Assembly (NCBI GenBank): GCA_903847465.1
Contig: CAINDQ010000093.1
Location: 1 to 54,580, forward strand
Direction: 5' to 3'
From: an uncultured Candidatus Peregrinibacteria bacterium
GTDB taxonomy: Bacteria > Patescibacteriota > Gracilibacteria > UBA1369 > LOWO2-01-FULL-3
DNA: 54,580 bases
The translations under genes and the position numbers were made by a program. The notes beneath the pieces are model-generated. The model saw nothing but the letters and a program-made list of their open reading frames with translations, was not told where the DNA came from and searched no databases. Shown here one piece after another: positions 1 through 54,580 of the stretch (positions are counted from its first letter, which is position 1; every line of letters begins with the position of its first letter).

Positions 1-63
1 AATCTCTTGTATTTAGTGGTGGAATATATTATCTTCCACCTGCTTTTAGAAATAAAGGATTAT

Positions 64-140
64 GGAGCGGTAGTTCAGCTGGTTAGAACGCCACACTGTC
101 ACTGTGGAGGTCACGGGTTCGATCCCCGTCCGTTCCGCCA
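64..140 (+). tRNA. tRNA-Asp (anticodon GTC), CCA encoded
   Basis: 77-nt cloverleaf read by hand. Acceptor GGAGCGG/CCGTTCC (one G-U). D arm GTTC-AGCTGGTTA-GAAC. Anticodon arm CCACA-CTGTCAC-TGTGG, so positions 34-36 = GTC. Variable loop AGGTC. T arm ACGGG-TTCGATC-CCCGT. Discriminator G, then CCA. Confidence 0.95.
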
Positions 141-160
141 TAATAAAAGCCCGATAGCGG

Positions 161-355
161 TTATTTTTGCGAAATTGCGGATTTTAATATTTCCTCAAAA
201 ATTTCCTCTTCGCTTTTGGCTGGCTGAACATCGACGGGCCTTAAAGTAATAACGTCGTTTTCCGATACTAATGCAAACCAGCCGGTGCGACAGAGATTTT
301 TCAGCGTTTTCGGGATGGTAATTTGGAATTTTGGAGAGATTTTGATGAGTTTCAA
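161..355 (-). CDS. AbrB/SpoVT-family (MazE/VapB-like) DNA-binding protein, 64 aa, with no partner toxin gene
   Basis: The N-terminus MKLIKISPKFQITIPKTLKN matches the swapped-hairpin AbrB/SpoVT signature (K/R-I-x-x-x-x-Q-I/V-T-I-P). The C-terminus is acidic. Only 20 nt separate its stop from the tRNA, which leaves no room for a toxin. Confidence 0.7.
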   Translation of the reverse strand: MKLIKISPKFQITIPKTLKNLCRTGWFALVSENDVITLRPVDVQPAKSEEEIFEEILKSAISQK

Positions 356-387
356 GGTGTGTGTGGTTAGGTTGTTTTTGGGAATTG

Positions 388-470
388 GTAAAAAAGTAAA
401 ATTTTCCGATTTTTTTACTTTTTGGTTTTTTTACTTTTTTACTTTTTTACTTTTTTACAGATTTGCGATG
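388..470. repeat. AT-rich palindromic element (copy A, 388-418) followed by about 5 tandem TACTTTTT(T) units
   Basis: GTAAAAAAGTAAAATTTTCCGATTTTTTTAC occupies 388-418, with 8-bp inverted arms GTAAAAAA/TTTTTTAC. It continues as tttttggtttttttacttttttacttttttacttttttac. It lies 33 nt upstream of the AbrB-like start codon. Other copies are at 33947, 41795 and 53728. Confidence 0.85.
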
Positions 471-600
471 CGGGGTAGGGAGGACAGAGGGAGATTAGCA
501 GGCAAAGATAAAATTTTCTTAAAATATTTATAAAAAAATCATGAGAAAAATATGAGGAAAGAAAAAGAGGGGTGGCTAGGTTTGCGATGAGTGGTTTTTG

Positions 601-629
601 TTGACAAAAATGGCTTATTCTCTTATATT
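601..629 (+). promoter_or_regulatory. sigma70-like promoter candidate, TTGACA-17 nt-TATATT
   Basis: TTGACA at 601-606, a 17-nt spacer and TATATT at 624-629. It sits ~210 nt upstream of the 839 start, at the AT-to-GC composition boundary. Sequence pattern only. Confidence 0.4.
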
Positions 630-838
630 AGGCCCTTCCTTTTTCAGTAATAAATACTGCAAAAATATTTGCGCTGTTTGTTCGGGACGGAAGAAGACCG
701 TTGACAAGAAAGGTATTACCTTCCGAGAAGGGGAGTTGTAGGTGTCTGGCTTGTTGCCGGATATCCGAAGGTTCTTGCGAACCGAATCCCGATCTTTGGA
801 AGTAGCGATAACGGGCATGAGCCCAGAAGGAGAGAGCG

Positions 839-1468
839 ATGAACGGGCGGACGACGGACGAGGGAACGACGAACGAGGGCGGAGCGAAGAAGCCGATGAC
901 CCCGGAACGATGGAGTCTACGGCTGAAGATCGGAGCGGTGCTGGTGTTTCTGGCAATCGCGAGTTGGGCGGTGTGGAGCGCGGTGGGCATTTCCTACCGC
1001 AACCACGAGGCCCGAACGAGAAACTTGCACGCCACTCAGCAGGAGGTCGTAAAAATCTTCTTCGACAAGACCTGGAAGGTCGTGCGGCAGAAGGCCCAGA
1101 TCAAGCAGGAGTACGCCGCGGACTTCGAACGGATCTACGAGAAGATCATGAGCACTCGCTCGCAAGGCGGGGAGCTGATGAAGTGGATCCAGGAACACAA
1201 CCCGGAGTACGACTCCAGCGTCTCCAAGGACATCATGGTCGCAGTGGAGGCATTGAGGTCCGAACTCGCCAACGAGCAGAAGAAGCTCAAGAGTATCGAG
1301 CAACAGCATCGCAACTGCTACGACACGGCACCGTCGAACTGGTGGGTGAAGGAAGGTGACACGCCCGAGACCAAGAAGGTCGTGAGCATCATCATCACCT
1401 CCGCGAAGGCCGACGACGCGATGTCTACCGGTCACGAGGACAACGTGGACGTCTTCGACAAGAAGTAG
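839..1468 (+). CDS. LemA-like single-pass membrane protein (209 aa; alternative start at Met 896)
   Basis: It has one N-terminal TM helix (LKIGAVLVFLAIASWAVWSAVGI) directly followed by YRN. Helical segments follow whose spacing resembles LemA (Y-N after the TM, EYA...R, NPE, a late PSN motif, C-terminal VDVF). The resemblance is recalled from memory and was not aligned. Strong GC3 bias supports this frame over overlapping ORF 742..1359. Confidence 0.5.
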   Translation: MNGRTTDEGTTNEGGAKKPMTPERWSLRLKIGAVLVFLAIASWAVWSAVGISYRNHEARTRNLHATQQEVVKIFFDKTWKVVRQKAQIKQEYAADFERIYEKIMSTRSQGGELMKWIQEHNPEYDSSVSKDIMVAVEALRSELANEQKKLKSIEQQHRNCYDTAPSNWWVKEGDTPETKKVVSIIITSAKADDAMSTGHEDNVDVFDKK

Positions 1469-1478
1469 GAGGATCGAG

Positions 1479-2747
1479 ATGATCGCATGGCTGGCGATGG
1501 GCATACCTGTCCTCACCGTCATCGTTCTGCTCGTGTTCTTCCGTCGAAAGACTGTCGTGTGGGAATTTCTGATTCCATTCGTGGCATCGGTGATACTCAT
1601 CTTCCTCGGGAAATCCATTGTCGAGAAACTTCAAGTGAAGGACAATGAATTCTGGGGAGGACCAGCGGAGTACGCCGAGTTCTACGAAAGATGGGATGAG
1701 GAAGTTCCCTGCGTTCATGAGATTTCGTGTACGCACGAGATTCCGTGTTCGCATCGTGACAGCAATGGGAACGCCGTTCACAGCAACGACGGATACATGC
1801 ACAGCAACGATGGGTACTACCATCCGTATGACGTGGACGACCACCCTCCGGAATGGTACGTTCACGATTCCAACGGAATTCGACTCTCTACAAGCAGTGC
1901 AAAATTCGAGCATCTGGCGGAACTTTTCAAAAGTCGCCAGAAGGTCGATTTGCAACGCGATTACCACTCGATTGATGGGGACAAGTACGTCGCAACCTGG
2001 CCACGAACGGATGAAACGCTCGAGCCGGTCACGACCGAACATTCCTACGAAAATCGAGTTGCGGCCTCGGATAGCGTGATGAACTATCCGAAGGTCACCG
2101 AAGAAGAAGTCGCGCAGTACGGACTCTACGACTACCCGAAGATCACGGACTACTACTACCTGCCTTCCATTCTCGGCAACGGCGGTCCATCAACTCAGGA
2201 AGCGGAGAAGCTTCTGGGGATGTGGAACGCCAAACTGGGAGGACCGAAGCAGGTGCGCATGTGGATCCTGATCTTCAACGGAGGAGACATCGCAACCGGC
2301 CAGATGCAGGAAGCATTCTGGAAGGGAGCGAACAAAAACGAGTTCGTGATCACGATCGGACTCGACGGCCAAGGCAACACTGCCTGGACGTACGTCTTCT
2401 CCTGGAGCGAGTCCGAGCGGCTGAAGATCGAAACGAGAAACTTCGTCATCGAAGACCAGGGCAAACCTCTGGATCTCGTGAAGATCGTCAACTGGCTCGC
2501 ACCTGCCGTCAATGACCAGTTCGTTCGGAGAGAATTCGCGGAGTTTGACTACCTCGAAGTGACTCCTCCGGGCTGGGCACTGGCGCTGATCTTCATCGTG
2601 ACGTTCCTAGTGAACGTTGGATGCACCCTGTGGATCATCATGAACGAGTTCGAAGAGAACCTCACAGGAAGTATCCGGCAACTATGGAACGGCCGACGCA
2701 AATTCAACTGGCCCAGAGAATACAGCGGATACAGCGGAGACAACTGA
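1479..2747 (+). CDS. hypothetical membrane protein (422 aa) with two N-terminal TMs, a His/Asp/Cys-rich loop and a C-terminal TM
   Basis: GGAGG lies 8 nt upstream of the ATG and 10 nt after the upstream stop, so the layout looks operonic. TM helices: GIPVLTVIVLLVFF, FLIPFVASVILIFLG and WALALIFIVTFLVNVGCTLWIIM. GC3-rich codons. I recognise no family. Confidence 0.75.
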   Translation: MIAWLAMGIPVLTVIVLLVFFRRKTVVWEFLIPFVASVILIFLGKSIVEKLQVKDNEFWGGPAEYAEFYERWDEEVPCVHEISCTHEIPCSHRDSNGNAVHSNDGYMHSNDGYYHPYDVDDHPPEWYVHDSNGIRLSTSSAKFEHLAELFKSRQKVDLQRDYHSIDGDKYVATWPRTDETLEPVTTEHSYENRVAASDSVMNYPKVTEEEVAQYGLYDYPKITDYYYLPSILGNGGPSTQEAEKLLGMWNAKLGGPKQVRMWILIFNGGDIATGQMQEAFWKGANKNEFVITIGLDGQGNTAWTYVFSWSESERLKIETRNFVIEDQGKPLDLVKIVNWLAPAVNDQFVRREFAEFDYLEVTPPGWALALIFIVTFLVNVGCTLWIIMNEFEENLTGSIRQLWNGRRKFNWPREYSGYSGDN

Positions 2748-2797
2748 TCGCTGATGGGCCGTAACAGGAGGCTAAAGCCACGGACGCACCTTGGAAT

Positions 2798-2833
2798 AAG
2801 GGGGCGGCCGAGCTCGGCCGCCCCCTTATTTTG
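2798..2833 (+). terminator. rho-independent terminator
   Basis: AAGGGGGCGGCCG-AGCT-CGGCCGCCCCCTT forms a perfect 13-bp stem with a 4-nt loop, followed by ATTTT. It lies 50 nt after the stop at 2747. Confidence 0.85.
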
Positions 2834-2951
2834 AGATTTAGACTTACCTTTCTTGTCAACAAATCCAAACTCTTTACGAAGAGATTATTTTTTGTTATAT
2901 TTTTTAAAAGGCCAACGTACTAGAAGTGTTTGCGTAGAGATCACATAGCCA

Positions 2952-2979
2952 TTGACTTTTGAAGAAATTCGGTTATAAT
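2952..2979 (+). promoter_or_regulatory. sigma70-like promoter candidate, TTGACT-16 nt-TATAAT
   Basis: TTGACT at 2952-2957 and TATAAT at 2974-2979, ~27 nt upstream of the histidine kinase ATG. Confidence 0.5.
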
Positions 2980-3005
2980 ACCTTTCTTTAACTTAAGAAG
3001 TGCAC

Positions 3006-4112
3006 ATGGACACCAACGAAGAGTGTGGACAATTTGCAAAACTAAAAGAACTAGCTTCTATGGCAAGCCCTGAACTTATCTCTAGGGCAGTTTTGGAAAT
3101 GCCTGACATGAGATGTTTAGAGCTTTGCGGGGGAGTAAGAAAGGATTGCTTACAAGCTATTTTGCATCCTAAAGCAAAACCGACAGATAGTCCTGGTGAT
3201 GCTTTTTTAATAGAATCTGCCGGCAGTATTGAAGCTTTTTTTAGAGCTGGGGTGAATCCTGCCATCGAGCGATGTAAAAGAGACATGAGCGCATTGGCTA
3301 GGAGATTTAATGTATATTTACGACAAGGAATGCCAATTCCTGAACAAGAAATTGCGGAATATAAAAGAATTGCAGCATATTACGACAACGACATCGCCGC
3401 CATGTTTAACAATAATAATTTCATGAGAGGCGAAGGCGGAAATTTCGTTCTCACCGGACTTTTTCGAATGCTGGCTCATGACTTTAATAATCACGCCGCG
3501 GCGGCAATTGGATATTCTTCCATAGAGATAGACAAAGTTTCTGGTGGAAAAATCCCTGAAGATCTAACCTTTCATGATCATTACGACCAATTACCTCTTT
3601 TGCATATTGGTCCTGAAGAAGTACGTCTAATCCCTGACGATATCGCAAATTTAACCGGCCAAGCCGTAACAGCTTTCCAACAAAAAGAAGCAAGCAAATT
3701 GGCTCATCCTGTAAATATAATTAATCGACTTCCCCCTTCTGGATTAGGAAGTTTGTTTGCCAAAGTACATCCAAGAATATACACGGGTGGAGTAGGAGAG
3801 ATGCTGAGAAACGCCGGCCATGCGATGCTTCGTGAAGGTGGCAACGTTCTCGTTGAAGGAGGGCGTTTAAACGGAGATGTAGTTACGACTATTGAGGACG
3901 ATGGCATAGGAATGTCTAGAGAGCTAATCGCCAAGATACTGGGAAGTGGTAACCATAGTTCCAGAGCTGATGGGACTATAGGCACAGGAAGGGGACTTAA
4001 GTTGGCAAAGGCTTATATAGAAGAAGTTTTGGACGGAAGATTGCTCATAGAAAGCACTGTAGGCAGGGGCACAAAACTCTCGATAGTTCTTCCATTCGCG
4101 AGGGGAAACTAA
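3006..4112 (+). CDS. soluble sensor histidine kinase with an atypical N-terminal domain and no TM helix
   Basis: H-box LAHDFNNHAAAAIGY. HATPase_c motifs: N-box EMLRNAGHAM, G1 box IEDDGIGM, G2 box GTGRGLKLAKAY. The ORF opens at GTG 3000 and the first ATG is at 3006. Confidence 0.75.
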   Translation: MDTNEECGQFAKLKELASMASPELISRAVLEMPDMRCLELCGGVRKDCLQAILHPKAKPTDSPGDAFLIESAGSIEAFFRAGVNPAIERCKRDMSALARRFNVYLRQGMPIPEQEIAEYKRIAAYYDNDIAAMFNNNNFMRGEGGNFVLTGLFRMLAHDFNNHAAAAIGYSSIEIDKVSGGKIPEDLTFHDHYDQLPLLHIGPEEVRLIPDDIANLTGQAVTAFQQKEASKLAHPVNIINRLPPSGLGSLFAKVHPRIYTGGVGEMLRNAGHAMLREGGNVLVEGGRLNGDVVTTIEDDGIGMSRELIAKILGSGNHSSRADGTIGTGRGLKLAKAYIEEVLDGRLLIESTVGRGTKLSIVLPFARGN

Positions 4113-4270
4113 AATTTATTATCATTTGTAGTCGAATACGATATAGATAACGATCTTATTTTAACTTGAGTACTAGTTAAGAGTTTTATTTTTAATATTA
4201 CTTTTTCCCAAAAAGTCTGGTAGACTCCGTGTTAATATCAAAAAATATAAGCTTAACCTCTCAAGCTCTT

Positions 4271-7200
4271 ATGAAAAACTACAAACGTTTCGTTGCGCTA
4301 TGTTCAATTTTCGTGCTGATTTTCACATTAATTCCTACTGTTTTGGCTGGTGGAGCTCCTACCAGTGAGAACTTTACTGTTACTTTAGAAACTGGCAGTT
4401 CTAATGATGTTGTGAATGTTTATACTAGTCTGAATACGGAAGGGATGGAGGCTTTTCTTCAAGATACAAATGAGTGGGCTTTTAATGGAGTTCATCCATC
4501 GACCGCTGTTATGGAAGATGCAAATAATATTGTGTTAACTTTTGCTGAACCTGTTAATACTGCTCATACCTTAACTTTTTATCTTAGTGATTTAGGGGAA
4601 GGACTGACCGATTTAGAGTTGGCTGTTTTGGCTGGGCCGAGTGATGGAAACTTTGGTATATGGGAAGCTGGGTCAATGATTCCTCAGTTCCCTGCGTTTG
4701 CTGCTGTTATTACTTTCCAAGCGCCATCTACTCTCACTCCAAAGAATGCCAATACAACTTATACTTTAAGAGATGCGGATGGAGTGGTTGTATCGCAGAT
4801 AGATGTTGGCGATACTATTGATATGGGAGGTAGTGACGGTTTAATGCCGAGGGTGTTAGATGCTAGCCTAATGCAGTTGAGTCAAACTCCTGGGGAAATG
4901 TGGCTTTTGCTTTTTGATGAGGCTTCGGTCACGTCAACACCTGGATATACAATCGATGTTAATTGGGCAGGCACTACTCTAAGCACTGGGAACAGAGTTA
5001 TGAATATGCCTGGAATGATCGCAAGTTATATGGTGGAAACTCCTGTCGAATTCCCATATGTTTTTAAGTCACCAGATAGCGAGAACGAAGTTGCAATTTG
5101 GTTTCCATATACGGTCAATATCGCAGATTATGTTTCTACTTTTCCAGAGGGATATGTAAGTAATGTTGATGGGCAGAGCGTTATCGATTTTGGGTCAAAC
5201 GTAAGCTTCATATTAACGTTTGATGATCAACATATTTATCAAGAGGGAGACCTTTTTAGTTTTGGAGATTGGACTGATCTTCCAGTTCACAGTGTCTCGG
5301 ATTTTATGGCAGTGCAAACTGAAGTCGGGGGATTAGCCGACTCAATGTTTGGAAGTGGTAGTGGCTGTGACGGGTTTTGCTTGGACAGCTATGTGTTGAA
5401 ATACGACGAGAATCAAATAGTTAATACCATAAGAGTTGAGTTTACTGGTGGGCCTGTTGATAAGGCGTTTCTGGAGACGGTTAATAATTATAAGTATTAC
5501 AGTGATTCATGGGGAGATAATATCGTAATTGCTACGGCGCCAGAAGAATGTTCAAGCGATCCTTCGTGGGCTTATACATGCGTTGATGTGAAGGTTAATG
5601 GCTATCCTGGTTTAAGTCCGTATGGTTCTTACTTGAATGTAAAAACTGGAGATGAAGGTATTAAAAATACCTCTAATGAGACGTTGAATACGAATGATAA
5701 TAAATTTTCATGGACGTATTCTTCTGGTTCACCACGCCTTCTGCATGTAGCTGGAGGAGAGAATGGTTCTGCTTCTTATTATACAAATTCAAACAATAAA
5801 TTCCTTTATACAGAATACAGTGACGATGCTGGGAATATGGTGTGGATCATAGCTGATTCGTTTCAAGCAAATACTCCTGTTTATTATGGCCCTAATCAAT
5901 GGAATGGTGTCGAAGGGAGCGTGAACGGAGATGGATTGTATTTTACAAGTAGTGATAGGTCTGGTAGTCCCGTGGGGAGTTTGGCCTGCGAGAATAACGA
6001 ATGTGTTGCCAGTTGGATTGATGGTGCTTACGCTGGGACATATGGCAATTTGAGTTACAAGTATTCAAGTAGTATATATTTGTATTTTGGAAGCGGCAAC
6101 ACTCTTAGTGCGAATAACCTAGAGACGTCTTCAAATTATTCTATAACAATTCCATCAGGACCAAAAGCGGGGACATACAACCCTAGTGGCATCAGTGTTT
6201 ACGATTCTGACGTATATTTAAGCTTTGATTATAATTCTAACTTGGGTTTATTTAATGGCAATTTTGGCGCGGATGATTTTACTTTGAATGTACAGGGAGT
6301 ATGTGATGATCAATCTAACTGTGTAAATGAGAGTGTGGATTTTAGTGATTTTTTGCAGTCGGGAGGTAATGCTTATTATTACAATAGGCCTGGAGAATTA
6401 TTGATTTGGTCGATGGAACAGACGCCGAGTACTTCAGTGACGGTTTTGGTGAACGATGGTGATTCTGCTGAGGGCACGCCTGCGGAAGATACAGGCATGT
6501 ATACAATTTTAAGAGATGGTGACACGACAGATCCTTTGACGGTTTATTTCACGATGAGCGGTGCTACGAATGGAGTGGATTACAATCTTACGTTGGGCGA
6601 TGAACCAGTTGCGAACTCGGTTGTTATCCCAGCTGTTGCAAGTGGGGTGAACATTATGTTAACGCCGATTGATGATGACTCAATAGAAGGTCCTGAAACG
6701 GCAACTTTGACAGTAAATAGGGCTGAAGGCTACTTGATAACGACGCCATATTCAGCAGACGTAACTATTACCGATAATGATTTCCCTCATGTCTCAATCA
6801 CTGCATCGGATCTATATGGAGCCGAGATTGGTGGAGAGAGTGAAGAGCTTGGTGATCCTTTTGTATTCACGGTATCTCGTGAGGGCAGTACCGATCAGGC
6901 TTTAGAATTAGCGCTTTCTATAGATGGAACGGCAACGCTTGATACAGATTATACTTGCTCAAATACATCATCCATAACCATCCCTGAAGGAGAATCATCA
7001 GCGACTATAACATGTACGCCTATAGATGATTTGGACGCAGAAGGAGTTGAGAATGTGGAAATGTCTATAGTTCCAGCGGAAGGAATTTACGAGGCGATAA
7101 ATGCGACTGCTACGGCATATATCGTGGACGAAGATGGCACTGGAAATGATATCGTATCTGTAACATCTGACAACGCTTCTATTGTCGAAAATGGCGGCAC

Positions 7201-9019
7201 CACTGCTTTCAGATTCACTCGTGAAACTCAGGATAATTCAGTTCCATTAGTTATACCTTTTGTAATTGTGGGGACGGCGACCTACGGAGTTGATTATTAT
7301 CCTATATCAAGCAGCGTTGTTATTATCCCGTCTGGATTAGATTCCGCTGCGGTATTTCTCACCGCTATGGATGATTCGGACGTGGAGAATCTAGAAACTG
7401 CAACGCTCGAGATTCAACCAATAAGTGGCTATTACACCGTAGGGGAGCCGTCTTTTGCAACTGTGGCAATTACTGATGATGACAATGAAAACATTGATAA
7501 TGGTCCCGCTTTTGATCTAAGTGAGTTCACTTACAACGGTGAGACTCATTATAATTTTGATAATGACACAATCACTTTCTTGGAAGAAAACGTAGGGCAA
7601 TTTTTCTACAGAACAAACCCTGATGTTTCTGGAAATACTGAAGAATATTTATATGGTTATGGTTTTGGATTTTTCAATGGTGTTTACGATTATGGTTATG
7701 GATTTGGTTATGGATTTAATTATTTTGCAGAGAATGCTGATAGCAACTGGGCTGAATGGGCTGAAAATGGAAAATTTGGAACAGGCCTTGGGTCAAGTTA
7801 CGGAAATTTCACTTTGCCAGTAGACGATACTGGGGAAATAACATTAGAGACTGAGATTCCTTTGGAAGGAACTGGAAGCCTTACTGGGCTTGAAATAGTT
7901 TTGCCAGCGGGACTTGTCATGGATGGAGGAGATGGCTGGAACGGAGAAATAATTGTTTCAGGGGCAGAGGAATTATCGAGCGATTTACCAACGACATTTA
8001 AAGACTTTTTTGATTCTGCAAATGTGGTAACAGTTGAAACTGGTGGTTTTGCAATTGGCTTGAGCGCGGCGGCTGTCGTAAAAGTTCCTTATGAAAACTT
8101 TGATGTTATCGAAAATCCTGTCGTGAAAATATTGGCAGCAGACGACACTGAATATAATGTTGCCGAGTGTACAGATTCTCAATACGTTAGTGACGACTGG
8201 GTAACCGACAGTGAACTTCTTCAGCCTTTAAATTATGAATTGGCGATCAATACCGATCTTTTAGATCCTGAACAATGTTATATTTATTCAAATAATTTTG
8301 TTTATATTGCGACAAACCACTTCACAACATTTGCGGCCGGTCCAGCAGCAACTGTCAGTAGCGGTGGTGGAATATTTATAAAACCTATCGCCAAAGCCAA
8401 GCTACCTGCCAACACAAACGTCGCAACAAAAGTCACAGACTTTGCTGACCTTTTGACGCTAGCAACGACATCTTGGAGATATCCTGTGATTCAAAAGATG
8501 TTGGACCTTGGATTATTCAAGGGATCTCTTGTTGGTGGCAAATTGTATTTCAATATGGATAACACAATGACAAGAGCAATGGCCGCTACAGTTATTGCTA
8601 GATATATGGGTTATGACGACACAACCGTTGTTACAACTGCTCCATTCGAAGATGTTGCTACCACAACTTGGTACGCATCTTCAGTTGCTTACCTAAAAGC
8701 ACAAGGAGTTGTTGCTGAGGCTGCAAAATTCAATCCAAATGAATCTGTTACAAGAGCTCAATTCTTCAAGATGTTGGTTGAATCATATATGAAGCTTCAT
8801 CCATCTGTTGTGACAGAATGGAATGCTTCCATGGCAAAAGAATCCACATACTTTGCTGATGTTACAAAGGCAAACTGGTATGCTGGATATATGGCTTTGG
8901 CAGCTGAAAAAGGCTTGTTGGGCGGATACATGGAAGGCGGTCTCCGATATGTAAAAGGGACAAAGAGTGTTTCAAGAGTGGAAGCTGGTTCAATGCTGGT
9001 GAATATGTTGGCATTGTAG
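4271..9019 (+). CDS. giant S-layer/cell-surface protein with a signal peptide, 3 Calx-beta domains and 3 C-terminal SLH domains
   Basis: The ORF is open from GTG 4229. ATG 4271 gives a canonical signal peptide, MKNYKRFVALCSIFVLIFTLIPTVLAGG. Three ~115-aa Calx-beta-like repeats span ~6431-7485 (...TILRDGDTTDPLTVYFTMSGATNGVDY...PIDDDSIEGPETATLTV...). Three SLH motifs span ~8432-9016 (FADLLTLATTSWRYPVIQKM, FEDVATTTWYASSVAYL, FADVTKANWYAGYMALA). Confidence 0.85.
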   Translation: MKNYKRFVALCSIFVLIFTLIPTVLAGGAPTSENFTVTLETGSSNDVVNVYTSLNTEGMEAFLQDTNEWAFNGVHPSTAVMEDANNIVLTFAEPVNTAHTLTFYLSDLGEGLTDLELAVLAGPSDGNFGIWEAGSMIPQFPAFAAVITFQAPSTLTPKNANTTYTLRDADGVVVSQIDVGDTIDMGGSDGLMPRVLDASLMQLSQTPGEMWLLLFDEASVTSTPGYTIDVNWAGTTLSTGNRVMNMPGMIASYMVETPVEFPYVFKSPDSENEVAIWFPYTVNIADYVSTFPEGYVSNVDGQSVIDFGSNVSFILTFDDQHIYQEGDLFSFGDWTDLPVHSVSDFMAVQTEVGGLADSMFGSGSGCDGFCLDSYVLKYDENQIVNTIRVEFTGGPVDKAFLETVNNYKYYSDSWGDNIVIATAPEECSSDPSWAYTCVDVKVNGYPGLSPYGSYLNVKTGDEGIKNTSNETLNTNDNKFSWTYSSGSPRLLHVAGGENGSASYYTNSNNKFLYTEYSDDAGNMVWIIADSFQANTPVYYGPNQWNGVEGSVNGDGLYFTSSDRSGSPVGSLACENNECVASWIDGAYAGTYGNLSYKYSSSIYLYFGSGNTLSANNLETSSNYSITIPSGPKAGTYNPSGISVYDSDVYLSFDYNSNLGLFNGNFGADDFTLNVQGVCDDQSNCVNESVDFSDFLQSGGNAYYYNRPGELLIWSMEQTPSTSVTVLVNDGDSAEGTPAEDTGMYTILRDGDTTDPLTVYFTMSGATNGVDYNLTLGDEPVANSVVIPAVASGVNIMLTPIDDDSIEGPETATLTVNRAEGYLITTPYSADVTITDNDFPHVSITASDLYGAEIGGESEELGDPFVFTVSREGSTDQALELALSIDGTATLDTDYTCSNTSSITIPEGESSATITCTPIDDLDAEGVENVEMSIVPAEGIYEAINATATAYIVDEDGTGNDIVSVTSDNASIVENGGTTAFRFTRETQDNSVPLVIPFVIVGTATYGVDYYPISSSVVIIPSGLDSAAVFLTAMDDSDVENLETATLEIQPISGYYTVGEPSFATVAITDDDNENIDNGPAFDLSEFTYNGETHYNFDNDTITFLEENVGQFFYRTNPDVSGNTEEYLYGYGFGFFNGVYDYGYGFGYGFNYFAENADSNWAEWAENGKFGTGLGSSYGNFTLPVDDTGEITLETEIPLEGTGSLTGLEIVLPAGLVMDGGDGWNGEIIVSGAEELSSDLPTTFKDFFDSANVVTVETGGFAIGLSAAAVVKVPYENFDVIENPVVKILAADDTEYNVAECTDSQYVSDDWVTDSELLQPLNYELAINTDLLDPEQCYIYSNNFVYIATNHFTTFAAGPAATVSSGGGIFIKPIAKAKLPANTNVATKVTDFADLLTLATTSWRYPVIQKMLDLGLFKGSLVGGKLYFNMDNTMTRAMAATVIARYMGYDDTTVVTTAPFEDVATTTWYASSVAYLKAQGVVAEAAKFNPNESVTRAQFFKMLVESYMKLHPSVVTEWNASMAKESTYFADVTKANWYAGYMALAAEKGLLGGYMEGGLRYVKGTKSVSRVEAGSMLVNMLAL

Positions 9020-9119
9020 AAGGGTTTGAAATCGTAGATTAAATGAAGACCCTTAGGAGGAATCTTAGGGGTTTTCTTTTGGGTGGTAAAACTCTCTAAA
9101 TAGGCCCGCTTTTTTGGCC

Positions 9120-9148
9120 TTGGAAAAAAGACGGTTTTGTGGTAAAAT
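9120..9148 (+). promoter_or_regulatory. promoter candidate, TTGGAA-17 nt-TAAAAT
   Basis: Hexamers lie at 9120-9125 and 9143-9148. They are followed by the leader GATAAATTTGAAATAAAAA, which is duplicated upstream of the next giant gene. Confidence 0.4.
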
Positions 9149-9182
9149 ATTGAGATAAATTTGAAATAAAAATAAACACGTC

Positions 9183-12100
9183 ATGAGGTTTCGAAATGTT
9201 GTTTCAAAAATAATTATTATTGCGCTTGTTTCAGTGATGGTTCCAACAGGAACTGTTCTAGCTGCAAATACGTGTGCTTCGACGGGAGTAAATGGCGATT
9301 GGAATACCGCTACAACATGGACCAATTGCGGTAGCACTGTGCCACAAGAAGGAGATGACGTTTCGATAGGTCATGCTGTTTCCATTGGCAATTACTCGAT
9401 TAATCGAGTTGCTAATATCACGATTGCAAGTGGAGGAACGCTGACTCAAAACAATACAAATACTCAGACGATTGCGGGGATTTTGACTATACAAAGTGGA
9501 GGAACGTTGACTCATGGAAATAACGCCGGAACGTTGGCTTACAAAGTTGATTTCAGCGCAGTGACTATTGATGTGCAAAATGGCGGTACAATCGATGTCA
9601 GTGGTTTAGGGTATGACGGTGGTGGTTCTGGGGCGAATGGTTCTGGACCAGGTGGAGGATTTAGTCCCGGTGGTTGTACGTATACTTACGGTGGTGGTGG
9701 TGCTCATGCCGGAAATGGTGGAGCGTCTAACGGAGCCGGTGGAACAGCATATGTTACTACTGCGGCACAAATTGGTACTGAATTAGGATCCGGTGGTGGT
9801 GGTGGTGATTGTAGGGCTGGTGGGGCCGCCGGTGGCGGCTTGGTAAAACTTACTGCTTCCGGAACGGTGACCGTCAATGGTTCAATTACGGCAAATGGCA
9901 ATAATGCTACTGGTGACAGTATGGGTGGAGGTGGTGGCGGTGCCGGTGGTTCAATTAGAATTACTGCATATACTGTAGCTGGCACTCCGACTGCGATGGA
10001 AGTAAAAGGAGGAACAAAAGGAACTGGTGGGGCGAATGGAGGAGGAGGTGGTGGTGGTGCTGTTTACATTGGCTATGAATACACTAGTTCTTCTAGCATT
10101 GTTCTCTCAAATATTTCTAAAGGTGGTGGTACCGGTGCCAATCCTGGTGGTGAAGGATTTTTTTGGTTAGAGCCGTTAAACGCTCCAGTTGGAGGGGCTC
10201 ACAATTGCGTTTCTGCTAATTCAAATACTGATTGGAATAATATTTTTACCTGGACTGGGTGTGGCGGAACTGTTCCACAAGTTGGTGATAATGTAACGAT
10301 TATTTCTCCTGTTAATATCGGCGCATATGTTATTAATCAAGTGGCGAATATTACAATCGGAAATGGCGGAACTCTTTCTCAAAACAATTTAAGTACTCAA
10401 ATTATTTCAGGAACATTAACTGTGCAAAATGGTGGAACTTTTACTCACGGAGACAATGCTGGAACGCTGGCTTACGAAATTGATTTTAGTGCGGCGACTA
10501 TTGATGTGCAAAGTGGAGGTGTAATAAATGCCGACGGAAAAGGATATGACGGTGGTGGTTCTGGTGTTGACGGCTCTGGACCAGGTGGAGGAATCCACCC
10601 CGGTGGTTGTACGTATACCTACGGTGGTGGTGGTGCTAATTTCGGGGATGGCGGAGCATCTAATGGGGCTGGAGGAACACATTATCTTCATACTTCTGCG
10701 GACATTGGTACTGACTTGGGATCTGGTGGTGGTGGTGGTGATTGTAGAGCTGGCGGTGCGAATGGTGGTGGAATAATAAAACTTAATGTTTCAGGAACTT
10801 TGACTATTACTGGTTCGATTACTGCCAATGGCAATAATGCTACCGGTGACAGCATGGGCGGTGGTGGTGGTGGTGGTGGTGGTGCCATTAGAATTAATGC
10901 TGACACAATTACCGGAACTCCGACTGCTTTGAAAGCTACAGGAGGAACAAAGGGCTCTGGCGGAGCCAACGGTGGTGGTGGTGGTGGTGGTGGAATTTAT
11001 ATTGGTTACAACACTACTAATTCTGTTTCCGCAGCTGGCGCTTATTTTTCTGTTGCGGGTGGAACTGGTGCTAATAATGGCGGTGCTGGTTTGCCTATTT
11101 TGGAAGAAACAGCTCCGACAAATACATGTATTTCGACTGGAACAAACAGCGACTGGAATACAGCTGCCGCATGGAGTCTTTGCAGTGGTGGCGTTCCACA
11201 AGTTGGAAACAATGTGAGAATTTCTCATGCTGTTGCCATAGGGAGTTATACGATTAATCAAGTTGCAAATATTACAATTCGAAACGGAGGAACTCTGACT
11301 CAAAACAATGCTTTGACTCAAACGATTTCCGGATCTTTGACTGTACAAAGTGGAGGAACTCTTACTCATGGAGATAACTCTACAACGCAAGCATTCAAAG
11401 TTGATTTCAGTGCGGCGAGTGTGGATGTACAGCTTGGAGGTGTAATAAGTGCCGATGGAAAAGGGTATGATGGAGGAACTAGTAATGTACATAACAATGG
11501 CTATGGCCCTGCTCCTGGTATAGGAAAAGATGGTAATGGATATCAGGCTGGTAGTGGTGGTGGACATGGTGGAAATGGTGGAACGACTACGGATGGAGAT
11601 GTTGGCGGCACAGCTAATGGAGACGTCACTAATCCGGCGACAATTGGTTCCGGCGGTGGTGCGGCTGGAGGTGGAGTTGGAGGTAGTGGCGGAGGGTTGA
11701 TTGTTTTAAATGCAACCGGAAGCGTTACTGTCGCTGGCACAATTACTGCGGATGGTACGAATGGAGGAAATGGTAGCAACTCAAGTGCTGGTGGTGGTGC
11801 TGGTGGTGGTATCAAAATTGTGGCAGATTCTATTTCTGGAACTCCAACAAGTTTTACCGCAACAGGAGGAACTAGTTATGGTGTTGTATATGCTAGCAGA
11901 AATGGAGGAGGTGGTGGTGGTGGTATTATTTATATTCAATACACAACAGGATCAAATACTTTTGACCCTACCGCTGGATATTTCAGTATGAAAGGCGGAA
12001 CTGGTGCCGGCGCTGGTGGTGCCGGAGTTACATATGTCAAAAAAGTAAGTGTTAGTGACGACTTGTATATTATCAACGGAGCTACGGTTGGGGCGGATTC

Positions 12101-15100
12101 TCCTCAGGTAGCAACGTCTATTACTGCAACAACTGTAACTATTAAAAGTAATGCGGTTTATTCTCTGACAACCGGAAAAACTCTAACATTAAGTAGCGCG
12201 ACTAGCGTTGCAAATGGCGATGGGACTGGAACTTTAAAAGTTTCAACCGGAACATTAACTACTCCAAGCACTTTCACTGTTAAGGATTTTATCTTGGAAA
12301 TTTGGAACACAGGAATAATCACAGATTCGAATTTAGTGGACATGACTCTTGATGGAACATCTAATACCGTCAAAGGTATCTTGGATATGCGAAGCTTTAC
12401 AACTTCTGCATCACTCGCTCTAAAATCATTAACTGTGGGCACTGTCTCTTCTGGATATGGAAAAGTAACCCATGGAGATAATTCAACTGCTCAAACAAAT
12501 ATTATTAACATAAGTACAACCAATGATTTAACCATTAACGCAAATGGTTTGGTTGACGCTGACGGCAGAGGGTATGATGGAGGAACTAGTACTCATAATA
12601 ATGGATACGGTCTCGCCCCTGGTATAGGAAAAGACAACAATGGATATCAGGCCGGTAGTGGTGGTGGACATGGTGGCAATGGTGGAGTGACCACTGATGG
12701 AGCCCTTGGTGGCACAGCTAATGAAAACGCCACTAACCCAGCAACTATCGGATCTGGTGGTGGTGCGGCCGGCGGTGGTCCTGGTGGCGCCGGCGGTGGA
12801 TTAATCATTCTTGACGCTGGAGGAACTGCTAGTATTAGTGGCACAATTACTGCCGATGGTACGAATGGAGGAAATGGCAGCAACTCAAGTGCTGGTGGTG
12901 GCGCTGGTGGTGGTATCAAAATCACCGCGGCTACCGTAGCTGGCACGCCAACATCAATGACCGCAATTGGTGGTAATAGTTATGGCGTTGTATATGCTGG
13001 CAGAAATGGTGGTGGTGGTGGTGGTGGTGTTATTTATGTTGGATACACTAGTGGTAATTCAATTTCTTCATCTGCTGGATACTTTTCTGTCGTAGGTGGA
13101 ACTGGCGCAGGACCCGGTGGCTCTGCTGGCGCTTCTTCTGTAACCGAAATAATTCCAGTAAACACATGCGCTTCAACTGGAACAAATGGCGATTGGAATA
13201 CTGCTGCCACATGGAGTAATTGTAGTGGCGGAGTACCACAAGTTGGAAACAATGTGAGAATTTCTCATGCCGTTGCCATAGAAAGTTATACGATTAATCA
13301 AGTGGCCGATATTACAATTCGAAGCGGAGGAACACTTACTCAAAACAATACAAATACTCAAACGATCACCGGGACACTGACCATACAGAGCGGGGGCGTT
13401 TTGACGCATGGAAATAACTCTACGAGTCTTTTGTATAAAGTTGATTTTAGTGCGGCAACTATTGATGTACAAAGTGGAGGGTCAATTAATGCAAGTTATT
13501 TGGGTTACGATGGTCAGAATGGATCCGGCAAAGGTGTTGATAGCCCTTATGATCGGGGCGCTGGTGGTGGCGCTCACGCTGGTAATGGCGGATATGCCTA
13601 TAATGCATTGGGTGGCACTAACAACTACAGTAGTTTTACTAATCCAGCCACGATTGGTTCTGGTGGCGGTTTAGGTATTGGTTATGCTTCTGGTGGGGCC
13701 GGTGGTGGTTTAATTATTTTGAATTCTTCTGCAACTACAACTATCAATGGCACTATTACTGCCAATGGAAGTGCTGGCGCAAATAATGCTAATGGTGGTG
13801 CTGGTGGTGGTGCTGGTGGTGGAATTAAAATTACAGCCAATGCTGTCGAGGGAACACCCCAAAGTTTTTCAGTTGCTGGTGGTGCTGGTGGTGGGCCTAG
13901 CTACTATGGTGGTGGCGGTGGCGGCGGCGCTGTATTGATTAATTTTGCAAATACAAATAGTATTTTAGGTCCAAATATTTCTATGAGTGGTGGCTCTGGT
14001 TATACTTATGGTGGAGCTGGCGTTGCCTATATCAAACAAACTGGCACGCATGGTAGTCTTTATTCTATCAATGCTGTAAGCAGTGAAAGCACACTTCAAT
14101 TTGATTCTTCTTTAACGGTAGACAATCTTTATCTTTCAAATTCCAGTTTCGTTGTCGCTTCTACTAAGGCGATGATTATAGAGACTACTACACCTTTTAG
14201 TATAATGCCGGATGGTGTTAGTTTGGGCACCTTGAGAATCTCTGGTGGCACCTTGACTACGCCAAATAATTTTTCCATAACATCTTCAACTTTAGAATTT
14301 TGGCAAACCTCTAATTGGACCAACTCATCATCTCTACAATTAACAGTTGGTGCTAGTGGTACTTTTTCTATGGGGTATTTCACAACTATTACGCCTTGGA
14401 ATATTAATTCTTTAGTGGTTAGTAATGGTGGAACTGTAACTCACGTAGCTAATTCCTCCGCTCAAACTCACATTGCAAATATTTCAGCTACAACAATTGA
14501 CGTACAATTTGGTGGTTCGATTAATGTTAATGGTAAGGGATATAGTGGACAACAAGGAACCGGTAAAGGCGCTGATAGCCCTTACGATCAGGGCGCTGGT
14601 GGTGGTGCTCACGCTGGTAACGGTGGCAATGCCTATCGTGCACTAGGTGGTACTGCTTACGGCAGTTCTACTAATCCAGCCACAATTGGTTCTGGTGGTG
14701 GAAAAGGAATTGGTGGTGGTTTCGGGGGAGCTGGTGGTGGGTTAATCATTTTGAATTCTTCTGCAACTACAACTATCAATGGAACTATTACTGCCAATGG
14801 TGGCAATGGCATATTTAATTCTACTGGTGGCGGTGGTGGTGGCGCCGGAGGTGGAGTTAAAATTACAGCCAATGCTGTTGAGGGAACACCACAAAGTTTT
14901 TCAGTTGTTGGTGGAGTAGGTGGTGGAGCGGATTACGGCGGCTATAATGGTGGCGGTGGTGGTGGCGGATTTGTTTATATTGAATATACAATCTCTAATT
15001 CCATATCTTCTTTAGCCGGATATTTTTCTGTTGCAGGGGGAACCGGTCGTGCAAGTGGCGGCGCAGGTTCACCACTTTTTCAAGTATCAAATTCCTCACC

Positions 15101-18100
15101 AGTTTCTACTGTTGCAAATGATTCAGTCGCGCAATCAACTGATGCGAGTGGATACTTAACGTTTGATGTTGCGGTTTCTGATTCCGACTCAGATGATGTG
15201 AAATTAAAAGTAGAATATTCTGACGATGATGGAGTCACTTGGTATGATCCATTATTATTGTCCGCAAACTTGTCTTCTGAGACGGCAGACTTGGACAATT
15301 CAGGCACATATCAAATCGGTTCGGTAGATGGAATAGAAACTGCTTCTGAAAATACCTTAACGATAGTTTGGGATACAAAATCTGCAAGTAATGGAAATGG
15401 TTCGCTAGATATTATTGAAAATTCAAACATAAAAATTCGCGTGACACCGAACGATGGAACGATTGATGGAACGGCTCAAACATCAAACGCATTCGCGATT
15501 GATAACGCGGCCCCTTCTGGCACAACGGCGCTTTCTTCAGGCTTGCAAACAAGCTCTTCTGTTTCGTTAACATGGGATGCTTCTACTGATGCAAATTTTT
15601 CTAAATACGAAATCTGGCATGGAGAAATTCTAAATGATGTCGAAAACAAAACAGGCACAGCCGCAAAATGGGACGATATAAACGACGTAAATCTTGCGAC
15701 CATCTCGACAACTTCTACCGAAATTACTGGACTCGCCATAAGCACTTCTTTTTACTTTAAAATATTTGCCATCGACACATTCGGAAATATTTCGACAGTC
15801 GATGCGTTCCAAGTTTCAACATTGGCAAGTTCGCAAGGGTCACCAACTGTAACTCCTTTATCAACTTCTGAATTGAATGTGGTGATCGATCAAGGATCGA
15901 ATCCTTTGTCTGCCGAATACGCAATAAAAATAGGTGATAATTATGTTCAGGCGGGAGGAACTTTGGACACCACGGAGGCATGGCAAACTTATGACACGTG
16001 GGGCGGAGCTTTGGGTCAAAATGTGACAGGCTTATCCCCAAATACTCAATACGCAGTTTCTTCGAAAGCACGAAATTCTGAGAACATCGAGACCGCATTA
16101 TCGGATAGCGTTTCTGTTTATACTTTGGCGTCTCCTGTTTCAAATATAGTGCTCACAAATGCGAGTACAAATTCCGAATACAAACACACTGTGTCTTGGG
16201 AAAATGCTGATCAGACTGGAATAAAAATCGACACTTCCGTCGTCCAAGATGGAGCATGTGATGATTCTTTCGGAACAAATTTGTATGACAACGCTACAAC
16301 AAATCAAAGTTATCCATTCGAAAATTCTGCAACTGCAAACACCTGTTATCGAGTCAGAATTCTTTCTTATAATGGTGATGGAATATTGAATACGAATGAC
16401 GCCGCGGTCAGTAATGATTTAATTACTCCGCCATCATCCGTATCTAATATTCACACAACAGCGGCAAGCGAGACCTCTATCACTTGGGCTTGGAATGCAG
16501 TTACTTCTGCCACAAATTACAAAGTGTATTTGAGTGATGACACTTTAGTTGGCGAAACAGGAACTGCAGACACTTCATATACAATGTCCGATCTTTCTCC
16601 AAATGTTGAGTATAGCGTTTATGTGCGAGCGGCAAATGATAACGGAGAAGGAATTACAGTTGCTCCGGTGTCCGCATACACAGACGCAAATGCTCCCGTA
16701 AATCTTGGTCATACTCAAGGTTCGCAAGCAACAACAGATATGCTATGGACTTGGGAATCTAGTGGCACGGAATTTTTTGCATCGATGCCTGATCAATCAC
16801 TTGATAGTGGCTGGACGACTGATCTTTCTTGGGGAGTCGTTGGACTTGCTCCGAATAATTTATATGAATTTTTTGTGAGAGCTAGAAATGTTGAATTAGT
16901 GGAAACTGCTGACTCAAATTATTCTGCATACACTTCTCAAAACCCTCCTGATTCCATTTCTTTCAGTGATCTTTCCTCAACTTCTATCACCGCAACCGCG
17001 AATGGAACTTTTGAAAATTTAACACTTGGGGATTCGGGAATTAAATTCATAAACACCACTACTTCGGCTCAAAATATTTCGCAACAAACCTCTTGGATTA
17101 ATTCTTCGCTCTCTCCAAACGCGCAATACACATATCGAGCAAGTGCGCTGAATGGCAATGGAGATGAAAGTTCTAATGTCGAAAATTCTGTGTACACTTT
17201 GGCGAATATTCCAAGTGCGCCTGTGGCAAGTAATGCAACTGGTGCGACCATTGATCTTGCCGTCAGCGTGAATGGAAATCCTGGCACAACAAATTATGTA
17301 ATTCACGAAACTACTCTAAATAAATATGTTCAAGCGGATGGATCATTGGGAGATTCTGAAAACAAAAATACAGCAACTTCTTTCACAATTACGGGACTTT
17401 CCCTCGATACAAATTACACCTTCGAAGTGAAAGCATTTAATGGCGACGACGTGGAAACGGCTTATTCTACAGCAACTTCTGCTTCGACGACGGCGAACGC
17501 ACCTTTGACTCCGGTTCTTTCCACTCCTACGGCAACTACTATCTCCATTACTCTGGATGGAAATGAAAATCCTCTAAACACACTTTACAACATCTACGAA
17601 TCCGTACTTTTGAAATATGTTAAATTGGCAACTCTTGCTTTGGACGTGAGTGCTGATTGGCAAACTATGGACACGTGGGGATTTGTTTCTGGAATTAGCG
17701 GAAGCTTGATTGTGACAGGACTAACTCCAAATACTCAATATACTTTCTCTGCTGCATCGAAAGATAATGAGGGAAGAATTTCTGAATATTCTTCCACTGC
17801 GGCTCTGCGCACTTTGGCCGCTACGCCAACAAGTGGCGTCGCTACACTCGATGGAAATTCCGTAACTCTTACTTGGGATGCGAATGGAAATCCGTCCGGA
17901 ACTAATTATTTTATCCTGAAAGATTCAGCACCTTTGGCTTCGACTACAAATACGACATACACGGATACGCTCTCTGGATATGCGACTTATGCTTATTCTG
18001 TTTATGCACAAAATGTGGACTTGAGCGATACTGGTTCGCTGACCTTGGGAGAGGTGATTTACACTGCGCCAACCTGTAGTTCTTTTACGTATAGCGATTG

Positions 18101-19502
18101 GAGTGCGTGCGTGGATGGAGCGAAAACTAGAACGGTTTCGACCTCCAGTCCAGAAAGTTGTGTCGGAGGAACGCCGGTTTTGGAGGGAAGTTGCAGTAGC
18201 GGAATTGTTATTTTTCCTCCTCCAAGAATTGTGGTGCCACCGGTCGTCGTTGTGCCTCCGGTTGTTGAACCGCCAGTTGTTGTGCCGCCAGTTGTTGTGC
18301 CTCCGGTTGTTGAACCGCCAGTTGTTGTGCCGCCGGTTGTCGTGCCACCGGTTGTTGTGCCGCCAGTTGTTGTGCCGCCAGTTGTTGTGCCGCCAGTTGT
18401 TGTGCCGCCAGTTGTTGAACCGATTTTGAAACCGCTGGTCGACATTGATCCGCCAGAAGATTCTCAGCCACCGACTGATTCTCAACCACCAGCTACTGAC
18501 GCTGAAACGGACTCAACTTCTACCGCAGATGAGGTGTTGGCAAAATTTATTGGAGGTGATGGTGACAATCCTGTCATAGATTTTGCGCTCGTGGATAATA
18601 CAAAAATGTACGAGAGGGGTTCTTATAGCAATGTTCTTTTGGAACTAATTGTTGAGGACAAAGAAGATTGTTTAGGAAATAAAGCCATGAGTTGTCTGGA
18701 AAAAGCTTATGGCCTGGATAAGGTTAAGAGAAAAAATCAGGGAGAAAAAAACTCATCAATTTTAACAGAAAAAGAAATTGGGGACGCCGTAGTTTTCAAC
18801 AAAAAACCTGGAGAAATTGTAACAATTCCAAGGCTTGTAAATCTGAATGGAACTGTGGGAAGCAATCCGGCAATTCTTGCTGTGTCTGCTCCGAACGATC
18901 AATTATTTGTGAGAATAAATACTGTTCCAGTAATGACTATTCAAGGTTATTCTGACGAAGAGGGCAAGGCTGTTTTTGGCTTATCACAGAGCTTAATGAG
19001 CGGAGATTATTCTGCTGAAATATACGCAGTAAGAAAAGGCGTGGCGGTAAATGGGAACAAAACCAACTTCACTGTCGACAAGGAAATTGATAATAATTTC
19101 TATATTTCCGACATGGTCGTGACAGAAGAAGATGCTCATGAACCATATGCCGGAGAGGCTGGGAAATTTGTAACCTTCGTTTTGAATTTAGCAGAAAATT
19201 ACGAACCAAAATTCGTGGCAATAGACTATATCGAATTCACAAAAACAGGAGGAAAAGTTTACGTTGTCACTGGCAACGTGGATCAAACTCAAGGTGGTGA
19301 AAATGCGATCGTATATCTTGCTTTCAAGAGTGTGACGTTTGGTTCTGCGGTAATCTCGGACGCTAGCCAAAAGGGTTCGTTCAAAATGATGGTGCCGAGA
19401 GGACTTGGAGCCAATTCTCATACTTTGACTGCCTACGCTTTCGATCCAAAAACAAATGCTTCTACGAATGCGAAAAAGGCGGCGTTTGTGATCAAGAAAT
19501 AG
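9183..19502 (+). CDS. giant secreted/surface protein (3439 aa)
   Basis: Uninterrupted 10.3-kb ORF. Signal peptide MRFRNVVSKIIIIALVSVMVPTGTVLA.
- Six Gly-rich beta-helix-like modules start at ~9266, 10199, 11118, 12470, 13158 and 14440 (C-x-S-x-G-x-W-N...VPQ-x-GD...GGTLTHGDN...GYDGG...GGGG runs).
- About nine FN3-like repeats span ~15490-18060 (S-L/I-T-W, Y-x-V/I, Y-T-L ends).
- A Cys motif, YSDWSACVDGAKTRTVS...C, lies at ~18068-18200.
- A 15-nt PPVVV repeat and a C-terminal ~320-aa domain are shared with the next gene. Confidence 0.9.
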   Translation: MRFRNVVSKIIIIALVSVMVPTGTVLAANTCASTGVNGDWNTATTWTNCGSTVPQEGDDVSIGHAVSIGNYSINRVANITIASGGTLTQNNTNTQTIAGILTIQSGGTLTHGNNAGTLAYKVDFSAVTIDVQNGGTIDVSGLGYDGGGSGANGSGPGGGFSPGGCTYTYGGGGAHAGNGGASNGAGGTAYVTTAAQIGTELGSGGGGGDCRAGGAAGGGLVKLTASGTVTVNGSITANGNNATGDSMGGGGGGAGGSIRITAYTVAGTPTAMEVKGGTKGTGGANGGGGGGGAVYIGYEYTSSSSIVLSNISKGGGTGANPGGEGFFWLEPLNAPVGGAHNCVSANSNTDWNNIFTWTGCGGTVPQVGDNVTIISPVNIGAYVINQVANITIGNGGTLSQNNLSTQIISGTLTVQNGGTFTHGDNAGTLAYEIDFSAATIDVQSGGVINADGKGYDGGGSGVDGSGPGGGIHPGGCTYTYGGGGANFGDGGASNGAGGTHYLHTSADIGTDLGSGGGGGDCRAGGANGGGIIKLNVSGTLTITGSITANGNNATGDSMGGGGGGGGGAIRINADTITGTPTALKATGGTKGSGGANGGGGGGGGIYIGYNTTNSVSAAGAYFSVAGGTGANNGGAGLPILEETAPTNTCISTGTNSDWNTAAAWSLCSGGVPQVGNNVRISHAVAIGSYTINQVANITIRNGGTLTQNNALTQTISGSLTVQSGGTLTHGDNSTTQAFKVDFSAASVDVQLGGVISADGKGYDGGTSNVHNNGYGPAPGIGKDGNGYQAGSGGGHGGNGGTTTDGDVGGTANGDVTNPATIGSGGGAAGGGVGGSGGGLIVLNATGSVTVAGTITADGTNGGNGSNSSAGGGAGGGIKIVADSISGTPTSFTATGGTSYGVVYASRNGGGGGGGIIYIQYTTGSNTFDPTAGYFSMKGGTGAGAGGAGVTYVKKVSVSDDLYIINGATVGADSPQVATSITATTVTIKSNAVYSLTTGKTLTLSSATSVANGDGTGTLKVSTGTLTTPSTFTVKDFILEIWNTGIITDSNLVDMTLDGTSNTVKGILDMRSFTTSASLALKSLTVGTVSSGYGKVTHGDNSTAQTNIINISTTNDLTINANGLVDADGRGYDGGTSTHNNGYGLAPGIGKDNNGYQAGSGGGHGGNGGVTTDGALGGTANENATNPATIGSGGGAAGGGPGGAGGGLIILDAGGTASISGTITADGTNGGNGSNSSAGGGAGGGIKITAATVAGTPTSMTAIGGNSYGVVYAGRNGGGGGGGVIYVGYTSGNSISSSAGYFSVVGGTGAGPGGSAGASSVTEIIPVNTCASTGTNGDWNTAATWSNCSGGVPQVGNNVRISHAVAIESYTINQVADITIRSGGTLTQNNTNTQTITGTLTIQSGGVLTHGNNSTSLLYKVDFSAATIDVQSGGSINASYLGYDGQNGSGKGVDSPYDRGAGGGAHAGNGGYAYNALGGTNNYSSFTNPATIGSGGGLGIGYASGGAGGGLIILNSSATTTINGTITANGSAGANNANGGAGGGAGGGIKITANAVEGTPQSFSVAGGAGGGPSYYGGGGGGGAVLINFANTNSILGPNISMSGGSGYTYGGAGVAYIKQTGTHGSLYSINAVSSESTLQFDSSLTVDNLYLSNSSFVVASTKAMIIETTTPFSIMPDGVSLGTLRISGGTLTTPNNFSITSSTLEFWQTSNWTNSSSLQLTVGASGTFSMGYFTTITPWNINSLVVSNGGTVTHVANSSAQTHIANISATTIDVQFGGSINVNGKGYSGQQGTGKGADSPYDQGAGGGAHAGNGGNAYRALGGTAYGSSTNPATIGSGGGKGIGGGFGGAGGGLIILNSSATTTINGTITANGGNGIFNSTGGGGGGAGGGVKITANAVEGTPQSFSVVGGVGGGADYGGYNGGGGGGGFVYIEYTISNSISSLAGYFSVAGGTGRASGGAGSPLFQVSNSSPVSTVANDSVAQSTDASGYLTFDVAVSDSDSDDVKLKVEYSDDDGVTWYDPLLLSANLSSETADLDNSGTYQIGSVDGIETASENTLTIVWDTKSASNGNGSLDIIENSNIKIRVTPNDGTIDGTAQTSNAFAIDNAAPSGTTALSSGLQTSSSVSLTWDASTDANFSKYEIWHGEILNDVENKTGTAAKWDDINDVNLATISTTSTEITGLAISTSFYFKIFAIDTFGNISTVDAFQVSTLASSQGSPTVTPLSTSELNVVIDQGSNPLSAEYAIKIGDNYVQAGGTLDTTEAWQTYDTWGGALGQNVTGLSPNTQYAVSSKARNSENIETALSDSVSVYTLASPVSNIVLTNASTNSEYKHTVSWENADQTGIKIDTSVVQDGACDDSFGTNLYDNATTNQSYPFENSATANTCYRVRILSYNGDGILNTNDAAVSNDLITPPSSVSNIHTTAASETSITWAWNAVTSATNYKVYLSDDTLVGETGTADTSYTMSDLSPNVEYSVYVRAANDNGEGITVAPVSAYTDANAPVNLGHTQGSQATTDMLWTWESSGTEFFASMPDQSLDSGWTTDLSWGVVGLAPNNLYEFFVRARNVELVETADSNYSAYTSQNPPDSISFSDLSSTSITATANGTFENLTLGDSGIKFINTTTSAQNISQQTSWINSSLSPNAQYTYRASALNGNGDESSNVENSVYTLANIPSAPVASNATGATIDLAVSVNGNPGTTNYVIHETTLNKYVQADGSLGDSENKNTATSFTITGLSLDTNYTFEVKAFNGDDVETAYSTATSASTTANAPLTPVLSTPTATTISITLDGNENPLNTLYNIYESVLLKYVKLATLALDVSADWQTMDTWGFVSGISGSLIVTGLTPNTQYTFSAASKDNEGRISEYSSTAALRTLAATPTSGVATLDGNSVTLTWDANGNPSGTNYFILKDSAPLASTTNTTYTDTLSGYATYAYSVYAQNVDLSDTGSLTLGEVIYTAPTCSSFTYSDWSACVDGAKTRTVSTSSPESCVGGTPVLEGSCSSGIVIFPPPRIVVPPVVVVPPVVEPPVVVPPVVVPPVVEPPVVVPPVVVPPVVVPPVVVPPVVVPPVVVPPVVEPILKPLVDIDPPEDSQPPTDSQPPATDAETDSTSTADEVLAKFIGGDGDNPVIDFALVDNTKMYERGSYSNVLLELIVEDKEDCLGNKAMSCLEKAYGLDKVKRKNQGEKNSSILTEKEIGDAVVFNKKPGEIVTIPRLVNLNGTVGSNPAILAVSAPNDQLFVRINTVPVMTIQGYSDEEGKAVFGLSQSLMSGDYSAEIYAVRKGVAVNGNKTNFTVDKEIDNNFYISDMVVTEEDAHEPYAGEAGKFVTFVLNLAENYEPKFVAIDYIEFTKTGGKVYVVTGNVDQTQGGENAIVYLAFKSVTFGSAVISDASQKGSFKMMVPRGLGANSHTLTAYAFDPKTNASTNAKKAAFVIKK
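18231..18422 (+). repeat. in-frame 15-nt tandem repeat (about 13 units) encoding (PPVVV/PPVVE)n
   Basis: Unit GTGCCGCCAGTTGTT and close variants. Four consecutive perfect copies lie around 18355-18415. Confidence 0.9.
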
Positions 19503-19528
19503 ACAGTGAATCCTCGCCCATTTTCGAC

Positions 19529-19558
19529 TTGAGCAAGGATGGCTTTTTGTGTTATAAT
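19529..19558 (+). promoter_or_regulatory. promoter candidate, TTGAGC-18 nt-TATAAT
   Basis: Hexamers lie at 19529-19534 and 19553-19558. They are followed by the same GATAAATTTGAAATAAAAA leader as at 9153. Confidence 0.45.
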
Positions 19559-19606
19559 ATTATGATAAATTTGAAATAAAAACAAAAATACTAAAGCAAA
19601 CCCATC

Positions 19607-22600
19607 ATGAGGTTTAGAAATGTTGTTTCAAAAATAATTATTATTGCGCTTGTTTTGACGATGCTTCCGACGGGAACTGTTTTTGCGGCGGATATCACTA
19701 GTGAGATTACAAACGCAAGTCTGCTTGCGTGCGTGAGAACGGCGTTGACTATCTCTGAGCCAACTCCAATCACGGATAATGATGCGGCGGCTTTGACTAG
19801 TTTGGATTGTAGCGGATTGGGAATCACAAGTGCGGCGGGAATTGAATATTTTACAGGGTTAACTTCTTTGGATCTCAACGGCAATCAATTGACGACAATA
19901 AATTTATCGACGAATACGGCTTTGGAAATTTTGGATCTTGGTGCAAATAATTTATCGACAATAGATTTGTCTTTAAATACAGCTTTGACAGACCTGACTC
20001 TCTATCAACAGGGGAATTTAACGGCAATAAGTTTATCGACAAATACAGCTTTGACCTCTGTAAATCTTGCCAACAATTTTTTGACTACGATAGATGTTTC
20101 GGACAATACGGCTTTAACTTCTTTGGCACTCCAAGGTAATGATTTGACGACAATTGATGTCTTGCTAAATACATCTTTGAGTTACTTAGATATATCTGGC
20201 AACAACATCACGGACATAAGTTCTCTTGTGGCCAATGCGGGAATAACGGGAAGTGGAGATACTATTGATGTGAGAAATAATCCTTTGAATTTGACGTCAT
20301 TTGCGGATATCGGCACGTTATCCGGTCGTGGAGTAAATGTTACGTACAATACTTATTGTGGGAATAATAATGTTGAATATTGGAATGATTGGTCAGAACA
20401 ATGCGATGATGGAAATAATACAAGTGGAGATGGCTGTAGTGATACATGCCAGAACGAGGGTGGCGGAATGCCTCCTGAATGGAATGTTGATGGGGCAGAT
20501 GATCATGAAATTATTGTGAATGTTAGTTTTCCAGAATGGACGCAGTATCCTATTTTGGTTGCAGGTTGGTATGGAGATGCAACCGATGGTGCCCCTGATG
20601 GATATGTTGCTATTTCTTCTCCTGGTACTGCGCATATATACGTCCCTCATGTTGAAGGACAAACAACAGTGATGATTTCTGCTCTATGGTGGAATTCTCC
20701 AACAATTGGCGGCAATCCAGCTCGAATGGGATCTTATGCTACGCCGATTTCTATTGCTGGAAATGGTCCGGATACGATTGATGTGACATTGAATGAAACT
20801 GGAGGTTCAGGTTCAAATTTAACTGACGCTTGGGTTGATGACGAAGCTGGCTCTACTACTTTTTATGCACTTTTTGATGGTAACTCTATCCCTGGAGGAG
20901 ATCTTTCTTCTTATATTACTATACAAAATCGTGCTGGCACAGTTCTTTCTGCTTTTTTGCAGTCAAACCCTATCGAATATAATGGAACAACTTATACGGA
21001 TCAGGTAGTTGTGGGGACTTATTCTGAAACTGTTGTGCCTGGAGACGTTCTTTTGGTTGATGGACAGCCAGATACTGGGATCGTTTATTATGGTGGGGCA
21101 GGGCCTACGGATATTGTTTTTGCGGATGCAAATTTTGAGGCGTGCGTGAGGGGAAATTTTGGCATCGACGAATTCACTGCGGTTACGGATGTAGATGCGG
21201 AGACTCTGACGAGTTTGAGCTGTGGAGAAATGGGAATAACTGATGCGACTGGAATTGAATATTTTACGAATTTGACCTATTTGTACATGGGTGCGAACTC
21301 ATTAACAACAATAGATCTTTCTGCAAACACTGCTTTAGAGGAATTGAATCTGGCCTTTAATTCTTTAACAACAATAGACCTCTCTGCAAACACTGCTTTG
21401 GAAAGTTTGTTTCTCGACTCTAACAATTTAACATCGATAGACGTTTCAGCGAATACGTCTTTGATTAATTTGTATCTATCAAATAACGCTTTAACAACTA
21501 TAGATGTCTCAGCAAATACTGTTTTGTACTTCCTGTTTTTAAATGGCAATGATTTAACATCGGTAAATTTATCAGGTGCAACTGCCTTGAATCATTTGTG
21601 GCTCGACAGCAATGCTTTAACCACAGTAGACGTTTCAGAAAACACTGCCTTGACCGAATTATGGCTTCAGAACAACACTTTAACAGCAATAGACGTTTCA
21701 GATAACACAGCTTTGACGGAATTGAACCTCCAAAATAACGCTTTAACAACAATAAATGTAGGGGAAAATACGGCTTTGACTGATTTGAACATCTCCGACA
21801 ACACTTTAACAACCATAGATGTTTCGGCAAATACAGTTTTGTATAGTTTGTCTCTCTATTCCAATAATTTAACATCAATAAATGTATCAGGAGCTACGGC
21901 TTTGAGATATTTATATCTAAACGACAATGCGTTTACATCGATAGATGTGTCTGGGGCTACGACTTTGACTACTTTAGTGCTCAACGATAATGCTTTAACA
22001 TCAATAACCGCAGGGGCTGCTTTAACAACGTTGTATTTAGAATCCAACAACCTGACAGATGCAAGCATTGTGAGTGGCTTAACTTCTTTAAATAATTTAA
22101 CTCTTGCCAATAATTCCATTACAGACATAAGCGATTTGAGCGGCTTAACTTCCTTGGAAAGCTTAGCTTTAAACAATAATTCTATTAGCGATATTGAGCC
22201 CTTGCTGGGCAATGCTGGAATTGGTTCTAACGACTATGTAGATTTTAGTGGAAATCCTCTTGATTCGGTTTTGGCGGATTTATATATATTGGCTGGGCGT
22301 GGAGTATTTGTTACCTACGATTGGGTTTGTAGCAATGAGTTGGTGGAATGGCCAGAAACTTGTGATGACGGAAATAATACGGATTGGGATGGATGTAGCG
22401 CTACCTGTCAGATCGAAGGTTGTACGGATGGATCGGCAGATAATTTTGATCCTAGCGCAGTTGTTGATAATGGAACGTGTTTGTTCCCAGATCCACCAGA
22501 AGATATTTGGGGATGTACGGATAGTGGGGCAGAGAACTGGGATCCTAGCGCCAATATGGATGATGCGTCTTGTACGTATCCACCTACACCAGTTGAAATC

Positions 22601-25600
22601 ACTTTCACCGATGCAAATTTGGAGGCGTGCGTGAGGACGGCGCTGGAAATTCCGACGGATCCGATCACGGATGAGGATGCGTTGACGCTGGAGAGCTTGG
22701 ATTGTTCGCCTCCTGACGATTCCACCCCAGAATTTCCAATAACCGATTTGACCGGATTGGAATATTTTACGAATTTAACTGGGTTAGATTTGGGTTATAA
22801 TTCAATTAGCGATCTAGGCCCTTTGAGTGGTTTAACTAATTTAACTTCTTTAAATCTTTTTTATAATTATTCTATTGGTGACATTAGTGATTTAAGCGGA
22901 TTAACTTCTCTGACTTCTTTGGATATTGGCGATAATTCGATTAGCGATCTAAGCCCTTTGAGTGGCTTAACTTCCTTAACTTATTTAGTCGCAAGCGGTA
23001 ATTATATTGCAGACTGGGATCCTTTGAGCGATTTAACCTCTTTGACTTATTTGGATCTTCAGGCTTCTCAAATTAGTGATCTAGGCCCTTTGAGTAGCTT
23101 AACTTCTTTAACTCAGTTAAATCTTTACAATGATGGAGTCAGTGATTTGACTCCCTTGATAGGTTTAACTTCCTTGGGTTATCTAGAGCTTGGGCGGAAT
23201 TACGTTAGTGACGTAGGTCCTTTGGTAGATAATGTTGGGTTTGGTGCTGGGGACAATATATCTTTAACAAACAATCCTTTAAATTTAGCATCGTTAGTGG
23301 ATATAGGCATATTAGGTTCTCGCGACGTATACGTTGGGTACGACTGGGTTTGTGGGAATTCTGTTATTGATGTTGAAGAGGATGAATCGGTTGGTTTTGA
23401 AACTTGCGATGATGGGAATAATGATGACGGAGATGGATGTAGCGCGATATGTCAGATTGAAGAAGGTGGCGGCGATCCTGATCCAGTCGAAATCACTTTT
23501 GTTGATGAGAATTTCGAGGCGTGCGTGAGAGATGCGTTGGATATTCCAACGGATCCGATTACGGAGAATGATGCAGCGGCATTAACGGATTTGAATTGTA
23601 GCAATTCAGGAATTACAAGCACCGCAGGACTTGAATATTTCACAGGGTTAACTTCCTTAAATCTCGAATCCAATGCGTTAACGACATTAGACGTTTCGGC
23701 AAATACGGCTTTGACTTATTTGCATCTCGAATTTAATTCTTTAGCGTCATTAGACGTTTCTCAGAACACAGATTTGATTTATTTGGATCTATACGGCAAT
23801 GCGTTAACATCGATAGACGTTTCAGCAAATACAGCTTTGGATTATTTGACTCTCAGCGCCAATGCTTTAACAGAAATAGACGTCTCTCAGAACACAGCTT
23901 TGAGTGCTTTGTGGCTCAATTATAATGATTTAACAGAAATAGATGTCTCTCATAATACGGCTTTGCAACACCTGTCTCTCTTCCATAACGAATTAACATC
24001 AATAGATGTTTCGGCAAATACAGCTTTGGATTATTTGGATCTCTCAAATAATGCTTTAACAGAAATAGACGTCTCTAATAATACGGCTTTGGATACTTTA
24101 GTTCTCAACAGTAGCAATTTAACAACAATAGATGTCTCGGTAAACACAGATTTGAGGGAGTTGTATCTAAATAATAACAACATAACCGACATAGGTTCTC
24201 TCGTTGCCAATGCTGGTATAACAGGAAGTGGTGATTTTGTTTATTTAAATGGAAATTCTTTTAATTTAACATCGTTGGCTGACATAAATACTTTGATTGC
24301 TCGTGATGTACACGTCAACTACGATCAAGTTTGTGGAGATGAAGTGGTTCAAGAACCTGAAACTTGTGACGATGGAAATAATACAAATGGAGATGACTGT
24401 AGCGCAATATGTCAGGTGGAAGTTGAAATTGAGTTCGCGGATGCAAATTTGGAAGCGTGCGTAAGGACGGCGTTAGAAATTCCAACTGATCCGATCATGG
24501 ACACGACCGTATTAGGGAGAACGACTTTAAGTTGCAACGGGAGATCTATCTCTGATCTGACTGGATTGGAATATTTTGTGGATTTGGACACCTTGGATCT
24601 TAGCAATAATACTATTACCGACGTGAGTCCTTTGAGCGGATTAACTACTTTGGTTGATTTATATCTTGATGGCAATTCTATAAGTAATGCGGATGCGTTG
24701 AGCGGCTTAACTTCCTTATACAATTTGTCCCTTTATGATAATTCAATCAGTAGCATAGGTGACTGGAGCGGACTTAATTCTTTGCACTATTTAAACGTAA
24801 GGAATAATTCTATTAGCGACATAAGCAACTTGGCCAGTTTAACTACTTTAACTGAGCTGGGAATTGGGTATAATTCTATTAGCAATATCAGTGTACTGAG
24901 TGGCCTAACTGATTTAACAAATTTGGAGGCATCCAATAATTCTATTATTGATGTTCATCCTTTGAGCGGGCTACATCTAACTACCTTGCATCTTAACAAC
25001 AACTCCATTGTCAGCGTATATCCTTTGAGTGCGATGACTTCGTTAACGTTCTTGAATCTCAGTGATAATTTCATTAACAGCACAAACGATTTCCGCTGGT
25101 TGTTTAATTTGACTTATTTAAATCTTGGCGATAACGCCATTAGAAATGTAAGTTCGCTGGAATGGTTAACCAATTTAAATACTTTACAACTACCTAACAA
25201 TTTAATTAGCGACATCACTCCCTTGGTTAGCAATGCAGGAATTGGCACAGGAGATACTGTAACTTTAATTGGAAATTCTTTGAACTTGGCGTCGGTTGCT
25301 CATGTAGGAACTTTGGTTGGTCGTGGAGCGACAGTTCCTTATAATTATGTTTGTGGAAATTCCGCCGTCGAAGGGACAGAAACTTGTGATGATGGAAATA
25401 ACACAAGTGGAGATGGATGTAGTAGTACGTGTCAGACGGAAGTCGAAATTACTTTCGCGGATGCGAATTTTGAGGCGTGCGTAAGGGATGCTTTGGAAAT
25501 CGCAAGCCCTACTCCGATTACAAATTCGGATGCAGTGACTCTGACGAGTTTGAGTTGTAGCACAGCTGAAATTAATAGCGCTGATGAAATTGAATATTTC

Positions 25601-28600
25601 ACAGACTTGGACACCTTGGAGCTTGGATGGAACAATTTAACTTCAATAGACGTCTCACATAATACGGCTTTGACCGACTTGGAACTCTACGACAACCATT
25701 TAACTTCAATAGATGTTTCGGCTAATACGGCTTTGACCGACTTGAATATCGGCTGGAACGATTTGACGTCGGTAGATCTCTCTCATAACACAGCCTTGAG
25801 ATATTTTGATGCTTCAGGGAATACTTTAACAACAATAGATGTTTCGGCAAACACTTCTTTGCTAAGTTTGAATCTCGAATATAACACTTTAACTTCAATA
25901 GACGTTTCGGCAAATACGGCTTTGACTTATCTGGAGCTGGGCATTAATAATCTAACGTCAATCGATGTATCGACAAACACCAATTTAGACACTTTGGATC
26001 TTGAGGAAAATTATTTGTCCACAATTGATCTTTCCAATAATTCAGTTTTGAGATATTTGAGACTTAAAGAAAATGACTTAACAACTATTGATCTTTCGGG
26101 AGGCATCGCTTTGGAGAATTTGGATCTTCGCGATAATGATTTAACAGCGATCGATGTTTCAACAAATACGGCTTTGACTTCTTTAACCCTAAACGGTAAT
26201 TCCATTAGCGACATAAGTTCTTTAGGCGAGCTAATGTCTTTGCACACGCTATTCCTTGATGGCAATTCTATTACTGATATACAGCCTTTAGTGGATAATG
26301 CCGGGCTTGGTTCCGGAGATGGAGTAGGTCTAAGCTATAATCCGTTGAGTGATGAATCCATTAATGTGCTTATTCCGGAACTGGAGGGTCGCGGAGTTAC
26401 GGTGTTTTACGAAGTCTATGGCAGTCCTTGGGAAGTGCCAACGGGAGATGATCATGAAATAATTTTGAATGTAAATTGGTCGGAATGGGTGAAGGGCCCA
26501 ATTTCGGTTATGTTTTATTATGGGACTGCATGGGGCAACGGGCAGCCAAGTGGAATGGCCACAATGGGTTCTCCAGGAACTATTCATTTGTATGTACCTC
26601 ATGTTCCAGGGCAGGAATTTGTGACGCCTATAGCATTTTGGCAGGGAGCTCACGATAGTAACTTAATGGGCTTAACTGATCCAGTTTCTATTCTTGATAA
26701 TGGTCCGACAACTGTTGATATAAATATGGGAGAGTATTTCACCTCAACTTTAGTTAGTGGAAATTCTGATAACGAAATTGAGGCAAGATTCTTTACGGAT
26801 CTCCCAAATGATCAGGAAACTATAGATGCATTTCAGAATGTAAATCTGTGGACGGTCGAAGGCGTGTCGCCATTGTCAGTGGTTATTGATGGAGTGAGAA
26901 CGATCCATTTTGTTTTTGAAAATGACATAGTCGCTGGAGCCATATTAGTCATGGATGATCATGTTGGTGGAATTTTATCATCGACTATTCAGGCAGGAGA
27001 GATTCCTGATCCGATTTTGGGTTGCACCAATCCTGACGCCGAAAACTATGACCCTAGTGCGGATACTGATGATGGATCTTGTACGTTTGCGCCGATCTTA
27101 GGCTGCACCAGTCCTGACGCTGAAAACTATGACCCTAGTGCGGACACTGATGATGGATCTTGTACTTATGCTCCGATCTTAGGTTGCACCAATCCTGACG
27201 CTGAAAACTACGATCCTAGTGCGGATACTGATGATGGATCTTGTACGTTTGCGCCTGGTCCAGTCGAAGTTGTTTTTGCGGATCCGAATTTGGAGGCGTG
27301 TGCTAGAACTATTTTAGGGATTCCTGAACCAACTCCTATTACATCAACTGATGCTCAGTCCATCAGTGCGTATTTTACTTGTCACAACTCAGTTACTGAT
27401 TTGACTGGAATGGAATATTTCACGAATTTAGTTAATATGGATTTTAATGGTAATTCAATTAGCGATTTGAGCCCTTTAGCCGAACTGACCGCTTTGACTG
27501 AATTGCATATTGTTAGTAATTCAATAACTGATATTAGTGTTCTGAGTGGCTTGCCTAATTTAGCTCGCTTACAAATTGGCAACAATCTAATTACCGATAT
27601 TAGTCCTTTGGCTGGTTTAACTCATTTATACGAACTGAATTTATCTAACTGCTCTCCAGACGAAACCAATAATTTGATCAGTGACATTAGTCCTTTGAGT
27701 GGATTAACTTCATTAACTAATTTGGGTCTTTGTGGGGTTTCTGTCACTGATATAAGTCCTTTGGCTGGTTTAACTTCTTTGTTAGAATTAGAGCTTCGTG
27801 CAAATAATATTAGCGACATAACTCCTTTGGCTAGTTTAACTGATTTACGGACTTTGCAACTTGGCGGTAATCAGATTAGCAACATAACCCCTTTGGCTGG
27901 TTTAACTCATTTGACGTCTTTGGATATTGGACAAAATTCGATAAGCAACATTGGTGCGTTGAGTAATTTGACGTCTTTAACTTCGTTAACTCTTGGATGG
28001 AACTCAATTGTTGATATAAGTCCTTTGAGTGGATTAACTTCTCTTACTAATTTACAGCTCAACACAAATTCAATTGTGAATATAGGTGTTTTGGCTGGTT
28101 TAACTCATTTGAGTAATTTGACGTTGGACTGTAACCCTTTAGACGCTGGTTCAATTGCTTTGATTGGAACTTTAACTGGGCAAGGTGTGACGGTTGATTA
28201 TGATGAAAGTTTAACTGGATGCGGAGGGGGAGGTGATGGGGGAGGTGATGGTGGAGATGATTCTGCTGACTTTAGCGTTCCGACTGGGGATGATCACGTG
28301 TTTACTATTAATTTAGATTGGGATGATTGGGCTGGAAATCCTATTGGTATCTTGTTTACATATGGAGATGTTTCTTCAGACGGTAATTCGTTAGATGGAT
28401 TTATTGAGGTTGCAGAGCCGGGAACTTACACTGCGTATGTTCCTCACGTAGAGGGAGAAACGAACGTTTCAATTTCGCTATTTTCACAATCTGATCCTGG
28501 TCTTGATGGTCCTGATATCGTTTGGTTCTATGGGACTTCTCCTTCAATCTCTGGAGCTGGGCCTACAACTCTAAATCTTGATATGGATACATCTAGTTAT

Positions 28601-31600
28601 ATGCTTGGGTTATTTTCGGCGGCTTTGGTTAGGGGAAATTCTGATACGGATGTAGATGTTACTTTGCTTGATTTCAGCGACAGTGATTTTCAAGATCAAG
28701 AAATGATCGATTTTTTCGAGACTGAAAGTTTGTGGTCAGTTGGTGGTGTTTCACCTATTTCTGCAACATTGGAAGCTCCGATTCTTCATCTTGTTTTTGA
28801 TCAACCTGTGAGTTCTGACTCTACACTGCTATGGGATTTGTCAGATCCATTTGAGGTTGAGGGAGTATATGCTGGAGCGGTGATTCAAGGAAGTGATGAT
28901 CATGAATTTATTATCAATTTGGATTGGGACGGTTGGGCTGGAAATCCTATTGGTATCCAGTTTAACTATGGAGTTATATCTCCAAATGGCGACTCGTCCG
29001 ATGTATTTATTGAGGTCGCAGAGCCGGGAACTTACACTGTGTATGTTCCTCACTTAGAAGGAGAAACAAATGTTTCAATTTCACTATTTTCACAATCTGA
29101 TCCTGGTCTTGATGGTCCTGATATCGTTTGGTTCTACGGAGAGTCTCCTGAGATTTCCGGGAGCGGACCTACTACTCTGAATTTTGACATGGATGATCCT
29201 AGTTATATGCTTGGGAGATTTTCGGCGGCTTTGGTTGAGGGAAATTCTGATACGAATGTAGATGTCACTTTGATTGATTTTAAGGAAGAAGACTTTCAGG
29301 ATCAGAGAATGATTGATTGGCTTGAAACTGAAAGTATATGGGCAGTTGATGGGGTTTCACCTATTTCTGCAGCATTGGAAGCTCCGATTATTCATCTTGT
29401 TTTTGCTCAACCCGTGAGTTCTGACTCTACACTGCTATGGGATTTGTCAGATCGATTTGAGATTGAGGGAGTATATGCAGGAGCGGTGATCCAAGGAAGC
29501 GATGCTCATGAATTTACTATTAATTTAGATTGGGAAGGATGGACTGGAGCTCCGATAACTATCGGATTTGCATATGGAAACGCTTCGGCGCCTGATGCAA
29601 AAGATCTGAATGGATTTATTGAGATTGCAGAGCCAGGAACATACACTATGTACGTTCCGCACGTAGAGGGTGAAACAAATATTACGATTCAGAGTGTTTC
29701 TTGGTCAAGTTTAGATCTCTTTAATGCAGATGAGTATGCGGATGTCGTTTGGTTTTACAATAGTGCCCCTGAAATTTCGGGCCCGGGACCAACAACGATA
29801 AATATGGACATGGATGTTCCTAGTTATATGATTGGAGTTATGTCGGCTGGATTGGTTGATGGAAATTCGGATGAAAACGTGGACGTTACTTTGCTCCTTT
29901 TTAGCGATGAGGATTTGCAAGATCAAGGTATGATAGATTTTTTTGAGACAGAAAGTTCATGGTTGGTTGATGATGTTTCGCCTGTGTCTGCAGTTTTGGA
30001 AGGAGACATTGTTCATTTGATTTTTGATCAGGCTGTGAATTCCGATTCCACCATTTTGCTAGATTTATCATCCTTGGTTGAAGCTCCGTTGTTTGCTGAA
30101 GCAGTGATTCAAGGAGATGGAAGCATTGCTTTTACCGATGCGAGTCTTGAAACATGTGTAAGAAGTGCTTTGGGTGGGGATTTCTGGGCGGATCAGGACA
30201 CTCCGATTACGGAGGATGACGCTTTGGACCTTACCATGCTTACTTGCGAGAGCGACTCTATTTCTGACCTAACCGGGTTGGAATATTTTACAAATTTAAC
30301 TTATTTAGATCTTCTTGATAATTCAATTAGCGACCTAAGTCCTTTGAGTGGATTGGATTCTTTAACTAATTTAAATCTTGGTTGGAATTCAATTAGCAAT
30401 ATTGGCCCTTTGAGCAATCTTGATTCTTTGGCCTATTTAACTATTCATGCCAACTCAATCAGCGACATCAGTCCTTTGAGCGGGATGACTGCTTTGGAAG
30501 GCCTATACATTGGCGCAAATTCTATTAGCGACATCAGTGTTTTGAGCGGATTAACTGCCTTGAGATATGCATATCTTTACAGCAATTCAATTAGCGATAT
30601 TGAACCTTTGGTTCAGAACGCTGGACTGACTGATGGAGACTCAATCTACTTGAGTGGAAATCCGTTGAGCGACGAATCTTTCACCTTTATTGCAACACTT
30701 ATGGAACGTGGCGTTAACGTTGATTATGATGTGCCAACTTGTACTTCGTTCACATATAGCGATTGGAGTACGTGTGTGGATAAAACAAAAACTAGAACCG
30801 TTTCGACTTCGAGTCCGGAAGGATGTACGGGAGGAACACCAGTTTTGGAAAGCACTTGTGGCGGGGGAGGACTTATTATTACTGATGTAGATCCTCCAGT
30901 GATTGATCCACCAATTGTTGATCCGCCAATTGTTATTCCGCCGATTGTTATTCCACCTGTCGTGGATCCACCTATTGTTATTCCACCTGTTGTTGATCCA
31001 CCAATCGTGATTCCACCTGTCGTTGATCCGCCAATTGTTGTTCCACCGGTCATTGATCCTCCGATTGTTGATCCACCAGTTGAACCGCCGGCTGTTATTG
31101 ATCCATCAATTGTTATTCCTCCTCCATCTCCATATATCCCAAATTTCACAGTCAACGATATCGTAGAAATATATCACAGCGGTTCTTATGGCAATATATT
31201 CTTGAAGTTGGTTGTTGATGACAAAAAGGATTGTTTGGGAGATAAAGCGATGAACTGTTTGGAGAAAATTTATGGAGTTACTCAATCTCAAGAAAGTGAA
31301 ATTGGTGATGCAGTTGTTTTTGGAAAACAACCTGGAGAAATTATCACGACACCTAGACTCGTAAACCTAAAAGGAATCGTTGGAAGCAATCCGGTGATTC
31401 TGGCGGTATCCGCGCCGAATGACAAACTTTTTGTGAGGATTAATACCGTTCCAATGATGACCATTCAAGGTTATTCCGACGCAGAGGGAAAAGCTGTTAT
31501 GGGCTTAACACAGCCACTAAGGAGTGGTGATTATTCTGCCGAAATATATGCTGTCCGAAAAGGTGTGGCAGTACTTGGGAACAAAACAAATTTCACGGTT

Positions 31601-32026
31601 GATCAACAAGTTGATAACGAATTCTATATTTCCAACATGGTTGTTACAGAAGAAGATGCTCACGCTCCATATGCTGGAGAACCTGGGGAATTCGTGGCAT
31701 TTATCTTAAGTTACGTTGAGAAATTTGAACCAAAATTCATTGCTCTAGACTATATCGAATTCACAAAAACAGGTGGAAAAGTTTACGTGGTTACAGGAAA
31801 TGTTGATCAAACTCAAGGCAGTGAAAACGCTATCGTATATCTTGCATTCAAGAGTGTGACATTTGGTTCTGCGGTAATCTCGGATGCTGGACAAAAAGGT
31901 GCATTCAGAATGGTTGTTCCGAAAGGACTTGGAGCCAGTTCTCACACTTTGACGGCTTATGCTTTCAATCCAAAAACAAACGTTTCTACCAGTGCAAAGA
32001 AGGCGGCGTTTGTGATCAAGAAATAG
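19607..32026 (+). CDS. giant leucine-rich-repeat surface protein (4139 aa)
   Basis: Uninterrupted 12.4-kb ORF. The signal peptide is nearly identical to that of the previous gene.
- Eight LRR blocks, each opened by an F-A-D-A-N-L-E-A-C-V-R cap, start at ~19715, 21125, 22610, 23505, 24440, 25460, 27280 and 30138.
- Five Myxococcus-type Cys-rich repeats (C-G-N...C-D-D-G-N-N-x-x-G-D-G-C-S-x-x-C-Q) lie at ~20400, 22365, 23405, 24362 and 25382.
- C-T-x-P-D-A-E-N-Y-D-P-S-A-D-T-D-D-G-S-C mini-repeats are present.
- Five copies of a ~200-aa unknown domain are present.
- A DPPIV stalk and a shared C-terminal domain close the protein. Confidence 0.9.
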   Translation: MRFRNVVSKIIIIALVLTMLPTGTVFAADITSEITNASLLACVRTALTISEPTPITDNDAAALTSLDCSGLGITSAAGIEYFTGLTSLDLNGNQLTTINLSTNTALEILDLGANNLSTIDLSLNTALTDLTLYQQGNLTAISLSTNTALTSVNLANNFLTTIDVSDNTALTSLALQGNDLTTIDVLLNTSLSYLDISGNNITDISSLVANAGITGSGDTIDVRNNPLNLTSFADIGTLSGRGVNVTYNTYCGNNNVEYWNDWSEQCDDGNNTSGDGCSDTCQNEGGGMPPEWNVDGADDHEIIVNVSFPEWTQYPILVAGWYGDATDGAPDGYVAISSPGTAHIYVPHVEGQTTVMISALWWNSPTIGGNPARMGSYATPISIAGNGPDTIDVTLNETGGSGSNLTDAWVDDEAGSTTFYALFDGNSIPGGDLSSYITIQNRAGTVLSAFLQSNPIEYNGTTYTDQVVVGTYSETVVPGDVLLVDGQPDTGIVYYGGAGPTDIVFADANFEACVRGNFGIDEFTAVTDVDAETLTSLSCGEMGITDATGIEYFTNLTYLYMGANSLTTIDLSANTALEELNLAFNSLTTIDLSANTALESLFLDSNNLTSIDVSANTSLINLYLSNNALTTIDVSANTVLYFLFLNGNDLTSVNLSGATALNHLWLDSNALTTVDVSENTALTELWLQNNTLTAIDVSDNTALTELNLQNNALTTINVGENTALTDLNISDNTLTTIDVSANTVLYSLSLYSNNLTSINVSGATALRYLYLNDNAFTSIDVSGATTLTTLVLNDNALTSITAGAALTTLYLESNNLTDASIVSGLTSLNNLTLANNSITDISDLSGLTSLESLALNNNSISDIEPLLGNAGIGSNDYVDFSGNPLDSVLADLYILAGRGVFVTYDWVCSNELVEWPETCDDGNNTDWDGCSATCQIEGCTDGSADNFDPSAVVDNGTCLFPDPPEDIWGCTDSGAENWDPSANMDDASCTYPPTPVEITFTDANLEACVRTALEIPTDPITDEDALTLESLDCSPPDDSTPEFPITDLTGLEYFTNLTGLDLGYNSISDLGPLSGLTNLTSLNLFYNYSIGDISDLSGLTSLTSLDIGDNSISDLSPLSGLTSLTYLVASGNYIADWDPLSDLTSLTYLDLQASQISDLGPLSSLTSLTQLNLYNDGVSDLTPLIGLTSLGYLELGRNYVSDVGPLVDNVGFGAGDNISLTNNPLNLASLVDIGILGSRDVYVGYDWVCGNSVIDVEEDESVGFETCDDGNNDDGDGCSAICQIEEGGGDPDPVEITFVDENFEACVRDALDIPTDPITENDAAALTDLNCSNSGITSTAGLEYFTGLTSLNLESNALTTLDVSANTALTYLHLEFNSLASLDVSQNTDLIYLDLYGNALTSIDVSANTALDYLTLSANALTEIDVSQNTALSALWLNYNDLTEIDVSHNTALQHLSLFHNELTSIDVSANTALDYLDLSNNALTEIDVSNNTALDTLVLNSSNLTTIDVSVNTDLRELYLNNNNITDIGSLVANAGITGSGDFVYLNGNSFNLTSLADINTLIARDVHVNYDQVCGDEVVQEPETCDDGNNTNGDDCSAICQVEVEIEFADANLEACVRTALEIPTDPIMDTTVLGRTTLSCNGRSISDLTGLEYFVDLDTLDLSNNTITDVSPLSGLTTLVDLYLDGNSISNADALSGLTSLYNLSLYDNSISSIGDWSGLNSLHYLNVRNNSISDISNLASLTTLTELGIGYNSISNISVLSGLTDLTNLEASNNSIIDVHPLSGLHLTTLHLNNNSIVSVYPLSAMTSLTFLNLSDNFINSTNDFRWLFNLTYLNLGDNAIRNVSSLEWLTNLNTLQLPNNLISDITPLVSNAGIGTGDTVTLIGNSLNLASVAHVGTLVGRGATVPYNYVCGNSAVEGTETCDDGNNTSGDGCSSTCQTEVEITFADANFEACVRDALEIASPTPITNSDAVTLTSLSCSTAEINSADEIEYFTDLDTLELGWNNLTSIDVSHNTALTDLELYDNHLTSIDVSANTALTDLNIGWNDLTSVDLSHNTALRYFDASGNTLTTIDVSANTSLLSLNLEYNTLTSIDVSANTALTYLELGINNLTSIDVSTNTNLDTLDLEENYLSTIDLSNNSVLRYLRLKENDLTTIDLSGGIALENLDLRDNDLTAIDVSTNTALTSLTLNGNSISDISSLGELMSLHTLFLDGNSITDIQPLVDNAGLGSGDGVGLSYNPLSDESINVLIPELEGRGVTVFYEVYGSPWEVPTGDDHEIILNVNWSEWVKGPISVMFYYGTAWGNGQPSGMATMGSPGTIHLYVPHVPGQEFVTPIAFWQGAHDSNLMGLTDPVSILDNGPTTVDINMGEYFTSTLVSGNSDNEIEARFFTDLPNDQETIDAFQNVNLWTVEGVSPLSVVIDGVRTIHFVFENDIVAGAILVMDDHVGGILSSTIQAGEIPDPILGCTNPDAENYDPSADTDDGSCTFAPILGCTSPDAENYDPSADTDDGSCTYAPILGCTNPDAENYDPSADTDDGSCTFAPGPVEVVFADPNLEACARTILGIPEPTPITSTDAQSISAYFTCHNSVTDLTGMEYFTNLVNMDFNGNSISDLSPLAELTALTELHIVSNSITDISVLSGLPNLARLQIGNNLITDISPLAGLTHLYELNLSNCSPDETNNLISDISPLSGLTSLTNLGLCGVSVTDISPLAGLTSLLELELRANNISDITPLASLTDLRTLQLGGNQISNITPLAGLTHLTSLDIGQNSISNIGALSNLTSLTSLTLGWNSIVDISPLSGLTSLTNLQLNTNSIVNIGVLAGLTHLSNLTLDCNPLDAGSIALIGTLTGQGVTVDYDESLTGCGGGGDGGGDGGDDSADFSVPTGDDHVFTINLDWDDWAGNPIGILFTYGDVSSDGNSLDGFIEVAEPGTYTAYVPHVEGETNVSISLFSQSDPGLDGPDIVWFYGTSPSISGAGPTTLNLDMDTSSYMLGLFSAALVRGNSDTDVDVTLLDFSDSDFQDQEMIDFFETESLWSVGGVSPISATLEAPILHLVFDQPVSSDSTLLWDLSDPFEVEGVYAGAVIQGSDDHEFIINLDWDGWAGNPIGIQFNYGVISPNGDSSDVFIEVAEPGTYTVYVPHLEGETNVSISLFSQSDPGLDGPDIVWFYGESPEISGSGPTTLNFDMDDPSYMLGRFSAALVEGNSDTNVDVTLIDFKEEDFQDQRMIDWLETESIWAVDGVSPISAALEAPIIHLVFAQPVSSDSTLLWDLSDRFEIEGVYAGAVIQGSDAHEFTINLDWEGWTGAPITIGFAYGNASAPDAKDLNGFIEIAEPGTYTMYVPHVEGETNITIQSVSWSSLDLFNADEYADVVWFYNSAPEISGPGPTTINMDMDVPSYMIGVMSAGLVDGNSDENVDVTLLLFSDEDLQDQGMIDFFETESSWLVDDVSPVSAVLEGDIVHLIFDQAVNSDSTILLDLSSLVEAPLFAEAVIQGDGSIAFTDASLETCVRSALGGDFWADQDTPITEDDALDLTMLTCESDSISDLTGLEYFTNLTYLDLLDNSISDLSPLSGLDSLTNLNLGWNSISNIGPLSNLDSLAYLTIHANSISDISPLSGMTALEGLYIGANSISDISVLSGLTALRYAYLYSNSISDIEPLVQNAGLTDGDSIYLSGNPLSDESFTFIATLMERGVNVDYDVPTCTSFTYSDWSTCVDKTKTRTVSTSSPEGCTGGTPVLESTCGGGGLIITDVDPPVIDPPIVDPPIVIPPIVIPPVVDPPIVIPPVVDPPIVIPPVVDPPIVVPPVIDPPIVDPPVEPPAVIDPSIVIPPPSPYIPNFTVNDIVEIYHSGSYGNIFLKLVVDDKKDCLGDKAMNCLEKIYGVTQSQESEIGDAVVFGKQPGEIITTPRLVNLKGIVGSNPVILAVSAPNDKLFVRINTVPMMTIQGYSDAEGKAVMGLTQPLRSGDYSAEIYAVRKGVAVLGNKTNFTVDQQVDNEFYISNMVVTEEDAHAPYAGEPGEFVAFILSYVEKFEPKFIALDYIEFTKTGGKVYVVTGNVDQTQGSENAIVYLAFKSVTFGSAVISDAGQKGAFRMVVPKGLGASSHTLTAYAFNPKTNVSTSAKKAAFVIKK
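27011..27253 (+). repeat. near-perfect 81-bp x3 in-frame tandem repeat
   Basis: Units start at 27011, 27092 and 27173, exactly 81 nt apart. Each encodes P-I-L-G-C-T-N/S-P-D-A-E-N-Y-D-P-S-A-D-T-D-D-G-S-C-T-F/Y-A, with only a few substitutions between units. Confidence 0.95.
28289..30115 (+). repeat. three tandem ~606-bp (202-aa) repeats of an unknown domain
   Basis: The GATGATCAC/GATGATCAT/GATGCTCAT unit starts lie at 28289, 28895 and 29501, exactly 606 nt apart. Long stretches are almost identical between units 1 and 2, for example tcacaatctgatcctggtcttgatggtcctgatatcgtttggttcta. Confidence 0.9.
30889..31125 (+). repeat. in-frame 15-nt tandem repeat encoding (DPPIV/IPPIV/IPPVV)n
   Basis: GATCCACCAATTGTT-type units run from VDPPVIDPPIVDPPIVIPPIV... 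to ...IDPSIVIPPP. The position is analogous to the PPVVV repeat of the previous gene. Confidence 0.9.
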
Positions 32027-32089
32027 AGAGAGGATCGAATCGATCGACTGATGTTTTGCGCATGACCGCTACGGCTGTTATACTACGGT

Positions 32090-32902
32090 ATGGTTTTTAA
32101 CCTTATCATTATGCTTATTTTAAACAACCTAGATCCTGAACTTTTTAATTATGGAATTATTCATATCCGATGGTATGGATTATTTTTTCTAATTGGAATT
32201 ACGTTGTCGTACTTGATCACGAGATGGGCTTTCAAGAAAAATAAATTTCCTTTTGAAGATTTGGAAAGCATCGCTTTATACCTTTTTATTGGATTGATCG
32301 TTGGGGCGAGATTGGGACATGTTATTTTTTACGAACCACTTTATTATTTGCAAAATCCAAGCCAGCTTTTGGCGGTATGGAATGGCGGATTGTCCAGTCA
32401 TGGAGCCACTATTGGGCTTGTTTTGGCGTTTCTGCTTTGGTCTGCTATTCATAAAGTAAAATTCTCAAAATATGCAGATTTATTTGCATTAGGAATGCCT
32501 GTCGCGGCGATGTTCGTGAGAATTGGAAACTACTTTAATTCAGAAATATATGGGACGAAAACTGACGGACCTTTTGGTGTAGTTTTTGCCAGACTCGGCG
32601 AAGATTTTCCGAGACATCCGGCGCAATTGTACGAAGCCGATTTATTGTTGCTAACTTTTATTATTCTGTTTTTTGTTTACAAAAAATATTGGAAAAAATT
32701 GCCATCATTGTTTATCACTTTCTCTTTCATGTTCTTGTATTTCACGGGAAGATTTTTTATTGAATTTGTGAAAGACCTACACGGATTGCCAGCCGACTTT
32801 CCTTTATCTACAGGCCAAGTTTTGAGCATCCTGCCTGTGCTTTTAGCCATTGGTTATTTTCTTGTAATTATATGCAAAAGGCTACGCTGTTTAAAAAATT
32901 AG
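32090..32902 (+). CDS. lgt: prolipoprotein diacylglyceryl transferase
   Basis: Polytopic membrane protein with Lgt hallmarks: IHIRWYGLFF, GARLGHVIFYEP, WNGGLSSHGATIG, RIGNYFNSEIYG, HPAQLYEA. The start may instead be the internal Met at codon 8. Confidence 0.9.
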   Translation: MVFNLIIMLILNNLDPELFNYGIIHIRWYGLFFLIGITLSYLITRWAFKKNKFPFEDLESIALYLFIGLIVGARLGHVIFYEPLYYLQNPSQLLAVWNGGLSSHGATIGLVLAFLLWSAIHKVKFSKYADLFALGMPVAAMFVRIGNYFNSEIYGTKTDGPFGVVFARLGEDFPRHPAQLYEADLLLLTFIILFFVYKKYWKKLPSLFITFSFMFLYFTGRFFIEFVKDLHGLPADFPLSTGQVLSILPVLLAIGYFLVIICKRLRCLKN

Positions 32903-33948
32903 ACGAAGGTCGCGTGCAATGCACATGTTGTCAGAGATATTGTATTGTCGAAAAAGGGCGAAGGGGTTTTTGTGGTGTGAGAAAAAATATTGATGGAGAA
33001 TTATTCCTGAGCGTGCATGGAAAAGCGATTGCGGTAAACACAGATCCTGTTGAGAAAAAACCGCTGTATCATTTTCTTCCTGGAAGCAAAATATTTTCTT
33101 TTGGGACTTTGGGATGTAATTTTCGCTGTGCGTTTTGTCAGAATTGGAACATCTCCCAAGCGCCCGCAATGACAAAAGAAAAATACGGAAAGGGCGATGA
33201 AGGGGAAATCAGAATTGCTCAATTACTCGAAGATGGTCGTGAACTTTCTCCAAAACAAATCGTTGATTATTGCCTGAAGAATGAGATCCCTGCGATTGCC
33301 TACACTTACAATGAGCCAACAATTTTTTCTGAATATGCACATGACACTGGAGTGCTCGCGCGAAAAAATGGAATCAAAAATGTTTACGTTAGCAATGGTT
33401 ATGAATCGAAAGAATGTTTGAAATATATGAAAGAATTTTGTGATGCAATAAATATCGACATCAAGTCTTTCAACGAAGATTTTTACATGAACACTTGTGG
33501 CTGGGTGAAACTTGCCGGCATCAAAGAAACCATCAAAAGAAGCCGCGAAATTGGCTTCTGGCTCGAGTGCACGACGTTGGTTATTCCTGAAGAAAACGAT
33601 AGCGATGAAGAACTAAAATCAATCGCGAAATTTCTCGCAAAAATTTCCAAAGATATTCCGTGGCACGTGACTGCGTTCCATCCTGATTACAAAATGACAG
33701 ACAAAAAAGCCACTCCTGTTTCGACATTATTACGCGCATGGAAAATCGGCAAAGAGGCGGGATTGAAATACGTATATATTGGGAACGTTGGCGGCACAAA
33801 TCATGGCGATACTTTATGTCCAAAATGTGATAAAGTTTTGATCGAAAGGGGATATATGGATTGCCGAAAAAACGAGATAGTGGTGGGGAAAAGAGGGGAT
33901 GGAAAGTGCCCAGAATGTGGGACAAAAATTGCGGGAGTGTGGAAATAA
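32872..33948 (+). CDS. amrS: AmmeMemoRadiSam system radical SAM enzyme
   Basis: N-terminal Cys cluster VQCTCCQRYCIVEKGRRGFCGVR. Radical-SAM CxxxCxxC motif GCNFRCAFCQNW. C-terminal CPKC...CPEC. It overlaps the lgt 3' end by 31 nt. Confidence 0.85.
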   Translation: MQKATLFKKLDEGRVQCTCCQRYCIVEKGRRGFCGVRKNIDGELFLSVHGKAIAVNTDPVEKKPLYHFLPGSKIFSFGTLGCNFRCAFCQNWNISQAPAMTKEKYGKGDEGEIRIAQLLEDGRELSPKQIVDYCLKNEIPAIAYTYNEPTIFSEYAHDTGVLARKNGIKNVYVSNGYESKECLKYMKEFCDAINIDIKSFNEDFYMNTCGWVKLAGIKETIKRSREIGFWLECTTLVIPEENDSDEELKSIAKFLAKISKDIPWHVTAFHPDYKMTDKKATPVSTLLRAWKIGKEAGLKYVYIGNVGGTNHGDTLCPKCDKVLIERGYMDCRKNEIVVGKRGDGKCPECGTKIAGVWK

Positions 33949-33970
33949 TTTTCCGATTTTTTTACTTTTT
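33947..33970. repeat. AT-rich intergenic element, copy B (24-nt core)
   Basis: AATTTTCCGATTTTTTTACTTTTT is identical to the cores at 395-418 and 41795-41818. It starts inside the amrS stop codon and ends 12 nt before the next ATG. Confidence 0.85.
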
Positions 33971-33981
33971 AATTCTAAACT

Positions 33982-34368
33982 ATGACTCCAGCCACATTGT
34001 CACTCGTAAAAATACTTGGTGGATTTTTTGCTTACATTGTTATTTCTTTCTATTTAACTTACGACTTGGTCAAGAAGGGATACTCTCCTTTGAAAGTTGC
34101 CGGCAGATCTACTCTGATTTTTTCCTTTCCTTTGATTTTGTTTATATGTTTGCTTATGCTTGGCGGCCACGGAGGGGAATTGGCTGCGATGGCATTCGCT
34201 ATTCTGTTTTTTGGAACTATTATTTTTGTAATTGTTAATTTTCTTTTACAAATGCTTCTTGCTCGTTTTTTTACAGATAGACCTGAAGTGAAGTTCTTTA
34301 AAGTCTTTTTTGGAGTTTTAGGAACTTTCATTATGCTGACTCTAGTGGGCGCTTATTTTATTCGTTAG
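33982..34368 (+). CDS. hypothetical 4-TM membrane protein (128 aa)
   Basis: Four hydrophobic helices: ILGGFFAYIVISFYL, STLIFSFPLILFICLLML, AAMAFAILFFGTIIFVIVNFLL, FFGVLGTFIMLTLVGAYF. It lies between amrS and amrB on the same strand. I recognise no family. Confidence 0.65.
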   Translation: MTPATLSLVKILGGFFAYIVISFYLTYDLVKKGYSPLKVAGRSTLIFSFPLILFICLLMLGGHGGELAAMAFAILFFGTIIFVIVNFLLQMLLARFFTDRPEVKFFKVFFGVLGTFIMLTLVGAYFIR

Positions 34369-34380
34369 ACTTAAAAAATT

Positions 34381-35175
34381 ATGACAGTACGCAGACCTGC
34401 GGTCGCAAATCAATTTTATCCGGGAAATGCAATGATGCTGAAACAAGGCATGATGTCTTATTTGGAAAAAGCGAAACCAAAAATGCCGGATGGAAAAATA
34501 AAAGCAATTATTGTGCCACACGCAGGATATATTTATTCAGGATGGACGGCGGCTTATGCGTATAAATTATTGAAGACTTTAGACAGTGAAGTGACGTGGA
34601 AAATTTTATTACTTGGACCGTCGCATCACGTGCCTTTTTATGGAGCGGCGGCACCCGAGGAAGATCAGTGGCAGACACCTTTTGGGCTTGTAGATGTTGT
34701 GGATGTACGCACGGAACTCAGAGAAAGCGAGGAAATTATTGACGTGCCGAACGCAAATGCTGACGAACATTCTCTGGAAGTGCAGGTGCCTTTTTTGCAA
34801 ATGGTTTTGAAAAAATTTGTTTTGTATCCATTAGTTTTGGGTGGAATAAAACCATCTTTGTTAGCAAAAGAATTGGAAGAATTTGTAAAACAGCCGAACG
34901 TAATTGTGGTCGCGAGTAGCGACCTTAGTCATTTTTTTGATTACTCAAAAGCAAAAAGAATTGATATGGAAACTAGCCGCGCGATTTGTGATTTGGACAT
35001 TATGAGTATGACTGAAATGGGAGATGCCTGCGGAAAAATGGGCATACTCACTGCTATGCATTTGGCAAAAACCAATTCTTGGAAATGTGAAATGTTAAAT
35101 TACAAAAACAGTGGCGACACTGCCGGCGACATGAGTAGTGTGGTTGGATACGGCTCGTATGTGATGTATGAATAA
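34381..35175 (+). CDS. amrB: AmmeMemoRadiSam system protein B (MEMO1 family)
   Basis: RRPAVANQFYPGN at the N-terminus, then IIVPHAGYIYSGWTAAYAY, LGPSHH and HSLEVQVPFLQ. These are typical Memo-like motifs. Confidence 0.85.
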   Translation: MTVRRPAVANQFYPGNAMMLKQGMMSYLEKAKPKMPDGKIKAIIVPHAGYIYSGWTAAYAYKLLKTLDSEVTWKILLLGPSHHVPFYGAAAPEEDQWQTPFGLVDVVDVRTELRESEEIIDVPNANADEHSLEVQVPFLQMVLKKFVLYPLVLGGIKPSLLAKELEEFVKQPNVIVVASSDLSHFFDYSKAKRIDMETSRAICDLDIMSMTEMGDACGKMGILTAMHLAKTNSWKCEMLNYKNSGDTAGDMSSVVGYGSYVMYE

Positions 35176-35195
35176 TTCACCACGGACCAAAAAAA

Positions 35196-37898
35196 TTATT
35201 TTCCTCCAAGTTCTCCGAGGAAGCGTCTTTCAACAATGAAAGGTTTTTTGTCCGGATCACTCAAAGAAAAAACCAGAGCGTTCTTTTTTCCAACTCCGGC
35301 AACGTCAGCGTCCATTAACCATATTTTATAATCATCTGTTCCTTTTGAAATAACCTCTACGAATGTTCCAACTGGAAAATTGCGGCCATCCTCGGTTAGA
35401 ACCCATTCTGTTGTTCGGAATGATCCTTCGAGTGCTTTTGGGGCTTCGTGTCTTTCGGGCACATTGTGTCTGTCATGAGGTCCTCTGCGATATGATTGGG
35501 GATGTGGAGAATATGATGGTCGTGTGTATGGCGGCGTTTGACGTGATGAAGTTGGAGGTGGCGCAACTGGTGGTGCTGGTCGTGCAGTCGGTGGCGCACT
35601 TGGTGTGACCTGTGGTGTTGGTCGTGCGGTCGGTGGCGCACTTGGTGCAACCGGTGGCTTTGGCGGCGCAGGCGATCGATGTGGCTCCAATCCTTCCTGA
35701 GTAGCAATTACTCCGCTGTCTCCTATTCTCGATCTACTTGCATAATCTATCTCATACGACCTTAGGGGTCCTGTTTGAGTAGCCTGAGCTGGTGGAAATG
35801 TCTGCTGAGGATGCTGGTCTCTCGCGTCGCCCACAATATTCAAAACTCTTTCCGGAATTGTTCCGTAGCCCACTTCTTTACCTTCATTGTTTAGCAAAAC
35901 AATGGCGACTTCTCCCGGTTTTATTTTCACATCATTGAATCTTGGGTGACCTGAAGCGATGACTCGGATTTTGTAATCTTTTAATTTTCCATACGGCACG
36001 CTTTCTCCTCTGACAGAATAAATTTTTGGGTCTCTAAATTTTTCACCATCTTTTGGCGGAGATGCTTCCGGATAACTTCCTTGAGACATCGAAGCAATTC
36101 CTGCCACAACCAAATCTCTCGTGTCTACGAAAAATGCCTCTGGATATCGCGAATTTGCGTCTGATGATCTTATCACAAGTGTTTGGCCACTCTGGACATA
36201 CATAACCTCTCCGTGAGCTCTGTGATGCGGAGTTATTCTTCTTAATCTTTCTCCCTGTAGCTTTGGATGTCTCGTAACTTCATATTCAAAATTGTCAGCA
36301 TATATTTCTCTTCTTTCTTTGCCGCGATATTCTTTGGACATTGGATCGACGACTTTTCTTTCTGGCTGCTGGGGAGCTGGAACAACTGGTGCGACTGGCT
36401 GAACTGGCGCAGGAGGTGGAGCGACAGGGGGAGCTACGGGAGGCGCAACCGGCGGAGAAGTTGGTGCCGGTGGAGGAGCAATTGGTTGTGCTTTTGGAGC
36501 CTCTGGTGATGGAAGAACGACGGGTGGAATGACCGGAGGAGTATTTGCTTTTGTCTTCGTTATTACTCTTGTGTGAACGCTTGGTTTGGCGCCCCATTCT
36601 AATCGATATCCTTTTTGTTTTGAATGAGTCAGACCTTTCCCGCCCATTTTTTTACGAGGGTGAATGTATTCCGCTAAATGCATGTCCATTTTGTCCAATA
36701 TTGATTCAAGCCTTTGTCTTTTTTCTTCTGGGAATTCTTCTTCGCTCAAAAATATCAAACCGTGCTCTTGATCGGTAACTTCGATGAATCGATTTAGAAT
36801 TGTCACAATGTCGGCTGGGCTATGGGCAATTCTTTCGGCATGTTTTGAAAAATGCTCTTTGAAAGAAGGCTTCTCTCCGACTTCTCTGAGTGGAAATTGT
36901 TTGTCGTGAACAATTCTGGAAGCTTCGAGCAGAAGGCTTTTTAATTGTTTTAAAGCTCCGACTATTTCGTGATTGTATGGTTCTGTTTTTAGGGCAGTCT
37001 GTAACTCTTCGACTCCATATCGAGCAAAATTTGCCCCTTTTTCCGGCTGAAAATCTTCTAATTCCAAAGGTTTTTTCAAAGACTTTTCGGCTACCACAAC
37101 ATCTTCCATTTCTTCATTCGCAAAATCAGCATGAGCTTCAAATATTCCAGCAAGAATTCTATCGATGCGCATTCTGGCTTCTCTCATGCAGTCAACAACC
37201 ATTTCGCTGATCGCTCTTTCTCTAGCAGAGACTTGTTCTGTCAAAATTTTCAAAGCTCCGGAAAGTCGAACAATCGCTGACCTGATCATGGCAATTGCTT
37301 TTTCAACTGCGGGACCATTTTTTAGATTTTCGACGGCTGTTGATTTGGCGACAGGCTTGTCCACTTTGGCAGAAGGCAAGACCGCTGCTTGCTCACGACC
37401 TTCAAGCAAATCTTCTATTCCATCCCTGATATGCTCTGGAGAAAGCCCAACTTGGATTGTTGCCAACGGCCGTAATTCTCCATTTGGAGCACGATCTGAA
37501 TCTTCTGCTCTTGTTTCAATTGCTCTTTTTACTATTTCTGAAGGATCTAGACCTTTCGCCATTCCTTTCCCAATTTCAGCTAGTCCAGCCAATTTAATTT
37601 TGCCAAGTTCAAAAAGTCTTCTGGCAACCGGACAAGAATCTATAGCCGCCGCTTCGTTGGCCATGTTGATTATTCCCTGAAAACTATACGCTAATTCCGG
37701 AGGCAAAGATCTTGCTAAAAAATTGGATGCGCCATTAAGAGACATCCCTGTGACCACCATAACCTGATCCACCAAAGCTTTATAAAGTCGTGCTTTTCCA
37801 ATTTGGTCACCACCATCAATAGCCCGGATGCTTTCCAATAAAGTTGGATCCATTACTCCGTCAATGCTATCTGCTAAATCTGGAGCGACTTCCGCCAT
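35196..37898 (-). CDS. hypothetical 900-aa protein with two proline-rich linkers and no TM or signal peptide
   Basis: Long uninterrupted ORF. Helical N-terminal half. The first Pro tract, APPVAPPVAPPVAPPPAP, lies at ~36400-36480. The second holds a duplicated PSAPPTARP unit at ~35540-35650. No motif I can assign. Confidence 0.8.
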   Translation of the reverse strand: MAEVAPDLADSIDGVMDPTLLESIRAIDGGDQIGKARLYKALVDQVMVVTGMSLNGASNFLARSLPPELAYSFQGIINMANEAAAIDSCPVARRLFELGKIKLAGLAEIGKGMAKGLDPSEIVKRAIETRAEDSDRAPNGELRPLATIQVGLSPEHIRDGIEDLLEGREQAAVLPSAKVDKPVAKSTAVENLKNGPAVEKAIAMIRSAIVRLSGALKILTEQVSARERAISEMVVDCMREARMRIDRILAGIFEAHADFANEEMEDVVVAEKSLKKPLELEDFQPEKGANFARYGVEELQTALKTEPYNHEIVGALKQLKSLLLEASRIVHDKQFPLREVGEKPSFKEHFSKHAERIAHSPADIVTILNRFIEVTDQEHGLIFLSEEEFPEEKRQRLESILDKMDMHLAEYIHPRKKMGGKGLTHSKQKGYRLEWGAKPSVHTRVITKTKANTPPVIPPVVLPSPEAPKAQPIAPPPAPTSPPVAPPVAPPVAPPPAPVQPVAPVVPAPQQPERKVVDPMSKEYRGKERREIYADNFEYEVTRHPKLQGERLRRITPHHRAHGEVMYVQSGQTLVIRSSDANSRYPEAFFVDTRDLVVAGIASMSQGSYPEASPPKDGEKFRDPKIYSVRGESVPYGKLKDYKIRVIASGHPRFNDVKIKPGEVAIVLLNNEGKEVGYGTIPERVLNIVGDARDQHPQQTFPPAQATQTGPLRSYEIDYASRSRIGDSGVIATQEGLEPHRSPAPPKPPVAPSAPPTARPTPQVTPSAPPTARPAPPVAPPPTSSRQTPPYTRPSYSPHPQSYRRGPHDRHNVPERHEAPKALEGSFRTTEWVLTEDGRNFPVGTFVEVISKGTDDYKIWLMDADVAGVGKKNALVFSLSDPDKKPFIVERRFLGELGGK

Positions 37899-37980
37899 GT
37901 AAAATTGATGTTATGTTTGGAGGTGTAAGTTATATAATGCAGATGACTTTGTCAAAACTTTACAAGATAATGAAATTGAC

Positions 37981-38535
37981 ATGGACAATTTGATTCAAAA
38001 ATATTTGCTTTCACTCGCGAGAAAAACAATCGCGGAAGATCTTGGGGTGGAATGTGAGGTCTTGGTGCGACCTGAGGATGCCGAAATTTTGAAGGAGAAA
38101 AGAGGAGTTTTTGTGACGCTGAATATTGGAAAAGAACTTCGTGGATGTATTGGAAATATTATTCCGATTTATACTTTGGAAAATGCGGTGAAGAAAAATG
38201 CAATCAATGCGGCATTTGAAGATCCGAGATTTTGGCCGATTACTAAGGAAGAATTCGGGGAAGTGAGACTCGAAATTTCTGTTCTGACCGTGCCAAAAAG
38301 AATGGAATATAAAAACGCTGATGATTTACTTGAGAAACTTACGCCACTCAAAGATGGCGTCATTTTGCGAAAACTATCTTACGAGGCGACTTATCTGCCA
38401 CAGGTTTGGGAAGACCTCATGGACAAAGAGCAATTCCTCGGAAGTTTATGTGTGAAAGCTGGCATGAATGCTGGCGAATGGAAAAAAGCGGACCTAGTTG
38501 TGGAGACATATCAGGCGGAGGTTTTTGGAGAATGA
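37981..38535 (+). CDS. amrA: AmmeMemoRadiSam system protein A (AMMECR1 domain)
   Basis: GVFVTLNIGKELRGCIGNIIP, AAFEDPRFWPI, EISVLT and YLPQVWE match the AMMECR1 signature. At 184 aa it has typical family length and ends at TGA. Confidence 0.85.
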   Translation: MDNLIQKYLLSLARKTIAEDLGVECEVLVRPEDAEILKEKRGVFVTLNIGKELRGCIGNIIPIYTLENAVKKNAINAAFEDPRFWPITKEEFGEVRLEISVLTVPKRMEYKNADDLLEKLTPLKDGVILRKLSYEATYLPQVWEDLMDKEQFLGSLCVKAGMNAGEWKKADLVVETYQAEVFGE

Positions 38536-38536
38536 A

Positions 38537-39040
38537 TTAGGCAACTTTTTTCTGTGTATCTCGGCGAATAGCCTCGAGCTCGTCTCCGATTGGGCGTTCT
38601 TTTTCTTCCACTATTCCAAACGTTTCTTTCAATGCCGAGATATATGCGCTCAATTCTGCAAGAGCTCTTCGGATTGTTCCAGATGGAATATATTCAATAT
38701 CCGTATTTTCTTCTACAAGTTTAATTCTTGGAAGAATTTCTTTTTGAAAAACCCGCAATTGCGCTTCCACAAAAGGGACAAGTCGTTCACTTATTTCCGG
38801 AAAATCAAGGCTTCGGCATTTCGCCAACATCTCTTTTGTATGATAAAAAAGGTTGATTGTTCGAGTGAGAAATCCAGCAGCGATATGGCAAGAACCCGAC
38901 AATCTATCTCCGTGATCCACGTATTTCAACATCGCCTCGACCTCCCGAGTAAGAAGGCCAACTACTTCACTGATAACACTGATTTGTTCTGGTGCGGAAT
39001 CTGGAGCGGGAGAAGACTGTTCTGGAACCCTGGCATTCAT
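38537..39040 (-). CDS. hypothetical protein (167 aa)
   Basis: An ORF convergent on amrA, with the two stops 1 nt apart. Predicted helical and soluble. I recognise no family. Confidence 0.6.
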   Translation of the reverse strand: MNARVPEQSSPAPDSAPEQISVISEVVGLLTREVEAMLKYVDHGDRLSGSCHIAAGFLTRTINLFYHTKEMLAKCRSLDFPEISERLVPFVEAQLRVFQKEILPRIKLVEENTDIEYIPSGTIRRALAELSAYISALKETFGIVEEKERPIGDELEAIRRDTQKKVA

Positions 39041-39129
39041 CGGCTTTTGATTGTTTTAAATGGATTACTTTTTACGCTTATGCACAAAAAAGTCAACGAT
39101 TATTTTTTTGATATTTGGCGCTGAAATTT

Positions 39130-39432
39130 TTACTTTGGCTGAGGGTTGTTGATCTGAACTTCTTGAATCACTTTTTCAATGAATTCACCTACAACCGGCA
39201 CGAAGCTGATTTGTCCCAAAATATAAATAAATAGCGCTACCAAAACCGTAGCCCCGATGACGGAACCAAAGCCAACCATAAGTCCTTTCAAAAGCCCCAT
39301 CCACATCATTCTTCCCGGGTGTTTCAAAACTTGGATTAATTCCATTCCTTTTAATTTTTCGATTTCTTTGGTGAGCGCTTTTACTTCTTTGCTTAATTGG
39401 ATTTCTAGTTTGACGAGTTCTTTGTCGGCCAT
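39130..39432 (-). CDS. small membrane protein with an N-terminal coiled coil and two TMs (DUF5665-like, tentative)
   Basis: KELVKLEIQLSKEVKALTKEIEKLK is followed by GLLKGLMVGFGSVIGATVLVALFIYILG and FVPVVGEFI. The pattern resembles DUF5665 proteins as I recall them. This was not aligned. Confidence 0.6.
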   Translation of the reverse strand: MADKELVKLEIQLSKEVKALTKEIEKLKGMELIQVLKHPGRMMWMGLLKGLMVGFGSVIGATVLVALFIYILGQISFVPVVGEFIEKVIQEVQINNPQPK

Positions 39433-39497
39433 TGGAAGGATTTGTTAGGAAGTTTTTGAGGGTTGGTGTTTGTCTTGGTTCATTATATAATCGGATC

Positions 39498-40034
39498 ATG
39501 AAAATATCTACAAAAACTGGGGACAAAGGAGAAAGTCGACTTTATAGCGGAAGGCATTTGAAAAAATCATCGCTTGTTTTTGAAGTGCTGGGGGATTTTG
39601 ATGAATTGAATGCGGTGCTGGGAATGTGTAAAAGTGTGAAAATTTCTGGGCCGAGAGAAGAGATTACAAAAATTTTGGAAATTATGCAGGTGGATATTTA
39701 TAGAATTATGGCGATTGTGGGGAATGATATGGTGGTGCCGAAAGAGCTGAAAGAAATTGATCGAAAGGATGTTTTGTTGCTGGAGCAATTTATTGAAAAG
39801 TATGAAGAATTGGTTCCAGATCTTGGAAAATTTGTGATGCCGGGGGAAAGTGCTTTGTCTGGAGAATTGCATTTTGCGAGGACAGTATGTCGAAGAGCGG
39901 AGAGAAGATTGGTAGAATATCATGAGGAAATCTTGGCAATTTTTGGCGGAGTGCCGGAATTTATTTTGCAATATACAAACAGGCTTTCGGATTTGCTGTT
40001 TTTGCTTTCAAGAAGCGCTGAAAAGCTAGATTAG
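39498..40034 (+). CDS. ATP:cob(I)alamin adenosyltransferase, PduO type
   Basis: From Met 39498 the protein reads MKISTKTGDKGESRLYSGRHLKK...GDFDELNAVLG...R, the PduO/MMAB N-terminal signature. The ORF track opens at 39432, but homolog N-termini favour 39498. Confidence 0.85.
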   Translation: MKISTKTGDKGESRLYSGRHLKKSSLVFEVLGDFDELNAVLGMCKSVKISGPREEITKILEIMQVDIYRIMAIVGNDMVVPKELKEIDRKDVLLLEQFIEKYEELVPDLGKFVMPGESALSGELHFARTVCRRAERRLVEYHEEILAIFGGVPEFILQYTNRLSDLLFLLSRSAEKLD

Positions 40035-40243
40035 GAGAAAGCGCTAAGCATTGACAAAACGAGGCTTATCTTGTAGGGTAGAGCCTCTTTTGAGTCTATG
40101 ATTGGCATCATCAACGCGATCGATGCTCGTCTCTCGAAAGACGATCATTGACTTGCGTTGTGTTTTAAATAGTTTTCTTTGGAATTCTAAGGTGATCCTT
40201 TCTGGAGACAGAGAGGTGTCAAAATAGGTCCGAGGGGGGTTGA

Positions 40244-40369
40244 ATGATGGACGTTCGCGAAACTTTTGCGGCCACCATCTACTTGCTCACGTTCTTCTTC
40301 GTTGTTGGAATCGTCGTCGGAGTAGTCCAGGCGATCCGCAAGGAAAAGAAGAAAAAGAAGGGGGTTTAG
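40244..40369 (+). CDS. mini single-pass membrane protein (41 aa) with a poly-Lys tail
   Basis: MMDVRETFAATIYLLTFFFVVGIVVGVVQAIRKEKKKKKGV. GAGGGGGG lies 5 nt upstream. It is below the ORF-track cutoff and was translated by hand. Confidence 0.5.
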   Translation: MMDVRETFAATIYLLTFFFVVGIVVGVVQAIRKEKKKKKGV

Positions 40370-40375
40370 AAGATC

Positions 40376-40567
40376 ATGACCGGTCAGTTGACAAAGCCGT
40401 TCATCGGATTGGATCCCGTGACTGGAATGATTGTCTTGGTGGTAGCAGTGACTTTGCTTCTGCTCGCAGCACTCGGCCTCGCAAAGGCCATGTTCTGCAG
40501 CGCGAAGTCGATCGCGCCACCACAAGCGACCAGTCCTGATTCCGATCCACGCGAACCCGATGGCTGA
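40376..40567 (+). CDS. mini single-pass membrane protein (63 aa)
   Basis: TM helix GMIVLVVAVTLLLLAALGL. AAGGGGG lies ~12 nt upstream. GC3-rich. The stop TGA lies inside repeat copy 2. Confidence 0.55.
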   Translation: MTGQLTKPFIGLDPVTGMIVLVVAVTLLLLAALGLAKAMFCSAKSIAPPQATSPDSDPREPDG

Positions 40568-40627
40568 TCCTCTTCTGGAAATGAAGGGGTGTCAAATTGG
40601 CTACACTTTTGCACGGAGAGACACGTA

Positions 40628-40834
40628 ATGGCCGAAGAAGCCACCACTACGACAATCTCGTTCCTTGAGCGAGTGAACAACGGGGAAGGGCCTGCAACAG
40701 TCACGCTCGTCCTGCTCGTCGTCCTCGCCGTCATCACCTTCATGATCATCGCGATTCGCATGGTCGGGCCGAAAAAGCCGATCAGCGAAACCGCTCAGGC
40801 CGGCGAAACCGATCCGACCCGCACCAAGGGCTGA
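40628..40834 (+). CDS. mini single-pass membrane protein (68 aa from ATG 40628; ORF open from GTG 40589)
   Basis: TM helix VTLVLLVVLAVITFMIIAI. GGAGAG lies 8 nt upstream of ATG 40628. The stop TGA lies inside repeat copy 3. Confidence 0.55.
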   Translation: MAEEATTTTISFLERVNNGEGPATVTLVLLVVLAVITFMIIAIRMVGPKKPISETAQAGETDPTRTKG

Positions 40835-40866
40835 TCCTTTCTGGAAACGAAGGAGGGCCTATCGTC

Positions 40867-41019
40867 ATGAATGAATTTTCGGAATTCGCGAACGGAGTGA
40901 CGACAGTCGTACTGATTGTCCTTGCCGTCGCCCCTACCCTCGGACTGATCGCTTACGGGCTCTGGTCGAGAAAGCCAGATCCCCAAACGATCAACGATTC
41001 TAGACGGATCGCCAGCTAA
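40867..41019 (+). CDS. mini single-pass membrane protein (50 aa)
   Basis: MNEFSEFANGVTTVVLIVLAVAPTLGLIAYGLWSRKPDPQTINDSRRIAS. GAAGGAGGG lies 9 nt upstream. Translated by hand. Confidence 0.5.
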   Translation: MNEFSEFANGVTTVVLIVLAVAPTLGLIAYGLWSRKPDPQTINDSRRIAS

Positions 41020-41109
41020 AGCGATCTTACCTGAACCAAGGGCTGATCCTCTTCTGAGAATGAAGGGGTGTCTCGTCGGGAAAAGTTTTCTGAATGAGGG
41101 GGTTTCCGG

Positions 41110-41445
41110 ATGGACTTTCTGGCCTTGCACTACAGGACCGTAATCGTCGTCAGCGTCGTGGTCATCGTGCTGCTCGTCATCTTCGTTCCGCTGGCGGTTC
41201 ACTGCTTCGGCAAGAAGAAGCCGGCGGAACCGATCGAGTGGCACCCGGACGAGCGCATGCGCGAGCGCGGCACGACGGCTCAATCCGCTTCGGAACAATC
41301 CTCGCGCCCTCCGCGACATACCGCCCTGATCCTGCGTGATCGTGGCGGCCACAGATGCTGCAGCGGCGGTGACGTTCACCCCTGCGGCGGCAAATGCGCC
41401 TGCCAGAAGGGTCCCGGCAACATGCCGGACCACATCGATGCCTGA
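41110..41445 (+). CDS. single-pass membrane protein (111 aa) with a Cys/His-rich C-terminal tail
   Basis: TM helix TVIVVSVVVIVLLVIFVPLAV. Tail HRCCSGGDVHPCGGKCACQKGPGNMPDH. GAGGGGG lies 8 nt upstream. Confidence 0.55.
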   Translation: MDFLALHYRTVIVVSVVVIVLLVIFVPLAVHCFGKKKPAEPIEWHPDERMRERGTTAQSASEQSSRPPRHTALILRDRGGHRCCSGGDVHPCGGKCACQKGPGNMPDHIDA

Positions 41446-41497
41446 CAAGATGGTCTTGGCGGACCAAACCTCGAAAGAGTGAAAGCTGAGTAGCGTC

Positions 41498-41596
41498 ATG
41501 ACGACCCTCTACATCATCACTTTCGTTGCGGTCTTCGTTGCGATCAACTACGGCTTCATCTGCGCCAGAAGGATCTGCGCGACGGTCAAGAAGTAG
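41498..41596 (+). CDS. mini hydrophobic peptide (32 aa)
   Basis: MTTLYIITFVAVFVAINYGFICARRICATVKK. The SD is weak. It is the last ORF before the terminal hairpins. Translated by hand. Confidence 0.35.
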   Translation: MTTLYIITFVAVFVAINYGFICARRICATVKK

Positions 41597-41628
41597 CGCC
41601 CAAACCCATTCCGCCAAGACATTCGAGG

Positions 41629-41696
41629 CGAGGGGACGGGGCGCACGCGTGCGCCCCGCCCCTCGAGCCCTTGAAGTAGTTCTCAAAAACTACTTC
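41629..41696 (+). terminator. two consecutive stable hairpins at the end of island 2 (terminator candidate, no U-tract)
   Basis: CGAGGGG(A)CGGGGCGCA-CGCG-TGCGCCCCG-CCCCTCG spans 41629-41665 and contains a 20-nt perfect palindrome. GAAGTAGTT-ctcaaa-AACTACTTC follows at 41673-41696. Confidence 0.5.
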
Positions 41697-41794
41697 TCCA
41701 AAAGAAAGCCTTCTAATTTCACAACGCAAGTCTTACTCTTTTTTCACTTCACCAAGGCGGGTGGAGGTTATTTTGGCGATTCGTAAAATTTTCA

Positions 41795-41818
41795 AATTTT
41801 CCGATTTTTTTACTTTTT
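41795..41818. repeat. AT-rich intergenic element, copy C
   Basis: AATTTTCCGATTTTTTTACTTTTT is exact. A partial duplicate, GTAAAATTTTC, precedes it at 41783-41793. It lies 127 nt upstream of the korA-like start. Confidence 0.85.
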
Positions 41819-41906
41819 TACCAACCGCGAAACGAGAACCCTGGACATTCCCGAGGAGAAAAAGAAAGACACGCTTCCGCTTTGGCGTAGGTAGATTTAG
41901 ACTTAT

Positions 41907-41935
41907 TTGCGGTTGAGCTTTGGAATTGCTAGAAT
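41907..41935 (+). promoter_or_regulatory. promoter candidate, TTGCGG-17 nt-TAGAAT
   Basis: Hexamers lie at 41907-41912 and 41930-41935, 10 nt upstream of the ATG at 41945 (short or no leader). Confidence 0.3.
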
Positions 41936-41944
41936 GGACACACG

Positions 41945-43684
41945 ATGAAAACAGGAAAATTAAATTTTATGATAGGGGGACCTGCTGGATCCGGCATTGA
42001 AAAATCCGGACAGATTTTTGCAATGTCATTTGTGCGTGGCGGTTACTATGCAATTTCAAACATGGAACATTCTTCCCAGATTCGTGGAGGAAATAATTTT
42101 TTAAGAATAAGAATTGATGAAGTGCCGCACGAAGTGCATGTAGAAGAAATCGATATTATGATCGCTCTGGATAAGCAAACTATCGACGAGCATATCTCTG
42201 AAGTTGTGGATGGCGGTGCGGTTATTTTTGATGGAGAAAGTTTGAAAATAAACGCAGAGGAATTAGCAAAGGAAGTAAAAAGAGATGTGCGCTTGATCGA
42301 CGTTCCCTTGAAAAAACTGGCTACAGAAAGCCTTGGAAATCCGGTAATGGCAAATATGATTGCGCTTGGCGTGATGTTTGGATTAGTTGAATTTGATATT
42401 GCGGGCGTAAAGAGTGTTCTCGAAAAAGCATTCGGAAAAAAGGGCGCGGAAATTATCGAAGGAAATATGAAAGCGCTGGAAATTGGAAAGAAAATTGCGG
42501 ACGAAAAATGGACAAAAGATTTCGAAGTAAAAGTAACGGCTAAAAAAAATCCGAACAATATGTTCTTGTGTGGGAACGATGCTTTGTGTCTCGGCGCGAT
42601 CAAAGCCGGATGCAAATTTGTTGGTGAATATCCAATGACGCCGTCGTCTTCCGTGCTGCACTTTATGGCAGCATGGTCACAAAAATACGGCATCGTAGTA
42701 AAACATGTGGAGGATGAAATCGCGGCGGCGATTAGCGTGATCGGTGCTGGGTTTGCAGGAGTGCGTTCTCTTGCGGCAACCTCCGGCGGGGGTTTCGCTC
42801 TGATGTCGGAAGCTATAGGACTTGCGAGTATGAACGAAGTACCAACTGTGTTTGTAGATGTGATGCGACCGGGTCCTGCGACAGGACTTCCTACTCGAAC
42901 TGGACAAGGGGATTTGCGACAAGTAATTCATGCGGGACAAGATGATCCGATAAAAATAGTTTTGATTGCGAGTGATATGGAAGAGTGTTTCCGATTTGGA
43001 TTTGAGGCCTTTAATTTGGCTGAGAAATACCAACTTCCGGTGATTTTGTGTTTTGATAAATATATTGGCGAAGGATATTTTACCGTCGCGCCTTTTGATG
43101 AAAACGGAATGAAAATCGAGCGCGGCAAATTACTTCTTGAAAAAGATTTAGCAAAAAATTCTGATTTCAAAAGATACGAATTAACCGAAGATGGAGTAAG
43201 TCCGAGATCTATTCCGGGCCAAAAAGGAGGCGTCCACAGGGCAACTTCCGACGAGCATAACGAGCATGGAGAAATTTGTGAAGACGCCGACAACAGAAAA
43301 AAGATGGTAGAGAAAAGAATGAAAAAACTGGAAGTAGCTTTGAAAGAATTACCACCACCAATCATCATCGGAGACAAAGATGCGGACATAACTTTCGTAA
43401 CATGGACATCGTCAAAAGGCGCTTGTGTAGAGGCTTGCGAGATGCTCAAGGAAAAGAAAATTAGCGCAAATGTTCTACTCATTCGCACCGCCTATCCATT
43501 CCATAAAAAAGAGACTTTGGAGATTTTGAAGAAATTAAAGAGGCCGATTTTGGTGGAGCAAAATTATACTGCGCAACTTGGCGGACTGATCGCGGAGCAC
43601 ACCGGAATTTTAATCGAAGAAAAAATTCTAAAATATGATGGCAGACCTTTTACCGCAAAAAATATTATTGAGAACTTAAAATAA
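41945..43684 (+). CDS. 2-oxoacid:ferredoxin oxidoreductase, fused gamma-alpha subunit (KorA/OorA-like)
   Basis: N-terminal gamma-type domain (GGPAGSGIEKSGQIF...RGGNN), then an alpha domain (GNDALCLGAIKAGCKFVGEYPMTPSS...EDEIAA...GGGFALM). 579 aa is typical of two-subunit OFORs. Substrate cannot be called from sequence alone. Confidence 0.85.
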   Translation: MKTGKLNFMIGGPAGSGIEKSGQIFAMSFVRGGYYAISNMEHSSQIRGGNNFLRIRIDEVPHEVHVEEIDIMIALDKQTIDEHISEVVDGGAVIFDGESLKINAEELAKEVKRDVRLIDVPLKKLATESLGNPVMANMIALGVMFGLVEFDIAGVKSVLEKAFGKKGAEIIEGNMKALEIGKKIADEKWTKDFEVKVTAKKNPNNMFLCGNDALCLGAIKAGCKFVGEYPMTPSSSVLHFMAAWSQKYGIVVKHVEDEIAAAISVIGAGFAGVRSLAATSGGGFALMSEAIGLASMNEVPTVFVDVMRPGPATGLPTRTGQGDLRQVIHAGQDDPIKIVLIASDMEECFRFGFEAFNLAEKYQLPVILCFDKYIGEGYFTVAPFDENGMKIERGKLLLEKDLAKNSDFKRYELTEDGVSPRSIPGQKGGVHRATSDEHNEHGEICEDADNRKKMVEKRMKKLEVALKELPPPIIIGDKDADITFVTWTSSKGACVEACEMLKEKKISANVLLIRTAYPFHKKETLEILKKLKRPILVEQNYTAQLGGLIAEHTGILIEEKILKYDGRPFTAKNIIENLK

Positions 43685-43699
43685 TTATCGCAAAAAATC

Positions 43700-44557
43700 A
43701 TGGCAACTTTGCAAGAACTAGAAACTAAAGACAGATCAAATTGGTGTCCCGGATGCGGAAATTTCGGCATACAGGCGGCGATAAAACAAGCCATCGTAAA
43801 CTTGAAACTCGAACCACATAACGTGATGATTTCGACCGGCATTGGTTGCGGTTCAAAAATGAATCAATGGATTGAGACTTATGGATTTGCGGGATTGCAT
43901 GGCAGAAGTTTGCCTATTGCGATGGGCGCAAAATTGGCTAATCATTCTTTGACGGTGATTGATGTTGGAGGTGATGGCGATGGATATGGAATTGGCATGG
44001 GACATTTTATTCATACGATGCGCAGAAATTTTGACATGACTTATATCGTGGAAAACAATCAGGTGTACGGACTGACTCTTGGTCAGACTTCACCAACTTC
44101 GGAAAAAGGAATGAAAGGGCCGTCGACTCCTTTTGGAATTATTGAGGATCCGGTAAATCCGATCAGACTGGCTTTGGCGGGAGATTGTACTTTTGTGGCG
44201 AGGGGATTTGCGGGCGATATTCCGCACTTAACTAGCATTCTTGAGCAGGCGATTAACCATAAAGGCTTTGCCTTGGTGGATGTTTTTCAGCCGTGCGTGA
44301 CTTTCAACAAAATCAATACTTACGCATATTTCAGACAGAAAGTTTACAAATTAGAGGAATCCGGACACGACGTGACGAATCTCGAGGAGGCCTTCAAAAA
44401 GGCGGGTGAAAGCGAAAAACTCCCAATCGGAATTTTCTATAAAGTTGATAAACCGACGTACGAGAGTAGCGACGTCGCGCTCCAAGATGGTGTGCCACGA
44501 GCAAACGTAGATATCTCCAATGTAAACGTGGCTGAAGTGATGGAAAGTTTTATGTAG
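43700..44557 (+). CDS. 2-oxoacid:ferredoxin oxidoreductase beta subunit (TPP-binding)
   Basis: WCPGCGNFGI Cys motif. TPP-binding GGDGDGYGIG...NNQVYGLT. It starts 16 nt after the alpha subunit gene. Confidence 0.85.
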   Translation: MATLQELETKDRSNWCPGCGNFGIQAAIKQAIVNLKLEPHNVMISTGIGCGSKMNQWIETYGFAGLHGRSLPIAMGAKLANHSLTVIDVGGDGDGYGIGMGHFIHTMRRNFDMTYIVENNQVYGLTLGQTSPTSEKGMKGPSTPFGIIEDPVNPIRLALAGDCTFVARGFAGDIPHLTSILEQAINHKGFALVDVFQPCVTFNKINTYAYFRQKVYKLEESGHDVTNLEEAFKKAGESEKLPIGIFYKVDKPTYESSDVALQDGVPRANVDISNVNVAEVMESFM

Positions 44558-44564
44558 GAATACG

Positions 44565-44593
44565 TTGACGTTTTGGCTGTTTTGTGCCAGAAT
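44565..44593 (+). promoter_or_regulatory. promoter candidate, TTGACG-17 nt-CAGAAT
   Basis: Hexamers lie at 44565-44570 and 44588-44593, immediately after the beta-subunit stop. The first ATG of the giant ORFan is at 44618. Confidence 0.3.
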
Positions 44594-44617
44594 CTACCGC
44601 CTATTATCTATTTTGGT

Positions 44618-47600
44618 ATGGGCAGGTTTGGGCATACAGAATCAGAAGAAAAATTTTCCGCGTATGATTTTCGCGATCTTGACGACTCTGTGGATAATTC
44701 CATGGAATCTGAGTTGTCTGCCAATTACAAAGATGACCATTGGAGGCTTGTAGAAGATCATGGAAATAGCGAAAAACTGCAAAAATTCCCTTTGGATTGG
44801 GGAAAGTATGGATTGGCTTTTTTTCGTGCACTCGAGATGCCTTCTTCAATTGGCCAAAATATGTTTATGGCGGTTTGTCTCCGCTATATGAAATTCAGGC
44901 CCACTCTACTCCGAGACAAGCTACGCGAAGCCGATATTCCGAGAGATGTTGTTAGTCCTTTCATAGATTATCTTTATGGAAATCTTGCAAGGTTGGAGGA
45001 ACTTTTTGACGAATACGGTCAATTAACGATGGTTGATAAATATTTTCGGACTGAGCATGATTCGAAAAGAAGACTCTCAAAAATAATTATTCCGGAAAAC
45101 GTAAAAGATTTTTATGATTTTCGGGCGTGGTATGACTCAAATCACCGTAGTCGTCGGGTGGATGCGCCATGTGGAGCAAAATTTAACGCCTATCTTGATA
45201 TCGCATTTCAGGAAAATTTGGCGGCGCTAGACGATACCTCCAGTGGTAAATCGGAAGAAGAAAGAGAGGCGGACTTCTATCAAGCAGAGGAGCGTTTGCA
45301 TCGATTGCAAATAAAAAATCAATGTCAAACATCTACTGCTGGAGCGGAATGGGGCGCAAATAGAGCTCATGCACCTTTGGCAGACCATATCGCCGAGTAT
45401 TTAAATTGGCATAGTCATGCAAATTTCAAATTTGAGGATTACGAGTGGAATGACCTTAGCAATGAATTTCGAGAAATCAGGCCGACCAATTATACGCTTG
45501 AAGAAAATATGTTGAACGGAGCGGTGCATCACGATAAAACTTTACATATTTTGACTCCTTTCGAAAATGGGCGCGAAGCCTATATGAGAGATTATGCTTA
45601 CGAAAGACATTTTGAAGAGCGTAGATATAAATTTCGCAGAGAGGACATGGAGAAAATGACGGCAAGATTCTTGGGCGGATTAGACACTACTTGCGTTCAA
45701 AGACCGGGAGGTTTTGTAAATGACGAAGATGGTTCTTTGCAAGTTAGATTTGGAATTCATCGCAACGCCAGACCTGACGAGATAACTATCGCTAAGGGTT
45801 GTTATCTCTTTGATGAAACAGCTGAAGTGCCTATGGAAGGCAGCATTCCTTGGAGAGCGATGTATCCAAAACCTGAGTTTTATACTGAATGCCTCGGTCC
45901 TCATTTCGTAACAGACACGACTTCTGATCCTTTTGAGTGGGCACTAAAAAGATGCAAGGTTGCGGCTGGATATGCCACTTCTTTAGGCATTGGCAGAGAC
46001 TATCCCCTCGGTCATTTCCAGCAACAGTTTATGAAAATGGCGAATATTGTTTGTAACGCTACTCCTGAGGAAACAACTGTGCCGAGAGTGTTTCATATGA
46101 CGGATGAAAAAAAGGCTCTTTTGAGAAAAGCGCAGGAAGTTTTGGGAGAGGCTTATTGTCCTGAAACAGCTTGGTTGATTTTGGAAAATGAGGATATTGT
46201 TGGCGAAGAAAGTTTGCAAGATCCAGAGTTTTTGGAATTGCTTGGAAAGATTCCGGCATGTCTAGAAAAAGGATTGGTAATGGATCGTTTGCAAGAATTT
46301 TATGAGGCGAATTCAAAACATGATCTGGATCCTCTTGAGGCGCTAAAATTTGCGATGAAAATTGTGGCGGATATTTATACTTCGGGAGAAGAACCTTGGT
46401 GGTTCAAAGAAAATTTTGATATTTCCGAAGTCTTTGATGCTAAAGGTGATGAATGTGTGATAACCGACGGAACTCTTCAAGTTGGCTACTGTGAAGAAGG
46501 CCGATCACTTGTTGCGGATGTTGCCCATGAAGCCGGATTTGGTTTTACTTATGCGATGGATTTGTATAAGAAGGCTGGGCATAAATTGGTCGCAGTTCAG
46601 GGTTTAAATTCTAAAGAAGCTTTTGGGTTTTCGTGCGAAATTGCTAAAAAATATGGCATTGGGAATTTACAAAGAGCAACAAGCATAGTTGAATTTGCAA
46701 TCCATCATGTCAACGAAGTTGCCTCCAACAAAAGGCCTGAATCTTTTGAATTGTTTAAAGAATTTGCAAAACTAAGTGCTCCTTATTCAACCATTGTTAG
46801 CGCAATGGAGGGCGGAGAAACAACCTTGAGCATCCCTGGATTTTCCGGACTAATGCTGACATGCGTGGGAGAAGAACGCATGAAAGAACTCAAAATGGAT
46901 GATGAAGTAATCACTCCGGCGATTCTAAAAGAGGTTGCCGTTCCCTTGTCTGTTCCTCTTCGAGAAAGAGCAAGATTAATTCCTGGAGTATTGAAACATC
47001 GCCTATTCCAATCTGAACAAAAAAAATTATTAGCGGCCAGCGCCGACGCCGGAAGGCTCATGTTGCCAATGCCAAAAGATCAATCTTTGGAAGTGAGCGA
47101 TGGTGGTTCTGAAAACCCTTTTGAGACTCCTTCCAATTCCATCTTCTCCTTTTTCAAACAAGTAAAAACTGAGTGTGGGTGCCTGAATGATAAAATAATT
47201 CGCATTTATTTTGCGCTGTACGCCACTAAATTTCCAAACCCTTTTAGGCCACCAAAAGGATTTTTGACTTTCCTCCAAAAATTTCAAAACGTGCCAAATC
47301 CTCAGGCGCAGAAAGCAATGAATGATCGGCTTTTTGGGACCAATCCATTTAGCCATAATGCTGGAGGGCTCAGAAGGGCGGCGGGAGAAAGAGAAGCGAA
47401 AGCTTCGATTAATCGCGATCTGATTATTTCAAATATTTTGGATGCCCAAATCATGGGGCTTTTGACATGGGCAGAAGTGGAGGGAATATTTGAGTGGATG
47501 GTTGGCGATTTGTCTCCAGAAAAAATTGCCGAATTGGAGTTGGAATCGAGAGAAGAAACAAAGGAAGGAGAGAAGTGGAGAAAAAAACGCCTTCGAGAAA

Positions 47601-50053
47601 GAAAACGCGAACGACGTGAATGGGCAAAGAAAGAAGCAGCCGGAACTCTTACTTGGGAAGAAAAAGATAGACGACGTCGCGACGATAGAGATGACAGCGA
47701 TTTGGCCGCCCTGACGCCTGAGCAAATCGAAGCTCGTATTGCCGAAAAGGTTCATGAGAAAGCTAGGGATGCTTCCGGACAAATACACCTAAAGCGTATC
47801 TTGATTGCCGAGGACGGCATCGACTTTATTGCGGCAGTAAATATTTTGGTAGTTTTGAAATTGGTGACTCCGGAAGACTTTAGACAGCTGGTTTCCGAAC
47901 ACTTGAGAATGATGCCTGTGATGGAAGAATATTATCCCCTCCTTACTCATGAAGATGCCGTTTTTCCACTTTTAAACAAAGATGTTTTCAAAGAAACCAT
48001 AGAAATATTAAAAACTTTATCCGAGTGGGGAGTGATTGATTTTGATGCTTTTAGGGCGGGCGTCGCCTCAGAATCTCCTCTTGAGCAAAAGTATTCTTTG
48101 TTAAGAGAATTTTTCTTTTGCGTGGGAGCTTATCGAAGAAGCCAGGCCGTAATCGAAGAATACAAAGATGAAATGCATTCCAATATGAGACGCTTATCTC
48201 ATGCAAAAAACTCTAGACGAGGCGGATATATGTATGACAGCTATGGATACCCTGATATGTCGAAAGTTGTCGAAGAAGGCTCGGATATAGTTTTGCGAAT
48301 GGAGGTGGCTTTGCAAAAAACTTGGGGCTTAACTCCTTTGATTGCTCGAACCGTTATGGAAAAAATGGTGACGGAAACTATCGCCACTTTGTTTACTAAA
48401 GAAGATTATCCGGAAGTGTACGAATCTATGGCAAAACTTGGTGAATTGGGCGTATACGACGTTGACACTTTTGCTGCGGCTTTTAGTGAACAGACCCCTG
48501 CAACAACCAGATATCGTTTACTTCAACAGATCTTTTTGTGCGCAGGCGCATACGTGAGAACAAATGAAAGAATCAAAGATTTCGATCGAGAATTTTATAG
48601 AAAATCTTTACCTGCTCCTCAGCGATTCGGTCATGATGAAGAACAGCCCAATGCTTCGGCGCCACCAGCACCAGAGCCAACTCTGGGAGAAAGAGAATTC
48701 AAGCTTTTTGCTGAATTGGAGCGCGACGTAAGACAATATTGGCAAGGAATTAGTTGTGTCTCTCCCGGCACCGCAAATATCTTTTTGCAAGACTCCTTAA
48801 ATTCAGCAAAATATTTTAGCATTTTTCGAATTGTGCATGACACCAAAATTGGTGCTCAAAACGCACAAAATCCCGAGGAAGCTGAGGGCGAAACCACAGA
48901 TTCTAAAGAACACGCCAGCTTGAGAAGAAACGTTCAAGCTTTAAGCACCGCTTCTTTCCGAACAATGTCTTCTCTTTTTGCGGCACGCATGTTGAAAGTT
49001 GGTCAGGAATTGGAGGCTCCCGAGAGCAGAGCTCAAGCCCTTCTGACTGATGGCCAAATATTAGAAGTGCCAGTGGTAAGTAATGAAATCGAGCTACATC
49101 GCTTTCAAGAATATGACGAGAAAAGTGTCGAAACTCTCGTCGCCGATAATGAAGATCGAATAACTTCCAGCCTCAAAATGTATCGCAAAGATTGTTTGGG
49201 GTATGTGTCTATTGGTGGAAAACTGCATGTATCAAATTGGAATCCTGAAAGATTACAGGCTTTAAAAGATTTGATGGGACTTTCTTCTACTCAATTTCAT
49301 TTGCAATACATGGATGATGTTTTGCTTTTGCCGGCTTCTTTGAGTGGCTCGGAATTAAAAGCATTTATTCTTATGTTGGTGAAAGCTGGTATCGTTACCC
49401 CTGACAATCTGCAATTACAGGTTGGTATTCCGGGAAGGCTTTCTCCGGAAAATGCGGCCTATTTGGGAAGTGCTGTTTTACTCTCGACAGAAAAAGGATT
49501 CCGTTATTCAGAGGACTCTTTTTGCACAAATCAGGACCACGCAACTGGAGCAAGACTAATGCTTTATGACGCAAATGGACCTAGCACAAAATTACCTTTC
49601 ATGACCGAGCTGATTGGCAGAACCGATATGCTTGGTCGAATGCATTTGAATGATATTGATTTGTATCAATTGATTGGAACGGCTTTGGTCCATGCACAAT
49701 TTGGAGGTCCGTTTGAAAATTTTGGAAAAGAATACAAGCAACGCTACGAAGCAATTTTGAAAAAGCATGGAAATGGACTAGAAAGTGTTCTTAAAGAAAA
49801 ATGGATTTATAAGCAAAATGATGATCGCAAAGATGACGGAGCGAGTAAAAGCCATCACGAAACTGTGAAAAAAGTTACGGATGCATATTTTGATTGTGCG
49901 GATAAGTCTGACCAAACAGGAGTTCAAGAAGGAATTATTTTTGAAGTGAGAGCATTGAATGATTGGCTAAAAGAATCGATCAAGGGAGTTCAAGAAAAGC
50001 TATACCACGATAAATCGACTTGTAAAGAAGCCGACTTAGCGGTAAATTTTTAA
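44618..50053 (+). CDS. giant cytoplasmic ORFan (1811 aa from ATG 44618; 1826 aa if TTG 44573)
   Basis: 5.4-kb uninterrupted ORF with native low-GC composition. No signal peptide or TM. A Lys/Arg/Glu-rich coiled segment lies at ~47540-47700. There is an internal ~55-aa duplication at ~48008-48175 versus ~48428-48600. I recognise no catalytic motif. Confidence 0.85.
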   Translation: MGRFGHTESEEKFSAYDFRDLDDSVDNSMESELSANYKDDHWRLVEDHGNSEKLQKFPLDWGKYGLAFFRALEMPSSIGQNMFMAVCLRYMKFRPTLLRDKLREADIPRDVVSPFIDYLYGNLARLEELFDEYGQLTMVDKYFRTEHDSKRRLSKIIIPENVKDFYDFRAWYDSNHRSRRVDAPCGAKFNAYLDIAFQENLAALDDTSSGKSEEEREADFYQAEERLHRLQIKNQCQTSTAGAEWGANRAHAPLADHIAEYLNWHSHANFKFEDYEWNDLSNEFREIRPTNYTLEENMLNGAVHHDKTLHILTPFENGREAYMRDYAYERHFEERRYKFRREDMEKMTARFLGGLDTTCVQRPGGFVNDEDGSLQVRFGIHRNARPDEITIAKGCYLFDETAEVPMEGSIPWRAMYPKPEFYTECLGPHFVTDTTSDPFEWALKRCKVAAGYATSLGIGRDYPLGHFQQQFMKMANIVCNATPEETTVPRVFHMTDEKKALLRKAQEVLGEAYCPETAWLILENEDIVGEESLQDPEFLELLGKIPACLEKGLVMDRLQEFYEANSKHDLDPLEALKFAMKIVADIYTSGEEPWWFKENFDISEVFDAKGDECVITDGTLQVGYCEEGRSLVADVAHEAGFGFTYAMDLYKKAGHKLVAVQGLNSKEAFGFSCEIAKKYGIGNLQRATSIVEFAIHHVNEVASNKRPESFELFKEFAKLSAPYSTIVSAMEGGETTLSIPGFSGLMLTCVGEERMKELKMDDEVITPAILKEVAVPLSVPLRERARLIPGVLKHRLFQSEQKKLLAASADAGRLMLPMPKDQSLEVSDGGSENPFETPSNSIFSFFKQVKTECGCLNDKIIRIYFALYATKFPNPFRPPKGFLTFLQKFQNVPNPQAQKAMNDRLFGTNPFSHNAGGLRRAAGEREAKASINRDLIISNILDAQIMGLLTWAEVEGIFEWMVGDLSPEKIAELELESREETKEGEKWRKKRLRERKRERREWAKKEAAGTLTWEEKDRRRRDDRDDSDLAALTPEQIEARIAEKVHEKARDASGQIHLKRILIAEDGIDFIAAVNILVVLKLVTPEDFRQLVSEHLRMMPVMEEYYPLLTHEDAVFPLLNKDVFKETIEILKTLSEWGVIDFDAFRAGVASESPLEQKYSLLREFFFCVGAYRRSQAVIEEYKDEMHSNMRRLSHAKNSRRGGYMYDSYGYPDMSKVVEEGSDIVLRMEVALQKTWGLTPLIARTVMEKMVTETIATLFTKEDYPEVYESMAKLGELGVYDVDTFAAAFSEQTPATTRYRLLQQIFLCAGAYVRTNERIKDFDREFYRKSLPAPQRFGHDEEQPNASAPPAPEPTLGEREFKLFAELERDVRQYWQGISCVSPGTANIFLQDSLNSAKYFSIFRIVHDTKIGAQNAQNPEEAEGETTDSKEHASLRRNVQALSTASFRTMSSLFAARMLKVGQELEAPESRAQALLTDGQILEVPVVSNEIELHRFQEYDEKSVETLVADNEDRITSSLKMYRKDCLGYVSIGGKLHVSNWNPERLQALKDLMGLSSTQFHLQYMDDVLLLPASLSGSELKAFILMLVKAGIVTPDNLQLQVGIPGRLSPENAAYLGSAVLLSTEKGFRYSEDSFCTNQDHATGARLMLYDANGPSTKLPFMTELIGRTDMLGRMHLNDIDLYQLIGTALVHAQFGGPFENFGKEYKQRYEAILKKHGNGLESVLKEKWIYKQNDDRKDDGASKSHHETVKKVTDAYFDCADKSDQTGVQEGIIFEVRALNDWLKESIKGVQEKLYHDKSTCKEADLAVNF

Positions 50054-50071
50054 CAACCTAATCCAATATCT

Positions 50072-51595
50072 ATGTGCCAAATAGACGCTAGAAGAGTGGT
50101 AGTAACTGAAGAAAAGCGTGTGCCAAAAACAAGCCCTGTGGCAATAAAGGCTGGAGAAGATCCTGCAGTGCTGAAGTCGGTTGTTACAAATGTAAAAGGA
50201 ACTGACGCTCAAGTAAAAAAAGCCTTGGGTTCTGTGGGTTCTGGTAAAGGTGGTCAACGCAAATTGGGAGTTACAGGAACTGCTTCTGTTCCAGCTTCAA
50301 AACCTGCGGGAAAAAATACTGACGAAGTGGTTGGCGGCGGAGATGAGGAATGGTTTGACCGAGTATCTGTTGACGAAATGGTTGGTGGGGGAGATGAACC
50401 TGCTCCAGCGGTGCCAGCAATCGAAGCTGCTACGCCTGTTAACGAAACATTAACGGCGGAATTGGCTGCTTTAGACGCGCGATTCCGAGCTTTGCCTCAT
50501 GGAGCGATTAAAGATGGCGCTTTTGCTTTAGGGAAAACTGCTTCTACAGCTGCTCAACTTTCAATTGGTATAAATGCCGTAGGGAAGTTGGCCAAAGATA
50601 GACTGAATAATGTTTTTGTTGAAGGAGTTGATTTCGAGGCTCTTGTAAAGGAAGCTTCCGAGATTACACATCTTTGCGATACTGTGGGAGAAATGGGAAT
50701 TCCAATTATGCTCTATGATGCATGTGACAATTATAAAAATTTGGCGCCATTGAGAAAGGCCAATCCTTATACATTTTTGGAGCAGGCTGTTCTTCTTCTT
50801 GATAGAATTGAGCAAGCTTGCGAAATCATCCCTCGGATAAAAGAAAGACTTGCTAAACTAACAACTGATCTTCAAGACGCAACACGTCGCGTTCATGCAG
50901 CGATTGCCGCAAAGGAATTGGCTGATAAAAGACCTGCCGAAAGCGATTCTCGATGTGCCGCTTTACCAAAGGCCTCGGCACCAGCATCAACGTCACCTGC
51001 ACCTGCACCTGCGCCAGCTCCCGCTCCTGCCATAGATCCAAATGACAGAGCCGCCGTAGAGAGAGCGCGCCAAGCTGCTCAAAAGGCAGCTCAAGAAGAA
51101 GGAAGATTGGCCGCCCTCGAAAGAAGAGCGGCAATAAAAGCCGGCTTACCAGTCCCGGGAACTACTGCTGCTCAAAGACCTTCTGCTCCTCAGCAACCTT
51201 CTGCCCCTTCCCAACGACCGGCAACAGCTCCTCAAGGACGAGAAGCCAGAGGAATTGCTCCAGGCACAGAAAGAATAGCGGAGGAAGTAAGACATGCAAT
51301 TATCGCTTTGTTGATCGCTCAAGATAATCAATATATCGGAGCCGACTTCGTCAAAGGAATCGTTTGTAACAAAATCAGATATCAATTAAATAGAGTTTTA
51401 CCTCCTCAGGCAAAGCTTCAGCTAGAAAGAATGGATAGTGGTAGAAGAGGTCCTGAAGTTCACGCTTACGTGACGGCGACTTACACGGCTTTACAGAGAG
51501 TGTTTGGGGACAGCATTGAGCCTGTTCCAGGATGGATGAAAGATCCGACAACCTCGGGCGGAGGAGATCGCCGAGGTGGAAGCGGAAGATGGTAG
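50072..51595 (+). CDS. hypothetical 507-aa protein with Pro/Ala-rich linkers
   Basis: The ORF starts 18 nt after the giant ORFan. (PA)n tract SPAPAPAPAPAPA at ~50990-51030. QRPSAPQQPSAPSQRP. Gly/Arg-rich C-terminus GGGDRRGGSGRW. I recognise no family. Confidence 0.75.
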   Translation: MCQIDARRVVVTEEKRVPKTSPVAIKAGEDPAVLKSVVTNVKGTDAQVKKALGSVGSGKGGQRKLGVTGTASVPASKPAGKNTDEVVGGGDEEWFDRVSVDEMVGGGDEPAPAVPAIEAATPVNETLTAELAALDARFRALPHGAIKDGAFALGKTASTAAQLSIGINAVGKLAKDRLNNVFVEGVDFEALVKEASEITHLCDTVGEMGIPIMLYDACDNYKNLAPLRKANPYTFLEQAVLLLDRIEQACEIIPRIKERLAKLTTDLQDATRRVHAAIAAKELADKRPAESDSRCAALPKASAPASTSPAPAPAPAPAPAIDPNDRAAVERARQAAQKAAQEEGRLAALERRAAIKAGLPVPGTTAAQRPSAPQQPSAPSQRPATAPQGREARGIAPGTERIAEEVRHAIIALLIAQDNQYIGADFVKGIVCNKIRYQLNRVLPPQAKLQLERMDSGRRGPEVHAYVTATYTALQRVFGDSIEPVPGWMKDPTTSGGGDRRGGSGRW

Positions 51596-51613
51596 TAAAC
51601 ATTAGCAAGTCCT

Positions 51614-52564
51614 CTATAGAATATTTGCGTTCCTTTGCAGTCCTTTTCTTTTTGCGCGCATGAGCGGGGAGCCGGCGAAGGTTTTTAAAAATTCGGCGTC
51701 TGATTTTATAGCGAGGATTTTTTGGAGATTGAGCTGATCGGTGGCGATGGGTTGATTGTAAAATTCTTCGTGATTATTTTCTTTGGCACGACAATTGTGC
51801 GGACAAACTTCTTGGCAAATATCACAACCATATAATCGTTTGGATTTTTTTATTATCGCCTGAATTTTTTTCGGAATTTGTTTTTTGTTTTCGATTGTTA
51901 AATAAGAAATACATTTGCGAGCGTCGATTGTGCCTGGCGAAACAATGGCTTGCATAGGGCAAGAATCAATACAGCGCGTACACGTGCCACAGATGGCGAA
52001 ATCTTTTTTTGATGAAGGTTTTTTGAGAATTTTATTGGTGCTTTTTATTTTCAAACTAGTAATTATTTCGGAAATAAAAACCCACGACCCAAATTCTTTC
52101 GTAATCAAACAAGAGTTTTTCCCGACTGTTCCGAGTCCTGATTTTTCTGCAAAACTTCTTTCCAAAATCGGACCGGTATCTACATATGATTTTGTCTCCG
52201 CGTTCGCATCTAAAGTTTTGATAAATGCTTCGAGCTGTTTCAATTTCTTGCCAATAATTTTGTGATAATCACGACCGTAGGCGTAGCGAGCAACACGACC
52301 ATTCCCTTGCTTCAGCGGCTTTTGCTCATAATAATAATTCGTGGCCAAGGAAATCACGGTATTTGCCGACGGTAAAATTTCCTTCAAATCTTTGCGCGGA
52401 GAAGTTTTTTGCAAGTAATCCATGCTGGATGCATTGCCTTTTTTAAGCCAATCTTTGTAAAATTTGAAATTCTTTTCATCAACCTTTATATCCGAGAAAC
52501 CGACGAGGTCAAATCCAATACTTTTCGCAAATTGTGTAATTTTTTCTTTTATCACATGTTTCAT
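51614..52564 (-). CDS. queG: tRNA epoxyqueuosine(34) reductase
   Basis: N-terminal GFDLVGFS. Two 4Fe-4S motifs, CGTCTRCIDSCP and CDICQEVCPHN. C-terminal HEAT-like FAGSPLMRAKRKGLQRNA. Confidence 0.85.
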   Translation of the reverse strand: MKHVIKEKITQFAKSIGFDLVGFSDIKVDEKNFKFYKDWLKKGNASSMDYLQKTSPRKDLKEILPSANTVISLATNYYYEQKPLKQGNGRVARYAYGRDYHKIIGKKLKQLEAFIKTLDANAETKSYVDTGPILERSFAEKSGLGTVGKNSCLITKEFGSWVFISEIITSLKIKSTNKILKKPSSKKDFAICGTCTRCIDSCPMQAIVSPGTIDARKCISYLTIENKKQIPKKIQAIIKKSKRLYGCDICQEVCPHNCRAKENNHEEFYNQPIATDQLNLQKILAIKSDAEFLKTFAGSPLMRAKRKGLQRNANIL

Positions 52565-52662
52565 GTTTCAACATTAGCCCCTATTTTGCAATCTGTTTTT
52601 CGCTCGGGAGCTTTCCTTCTCGCCTCAAAAAGTGTTAGTATTTCTTCCTTTATAAGCAATAA

Positions 52663-53679
52663 TTGTCCATGGAGTGCTATCTATCCGAAAATCTGAAAAC
52701 GGAATTCTACAGAGCAAAAAAGGCTCTATTTGAAGCTGAAAAAATCGTGATTGTTTCACACAGAAGTCCGGATGGTGATGCGATCGGAAGCAATCTTGCT
52801 TTGCGAATGGGATTGGAGAGCATGGGCAAAAAAGTGACATCCGCCTGCGTGGATACGATTCCGGCGAATAGCGCTTTTTTGAAAGGGGCGGAGGATTATG
52901 TGACGGATTTCAATTATGAAGATTTTGATGTGATCGTGAGTGTGGATTGTGGAGACCTGAAACTTTTCAAATTCACAGAAAAGAAGCCGGAGATTTTGAC
53001 TGGAGATAAGCCGTTTATCAACTTTGATCATCACGAATCGAATAACTTTTTTGGAACAATAAATCCGGTAGATAGTCGGGCGTGCGCGACTTGTTTTATC
53101 ATGTATAAATTCTTTAAATTCTGTGGGTGGCCAATTACGATTGATGTGGCGACAGCGCTTTTGCATGGCATTTATTTCGATACTGGAAGTCTTATGCACA
53201 GCAATACGGACGCCGAGGTTTACAAAGTGGCGAGTGAATTGACCCTGAAAGGCGGGGATTTCAAAAGAATTGGCAAAGAATTATTCCACACTACTCCGAT
53301 AAATAGACTCAGATTGTGGGGGAAAATCATGGAGAGATCTTATGTAAATGACGAAGGCGTGACTGTTTCGGCAGTGAACAAAGATGATTATGAAGCGTGC
53401 GGAACGACTTCAAAAGACAACGGAGGGGTGATTGATTATTTAAATTCTGTACCAGACAGCAAATATTGCGTGCTTTTGAGTGAGGACGAACATGGCTTGG
53501 TGAAGGGATCTTTGCGCACTCAAAGAAATGATATAAATCTTTCCGAAGTCGCTTCGAAATGGGGCGGCGGCGGTCATCCAAAAGCTTCCGGATTTGGAGT
53601 GGAGGGAAAATTAATGCCAGTTTTGAGCTGGAAAATTGTGAAAGACGGGGAAGGCGAGGCTCACGAGATGGAGTTTTAG
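52663..53679 (+). CDS. DHH/DHHA1 phosphoesterase (NrnA-like oligoribonuclease/pAp phosphatase)
   Basis: Motifs VSHRSPDGDAIGS, SVDCGD, FDHHESN and GGGGHPKASGF. Confidence 0.85.
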   Translation: MSMECYLSENLKTEFYRAKKALFEAEKIVIVSHRSPDGDAIGSNLALRMGLESMGKKVTSACVDTIPANSAFLKGAEDYVTDFNYEDFDVIVSVDCGDLKLFKFTEKKPEILTGDKPFINFDHHESNNFFGTINPVDSRACATCFIMYKFFKFCGWPITIDVATALLHGIYFDTGSLMHSNTDAEVYKVASELTLKGGDFKRIGKELFHTTPINRLRLWGKIMERSYVNDEGVTVSAVNKDDYEACGTTSKDNGGVIDYLNSVPDSKYCVLLSEDEHGLVKGSLRTQRNDINLSEVASKWGGGGHPKASGFGVEGKLMPVLSWKIVKDGEGEAHEMEF

Positions 53680-53727
53680 GTGGGTCAAGGCGATGGGTGA
53701 GTTTTGTGCTGTTTTGTTTTGCGATTT

Positions 53728-53758
53728 GTAAAAAAATCGGAAAATTTTACTTTTTTAC
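53728..53758. repeat. AT-rich intergenic element, copy D (inverted orientation)
   Basis: The plus strand reads GTAAAAAAATCGGAAAATTTTACTTTTTTAC. Its reverse complement is 31/31 identical to 388-418. It lies 41 nt upstream of the carB start. Confidence 0.9.
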
Positions 53759-53798
53759 AATTTTTCAGTAAGATCTGTCCAAACTAGCTCGTAAATCA

Positions 53799-54580
53799 AT
53801 GCCCGCAAAATCGTCCCAAAAACCTTTTGGCAAAATCTCCGGCGAAAATCGCCCTAAAATAAAGAAGGTTTTGGTATTGGGAAGCGGCGCACTGAAAATT
53901 GGCGAAGCCGGCGAATTTGATTATTCTGGTTCTCAGGCGATAAAAGCACTCAAGGAAGAAGGCATTTATTCTGTTTTGGTAAATCCAAATGTTGCGACGA
54001 TTCAAACAAGCAAAGGGCTCGCAGATAAAATTTATCTCTTGCCGGTGAATGCCTATTTCGTAGAAAAAGTAATCAAAAAAGAAAAACCGGATGGAATATT
54101 TTTAGCGTTTGGCGGACAGACGGCTCTAAATTGTGGAGTTGAATTATTCAAAAAAGGAATTCTAAAAAAATATAAAGTGCAAGTGCTTGGGACGTCGGTG
54201 GAAACAATTATCAACACCGAAGATCGTGAACTTTTCAACCAAGAATTGACCAAAATTGGCGTAAAAATGCCAAGAAGTTTCGCCTGCATAAACACGAAAT
54301 CTGCCCTAGCCGCTGCTGAAAAAATCGGCTACCCGGTAATAATAAGAGCGGCCTTTGCTTTGGGCGGAAAGGGAAGTGGATTTGCCGCAAATACTAAGGA
54401 ACTGACGCCACTTCTCGAGACTGCTTTTTCATATAGTCCGCAAGTTTTGGTGGAAGAAAATTTAAAAGGATGGAAGGAAGTGGAATACGAAGTGGTGCGT
54501 GATCGCTTTGATAATTGCATCACGGTTTGCAACATGGAAAATTTCGATCCGCTGGGAATTCATACTGGAGAAAGCATTGT
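53799..54580 (+). CDS. carB: carbamoyl-phosphate synthase large subunit, 5' partial (runs off the window)
   Basis: Hand translation gives [71 protein letters not shown]...[20 protein letters not shown]...[17 protein letters not shown]. These are canonical CarB N-terminal ATP-grasp motifs. It is absent from the ORF track because it has no stop codon in the window. Confidence 0.9.

Follow-up and report, generated by a model that had tools for sequence, protein, structure and literature searches.

In Gram-positive wall-anchored proteins such as internalin A and M protein, a cleavable signal, an LRR or other binding passenger, a Pro-rich stalk and a C-terminal retention element follow one another in this order, and one C-terminal element serves many unrelated passengers. 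SLH, CWB2, GW and LysM are folded terminal modules that are likewise reused on several large surface proteins, and the T9SS C-terminal domains (Por_Secre_tail, TIGR04183) are Ig-like beta-sandwiches located at the extreme C-terminus of unrelated cargo proteins with N-terminal Sec signals. CPR/Patescibacteria live attached to other microbes, and the means by which they present huge host-contact proteins are, to our knowledge, poorly understood. The hypervariable PTD-repeat surface protein of a Gracilibacterium is a giant extracellular protein with a short in-frame repeat encoding a Pro-containing peptide repeat, and S-layer-domain proteins are present in the same genome (Sieber et al. 2019, PMC6851277); no shared C-terminal domain was reported for that protein.

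The window analysed here (the whole stretch of DNA, 54,580 nt) comes from an uncultured CPR bacterium of the ultra-small kind and contains two neighbouring giant surface-protein genes, A and B, which have the Gram-positive order of parts and carry one C-terminal element behind different passengers. The 5′ cassette common to both genes consists of a promoter-like site, a 19-nt leader and a signal peptide, and the common 3′ cassette consists, in order, of a 4-Cys module, a Pro-rich stalk encoded by a 15-nt repeat, and a C-terminal domain (CTD) of ~307 aa. The features are:

4229-9019, + strand: upstream neighbour, a 1596-aa surface protein with Calx-beta and a C-terminal SLH domain (Pfam)
9120-9148, + strand: promoter-like site of gene A (TTGGAA, 17 nt, TG-n-TAAAAT; consensus scan)
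9154-9172, + strand: 19-nt leader GATAAATTTGAAATAAAAA, A copy, identical at 19564
9183-19502, + strand: gene A (ORF, 3439 aa)
9183-9263, + strand: putative signal peptide of A, MRFRNVVSKIIIIALVSVMVPTGTVLA (translation)
18066-18200, + strand: 4-Cys module of A (aa 2962-3006; local hmmsearch i-E 2.8e-23)
18249-18417, + strand: Pro-rich stalk of A, (PPVVV)n, 15-nt repeat (TRF, 11.3 copies, 87% matches)
18579-19499, + strand: CTD of A, 307 aa (family search; AlphaFold model)
19529-19558, + strand: promoter-like site of gene B (TTGAGC, 18 nt, TG-n-TATAAT; consensus scan, 10/12 matches)
19564-19582, + strand: 19-nt leader, B copy, identical to the A copy
19607-32026, + strand: gene B (ORF, 4139 aa)
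19607-19687, + strand: putative signal peptide of B, MRFRNVVSKIIIIALVLTMLPTGTVFA (translation)
30731-30865, + strand: 4-Cys module of B (aa 3709-3753; i-E 7e-24)
30903-31082, + strand: Pro-rich stalk of B, (PP[IV][VI][DI])n, 15-nt repeat (TRF, 12 copies, 72%)
31136-32023, + strand: CTD of B (tblastn, 73% aa identity to the A CTD)

The preliminary description of this DNA had reported a common head and tail around unrelated middles and proposed a BLASTN comparison of the two genes. BLASTN of 9100-19502 against 19520-32026 returned exactly three matches, all in the head and tail:

18767-19502 versus 31291-32026: 80.3% over 736 nt
18065-18421 versus 30730-31074: 69.7% over 357 nt
9135-9265 versus 19545-19689: 77.9% over 145 nt

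BLASTP agreed: the two proteins aligned over their C-terminal 306 aa (73.9%) and their N-terminal 29 aa (82.8%) and nowhere else, with no match between the middles at E<=1e-3. There was no third copy of the head, Cys module or CTD elsewhere in the window. The A passenger has a G8/beta-helix-like N-terminus and fn3 domains (Pfam G8 and fn3), together with Gly-rich repeats of ~311 aa (933-nt repeat family D8). The B passenger contains many LRR blocks (Pfam LRR_4, 3.2e-171, 32 stretches), DUF4215 Cys repeats (Pfam) and further repeats. The pI of the whole proteins is 4.05-4.36.

The leader was described earlier as duplicated, and it is identical in both genes, with the A copy starting at 9154 rather than 9153; no further copies were found in the window with <=3 mismatches allowed. 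The -10 and leader region of A (9135-9172) is identical to the B copy at 34 of 38 positions, a 14-nt insertion relative to A follows the leader of B, and the sequences from the ATG are identical at 48 of 49 nt. The single mismatch reported over 51 nt (9181-9231 versus 19605-19655) was confirmed. Cleavage of the A signal peptide is predicted after VLA from its n-, h- and c-region pattern. A terminator-like hairpin is present 3′ of the upstream neighbour (9045-9076); a scan of the A-B interval found none.

Giant genes rich in repeats are easily mis-assembled, and the preliminary description had named mis-joined repeats as a possible source of the cassettes. Two independent assemblies from other samples reproduce both junctions: JGI contig Ga0486121_45297 is a 100% match to window positions 18602-20355, spanning the A-to-B junction, and Ga0486122_58626 is a 99.98% match to 30090-34902, spanning the B-to-lgt junction. 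This refutes a mis-join, and at 80% identity the copies differ too much to have been collapsed or wrongly joined; an assembly artefact is extremely improbable. Another locus (L006) carries a third tail cassette, 85.6% identical to B in nucleotides, which adjoins ksgA and follows different upstream sequence; this tail groups with B, not A. A distant and independent tandem pair (L091) has the same arrangement as A and B. Both loci bear out the earlier view of swappable passengers, and with A, B and L006 there are several CTD carriers per community or genome.

The same description had suggested that the cassettes are probably kept similar by gene conversion, which for the tails was not upheld. 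The CTDs of A and B are 80% identical in nucleotides and 74% in amino acids over their whole length, with dS ~1.04, dN ~0.14 and dN/dS ~0.13, and their longest identical run is 28 nt; dS for the Cys module is 0.94, and the stalk repeat units differ in sequence between the genes. The dS of ~1.0 and the short identical run point to an old duplication with purifying selection on the CTD. The earlier estimate of 85-90% tail identity was right for the stretch sampled (19262-19370, 86% identical to B in register) and a little high for the whole 3′ domain. Synonymous and non-coding sites are unusually alike in the head alone, with 2 synonymous differences in 12.2 synonymous sites versus a pS of 0.56 in the CTD (binomial p = 0.006). 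Head identity could be due to conversion, but it fits equally well with selection on the promoter, leader and translation-start nucleotides, and together with the tail divergence and the grouping of the L006 tail with B this makes ongoing conversion between A and B unlikely.

The Cys module of A opens the shared 3′ cassette, and the order of Cys motif, Pro-rich 15-nt repeat and C-terminal domain is the same in both genes, as first described. The module pattern is CxxFTYSDWSxC...R...PxxCxGGxP...C, and a nine-module profile has the invariant positions C6 Y11 W14 C17 R24 P31 C34 G36 G37 P39 L41 C45. The preliminary label of thrombospondin type 1-like reflects a resemblance of pattern: TSP_1 (PF00090) is likewise a small Cys-rich module of ~45 aa (W...C...R...C), but it is defined by six Cys, a WxxW and an Arg (RxR) ladder, whereas the module here has four invariant Cys and a single invariant W and R each, and it lacks both the WxxW and the RxR ladder. 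When the two C-terminal fragments were compared with Pfam by hmmscan at E<=10, no TSP family was listed, and the nine-module profile matched no PDB chain at E<=10, which leaves assignment to thrombospondin type 1 unsupported. The Extensin-like family (PF02095) scored 19.8 and 28.8 bits, below its gathering threshold of 105, a signal that reflects nothing more than the composition of the Pro-rich stalk.

An exhaustive HMMER search of representatives (1.84 billion proteins), of the kind suggested at the outset, found 47 relatives of the CTD, a rare family. In 44 of these the distance from the end of the CTD to the C-terminus is 0-4 residues, and the passengers are unrelated (LRR, Lcl_C, Beta_helix/NosD, FG-GAP, NHL, fn3, DUF11). 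The Pro-rich or acidic linker is always placed immediately N-terminal to the CTD. No family match was found in Pfam, NCBIfam or PDB, and on these comparisons the CTD is an undescribed domain. The confident AlphaFold model of the A CTD (pLDDT 90.4, pTM 0.84) is one compact unit comprising a helical cap, a Big_13-like Ig sandwich, a beta/alpha insert and a second, basic Ig sandwich ending in AAFVIKK; across the family the end is a conserved strand with basic residues and the consensus F-x-x-K. Conservation extends over the whole CTD and is not confined to the terminal motif. Foldseek found no known structure covering the whole CTD. Both sandwiches have the Big_13 signature (ADAsG..., G.H.LtayA.D), and Big_13 (PF19077) matched 12 of 34 CTDs (best 1.5e-8), with the CTD of this window at 21 bits (E 4.7e-4), below the Pfam cut-off of 27. 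Generic tandem-Ig proteins (P0036, P0046, P0047) match positions 100-180 of the CTD profile. Big_13 domains are normally interchangeable units of tandem arrays that can occupy any part of a protein, whereas here two sandwiches are fixed with the helical cap and the beta/alpha insert as a conserved terminal unit. The earlier caution that the domain might prove to be a well-known non-anchoring fold of scattered distribution was thus partly right about the fold, which uses common Big_13-type Ig sandwiches, and wrong about the distribution.

Known anchors were absent from A and B, as had been claimed. There was no Pfam match to SLH (PF00395) in either protein and no match to RTX/HemolysinCabind; a regex scan for an LPxTG-like motif ([LIVN]Px[TSA]G) was negative in both; and neither has a hydrophobic C-terminal tail or charged stop-transfer, the last 40 aa being hydrophilic beta-strand sequence up to the terminal AAFVIKK. 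In this they differ from LPXTG proteins, and they were rejected as sortase substrates because an LPXTG-like motif with a hydrophobic segment and basic tail is missing. They were also rejected as SLH-anchored proteins, an SLH domain being present instead in the 4229-9019 neighbour (2.7e-12 at aa 1472-1512; Calx-beta 4.3e-9), and as type I secreted RTX adhesins of the LapA/SiiE type, as a classical signal peptide is present and RTX repeats are not. The CTD has no sequence match to SLH, CWB2, GW or LysM, and its helical cap and Ig sandwiches are not the SLH helical fold. No other anchor, SLH, LPXTG-type or any, was found in 13 CTD-family proteins scanned.

A strictly C-terminal position on unrelated passengers with no other anchor is what one would expect of a module for anchoring or sorting, and the most likely role of the CTD, judged from sequence and predicted fold, is to hold proteins on the cell surface in a new manner. 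The preliminary proposal of a novel anchoring or secretion-recognition domain holds in that the domain is undescribed and terminal in 44 of 47 relatives; the anchoring itself we infer. We give a probability of about 0.5 to the reading that A and B are Sec-exported modular adhesin-like surface proteins of a monoderm CPR host, retained on the envelope by a new C-terminal module. On this reading, the two genes would have arisen when a 5′ expression/export cassette and a 3′ display cassette were duplicated around binding passengers of different kinds. In each gene a separate promoter and the conserved leader would precede a cleavable signal peptide, which would direct the protein to Sec. The CTD would then hold the protein on the envelope via a wall polymer or the S-layer, and as this element is a 307-aa folded domain, attachment would be non-covalent. 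The (PPVVV)n stalk and the disulfide-knotted 4-Cys module may serve as a rigid spacer and junction, and the very acidic LRR or beta-helix passenger would be carried outward to contact host or prey cells. Retention is supported by the compact fold and purifying selection on the CTD, by the linker adjoining it, which lies where Gram-positive surface proteins have their wall-spanning region, by the basic terminal Ig (pI 9.85 for the last 82 aa) in otherwise very acidic proteins, and by the neighbouring giant protein, whose C-terminal SLH makes C-terminal anchoring the local norm. Pointing the other way, generic Ig blocks are typical of adhesin stalks, the whole CTD is mildly acidic (pI 5.3-5.7) and most known wall-binding modules are basic, and no conserved partner or processing gene was found near CTD genes in about nine genomic contexts.

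The Ig blocks would also suit a distal or assembly module, acting in oligomerisation, fibre-tip binding or docking to a surface protein, with the proteins held otherwise or released. At the head of the Foldseek lists stand tandem Ig/FN3 architectures like those of adhesin extenders and matrix proteins (SiiE, RbmA) and of phage fibres, and the CTD is not strongly basic overall. These matches are generic, as their TM-scores are 0.31 or less, and the Pro-rich stalk adjoins the CTD rather than the N-terminus, with LRR and beta-helix passengers being typical binding ends. As the N-terminal signal is cleavable and other anchors are absent, a protein of 3400-4100 aa would have nothing else to retain it, and a distal role is doubtful. 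A sorting or secretion-recognition signal, read by a dedicated machine that may cleave or covalently attach the protein in the manner of T9SS CTDs or sortase signals, would account for the extreme C-terminal position on unrelated cargo, for the beta-sandwich with its conserved basic strand, and for the recurrence of the signal-peptide motif (R/K)FR(N/K)(V/I)(V/L)S(K/N)I in distant carriers (P0014, P0016). Against it, neither C-terminal fragment matched any NCBIfam family at E<=10 or a known Pfam sorting domain, by which assignment to T9SS sorting domains (TIGR04183 or type B) was rejected. The domain is about four times larger than T9SS CTDs and, at ~300 aa, far larger than known sorting signals, it is conserved throughout, and it has no processing gene nearby. 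CPR bacteria are, as far as we know, monoderm and without T9SS. A sorting signal is accordingly improbable.

The retention reading can be extended, speculatively, to a surface-display system of the Gracilibacteria/Peregrinibacteria lineage made up of signal peptide and CTD, a new anchoring class in which the CTD would dock giant adhesins for host contact onto SLH-anchored S-layer proteins repeatedly encoded alongside. SLH genes lie near CTD genes here (4229-9019), in L091 and, faintly, in L093. Passengers might be exchanged by recombination at the conserved junction running from the Cys module through GGG and a hydrophobic run to the PP-rich stretch.

As a lineage-specific module on LRR, beta-helix, beta-propeller and Ig-type passengers, the CTD would offer an HMM handle for listing the surface adhesin repertoire of such uncultured organisms, and as a candidate new envelope-anchoring domain it is open to in vitro testing. 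The locus would also be a worked example of how giant adhesin genes diversify when their middles are exchanged and the export and display ends stay fixed. Should the CTD turn out to be no more than the conserved end of an Ig-type stalk, this would be ordinary modular adhesin paralogy.

Assignment of the host to the Gracilibacteria/Peregrinibacteria lineage is based on KorB, which shares 84-92% identity with Gracilibacteria MAGs, and on the source of one CTD carrier (P0008), an NCBI Gracilibacteria MAG protein.

Comparison of the two adjacent giant surface-protein genes, A and B, by BLASTN returned exactly three matches.

Genes A and B and their matching segments (BLASTN)
9183-19502, + strand: gene A, open reading frame of 3439 aa
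19607-32026, + strand: gene B, open reading frame of 4139 aa, adjoining A
9135-9265 versus 19545-19689: 5′ end match, 77.9% over 145 nt
18065-18421 versus 30730-31074: Cys module and stalk match, 69.7% over 357 nt
18767-19502 versus 31291-32026: 3′ domain match, 80.3% over 736 nt

At the protein level, BLASTP matches were confined to 306 aa at the C-terminus (73.9%) and 29 aa at the N-terminus (82.8%), and the middles had no mutual match at E ≤ 1e-3, bearing out the preliminary description of unrelated middles between a shared head (promoter, leader and signal peptide) and a shared tail (3′ cassette). The likeness of the 3′ domains had been put at 85-90% in sampled stretches; the sampled stretch has 86% identity and the entire domain 80%. 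The A middle opens with a G8/beta-helix-like region and also has fn3 domains and Gly-rich repeats of ~311 aa; the B middle combines DUF4215 Cys repeats with LRR_4, which matches in 32 stretches (E 3e-171). A search of the window found no head, Cys module or C-terminal domain (CTD) copy beyond those of A and B. Within gene A, 9290-15050 holds at least four copies of a ~933-nt (~311-aa) repeat (70-72% nucleotide identity) and further copies spaced 1032 and 1104 nt (78-84%), each copy with Gly runs (GGGGGG) and the motif AGTPT..GG. Gene B has three tandem 81-nt repeats at 27007-27255 (87-93% identical) encoding DPILGCTNPDAENYDPSADTDDGSCTF-type Cys motifs, a fourth, diverged copy 4.5 kb upstream of the trio (22498-22584), and a separate duplication spaced 606 nt (28289-28588 and 28895-29194, 83%).

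Both heads carry a sigma-70-like promoter-like site at an equal distance from the leader.

Promoter-like sites
9120-9148: site of A, TTGGAA, 17 nt, TG-n-TAAAAT (extended -10)
19529-19558: site of B, TTGAGC, 18 nt, TG-n-TATAAT (extended -10)

A and B have exactly the same 19-nt leader, GATAAATTTGAAATAAAAA, which occurs at only these two places in the window; its reported duplication therefore stands, with the B copy at 19564 and the A copy starting at 9154, not 9153. The stretch spanning the start codon and signal peptide (9181-9231 versus 19605-19655) has, as described, one mismatch in 51 nt. A terminator-like hairpin lies at 9045-9076, 3′ of the upstream SLH gene, and none was found in the A-B intergenic region.

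Identity of the A and B heads (pairwise alignment)
upstream of the -10 region: 16/35
-10 region and leader: 34/38
from the ATG: 48/49
past codon 17: 27/44

By their n-, h- and c-region pattern, MRFRNVVSKIIIIALVSVMVPTGTVLA (followed by AN) and MRFRNVVSKIIIIALVLTMLPTGTVFA (followed by AD) look like cleavable Sec signal peptides. Their n-region motif, (R/K)FR(N/K)(V/I)(V/L)S(K/N)I, is common to A and B (9183, 19607) and to P0014 and P0016, two CTD-family proteins whose CTDs are only ~30% identical to those of the window, and a less strict form of it (KRFVALCSIFVLIFTLIPTVLA) occurs in the SLH neighbour. The shared motif may be typical of the lineage, or may be a specialised export signal.

The shared 3′ cassette begins exactly at a 45-aa module, CxxFTYSDWSxC...R...SSPExCxGGTPVLExxC, which is followed by a GGG/hydrophobic/PP junction, an in-frame 15-nt repeat and the ~307-aa CTD, the last part of the tail, with the terminus AYAF(D/N)PKTN...KKAAFVIKK.

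Parts of the tail
A aa 2962-3006 and B aa 3709-3753: 4-Cys module, 45 aa
stalk of A, (PPVVV)n: 15-nt repeat, 11.3 copies, 87% matches
stalk of B, (PP[IV][VI][DI])n: 15-nt repeat, 12 copies, 72% matches

Alignment of nine copies of the module from seven CTD proteins (A, B, P0002, P0008, P0016, P0018 and three copies in P0021) showed 12 invariant positions, including four Cys, one Trp and one Arg, and the module was always N-terminal of the CTD. It had been called thrombospondin-type-1-like; since there was no Pfam TSP match and no PDB sequence match with the module profile, this is best read as a resemblance of pattern, not membership. The same profile returned nothing in a word-index homologue search. 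The junction (18201-18250 / 30866-30905) consists of a Gly run (GGG/SSG), 4-6 hydrophobic residues (IVIF, LIIT, VVIVV, LIVL, VVLVL, VVMVIA) and a PP-rich stretch; it comes after whichever Cys-rich module, 4-Cys or DUF4215, is the last, and is also found in P0002, P0005, P0015, P0016, P0018, P0022, P0028, P0034 and P0052, distant family members among them, the linkers otherwise differing. It could be a recombination or a structural junction.

Contigs from two JGI samples bear on whether the repeated cassettes are an assembly artefact. A 1754-bp contig (sample 3300045671), 100% identical to 18602-20355, covers the A end, the intergenic region and the B start, and a 26-kb contig (sample 3300045718), 99.98% identical to 30090-34902, covers the B end, lgt and the radical-SAM gene. 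The A-B and B-lgt junctions are thereby reproduced, and the copies, being 80% identical, are too divergent for collapse or mis-joining; mis-joined repeats, raised earlier as a possible refutation, are ruled out on these grounds, and an artefact is extremely improbable. The proposal that gene conversion keeps the copies alike fared differently in tail and head.

Divergence of tail segments (Nei-Gojobori)
CTD, A versus B: dS 1.04, dN 0.136, ratio ~0.13
Cys module, A versus B: dS 0.94, dN 0.16
CTD, B versus L006 (a third tail copy): dS 0.39, dN 0.025

Given these values and a longest identical run of 28 nt between the A and B tails, the tails are, judging from sequence, old duplicates whose likeness is due to purifying selection on the protein, not to recent gene conversion. 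The head has two synonymous differences in 12.2 synonymous sites, against a CTD pS of 0.56 (binomial p = 0.006), and its non-coding leader is conserved in both genes, which could reflect conversion of the 5′ end or, equally, selection on promoter, leader and initiation-region nucleotides. Ongoing gene conversion is therefore an unlikely explanation, and one for the head only.

Swapping of passengers, as first proposed for a common cassette, is supported by three sets of relatives. L006 has a B-type tail (85.6% nucleotide identity) at a different locus, with ksgA downstream and upstream sequence unlike A or B; P0014-P0017 combine a single CTD subtype with different passengers; and at L091 two proteins, of 2150 aa (beta-helix) and 490 aa, are encoded in tandem, with a common 364-aa tail (43% identity), weak similarity between their signal peptides and, 0.8 kb downstream, an SLH protein. 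At L088 (3488-11542), in a distant relative, another pair of large beta-helix genes lies in tandem: P0018, which has the CTD, and after it a gene of >928 aa (Beta_helix, DUF4215) truncated where the contig ends. Large beta-helix surface genes often seem to be arranged in tandem in this group.

No Pfam-A or NCBIfam model matched the CTD above threshold, the only hint from these libraries being a sub-threshold Big_13 match, and its profile had no match among PDB sequences. The suggested HMM search for other carriers, run exhaustively with HMMER against 1.84 billion representative proteins, found 47 relatives at E ≤ 1e-3, of which 23 also passed E ≤ 1e-10. On local re-scoring, the CTD ended 0-4 residues from the protein C-terminus in 44/47, the exceptions being the generic tandem-Ig proteins P0036, P0046 and P0047, which match profile positions ~100-180 only. 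Passengers of full-length relatives were LRR, Lcl_C, right-handed beta-helix/NosD, FG-GAP, NHL propeller, fn3 and DUF11, and the full-length relatives scanned had no SLH and no Gram-positive anchor. The word-index homologue search, which did not reach the distant relatives found by HMMER, gave only four close fragments with the CTD and the same four with a 34-sequence profile. Scanning genome contigs with the CTD alignment yielded no relative, which is not evidence of absence because its two peptide patterns fit close relatives only. Family clusters are tiny (1-3 members each), and both NCBI-named members come from 'Candidatus' MAGs, in one case Candidatus Gracilibacteria. The CTD is rare and, so far as members are labelled, confined to the Gracilibacteria-type CPR lineage. 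Literature searches turned up no description of it; it is a composite domain, hitherto undescribed, assembled from Big_13-like parts. One CTD fragment (P0004; L001 29-829) bears the JGI name 'dTDP-4-dehydrorhamnose 3,5-epimerase-like enzyme', which looks like a mis-annotation without support from sequence or model.

AlphaFold gave an unusable model of the CTD from a 5-sequence alignment (pLDDT 40), and a compact, confident one from the 34-sequence alignment used here (pLDDT 90.4, pTM 0.84).

Parts of the CTD model
residues 7-73: helices with a conserved Cys pair
residues 91-166: beta-sandwich
residues 174-223: strand and two helices
residues 226-304: second beta-sandwich

The Cys pair aligns with TSP3-like Asp loops of distant members. 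Foldseek matches were to generic tandem Ig/FN3 only (CNTN FN3, SiiE BIg, RbmA, KIR), with TM ≤0.31 against PDB and ≤0.29 against BFVD. A well-known fold had been named as a possible objection; in the predicted structure this is true of the parts, which are ordinary Ig sandwiches, but not of the assembled unit, which is without known counterpart. The last sandwich is basic (pI 9.85, +5.8) in proteins that are very acidic as a whole (pI 4.36 for A and 4.05 for B, with a net charge of ~-488 in B). For the last Ig, an ester-bond motif and a catalytic Ser/Asp/His site were considered and rejected, as its conserved residues (S, D, Q, G, H) agree with the usual Big_13 signature (alignment A3 of the family).

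We give a probability of about 0.5 to Sec export of A and B, CTD retention on the envelope and outward display of the passenger, with binding, ligand, cleavage and topology all putative. Each gene would be transcribed from its own promoter and its product exported by Sec via the cleavable signal peptide; the C-terminal CTD would then retain the protein on the envelope, and the passenger (LRR or beta-helix) would be displayed outward to contact other cells, with the Pro-rich stalk and Cys module as rigid spacer and junction. Retention is suggested by the cleavable-looking signal peptide together with the lack of another anchor, by the strictly terminal position of the CTD on unrelated passengers across the family, by purifying selection on it, by a wall-spanning type of linker directly before it, by its basic terminal subdomain and by the C-terminal SLH anchor of the adjacent giant protein. 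In placing the same tail on unrelated cargo, the arrangement functionally recalls Gram-positive wall-anchored adhesins, T9SS C-terminal domains and non-covalent anchoring of the SLH or GW type; the defining tests of LPXTG, SLH, TIGR04183, RTX and TSP1 were all negative for A and B. That the CTD is a distal or assembly module, not an anchor, is improbable, and that it is a sorting signal recognised by dedicated machinery slightly more so; in ~nine contexts no conserved gene lay beside CTD genes, the neighbours seen being glnA, peroxiredoxin, ornithine decarboxylase, SecDF-PpiC, RF-1/PrmC, DnaG/sigma70/GreA/Lgt, ksgA, GAPDH and ArgS. SLH genes lie beside or near CTD genes in three independent contexts (window 4229-9019; L091 9261-10649; L093 318-1619, where the SLH match is faint), which may be chance or a functional link of the S-layer with CTD proteins. 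The CTD is a solid, useful new domain family, for which we infer surface retention.

CPR bacteria are monoderm, often have an S-layer and are attached to hosts (PMC6851277). The KorB-type 2-oxoacid:ferredoxin oxidoreductase beta subunit of the window (43700-44554) is 84-92% identical to Candidatus Gracilibacteria-labelled MAGs, versus ~58-62% for Peribacteria/Peregrinibacteria MAGs. Genetic code 25 was rejected, TGA ending two well-supported ORFs and the giant ORFs being intact in table 11, and the host is on this evidence a standard-code member of the Gracilibacteria/Peregrinibacteria CPR lineage. The only Rfam match in the window is a tRNA-Asp. ORFs of 1826, 507 and 900 aa (44573-51595; 35196-37898) have no meaningful Pfam/NCBIfam match and no obvious signal peptide; the 507-aa ORF has a far sub-threshold PspA match, and the 900-aa and 507-aa products have low-complexity tails rich in Pro/Ala/Gln. 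GC content peaks at 52.7% in 40001-42000 (~41% elsewhere), where ORFs overlap on both strands (40795-41499 minus, 41177-41686 minus); ORF 40798-41499 has no NCBIfam match and the region no Rfam match. An AmmeMemoRadiSam system (32872-35175 and 37981-38535) comprises a radical SAM enzyme, a Memo-like protein and AmmeMemoSam_A (TIGR04335, 4.9e-58), and is interrupted by the 900-aa Pro-rich gene on the opposite strand (35196-37898).

Follow-up and report, generated by a model that had tools for sequence, protein, structure and literature searches.

Ldr/Rdl and Ibs/Sib are tandem type I toxin-antitoxin loci, and Hin/Gin-type segments and invertons are invertible DNA segments. In hok/Sok and aapA/IsoA the type I toxin mRNA is kept inert, with pairing between its 5' and 3' ends (PMC6733600). 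Phage morons carry their own promoter and terminator, deviate in GC content and encode small inner-membrane proteins such as HK97 gp15, and the HK97 gene 15 element (Cumby, Davidson and Maxwell 2012, PMC3594210) is used as moron reference in this study. Translational coupling through RNA unfolding has been reviewed for the MS2 coat-lysis pair and for genes VII-IX of f1 (PMC12548453).

The locus compared with these systems, island 2, is located in a window of 54,580 nt (the whole stretch of DNA analysed) from an uncultured Candidatus Peregrinibacteria bacterium. An earlier note on this DNA knew of no described system with such a layout, a statement that proved too strong, as phage morons have a matching architecture and the junction hairpin agrees with the model of RNA-unfolding coupling. 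Like a moron, island 2 is extra DNA between genes that are adjacent in relatives, differs in GC from the neighbouring genes, has putative promoter-like and terminator-like signals of its own, and carries small membrane proteins as cargo. Unlike a moron, it belongs to a cellular chromosome in which no prophage surrounds it, comprises six paralogous genes where the moron has one, is bracketed by an inverted repeat, and carries cargo without homologues. Our preferred reading, held with moderate confidence, is that island 2 was acquired laterally, probably from a phage, and forms a moron-like polycistronic unit that encodes small membrane proteins.

The core of island 2 (40193-41664; 1,472 nt) has a GC content of 0.570, compared to 0.42-0.43 in the 5 kb on either side and 0.419 in the remaining window. 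The rise to about 57% described previously therefore stands, but the 35% given for the background was too low, the real value being about 0.42. In this window, 1,910 nt separate the PduO stop codon from the OFOR-alpha start, while in four related loci (L009/L012, L010, L011), with OFOR-alpha 65-71% identical, this distance is only about 20-30 nt. Because PduO and OFOR-alpha, both conserved metabolic genes, lie so close together in relatives, the approximately 1.9 kb found here represent a lineage-specific insertion. The neighbouring genes are cellular (Lgt, radical SAM, Memo, AMMECR1, PduO, OFOR, QueG and DHH), no flanking phage genes were found when structural, integrase and lysis genes were sought nearby, and the island DNA had no match in phage and plasmid collections.

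The sharp GC steps at both edges might also be expected from an assembly chimera of high-GC and low-GC organisms, a reading to which we give next to no probability. Both junctions are identical in five independent assemblies of different samples, obtained with different assemblers (JGI 3300045718, JGI 3300045671, ENA ERZ27313541, ENA ERZ27313539 and Logan ERR4222573), and since all five carry the same join, it is not an assembly artefact; the chimeric join that had been a concern at the island edges is thereby excluded. Moreover, an island in the same dialect is present 37 kb away, and homologous islands occur in other genomes. The island-bearing contigs are mutually at least 99.96% identical.

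This second island with the same high-GC, SD-led dialect, 37 kb from island 2, comprises the following features.

700..2860, plus strand: companion GC island 1, with a perfect 16-nt inverted repeat, GTTGACAAGAAAGGTA (700-715) / TACCTTTCTTGTCAAC (2845-2860)
839-1468 and 1479-2747, plus strand: island-1 genes, an SD-led pair inside the inverted repeat
2795-2830, plus strand: island-1 terminator hairpin, inside the inverted repeat

The RSCU of island 2 correlates with that of island 1 (r = 0.71) and not with that of the host (r = -0.29), and in the ORFs of island 2, as in the island-1 genes, GC3 exceeds GC1 and GC1 exceeds GC2. SD-like motifs precede seven of the eight island genes, compared to 0-2 of 16 host genes (Fisher p = 7e-4; p = 3e-7 when pooled with the loci L015 and L062). 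The foreign origin from a high-GC donor that had been proposed for island 2 is thus in agreement with GC, codon usage, SD motifs and the insertion relative to relatives.

A phage origin for island 2 is argued from the dialect that it shares with island 1, not from homology. The two island-1 proteins matched phrog_1383 (E = 8.6e-24) and phrog_2087 (E = 1.2e-49), a pair typical of large phages. In phage PTm1 the two genes are neighbours and follow each other as they do in island 1; the huge-phage record LR756511.1 contains both genes as well, about 1.6 kb apart and with other ORFs between them. Tblastn with the 422-aa island-1 protein alone gave matches in Lak phages and Bacillus phage G. Flanked by TM helices, this protein contains a TPM-like domain (AF2 pLDDT 85), for which Foldseek retrieved Psb32, AtTLP18.3 and other TPM domains with a probability of 0.9-0.99. 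In 28 IMG/VR phage contigs the homologue has the GC content of the phage itself, and in cellular genomes the pair lies 8-15 GC points above its surroundings; overall, five of five cellular contexts show an elevated GC for the island-1 type, and none of the phage contexts does (about 32). This type is also syntenic between two genomes with flanking proteins that are 77-80% identical. In the phages carrying the phrog_1383/phrog_2087 pair, island 2 has no counterpart. Regarding the insertion of island 1, tRNA-Asp was rejected as integration site as no repeat of the tRNA 3' end was present, and a 7-bp target duplication (TTACCTT) at the island edges was not reproduced in L015.

Island 2 contains six plus-strand ORFs and the remains of a C-terminal tail.

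40244..40369, plus strand: ORF1, 41 aa; one TM helix followed by KEKKKKKGV; SD GAGGGGGG
40376..40567, plus strand: ORF2, 63 aa; one TM helix and a Pro/Asp-rich tail; singleton cluster
40628..40834, plus strand: ORF3, 68 aa; one TM helix; SD GGAGAG; orphan
40867..41019, plus strand: ORF4, 50 aa; one TM helix; truncated paralogue of ORF3
41020..41046, plus strand: decayed C-terminal tail of ORF4; 40 nt 83% identical to 40799-40838
41110..41445, plus strand: ORF5, 111 aa; N-terminal TM helix, KKKP and a Cys-rich tail (HRCCSGGDVHPCGGKCAC); orphan
41498..41596, plus strand: ORF6, 32 aa; one TM helix followed by ARRICATVKK; GC3 0.88

The lengths of 41, 63, 68, 50, 111 and 32 aa reported in the earlier note were reproduced, as were its G/C-ending codons (GC3 of 0.61-0.88, with the highest-GC phase tracking the six plus-strand frames), its single hydrophobic helix per ORF (KD19 maximum 2.2-3.4) and its SD motifs, a G-rich SD being found 5-10 nt before the start in five of the six. 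In each ORF, K/R residues follow the helix. A second 41-aa ORF at 40102-40227, with a TTG start and a GC3 of 0.45, is located in the AT-rich leader and is not an island gene.

The longest ORF in the island is located on the minus strand (40795-41499; 234 aa). If this were the real gene, the plus-strand mini-ORFs would be its shadows, and it was indeed called in full in one assembly, with an internal 111-aa minus-strand ORF called in two others. We nevertheless regard this as exceedingly improbable, as its GC1 (0.66) is higher than its GC3 (0.61), an antisense-frame signature, and its acidic runs (DDEQHDDHDADDD) lie exactly opposite the plus-strand helices. It has neither a TM segment nor a Pfam or PHROG match, and in synonymous codon usage most plus-strand ORFs are more island-like than it is. 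Judged by its sequence, the minus-strand ORF looks like an antisense artefact.

Searches of Pfam, PHROGs, NCBIfam and PADLOC with the island peptides returned nothing significant. A word-indexed search of 5.8 billion clusters with ORF5 and ORF3 retrieved only the query itself, and an exhaustive phmmer search of 1.84 billion representatives with ORF5 retrieved the query and one 6084-aa repeat protein. The latter was rejected as a homologue, since each repeat shows only 25% identity and 27 bits, and the E-value of 2e-16 arose because single-repeat matches were summed. No match was obtained in IMG/VR scans with ORF5 and ORF3, nor by tblastn of all six peptides against 650 kb of comparison loci. 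Matches to holin PHROGs were restricted to ORF1 (E = 0.05-0.1) and no lysin gene is found nearby; a holin or lysis cassette was rejected, as there is no adjoining endolysin or spanin and no significant holin-family match. On these searches, all island 2 peptides tested are orphans.

The direct repeat that had been described at four junctions was recovered at each of them, in copies of about 30 nt, where the chance expectation of the pattern within the window is 0.01.

40193..40221, plus strand: repeat/hairpin copy 1, in the leader before ORF1; -14.7 kcal/mol, z -3.6
40565..40594, plus strand: repeat/hairpin copy 2, TGA = ORF2 stop; -12.5 kcal/mol, z -2.5
40832..40860, plus strand: repeat/hairpin copy 3, TGA = ORF3 stop; -13.4 kcal/mol, z -1.2
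41044..41073, plus strand: repeat/hairpin copy 4; -14.0 kcal/mol, z -1.35

As had been noticed before, the TGA of the repeat serves as stop codon of ORF2 (copy 2) and ORF3 (copy 3). The proposal of a duplicated cassette of mini membrane proteins was likewise upheld, as the repeat continues for about 40 nt within the coding sequence at the 3' ends of ORF2, ORF3 and ORF4; ORF2-5 also show a weak mutual alignment at the protein level (pairwise E about 1e-3). Rather than an independent element, the direct repeat has been shown to be a duplicated stretch of paralogous genes that takes in their 3' coding end, the stop codon and the junction between the genes. In the same way, the gene set was shown to derive from tandem duplication and divergence of a unit composed of junction hairpin, SD, mini-ORF and stop codon. 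An integron cassette (attC) was rejected, as GTTRRRY core sites are missing from the repeat of about 30 nt when it is read by eye, and the scanned ORFs contained no integrase domain. Small ORFs starting inside the hairpin (MKGC..., copies 2 and 4) were discarded because their ATG is not kept in copies 1 and 3, and kinship of the repeat with the leaders of island 1 and L015 (CCTTCC..AAGGGGAGTTGTAG) was discarded as weak, absent in L062 and not supported by the pattern search. The repeat pattern had 0 matches in IMG/VR, and the two single matches in GTDB genomes, equal to the estimated chance expectation (about 2), were disregarded.

The ORF4 tail is broken by two in-frame stop codons, TAA at 41017 and TGA at 41032, where the ORF3 tail has GAA and CGC in the alignment, the former stop codon being the TGA at 41044. 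In one population variant, ORF1 carries a nonsense SNP at 40349 (AAG>TAG) that shortens it to 35 aa, and gene calls for island 2 differ between assemblies. The broken tail, the nonsense SNP and the inconsistent calls suggest weak constraint, and they may be taken further, to inserted foreign DNA that is drifting, with the six ORFs as functionless remnants or, in a variant, as pieces of a single polytopic membrane-protein pseudogene. The orphan status of every peptide tested would fit such decay, as would the arrangement of the frames, with ORF1, ORF2 and ORF3 in one frame separated by single stop codons and ORF4 and ORF5 sharing another. However, GC3 periodicity is still strong in all six frames, an ATG start is kept in every ORF, the SD is well spaced in five of the six and the helix-plus-K/R architecture is intact in all of them. 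Furthermore, the repeat shows that the ORF2 and ORF3 stops are ancestral to the unit and no recent breaks, and no homologue of a longer parent protein was found. We therefore consider decaying remnants rather unlikely.

All four repeat copies are predicted to fold, as had been proposed, but the stem is longer than first described (UGAUCCUCUUC ... GAAGGGG.GUCA), which places the stop codon within the 5' arm. The z-scores are modest for copies 3 and 4. The compensatory stem changes reported earlier were not confirmed: in a common-register alignment, not one of the 11 pairs has changed in both of its bases, and the covariation does not exceed that of shuffles. Pairing is kept in 86% of the alignment cells, by conservation, by G-U changes and by a register shift of one base. 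Rfam gave no match in island 2, either at the gathering threshold or at E <= 1.

Regarding the suggestion that these hairpins gate translational coupling, the geometry fits ORF3→ORF4 but not copies 1, 2 and 4. In copy 3, as in RNA-unfolding coupling, the hairpin holds the stop codon in its 5' arm, and ORF4 has the 3' arm, GAAGGAGG, as its SD, 9-10 nt upstream of the ATG. After copies 2 and 4, another 35-45 nt follow before the downstream start, which is preceded by an SD of its own. The upstream ORF of copy 4 now stops 25 nt before the hairpin, and copy 1 has no island ORF upstream. Island 2 differs from the described examples in that this geometry occurs at only one of the four repeat copies, that stop-to-start distances elsewhere are 60-90 nt, and that host genes appear not to use SD motifs; if host ribosomes truly ignore these motifs, masking them would do little. 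Hairpin coupling of translation would be convincing only at ORF3→ORF4, where it is mechanistically coherent. There, the anti-SD-like 5' arm, including the upstream stop codon, would pair with the SD-like 3' arm, and a terminating ribosome would therefore unmask the latter. At the other junctions, the hairpins may be a duplication relic or an mRNA-stabilising or processing stem.

The signals at the ends of island 2 are as follows.

40051..40079, plus strand: putative sigma-70-type promoter, TTGACA (40051-40056), 17 nt, TAGGGT (40074-40079); read by eye
40150..40182, plus strand: inverted repeat, left arm, in the AT-rich leader; GACTTGCGTTGTG perfect, imperfect extension ending TTTTCTTTGG
41630..41664, plus strand: terminator-like GC-rich hairpin; -37 kcal/mol, z -4.8; no U-tract
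41673..41696, plus strand: second hairpin, GAAGTAGTT / AACTACTTC; -10.1 kcal/mol, z -5.1
41698..41732, plus strand: inverted repeat, right arm, CCAAAAGAAAG ... CACAACGCAAGTC

The putative promoter has a weak -10 hexamer (TAGGGT) and was not called by the consensus scan. It resembles the site upstream of island 1 (TTGACA-17-TATATT, 601-629), and the promoter regions of both islands have TTGACAAAA...GGCTTAT in common. Because the same scan found no promoter-like site inside island 2 (40190-41700, either strand), a one-operon layout is proposed. The host-type promoter around 40051-40079, followed by the 160-nt AT-rich leader, would give one polycistronic mRNA encoding six small bitopic membrane proteins and ending at the GC-rich hairpins at 41630-41696, both of which are without U-tract. 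For each protein, an N-out/C-in topology is predicted from the K/R residues after the helix.

The bracket around island 2 is perfect over 13 nt (40150-40162 / 41720-41732) and imperfect in its extension. The duplex between both arms has a predicted energy of -34.6 kcal/mol, and cofolding is 15 kcal/mol better than separate folding. In the transcript, the 13-35-nt inverted repeat may bring the 5' leader and the 3' trailer into a duplex. When folded alone, the leader is predicted to pair its pyrimidine tract with the SD region of ORF1. Both predictions would suit an array resembling type I toxins, in which hydrophobic toxic peptides are encoded by an mRNA that is kept inert by SD-sequestering hairpins and by end pairing, the latter mechanism being documented for type I toxins (PMC6733600). 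Like the tandem loci of this type, island 2 consists of tandem direct repeats with genes for hydrophobic peptides of less than 70 aa. All ORFs but ORF5 encode such peptides (32-68 aa), which have a single TM helix and end in a charged tail, and anti-SD/SD hairpins are predicted at the junctions. Unlike these loci, it forms one polycistronic operon without an antisense RNA gene or a promoter per unit, the consensus scan of 40190-41700 having found no promoter-like site for either. Its peptides have no sequence relationship to known toxins (no toxin-family match in Pfam, NCBIfam and PADLOC), ORF5 reaches 111 aa, and the same kind of bracket is found on island 1, which encodes ordinary-sized proteins. 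A toxin array is, for these reasons, distinctly unlikely.

The brackets have also been considered as recombination sites of an invertible, phase-variable cassette, in which inversion would uncouple the genes from the outside promoter and the inverted junction would read GACTTGCGTTGTG+AAATTAGAAGGC. As in Hin/Gin segments and invertons, short perfect inverted repeats enclose 1.5-2 kb downstream of an external promoter; both islands have them (13 nt plus extension, and 16 nt), with promoter-like sites outside the left arms, and L015 retains the island-1 repeat, with changes in one arm that are matched in the other. Nevertheless, only one orientation was seen in all contigs of the five assemblies, and no invertase gene was found among the scanned ORFs (no recombinase domain by Pfam in 16 of the window's large ORFs, the 4139-aa ORF and several smaller ones not being among them). 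In addition, the brackets of the two islands are unrelated in sequence, and 13-mer inverted repeats are not rare in this window, where 8 pairs were observed against an expectation of about 4. For L062, the matching arm was located within the leader at a distance of about 30 nt, a spacing that fits a local hairpin rather than an inversion site, and in L017 and L059 the search for a bracket gave no clear signal above background. An invertible cassette is highly improbable on this evidence.

Within the preferred reading of a moron-like cassette, the proteins may, with low confidence, be regarded as orphan, fast-evolving and in part decaying accessory membrane peptides of the moron sort, acting for example in superinfection exclusion or envelope modulation. 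A broader proposal, possible but doubtful, is that islands 1 and 2 together represent an undescribed class of phage-derived, compositionally insulated cassettes, bracketed by inverted repeats that would gate the expression of small, potentially toxic membrane peptides. In such a class, the high-GC, SD-led dialect would be kept over long vertical descent in Patescibacteria-like genomes without SD motifs, and the conserved inverted repeats would provide an expression gate, by pairing the mRNA 5' and 3' ends or by mediating inversion.

As an orphan accessory cassette, island 2 on its own is modest news. It is, however, a clean example of small islands that differ in initiation signal and GC content within genomes without SD motifs, and in at least one island type the foreign dialect has been kept through speciation. 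This raises the question how hosts without SD motifs translate SD-led foreign genes, and why the GC content has not drifted to the host value, for which selection, biased gene conversion and repeated replacement from phages come into consideration. It also raises the question of expression control by the inverted-repeat bracket. Finally, the case shows small membrane proteins arising and vanishing through tandem duplication.

Between the end of the PduO-type adenosyltransferase gene (40034) and the start of the OFOR-alpha gene (41945), both named from Pfam, lies a 1,910-nt spacer whose core (40193-41664, GC 0.570) forms the GC-rich insert referred to here as island 2. The outer parts of the spacer (40035-40192 and 41665-41944) have a GC content of 0.41-0.42, similar to the 5 kb flanking the spacer on either hand and to the remainder of the window (0.419). 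The earlier note had described a jump from about 35% to about 57% GC; the step itself holds, but the background was set too low. In four metagenomic loci of relatives, with OFOR-alpha proteins 65-71% and PduO proteins 47-68% identical, the PduO stop codon and the OFOR start are only 20-30 nt apart, and in the window the ~20 nt next to the OFOR ATG can still be recognised, which makes the ~1.9 kb, AT-rich flanks included, an insertion specific to the lineage of the window. The chimeric join for which a check had been proposed was refuted, and an assembly artefact rejected, as island 2 and its junction context recur with at least 99.96% identity in contigs of five assemblies (JGI 3300045718, JGI 3300045671, ENA ERZ27313541, ENA ERZ27313539 and Logan ERR4222573), all representing one population.

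Six short plus-strand ORFs (ORF1-ORF6; 41, 63, 68, 50, 111 and 32 aa) are present exactly as had been listed. Their GC3 ranges from 0.61 to 0.88, most of them follow the pattern GC3 > GC1 > GC2, and in a sliding frame plot the highest-GC codon phase tracks all six, including the frame switch at ORF4 and ORF5. A G-rich SD is located 5-10 nt upstream of the ATG in five of the six, in line with the purine-rich SD reported for most, and the single hydrophobic helix proposed for each was found in all six (Kyte-Doolittle 19-residue maximum 2.2-3.4). Since K/R residues come after this segment in every case, an N-out/C-in bitopic topology is predicted for each peptide. The overlapping minus-strand ORF (40795-41499), named in the note as the alternative real gene, has the traits of an antisense shadow: GC1 is higher than GC3, its acidic runs sit opposite the plus-strand helices, it lacks a hydrophobic segment and any Pfam or PHROG match, and in synonymous codon usage it resembles the island less closely than most plus-strand ORFs do.

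Searches of Pfam, PHROGs, NCBIfam and PADLOC with the plus-strand peptides gave no significant match, IMG/VR searches with ORF5 and ORF3 returned no relatives, and the island DNA had no match in phage and plasmid collections. Against 5.8 billion clusters, ORF5 and ORF3 each matched only themselves; ORF2, ORF3, ORF4 and ORF6 are singleton clusters, and the only other protein returned by an exhaustive phmmer search with ORF5 was a repeat-summed artefact. By these comparisons the peptides searched are orphans. Among the few differences between the contigs, 40349 A>T, the sole variant in 2.8 kb of one population (locus L002), changes an AAG Lys codon of ORF1 into TAG, shortening the peptide from 41 to 35 aa with loss of its KKKKGV tail.

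The direct repeat claimed at four junctions was confirmed (copies 1-4, at 40193, 40565, 40832 and 41044). In copies 2-4 the similarity continues for ~40 nt on the 5′ side, covering the final codons of ORF2, ORF3 and ORF4, so that the repeated unit is the 3′ coding end, stop codon and intergenic junction of tandemly duplicated genes. Downstream of the ORF4 TAA (41017) the end of ORF3 can still be aligned (reading ...A S [TAA] S D L T [TGA] T K G [TGA]), which marks ORF4 as an ORF3 paralogue with its tail interrupted by two acquired stop codons. The proposal of a duplicated cassette of mini membrane proteins is thereby supported, the repeat being a duplicated gene end with its junction. The units measure 372, 267 and 212 nt from start to start. 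ORF1, ORF2 and ORF3 (40244-40834) lie in one reading frame with single stop codons between them (TAG 40367, TGA 40565), and ORF4 and ORF5 (40867-41445) also have a common frame; stop-codon read-through, if it occurs, would fuse same-frame ORFs into multi-helix proteins. The frame common to ORF1-ORF3 may simply reflect the first two unit lengths, both multiples of 3.

RNAfold gave a hairpin in all four copies (-12.5 to -14.7 kcal/mol; z-scores of -3.6, -2.5, -1.2 and -1.35 for copies 1-4), with an anti-SD-like 5′ arm (CCUCUUC or CCUUUC) that starts at the upstream stop codon and an SD-like 3′ arm. The repeat thus folds as had been proposed, but its stem is longer than described and includes the UGA stop within the 5′ arm. 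Compensatory stem changes were not borne out among these four paralogous copies of one genome: none of 11 pairs varies on both sides in a common alignment, and the covariation score does not exceed that of shuffles. The high proportion of cells that pair (86%, compared to 50-73% in slid controls) is due to conservation, G-U changes and a one-base register shift. An Rfam search of the island found no family match.

According to the RNA-unfolding model of translational coupling (PMC12548453), a ribosome that terminates at the UGA would occupy the 5′ arm and so release the 3′ arm. Of the four copies, copy 3 alone has the right geometry: between ORF3 and ORF4, GAAGGAGG precedes the ATG by 9-10 nt, which makes the hairpin-gated coupling suggested earlier plausible at this one junction. 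Geometry speaks against it at the others: at copies 2 and 4 the next start follows only after another 35-45 nt, with an SD of its own, at copy 4 translation of the upstream ORF now ends 25 nt before the hairpin, and copy 1 is located in the leader. We regard the hairpin at these positions as an inherited relic or a stabilising stem. If host ribosomes truly ignore SD motifs, the coupling mechanism would be moot.

The foreign origin claimed for island 2 is supported by its GC content, codon usage, SD contrast and insertion relative to relatives. The synonymous codon usage of its ORFs correlates with that of island 1 (r = 0.71), a companion GC island at the left end of the window (~730-2830, GC 0.556) comprising two genes (839-1468 and 1479-2747), compared to r = -0.29 with 14 host genes. 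A clear SD precedes none of 16 host genes in the window (a weak 4-mer in two at most), whereas a strong one (GTAGGAGGA, GAAGGAGGG, GAGGGGGG) precedes both island-1 genes and five of the six island-2 ORFs (Fisher p = 7e-4). The same contrast was seen in two genomes with island-1 homologues, L015 (host 0/14, island 2/3) and L062 (host 0/4, island 2/2), giving a pooled p of 3e-7 with the window. Island and host genes carry different translation-initiation signals within one genome.

The island-1 proteins match phrog_1383 (“virion structural protein”, E = 8.6e-24) and phrog_2087 (E = 1.2e-49), the genes of which are adjacent in Tenacibaculum phage PTm1. Homologues of both lie ~1.6 kb apart in the 595-kb phage record LR756511.1, while Lak phages and Bacillus phage G are matched by the 422-aa phrog_2087 protein alone. 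In the AlphaFold model of this protein (pLDDT 85), TM helices flank a beta-rich region and an alpha/beta domain, the latter matching TPM domains (Psb32, AtTLP18.3) with a probability of 0.9-0.99. The named homologues of the island-1 proteins are from CPR/Patescibacteria MAGs. In 28 IMG/VR phage contigs the island-1 homologue has the phage's own GC (difference -0.04 to +0.05), and 3-4 further phage-like contigs likewise show no elevation (about 32 contigs in all), whereas in each of the five cellular contexts examined the gene pair exceeds its surroundings by 8-15 GC points:

Window, 700-2860: island-1-type locus (island 1)
L015, 9287-11335: island-1-type locus
L017, 7300-12000: island-1-type locus
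L059, 7400-13300: island-1-type locus
L062, 5448-7229: island-1-type locus

The islands of L017 and L059 occupy the same chromosomal position, with flanking proteins 77-80% and island proteins 51-67% identical, and have been vertically inherited while still GC-rich. Just upstream of the island-1 homologue of L015 (8926-9149) there is a GC-rich 47-aa ORF (GC3 0.92) with its own terminator hairpin and a Trp-rich hydrophobic C-terminal segment, which falls below the KD19 threshold of 1.6 and is not called as a TM helix. Genes for small hydrophobic peptides thus seem to travel together with the island-1 gene pool.

The layout of island 2 resembles a transcription unit:

40051-40079, plus strand: promoter-like TTGACA-17-TAGGGT, resembling the better TTGACA-17-TATATT upstream of island 1
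Between this site and the six genes, plus strand: AT-rich leader of 160 nt
41630-41664, plus strand: very stable hairpin (-37 kcal/mol), no U-tract after it
41673-41696, plus strand: second hairpin, no U-tract after it

No internal promoter-like site was found in island 2 on either strand. Phage morons are extra DNA of deviant GC with their own promoter and terminator, often coding for small inner-membrane proteins (PMC3594210); the architecture of island 2, with promoter-like and terminator-like signals, resembles this description, although it sits in a cellular chromosome. We lean, with some reserve, towards reading island 2 as a polycistronic, moron-like cassette that probably came from a phage, codes for orphan bitopic membrane peptides, arose by tandem duplication and is already partly decaying. 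By analogy, its peptides may have an accessory envelope or exclusion role.

Both islands are flanked by inverted-repeat pairs (brackets):

40150-40162 / 41720-41732: island-2 bracket, GACTTGCGTTGTG and its perfect complement, with imperfect extension to ~35 nt (arms 40150-40182 / 41698-41732)
700-715 / 2845-2860: island-1 bracket, perfect 16-mer

The bracket of L015 (ATTGACAGGAAAGGCACA / TGTGCCTTTCCTGCCTAT, 9287-9304 / 11318-11335) is homologous to that of island 1, with two positions changed, each in both arms. L062 carries TTGACAAGAAAGGCA in the leader with its complement ~30 nt upstream (about 5300-5365), and homologous cassettes share the motif TTGACA(A/G)GAAAGG(C/T)A in their leaders. Inverted repeats of 13 nt are not rare window-wide (8 pairs observed, ~4 expected); for arms within 150 nt of the island edges, two brackets placed just outside the two islands would be unlikely by chance on our own estimate (~3e-4 for island 2, 5e-6 for island 1). 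A third perfect 16-nt inverted repeat, AAAATTTATTATCATT (4111-4126 / 5693-5708), spans the start of a 1596-aa gene; ~0.06 perfect 16-mer pairs are expected in the window.

The brackets may serve in mRNA end pairing, as an inversion switch or as an operator. In leader-trailer cofolding of island 2 the long-range duplex is favoured by 15-17 kcal/mol; in the leader folded alone, the left arm pairs locally and a pyrimidine tract pairs with the SD region of ORF1. Such pairing recalls type I toxin mRNAs, which are silenced by pairing of their 5′ and 3′ ends (PMC6733600). With the bracket as an inversion switch, the inverted orientation of the cassette would carry the junction GACTTGCGTTGTGAAATTAGAAGGC and its partner, but only one orientation was seen in the contigs and no recombinase domain was found among the ORFs scanned.

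Further repeats and insertions were observed in the window. A host intergenic motif, (GTAAAA...)AATTTTCCGATTTTTTTAC, occurs at 400-423, 33947-33970 and 41795-41818 (plus strand) and at 53728-53758 (minus strand), with a 19-nt core that does not vary among the four copies. All four are intergenic, and at ~383-460 TTTTTTAC repeats occur alongside; the motif may act as a regulatory site or represent a small repeat element. An identical 13-mer, AGATTTAGACTTA, is located downstream of both GC islands (2834-2846 and 41893-41905), two copies being found in 1 of 100 shuffles. The interval from OFOR-beta to QueG (44573-51595) has two extra genes (1826 and 507 aa) without Pfam domains, compared to a 126-aa ORF only in relative L009, and is another lineage-specific insertion. 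Finally, 9183-32026 contains two giant ORFs (3439 and 4139 aa) with long internal repeat arrays of 63/66-nt units, of Gly-rich GGT and of 15-nt Pro/Val units (18201-18467 and 30869-31120), the GGT and Pro/Val arrays being responsible for the local GC peaks. A Pfam scan, which of these two covered the 3439-aa ORF, identified FN3 and G8 domains in it, and SLH and Calx-beta domains in the 1596-aa ORF upstream.

More deserving of attention than island 2 itself is the broader pattern: cassettes that are rich in GC, led by SD motifs and bracketed by repeats, and that persist in genomes otherwise lacking such motifs.
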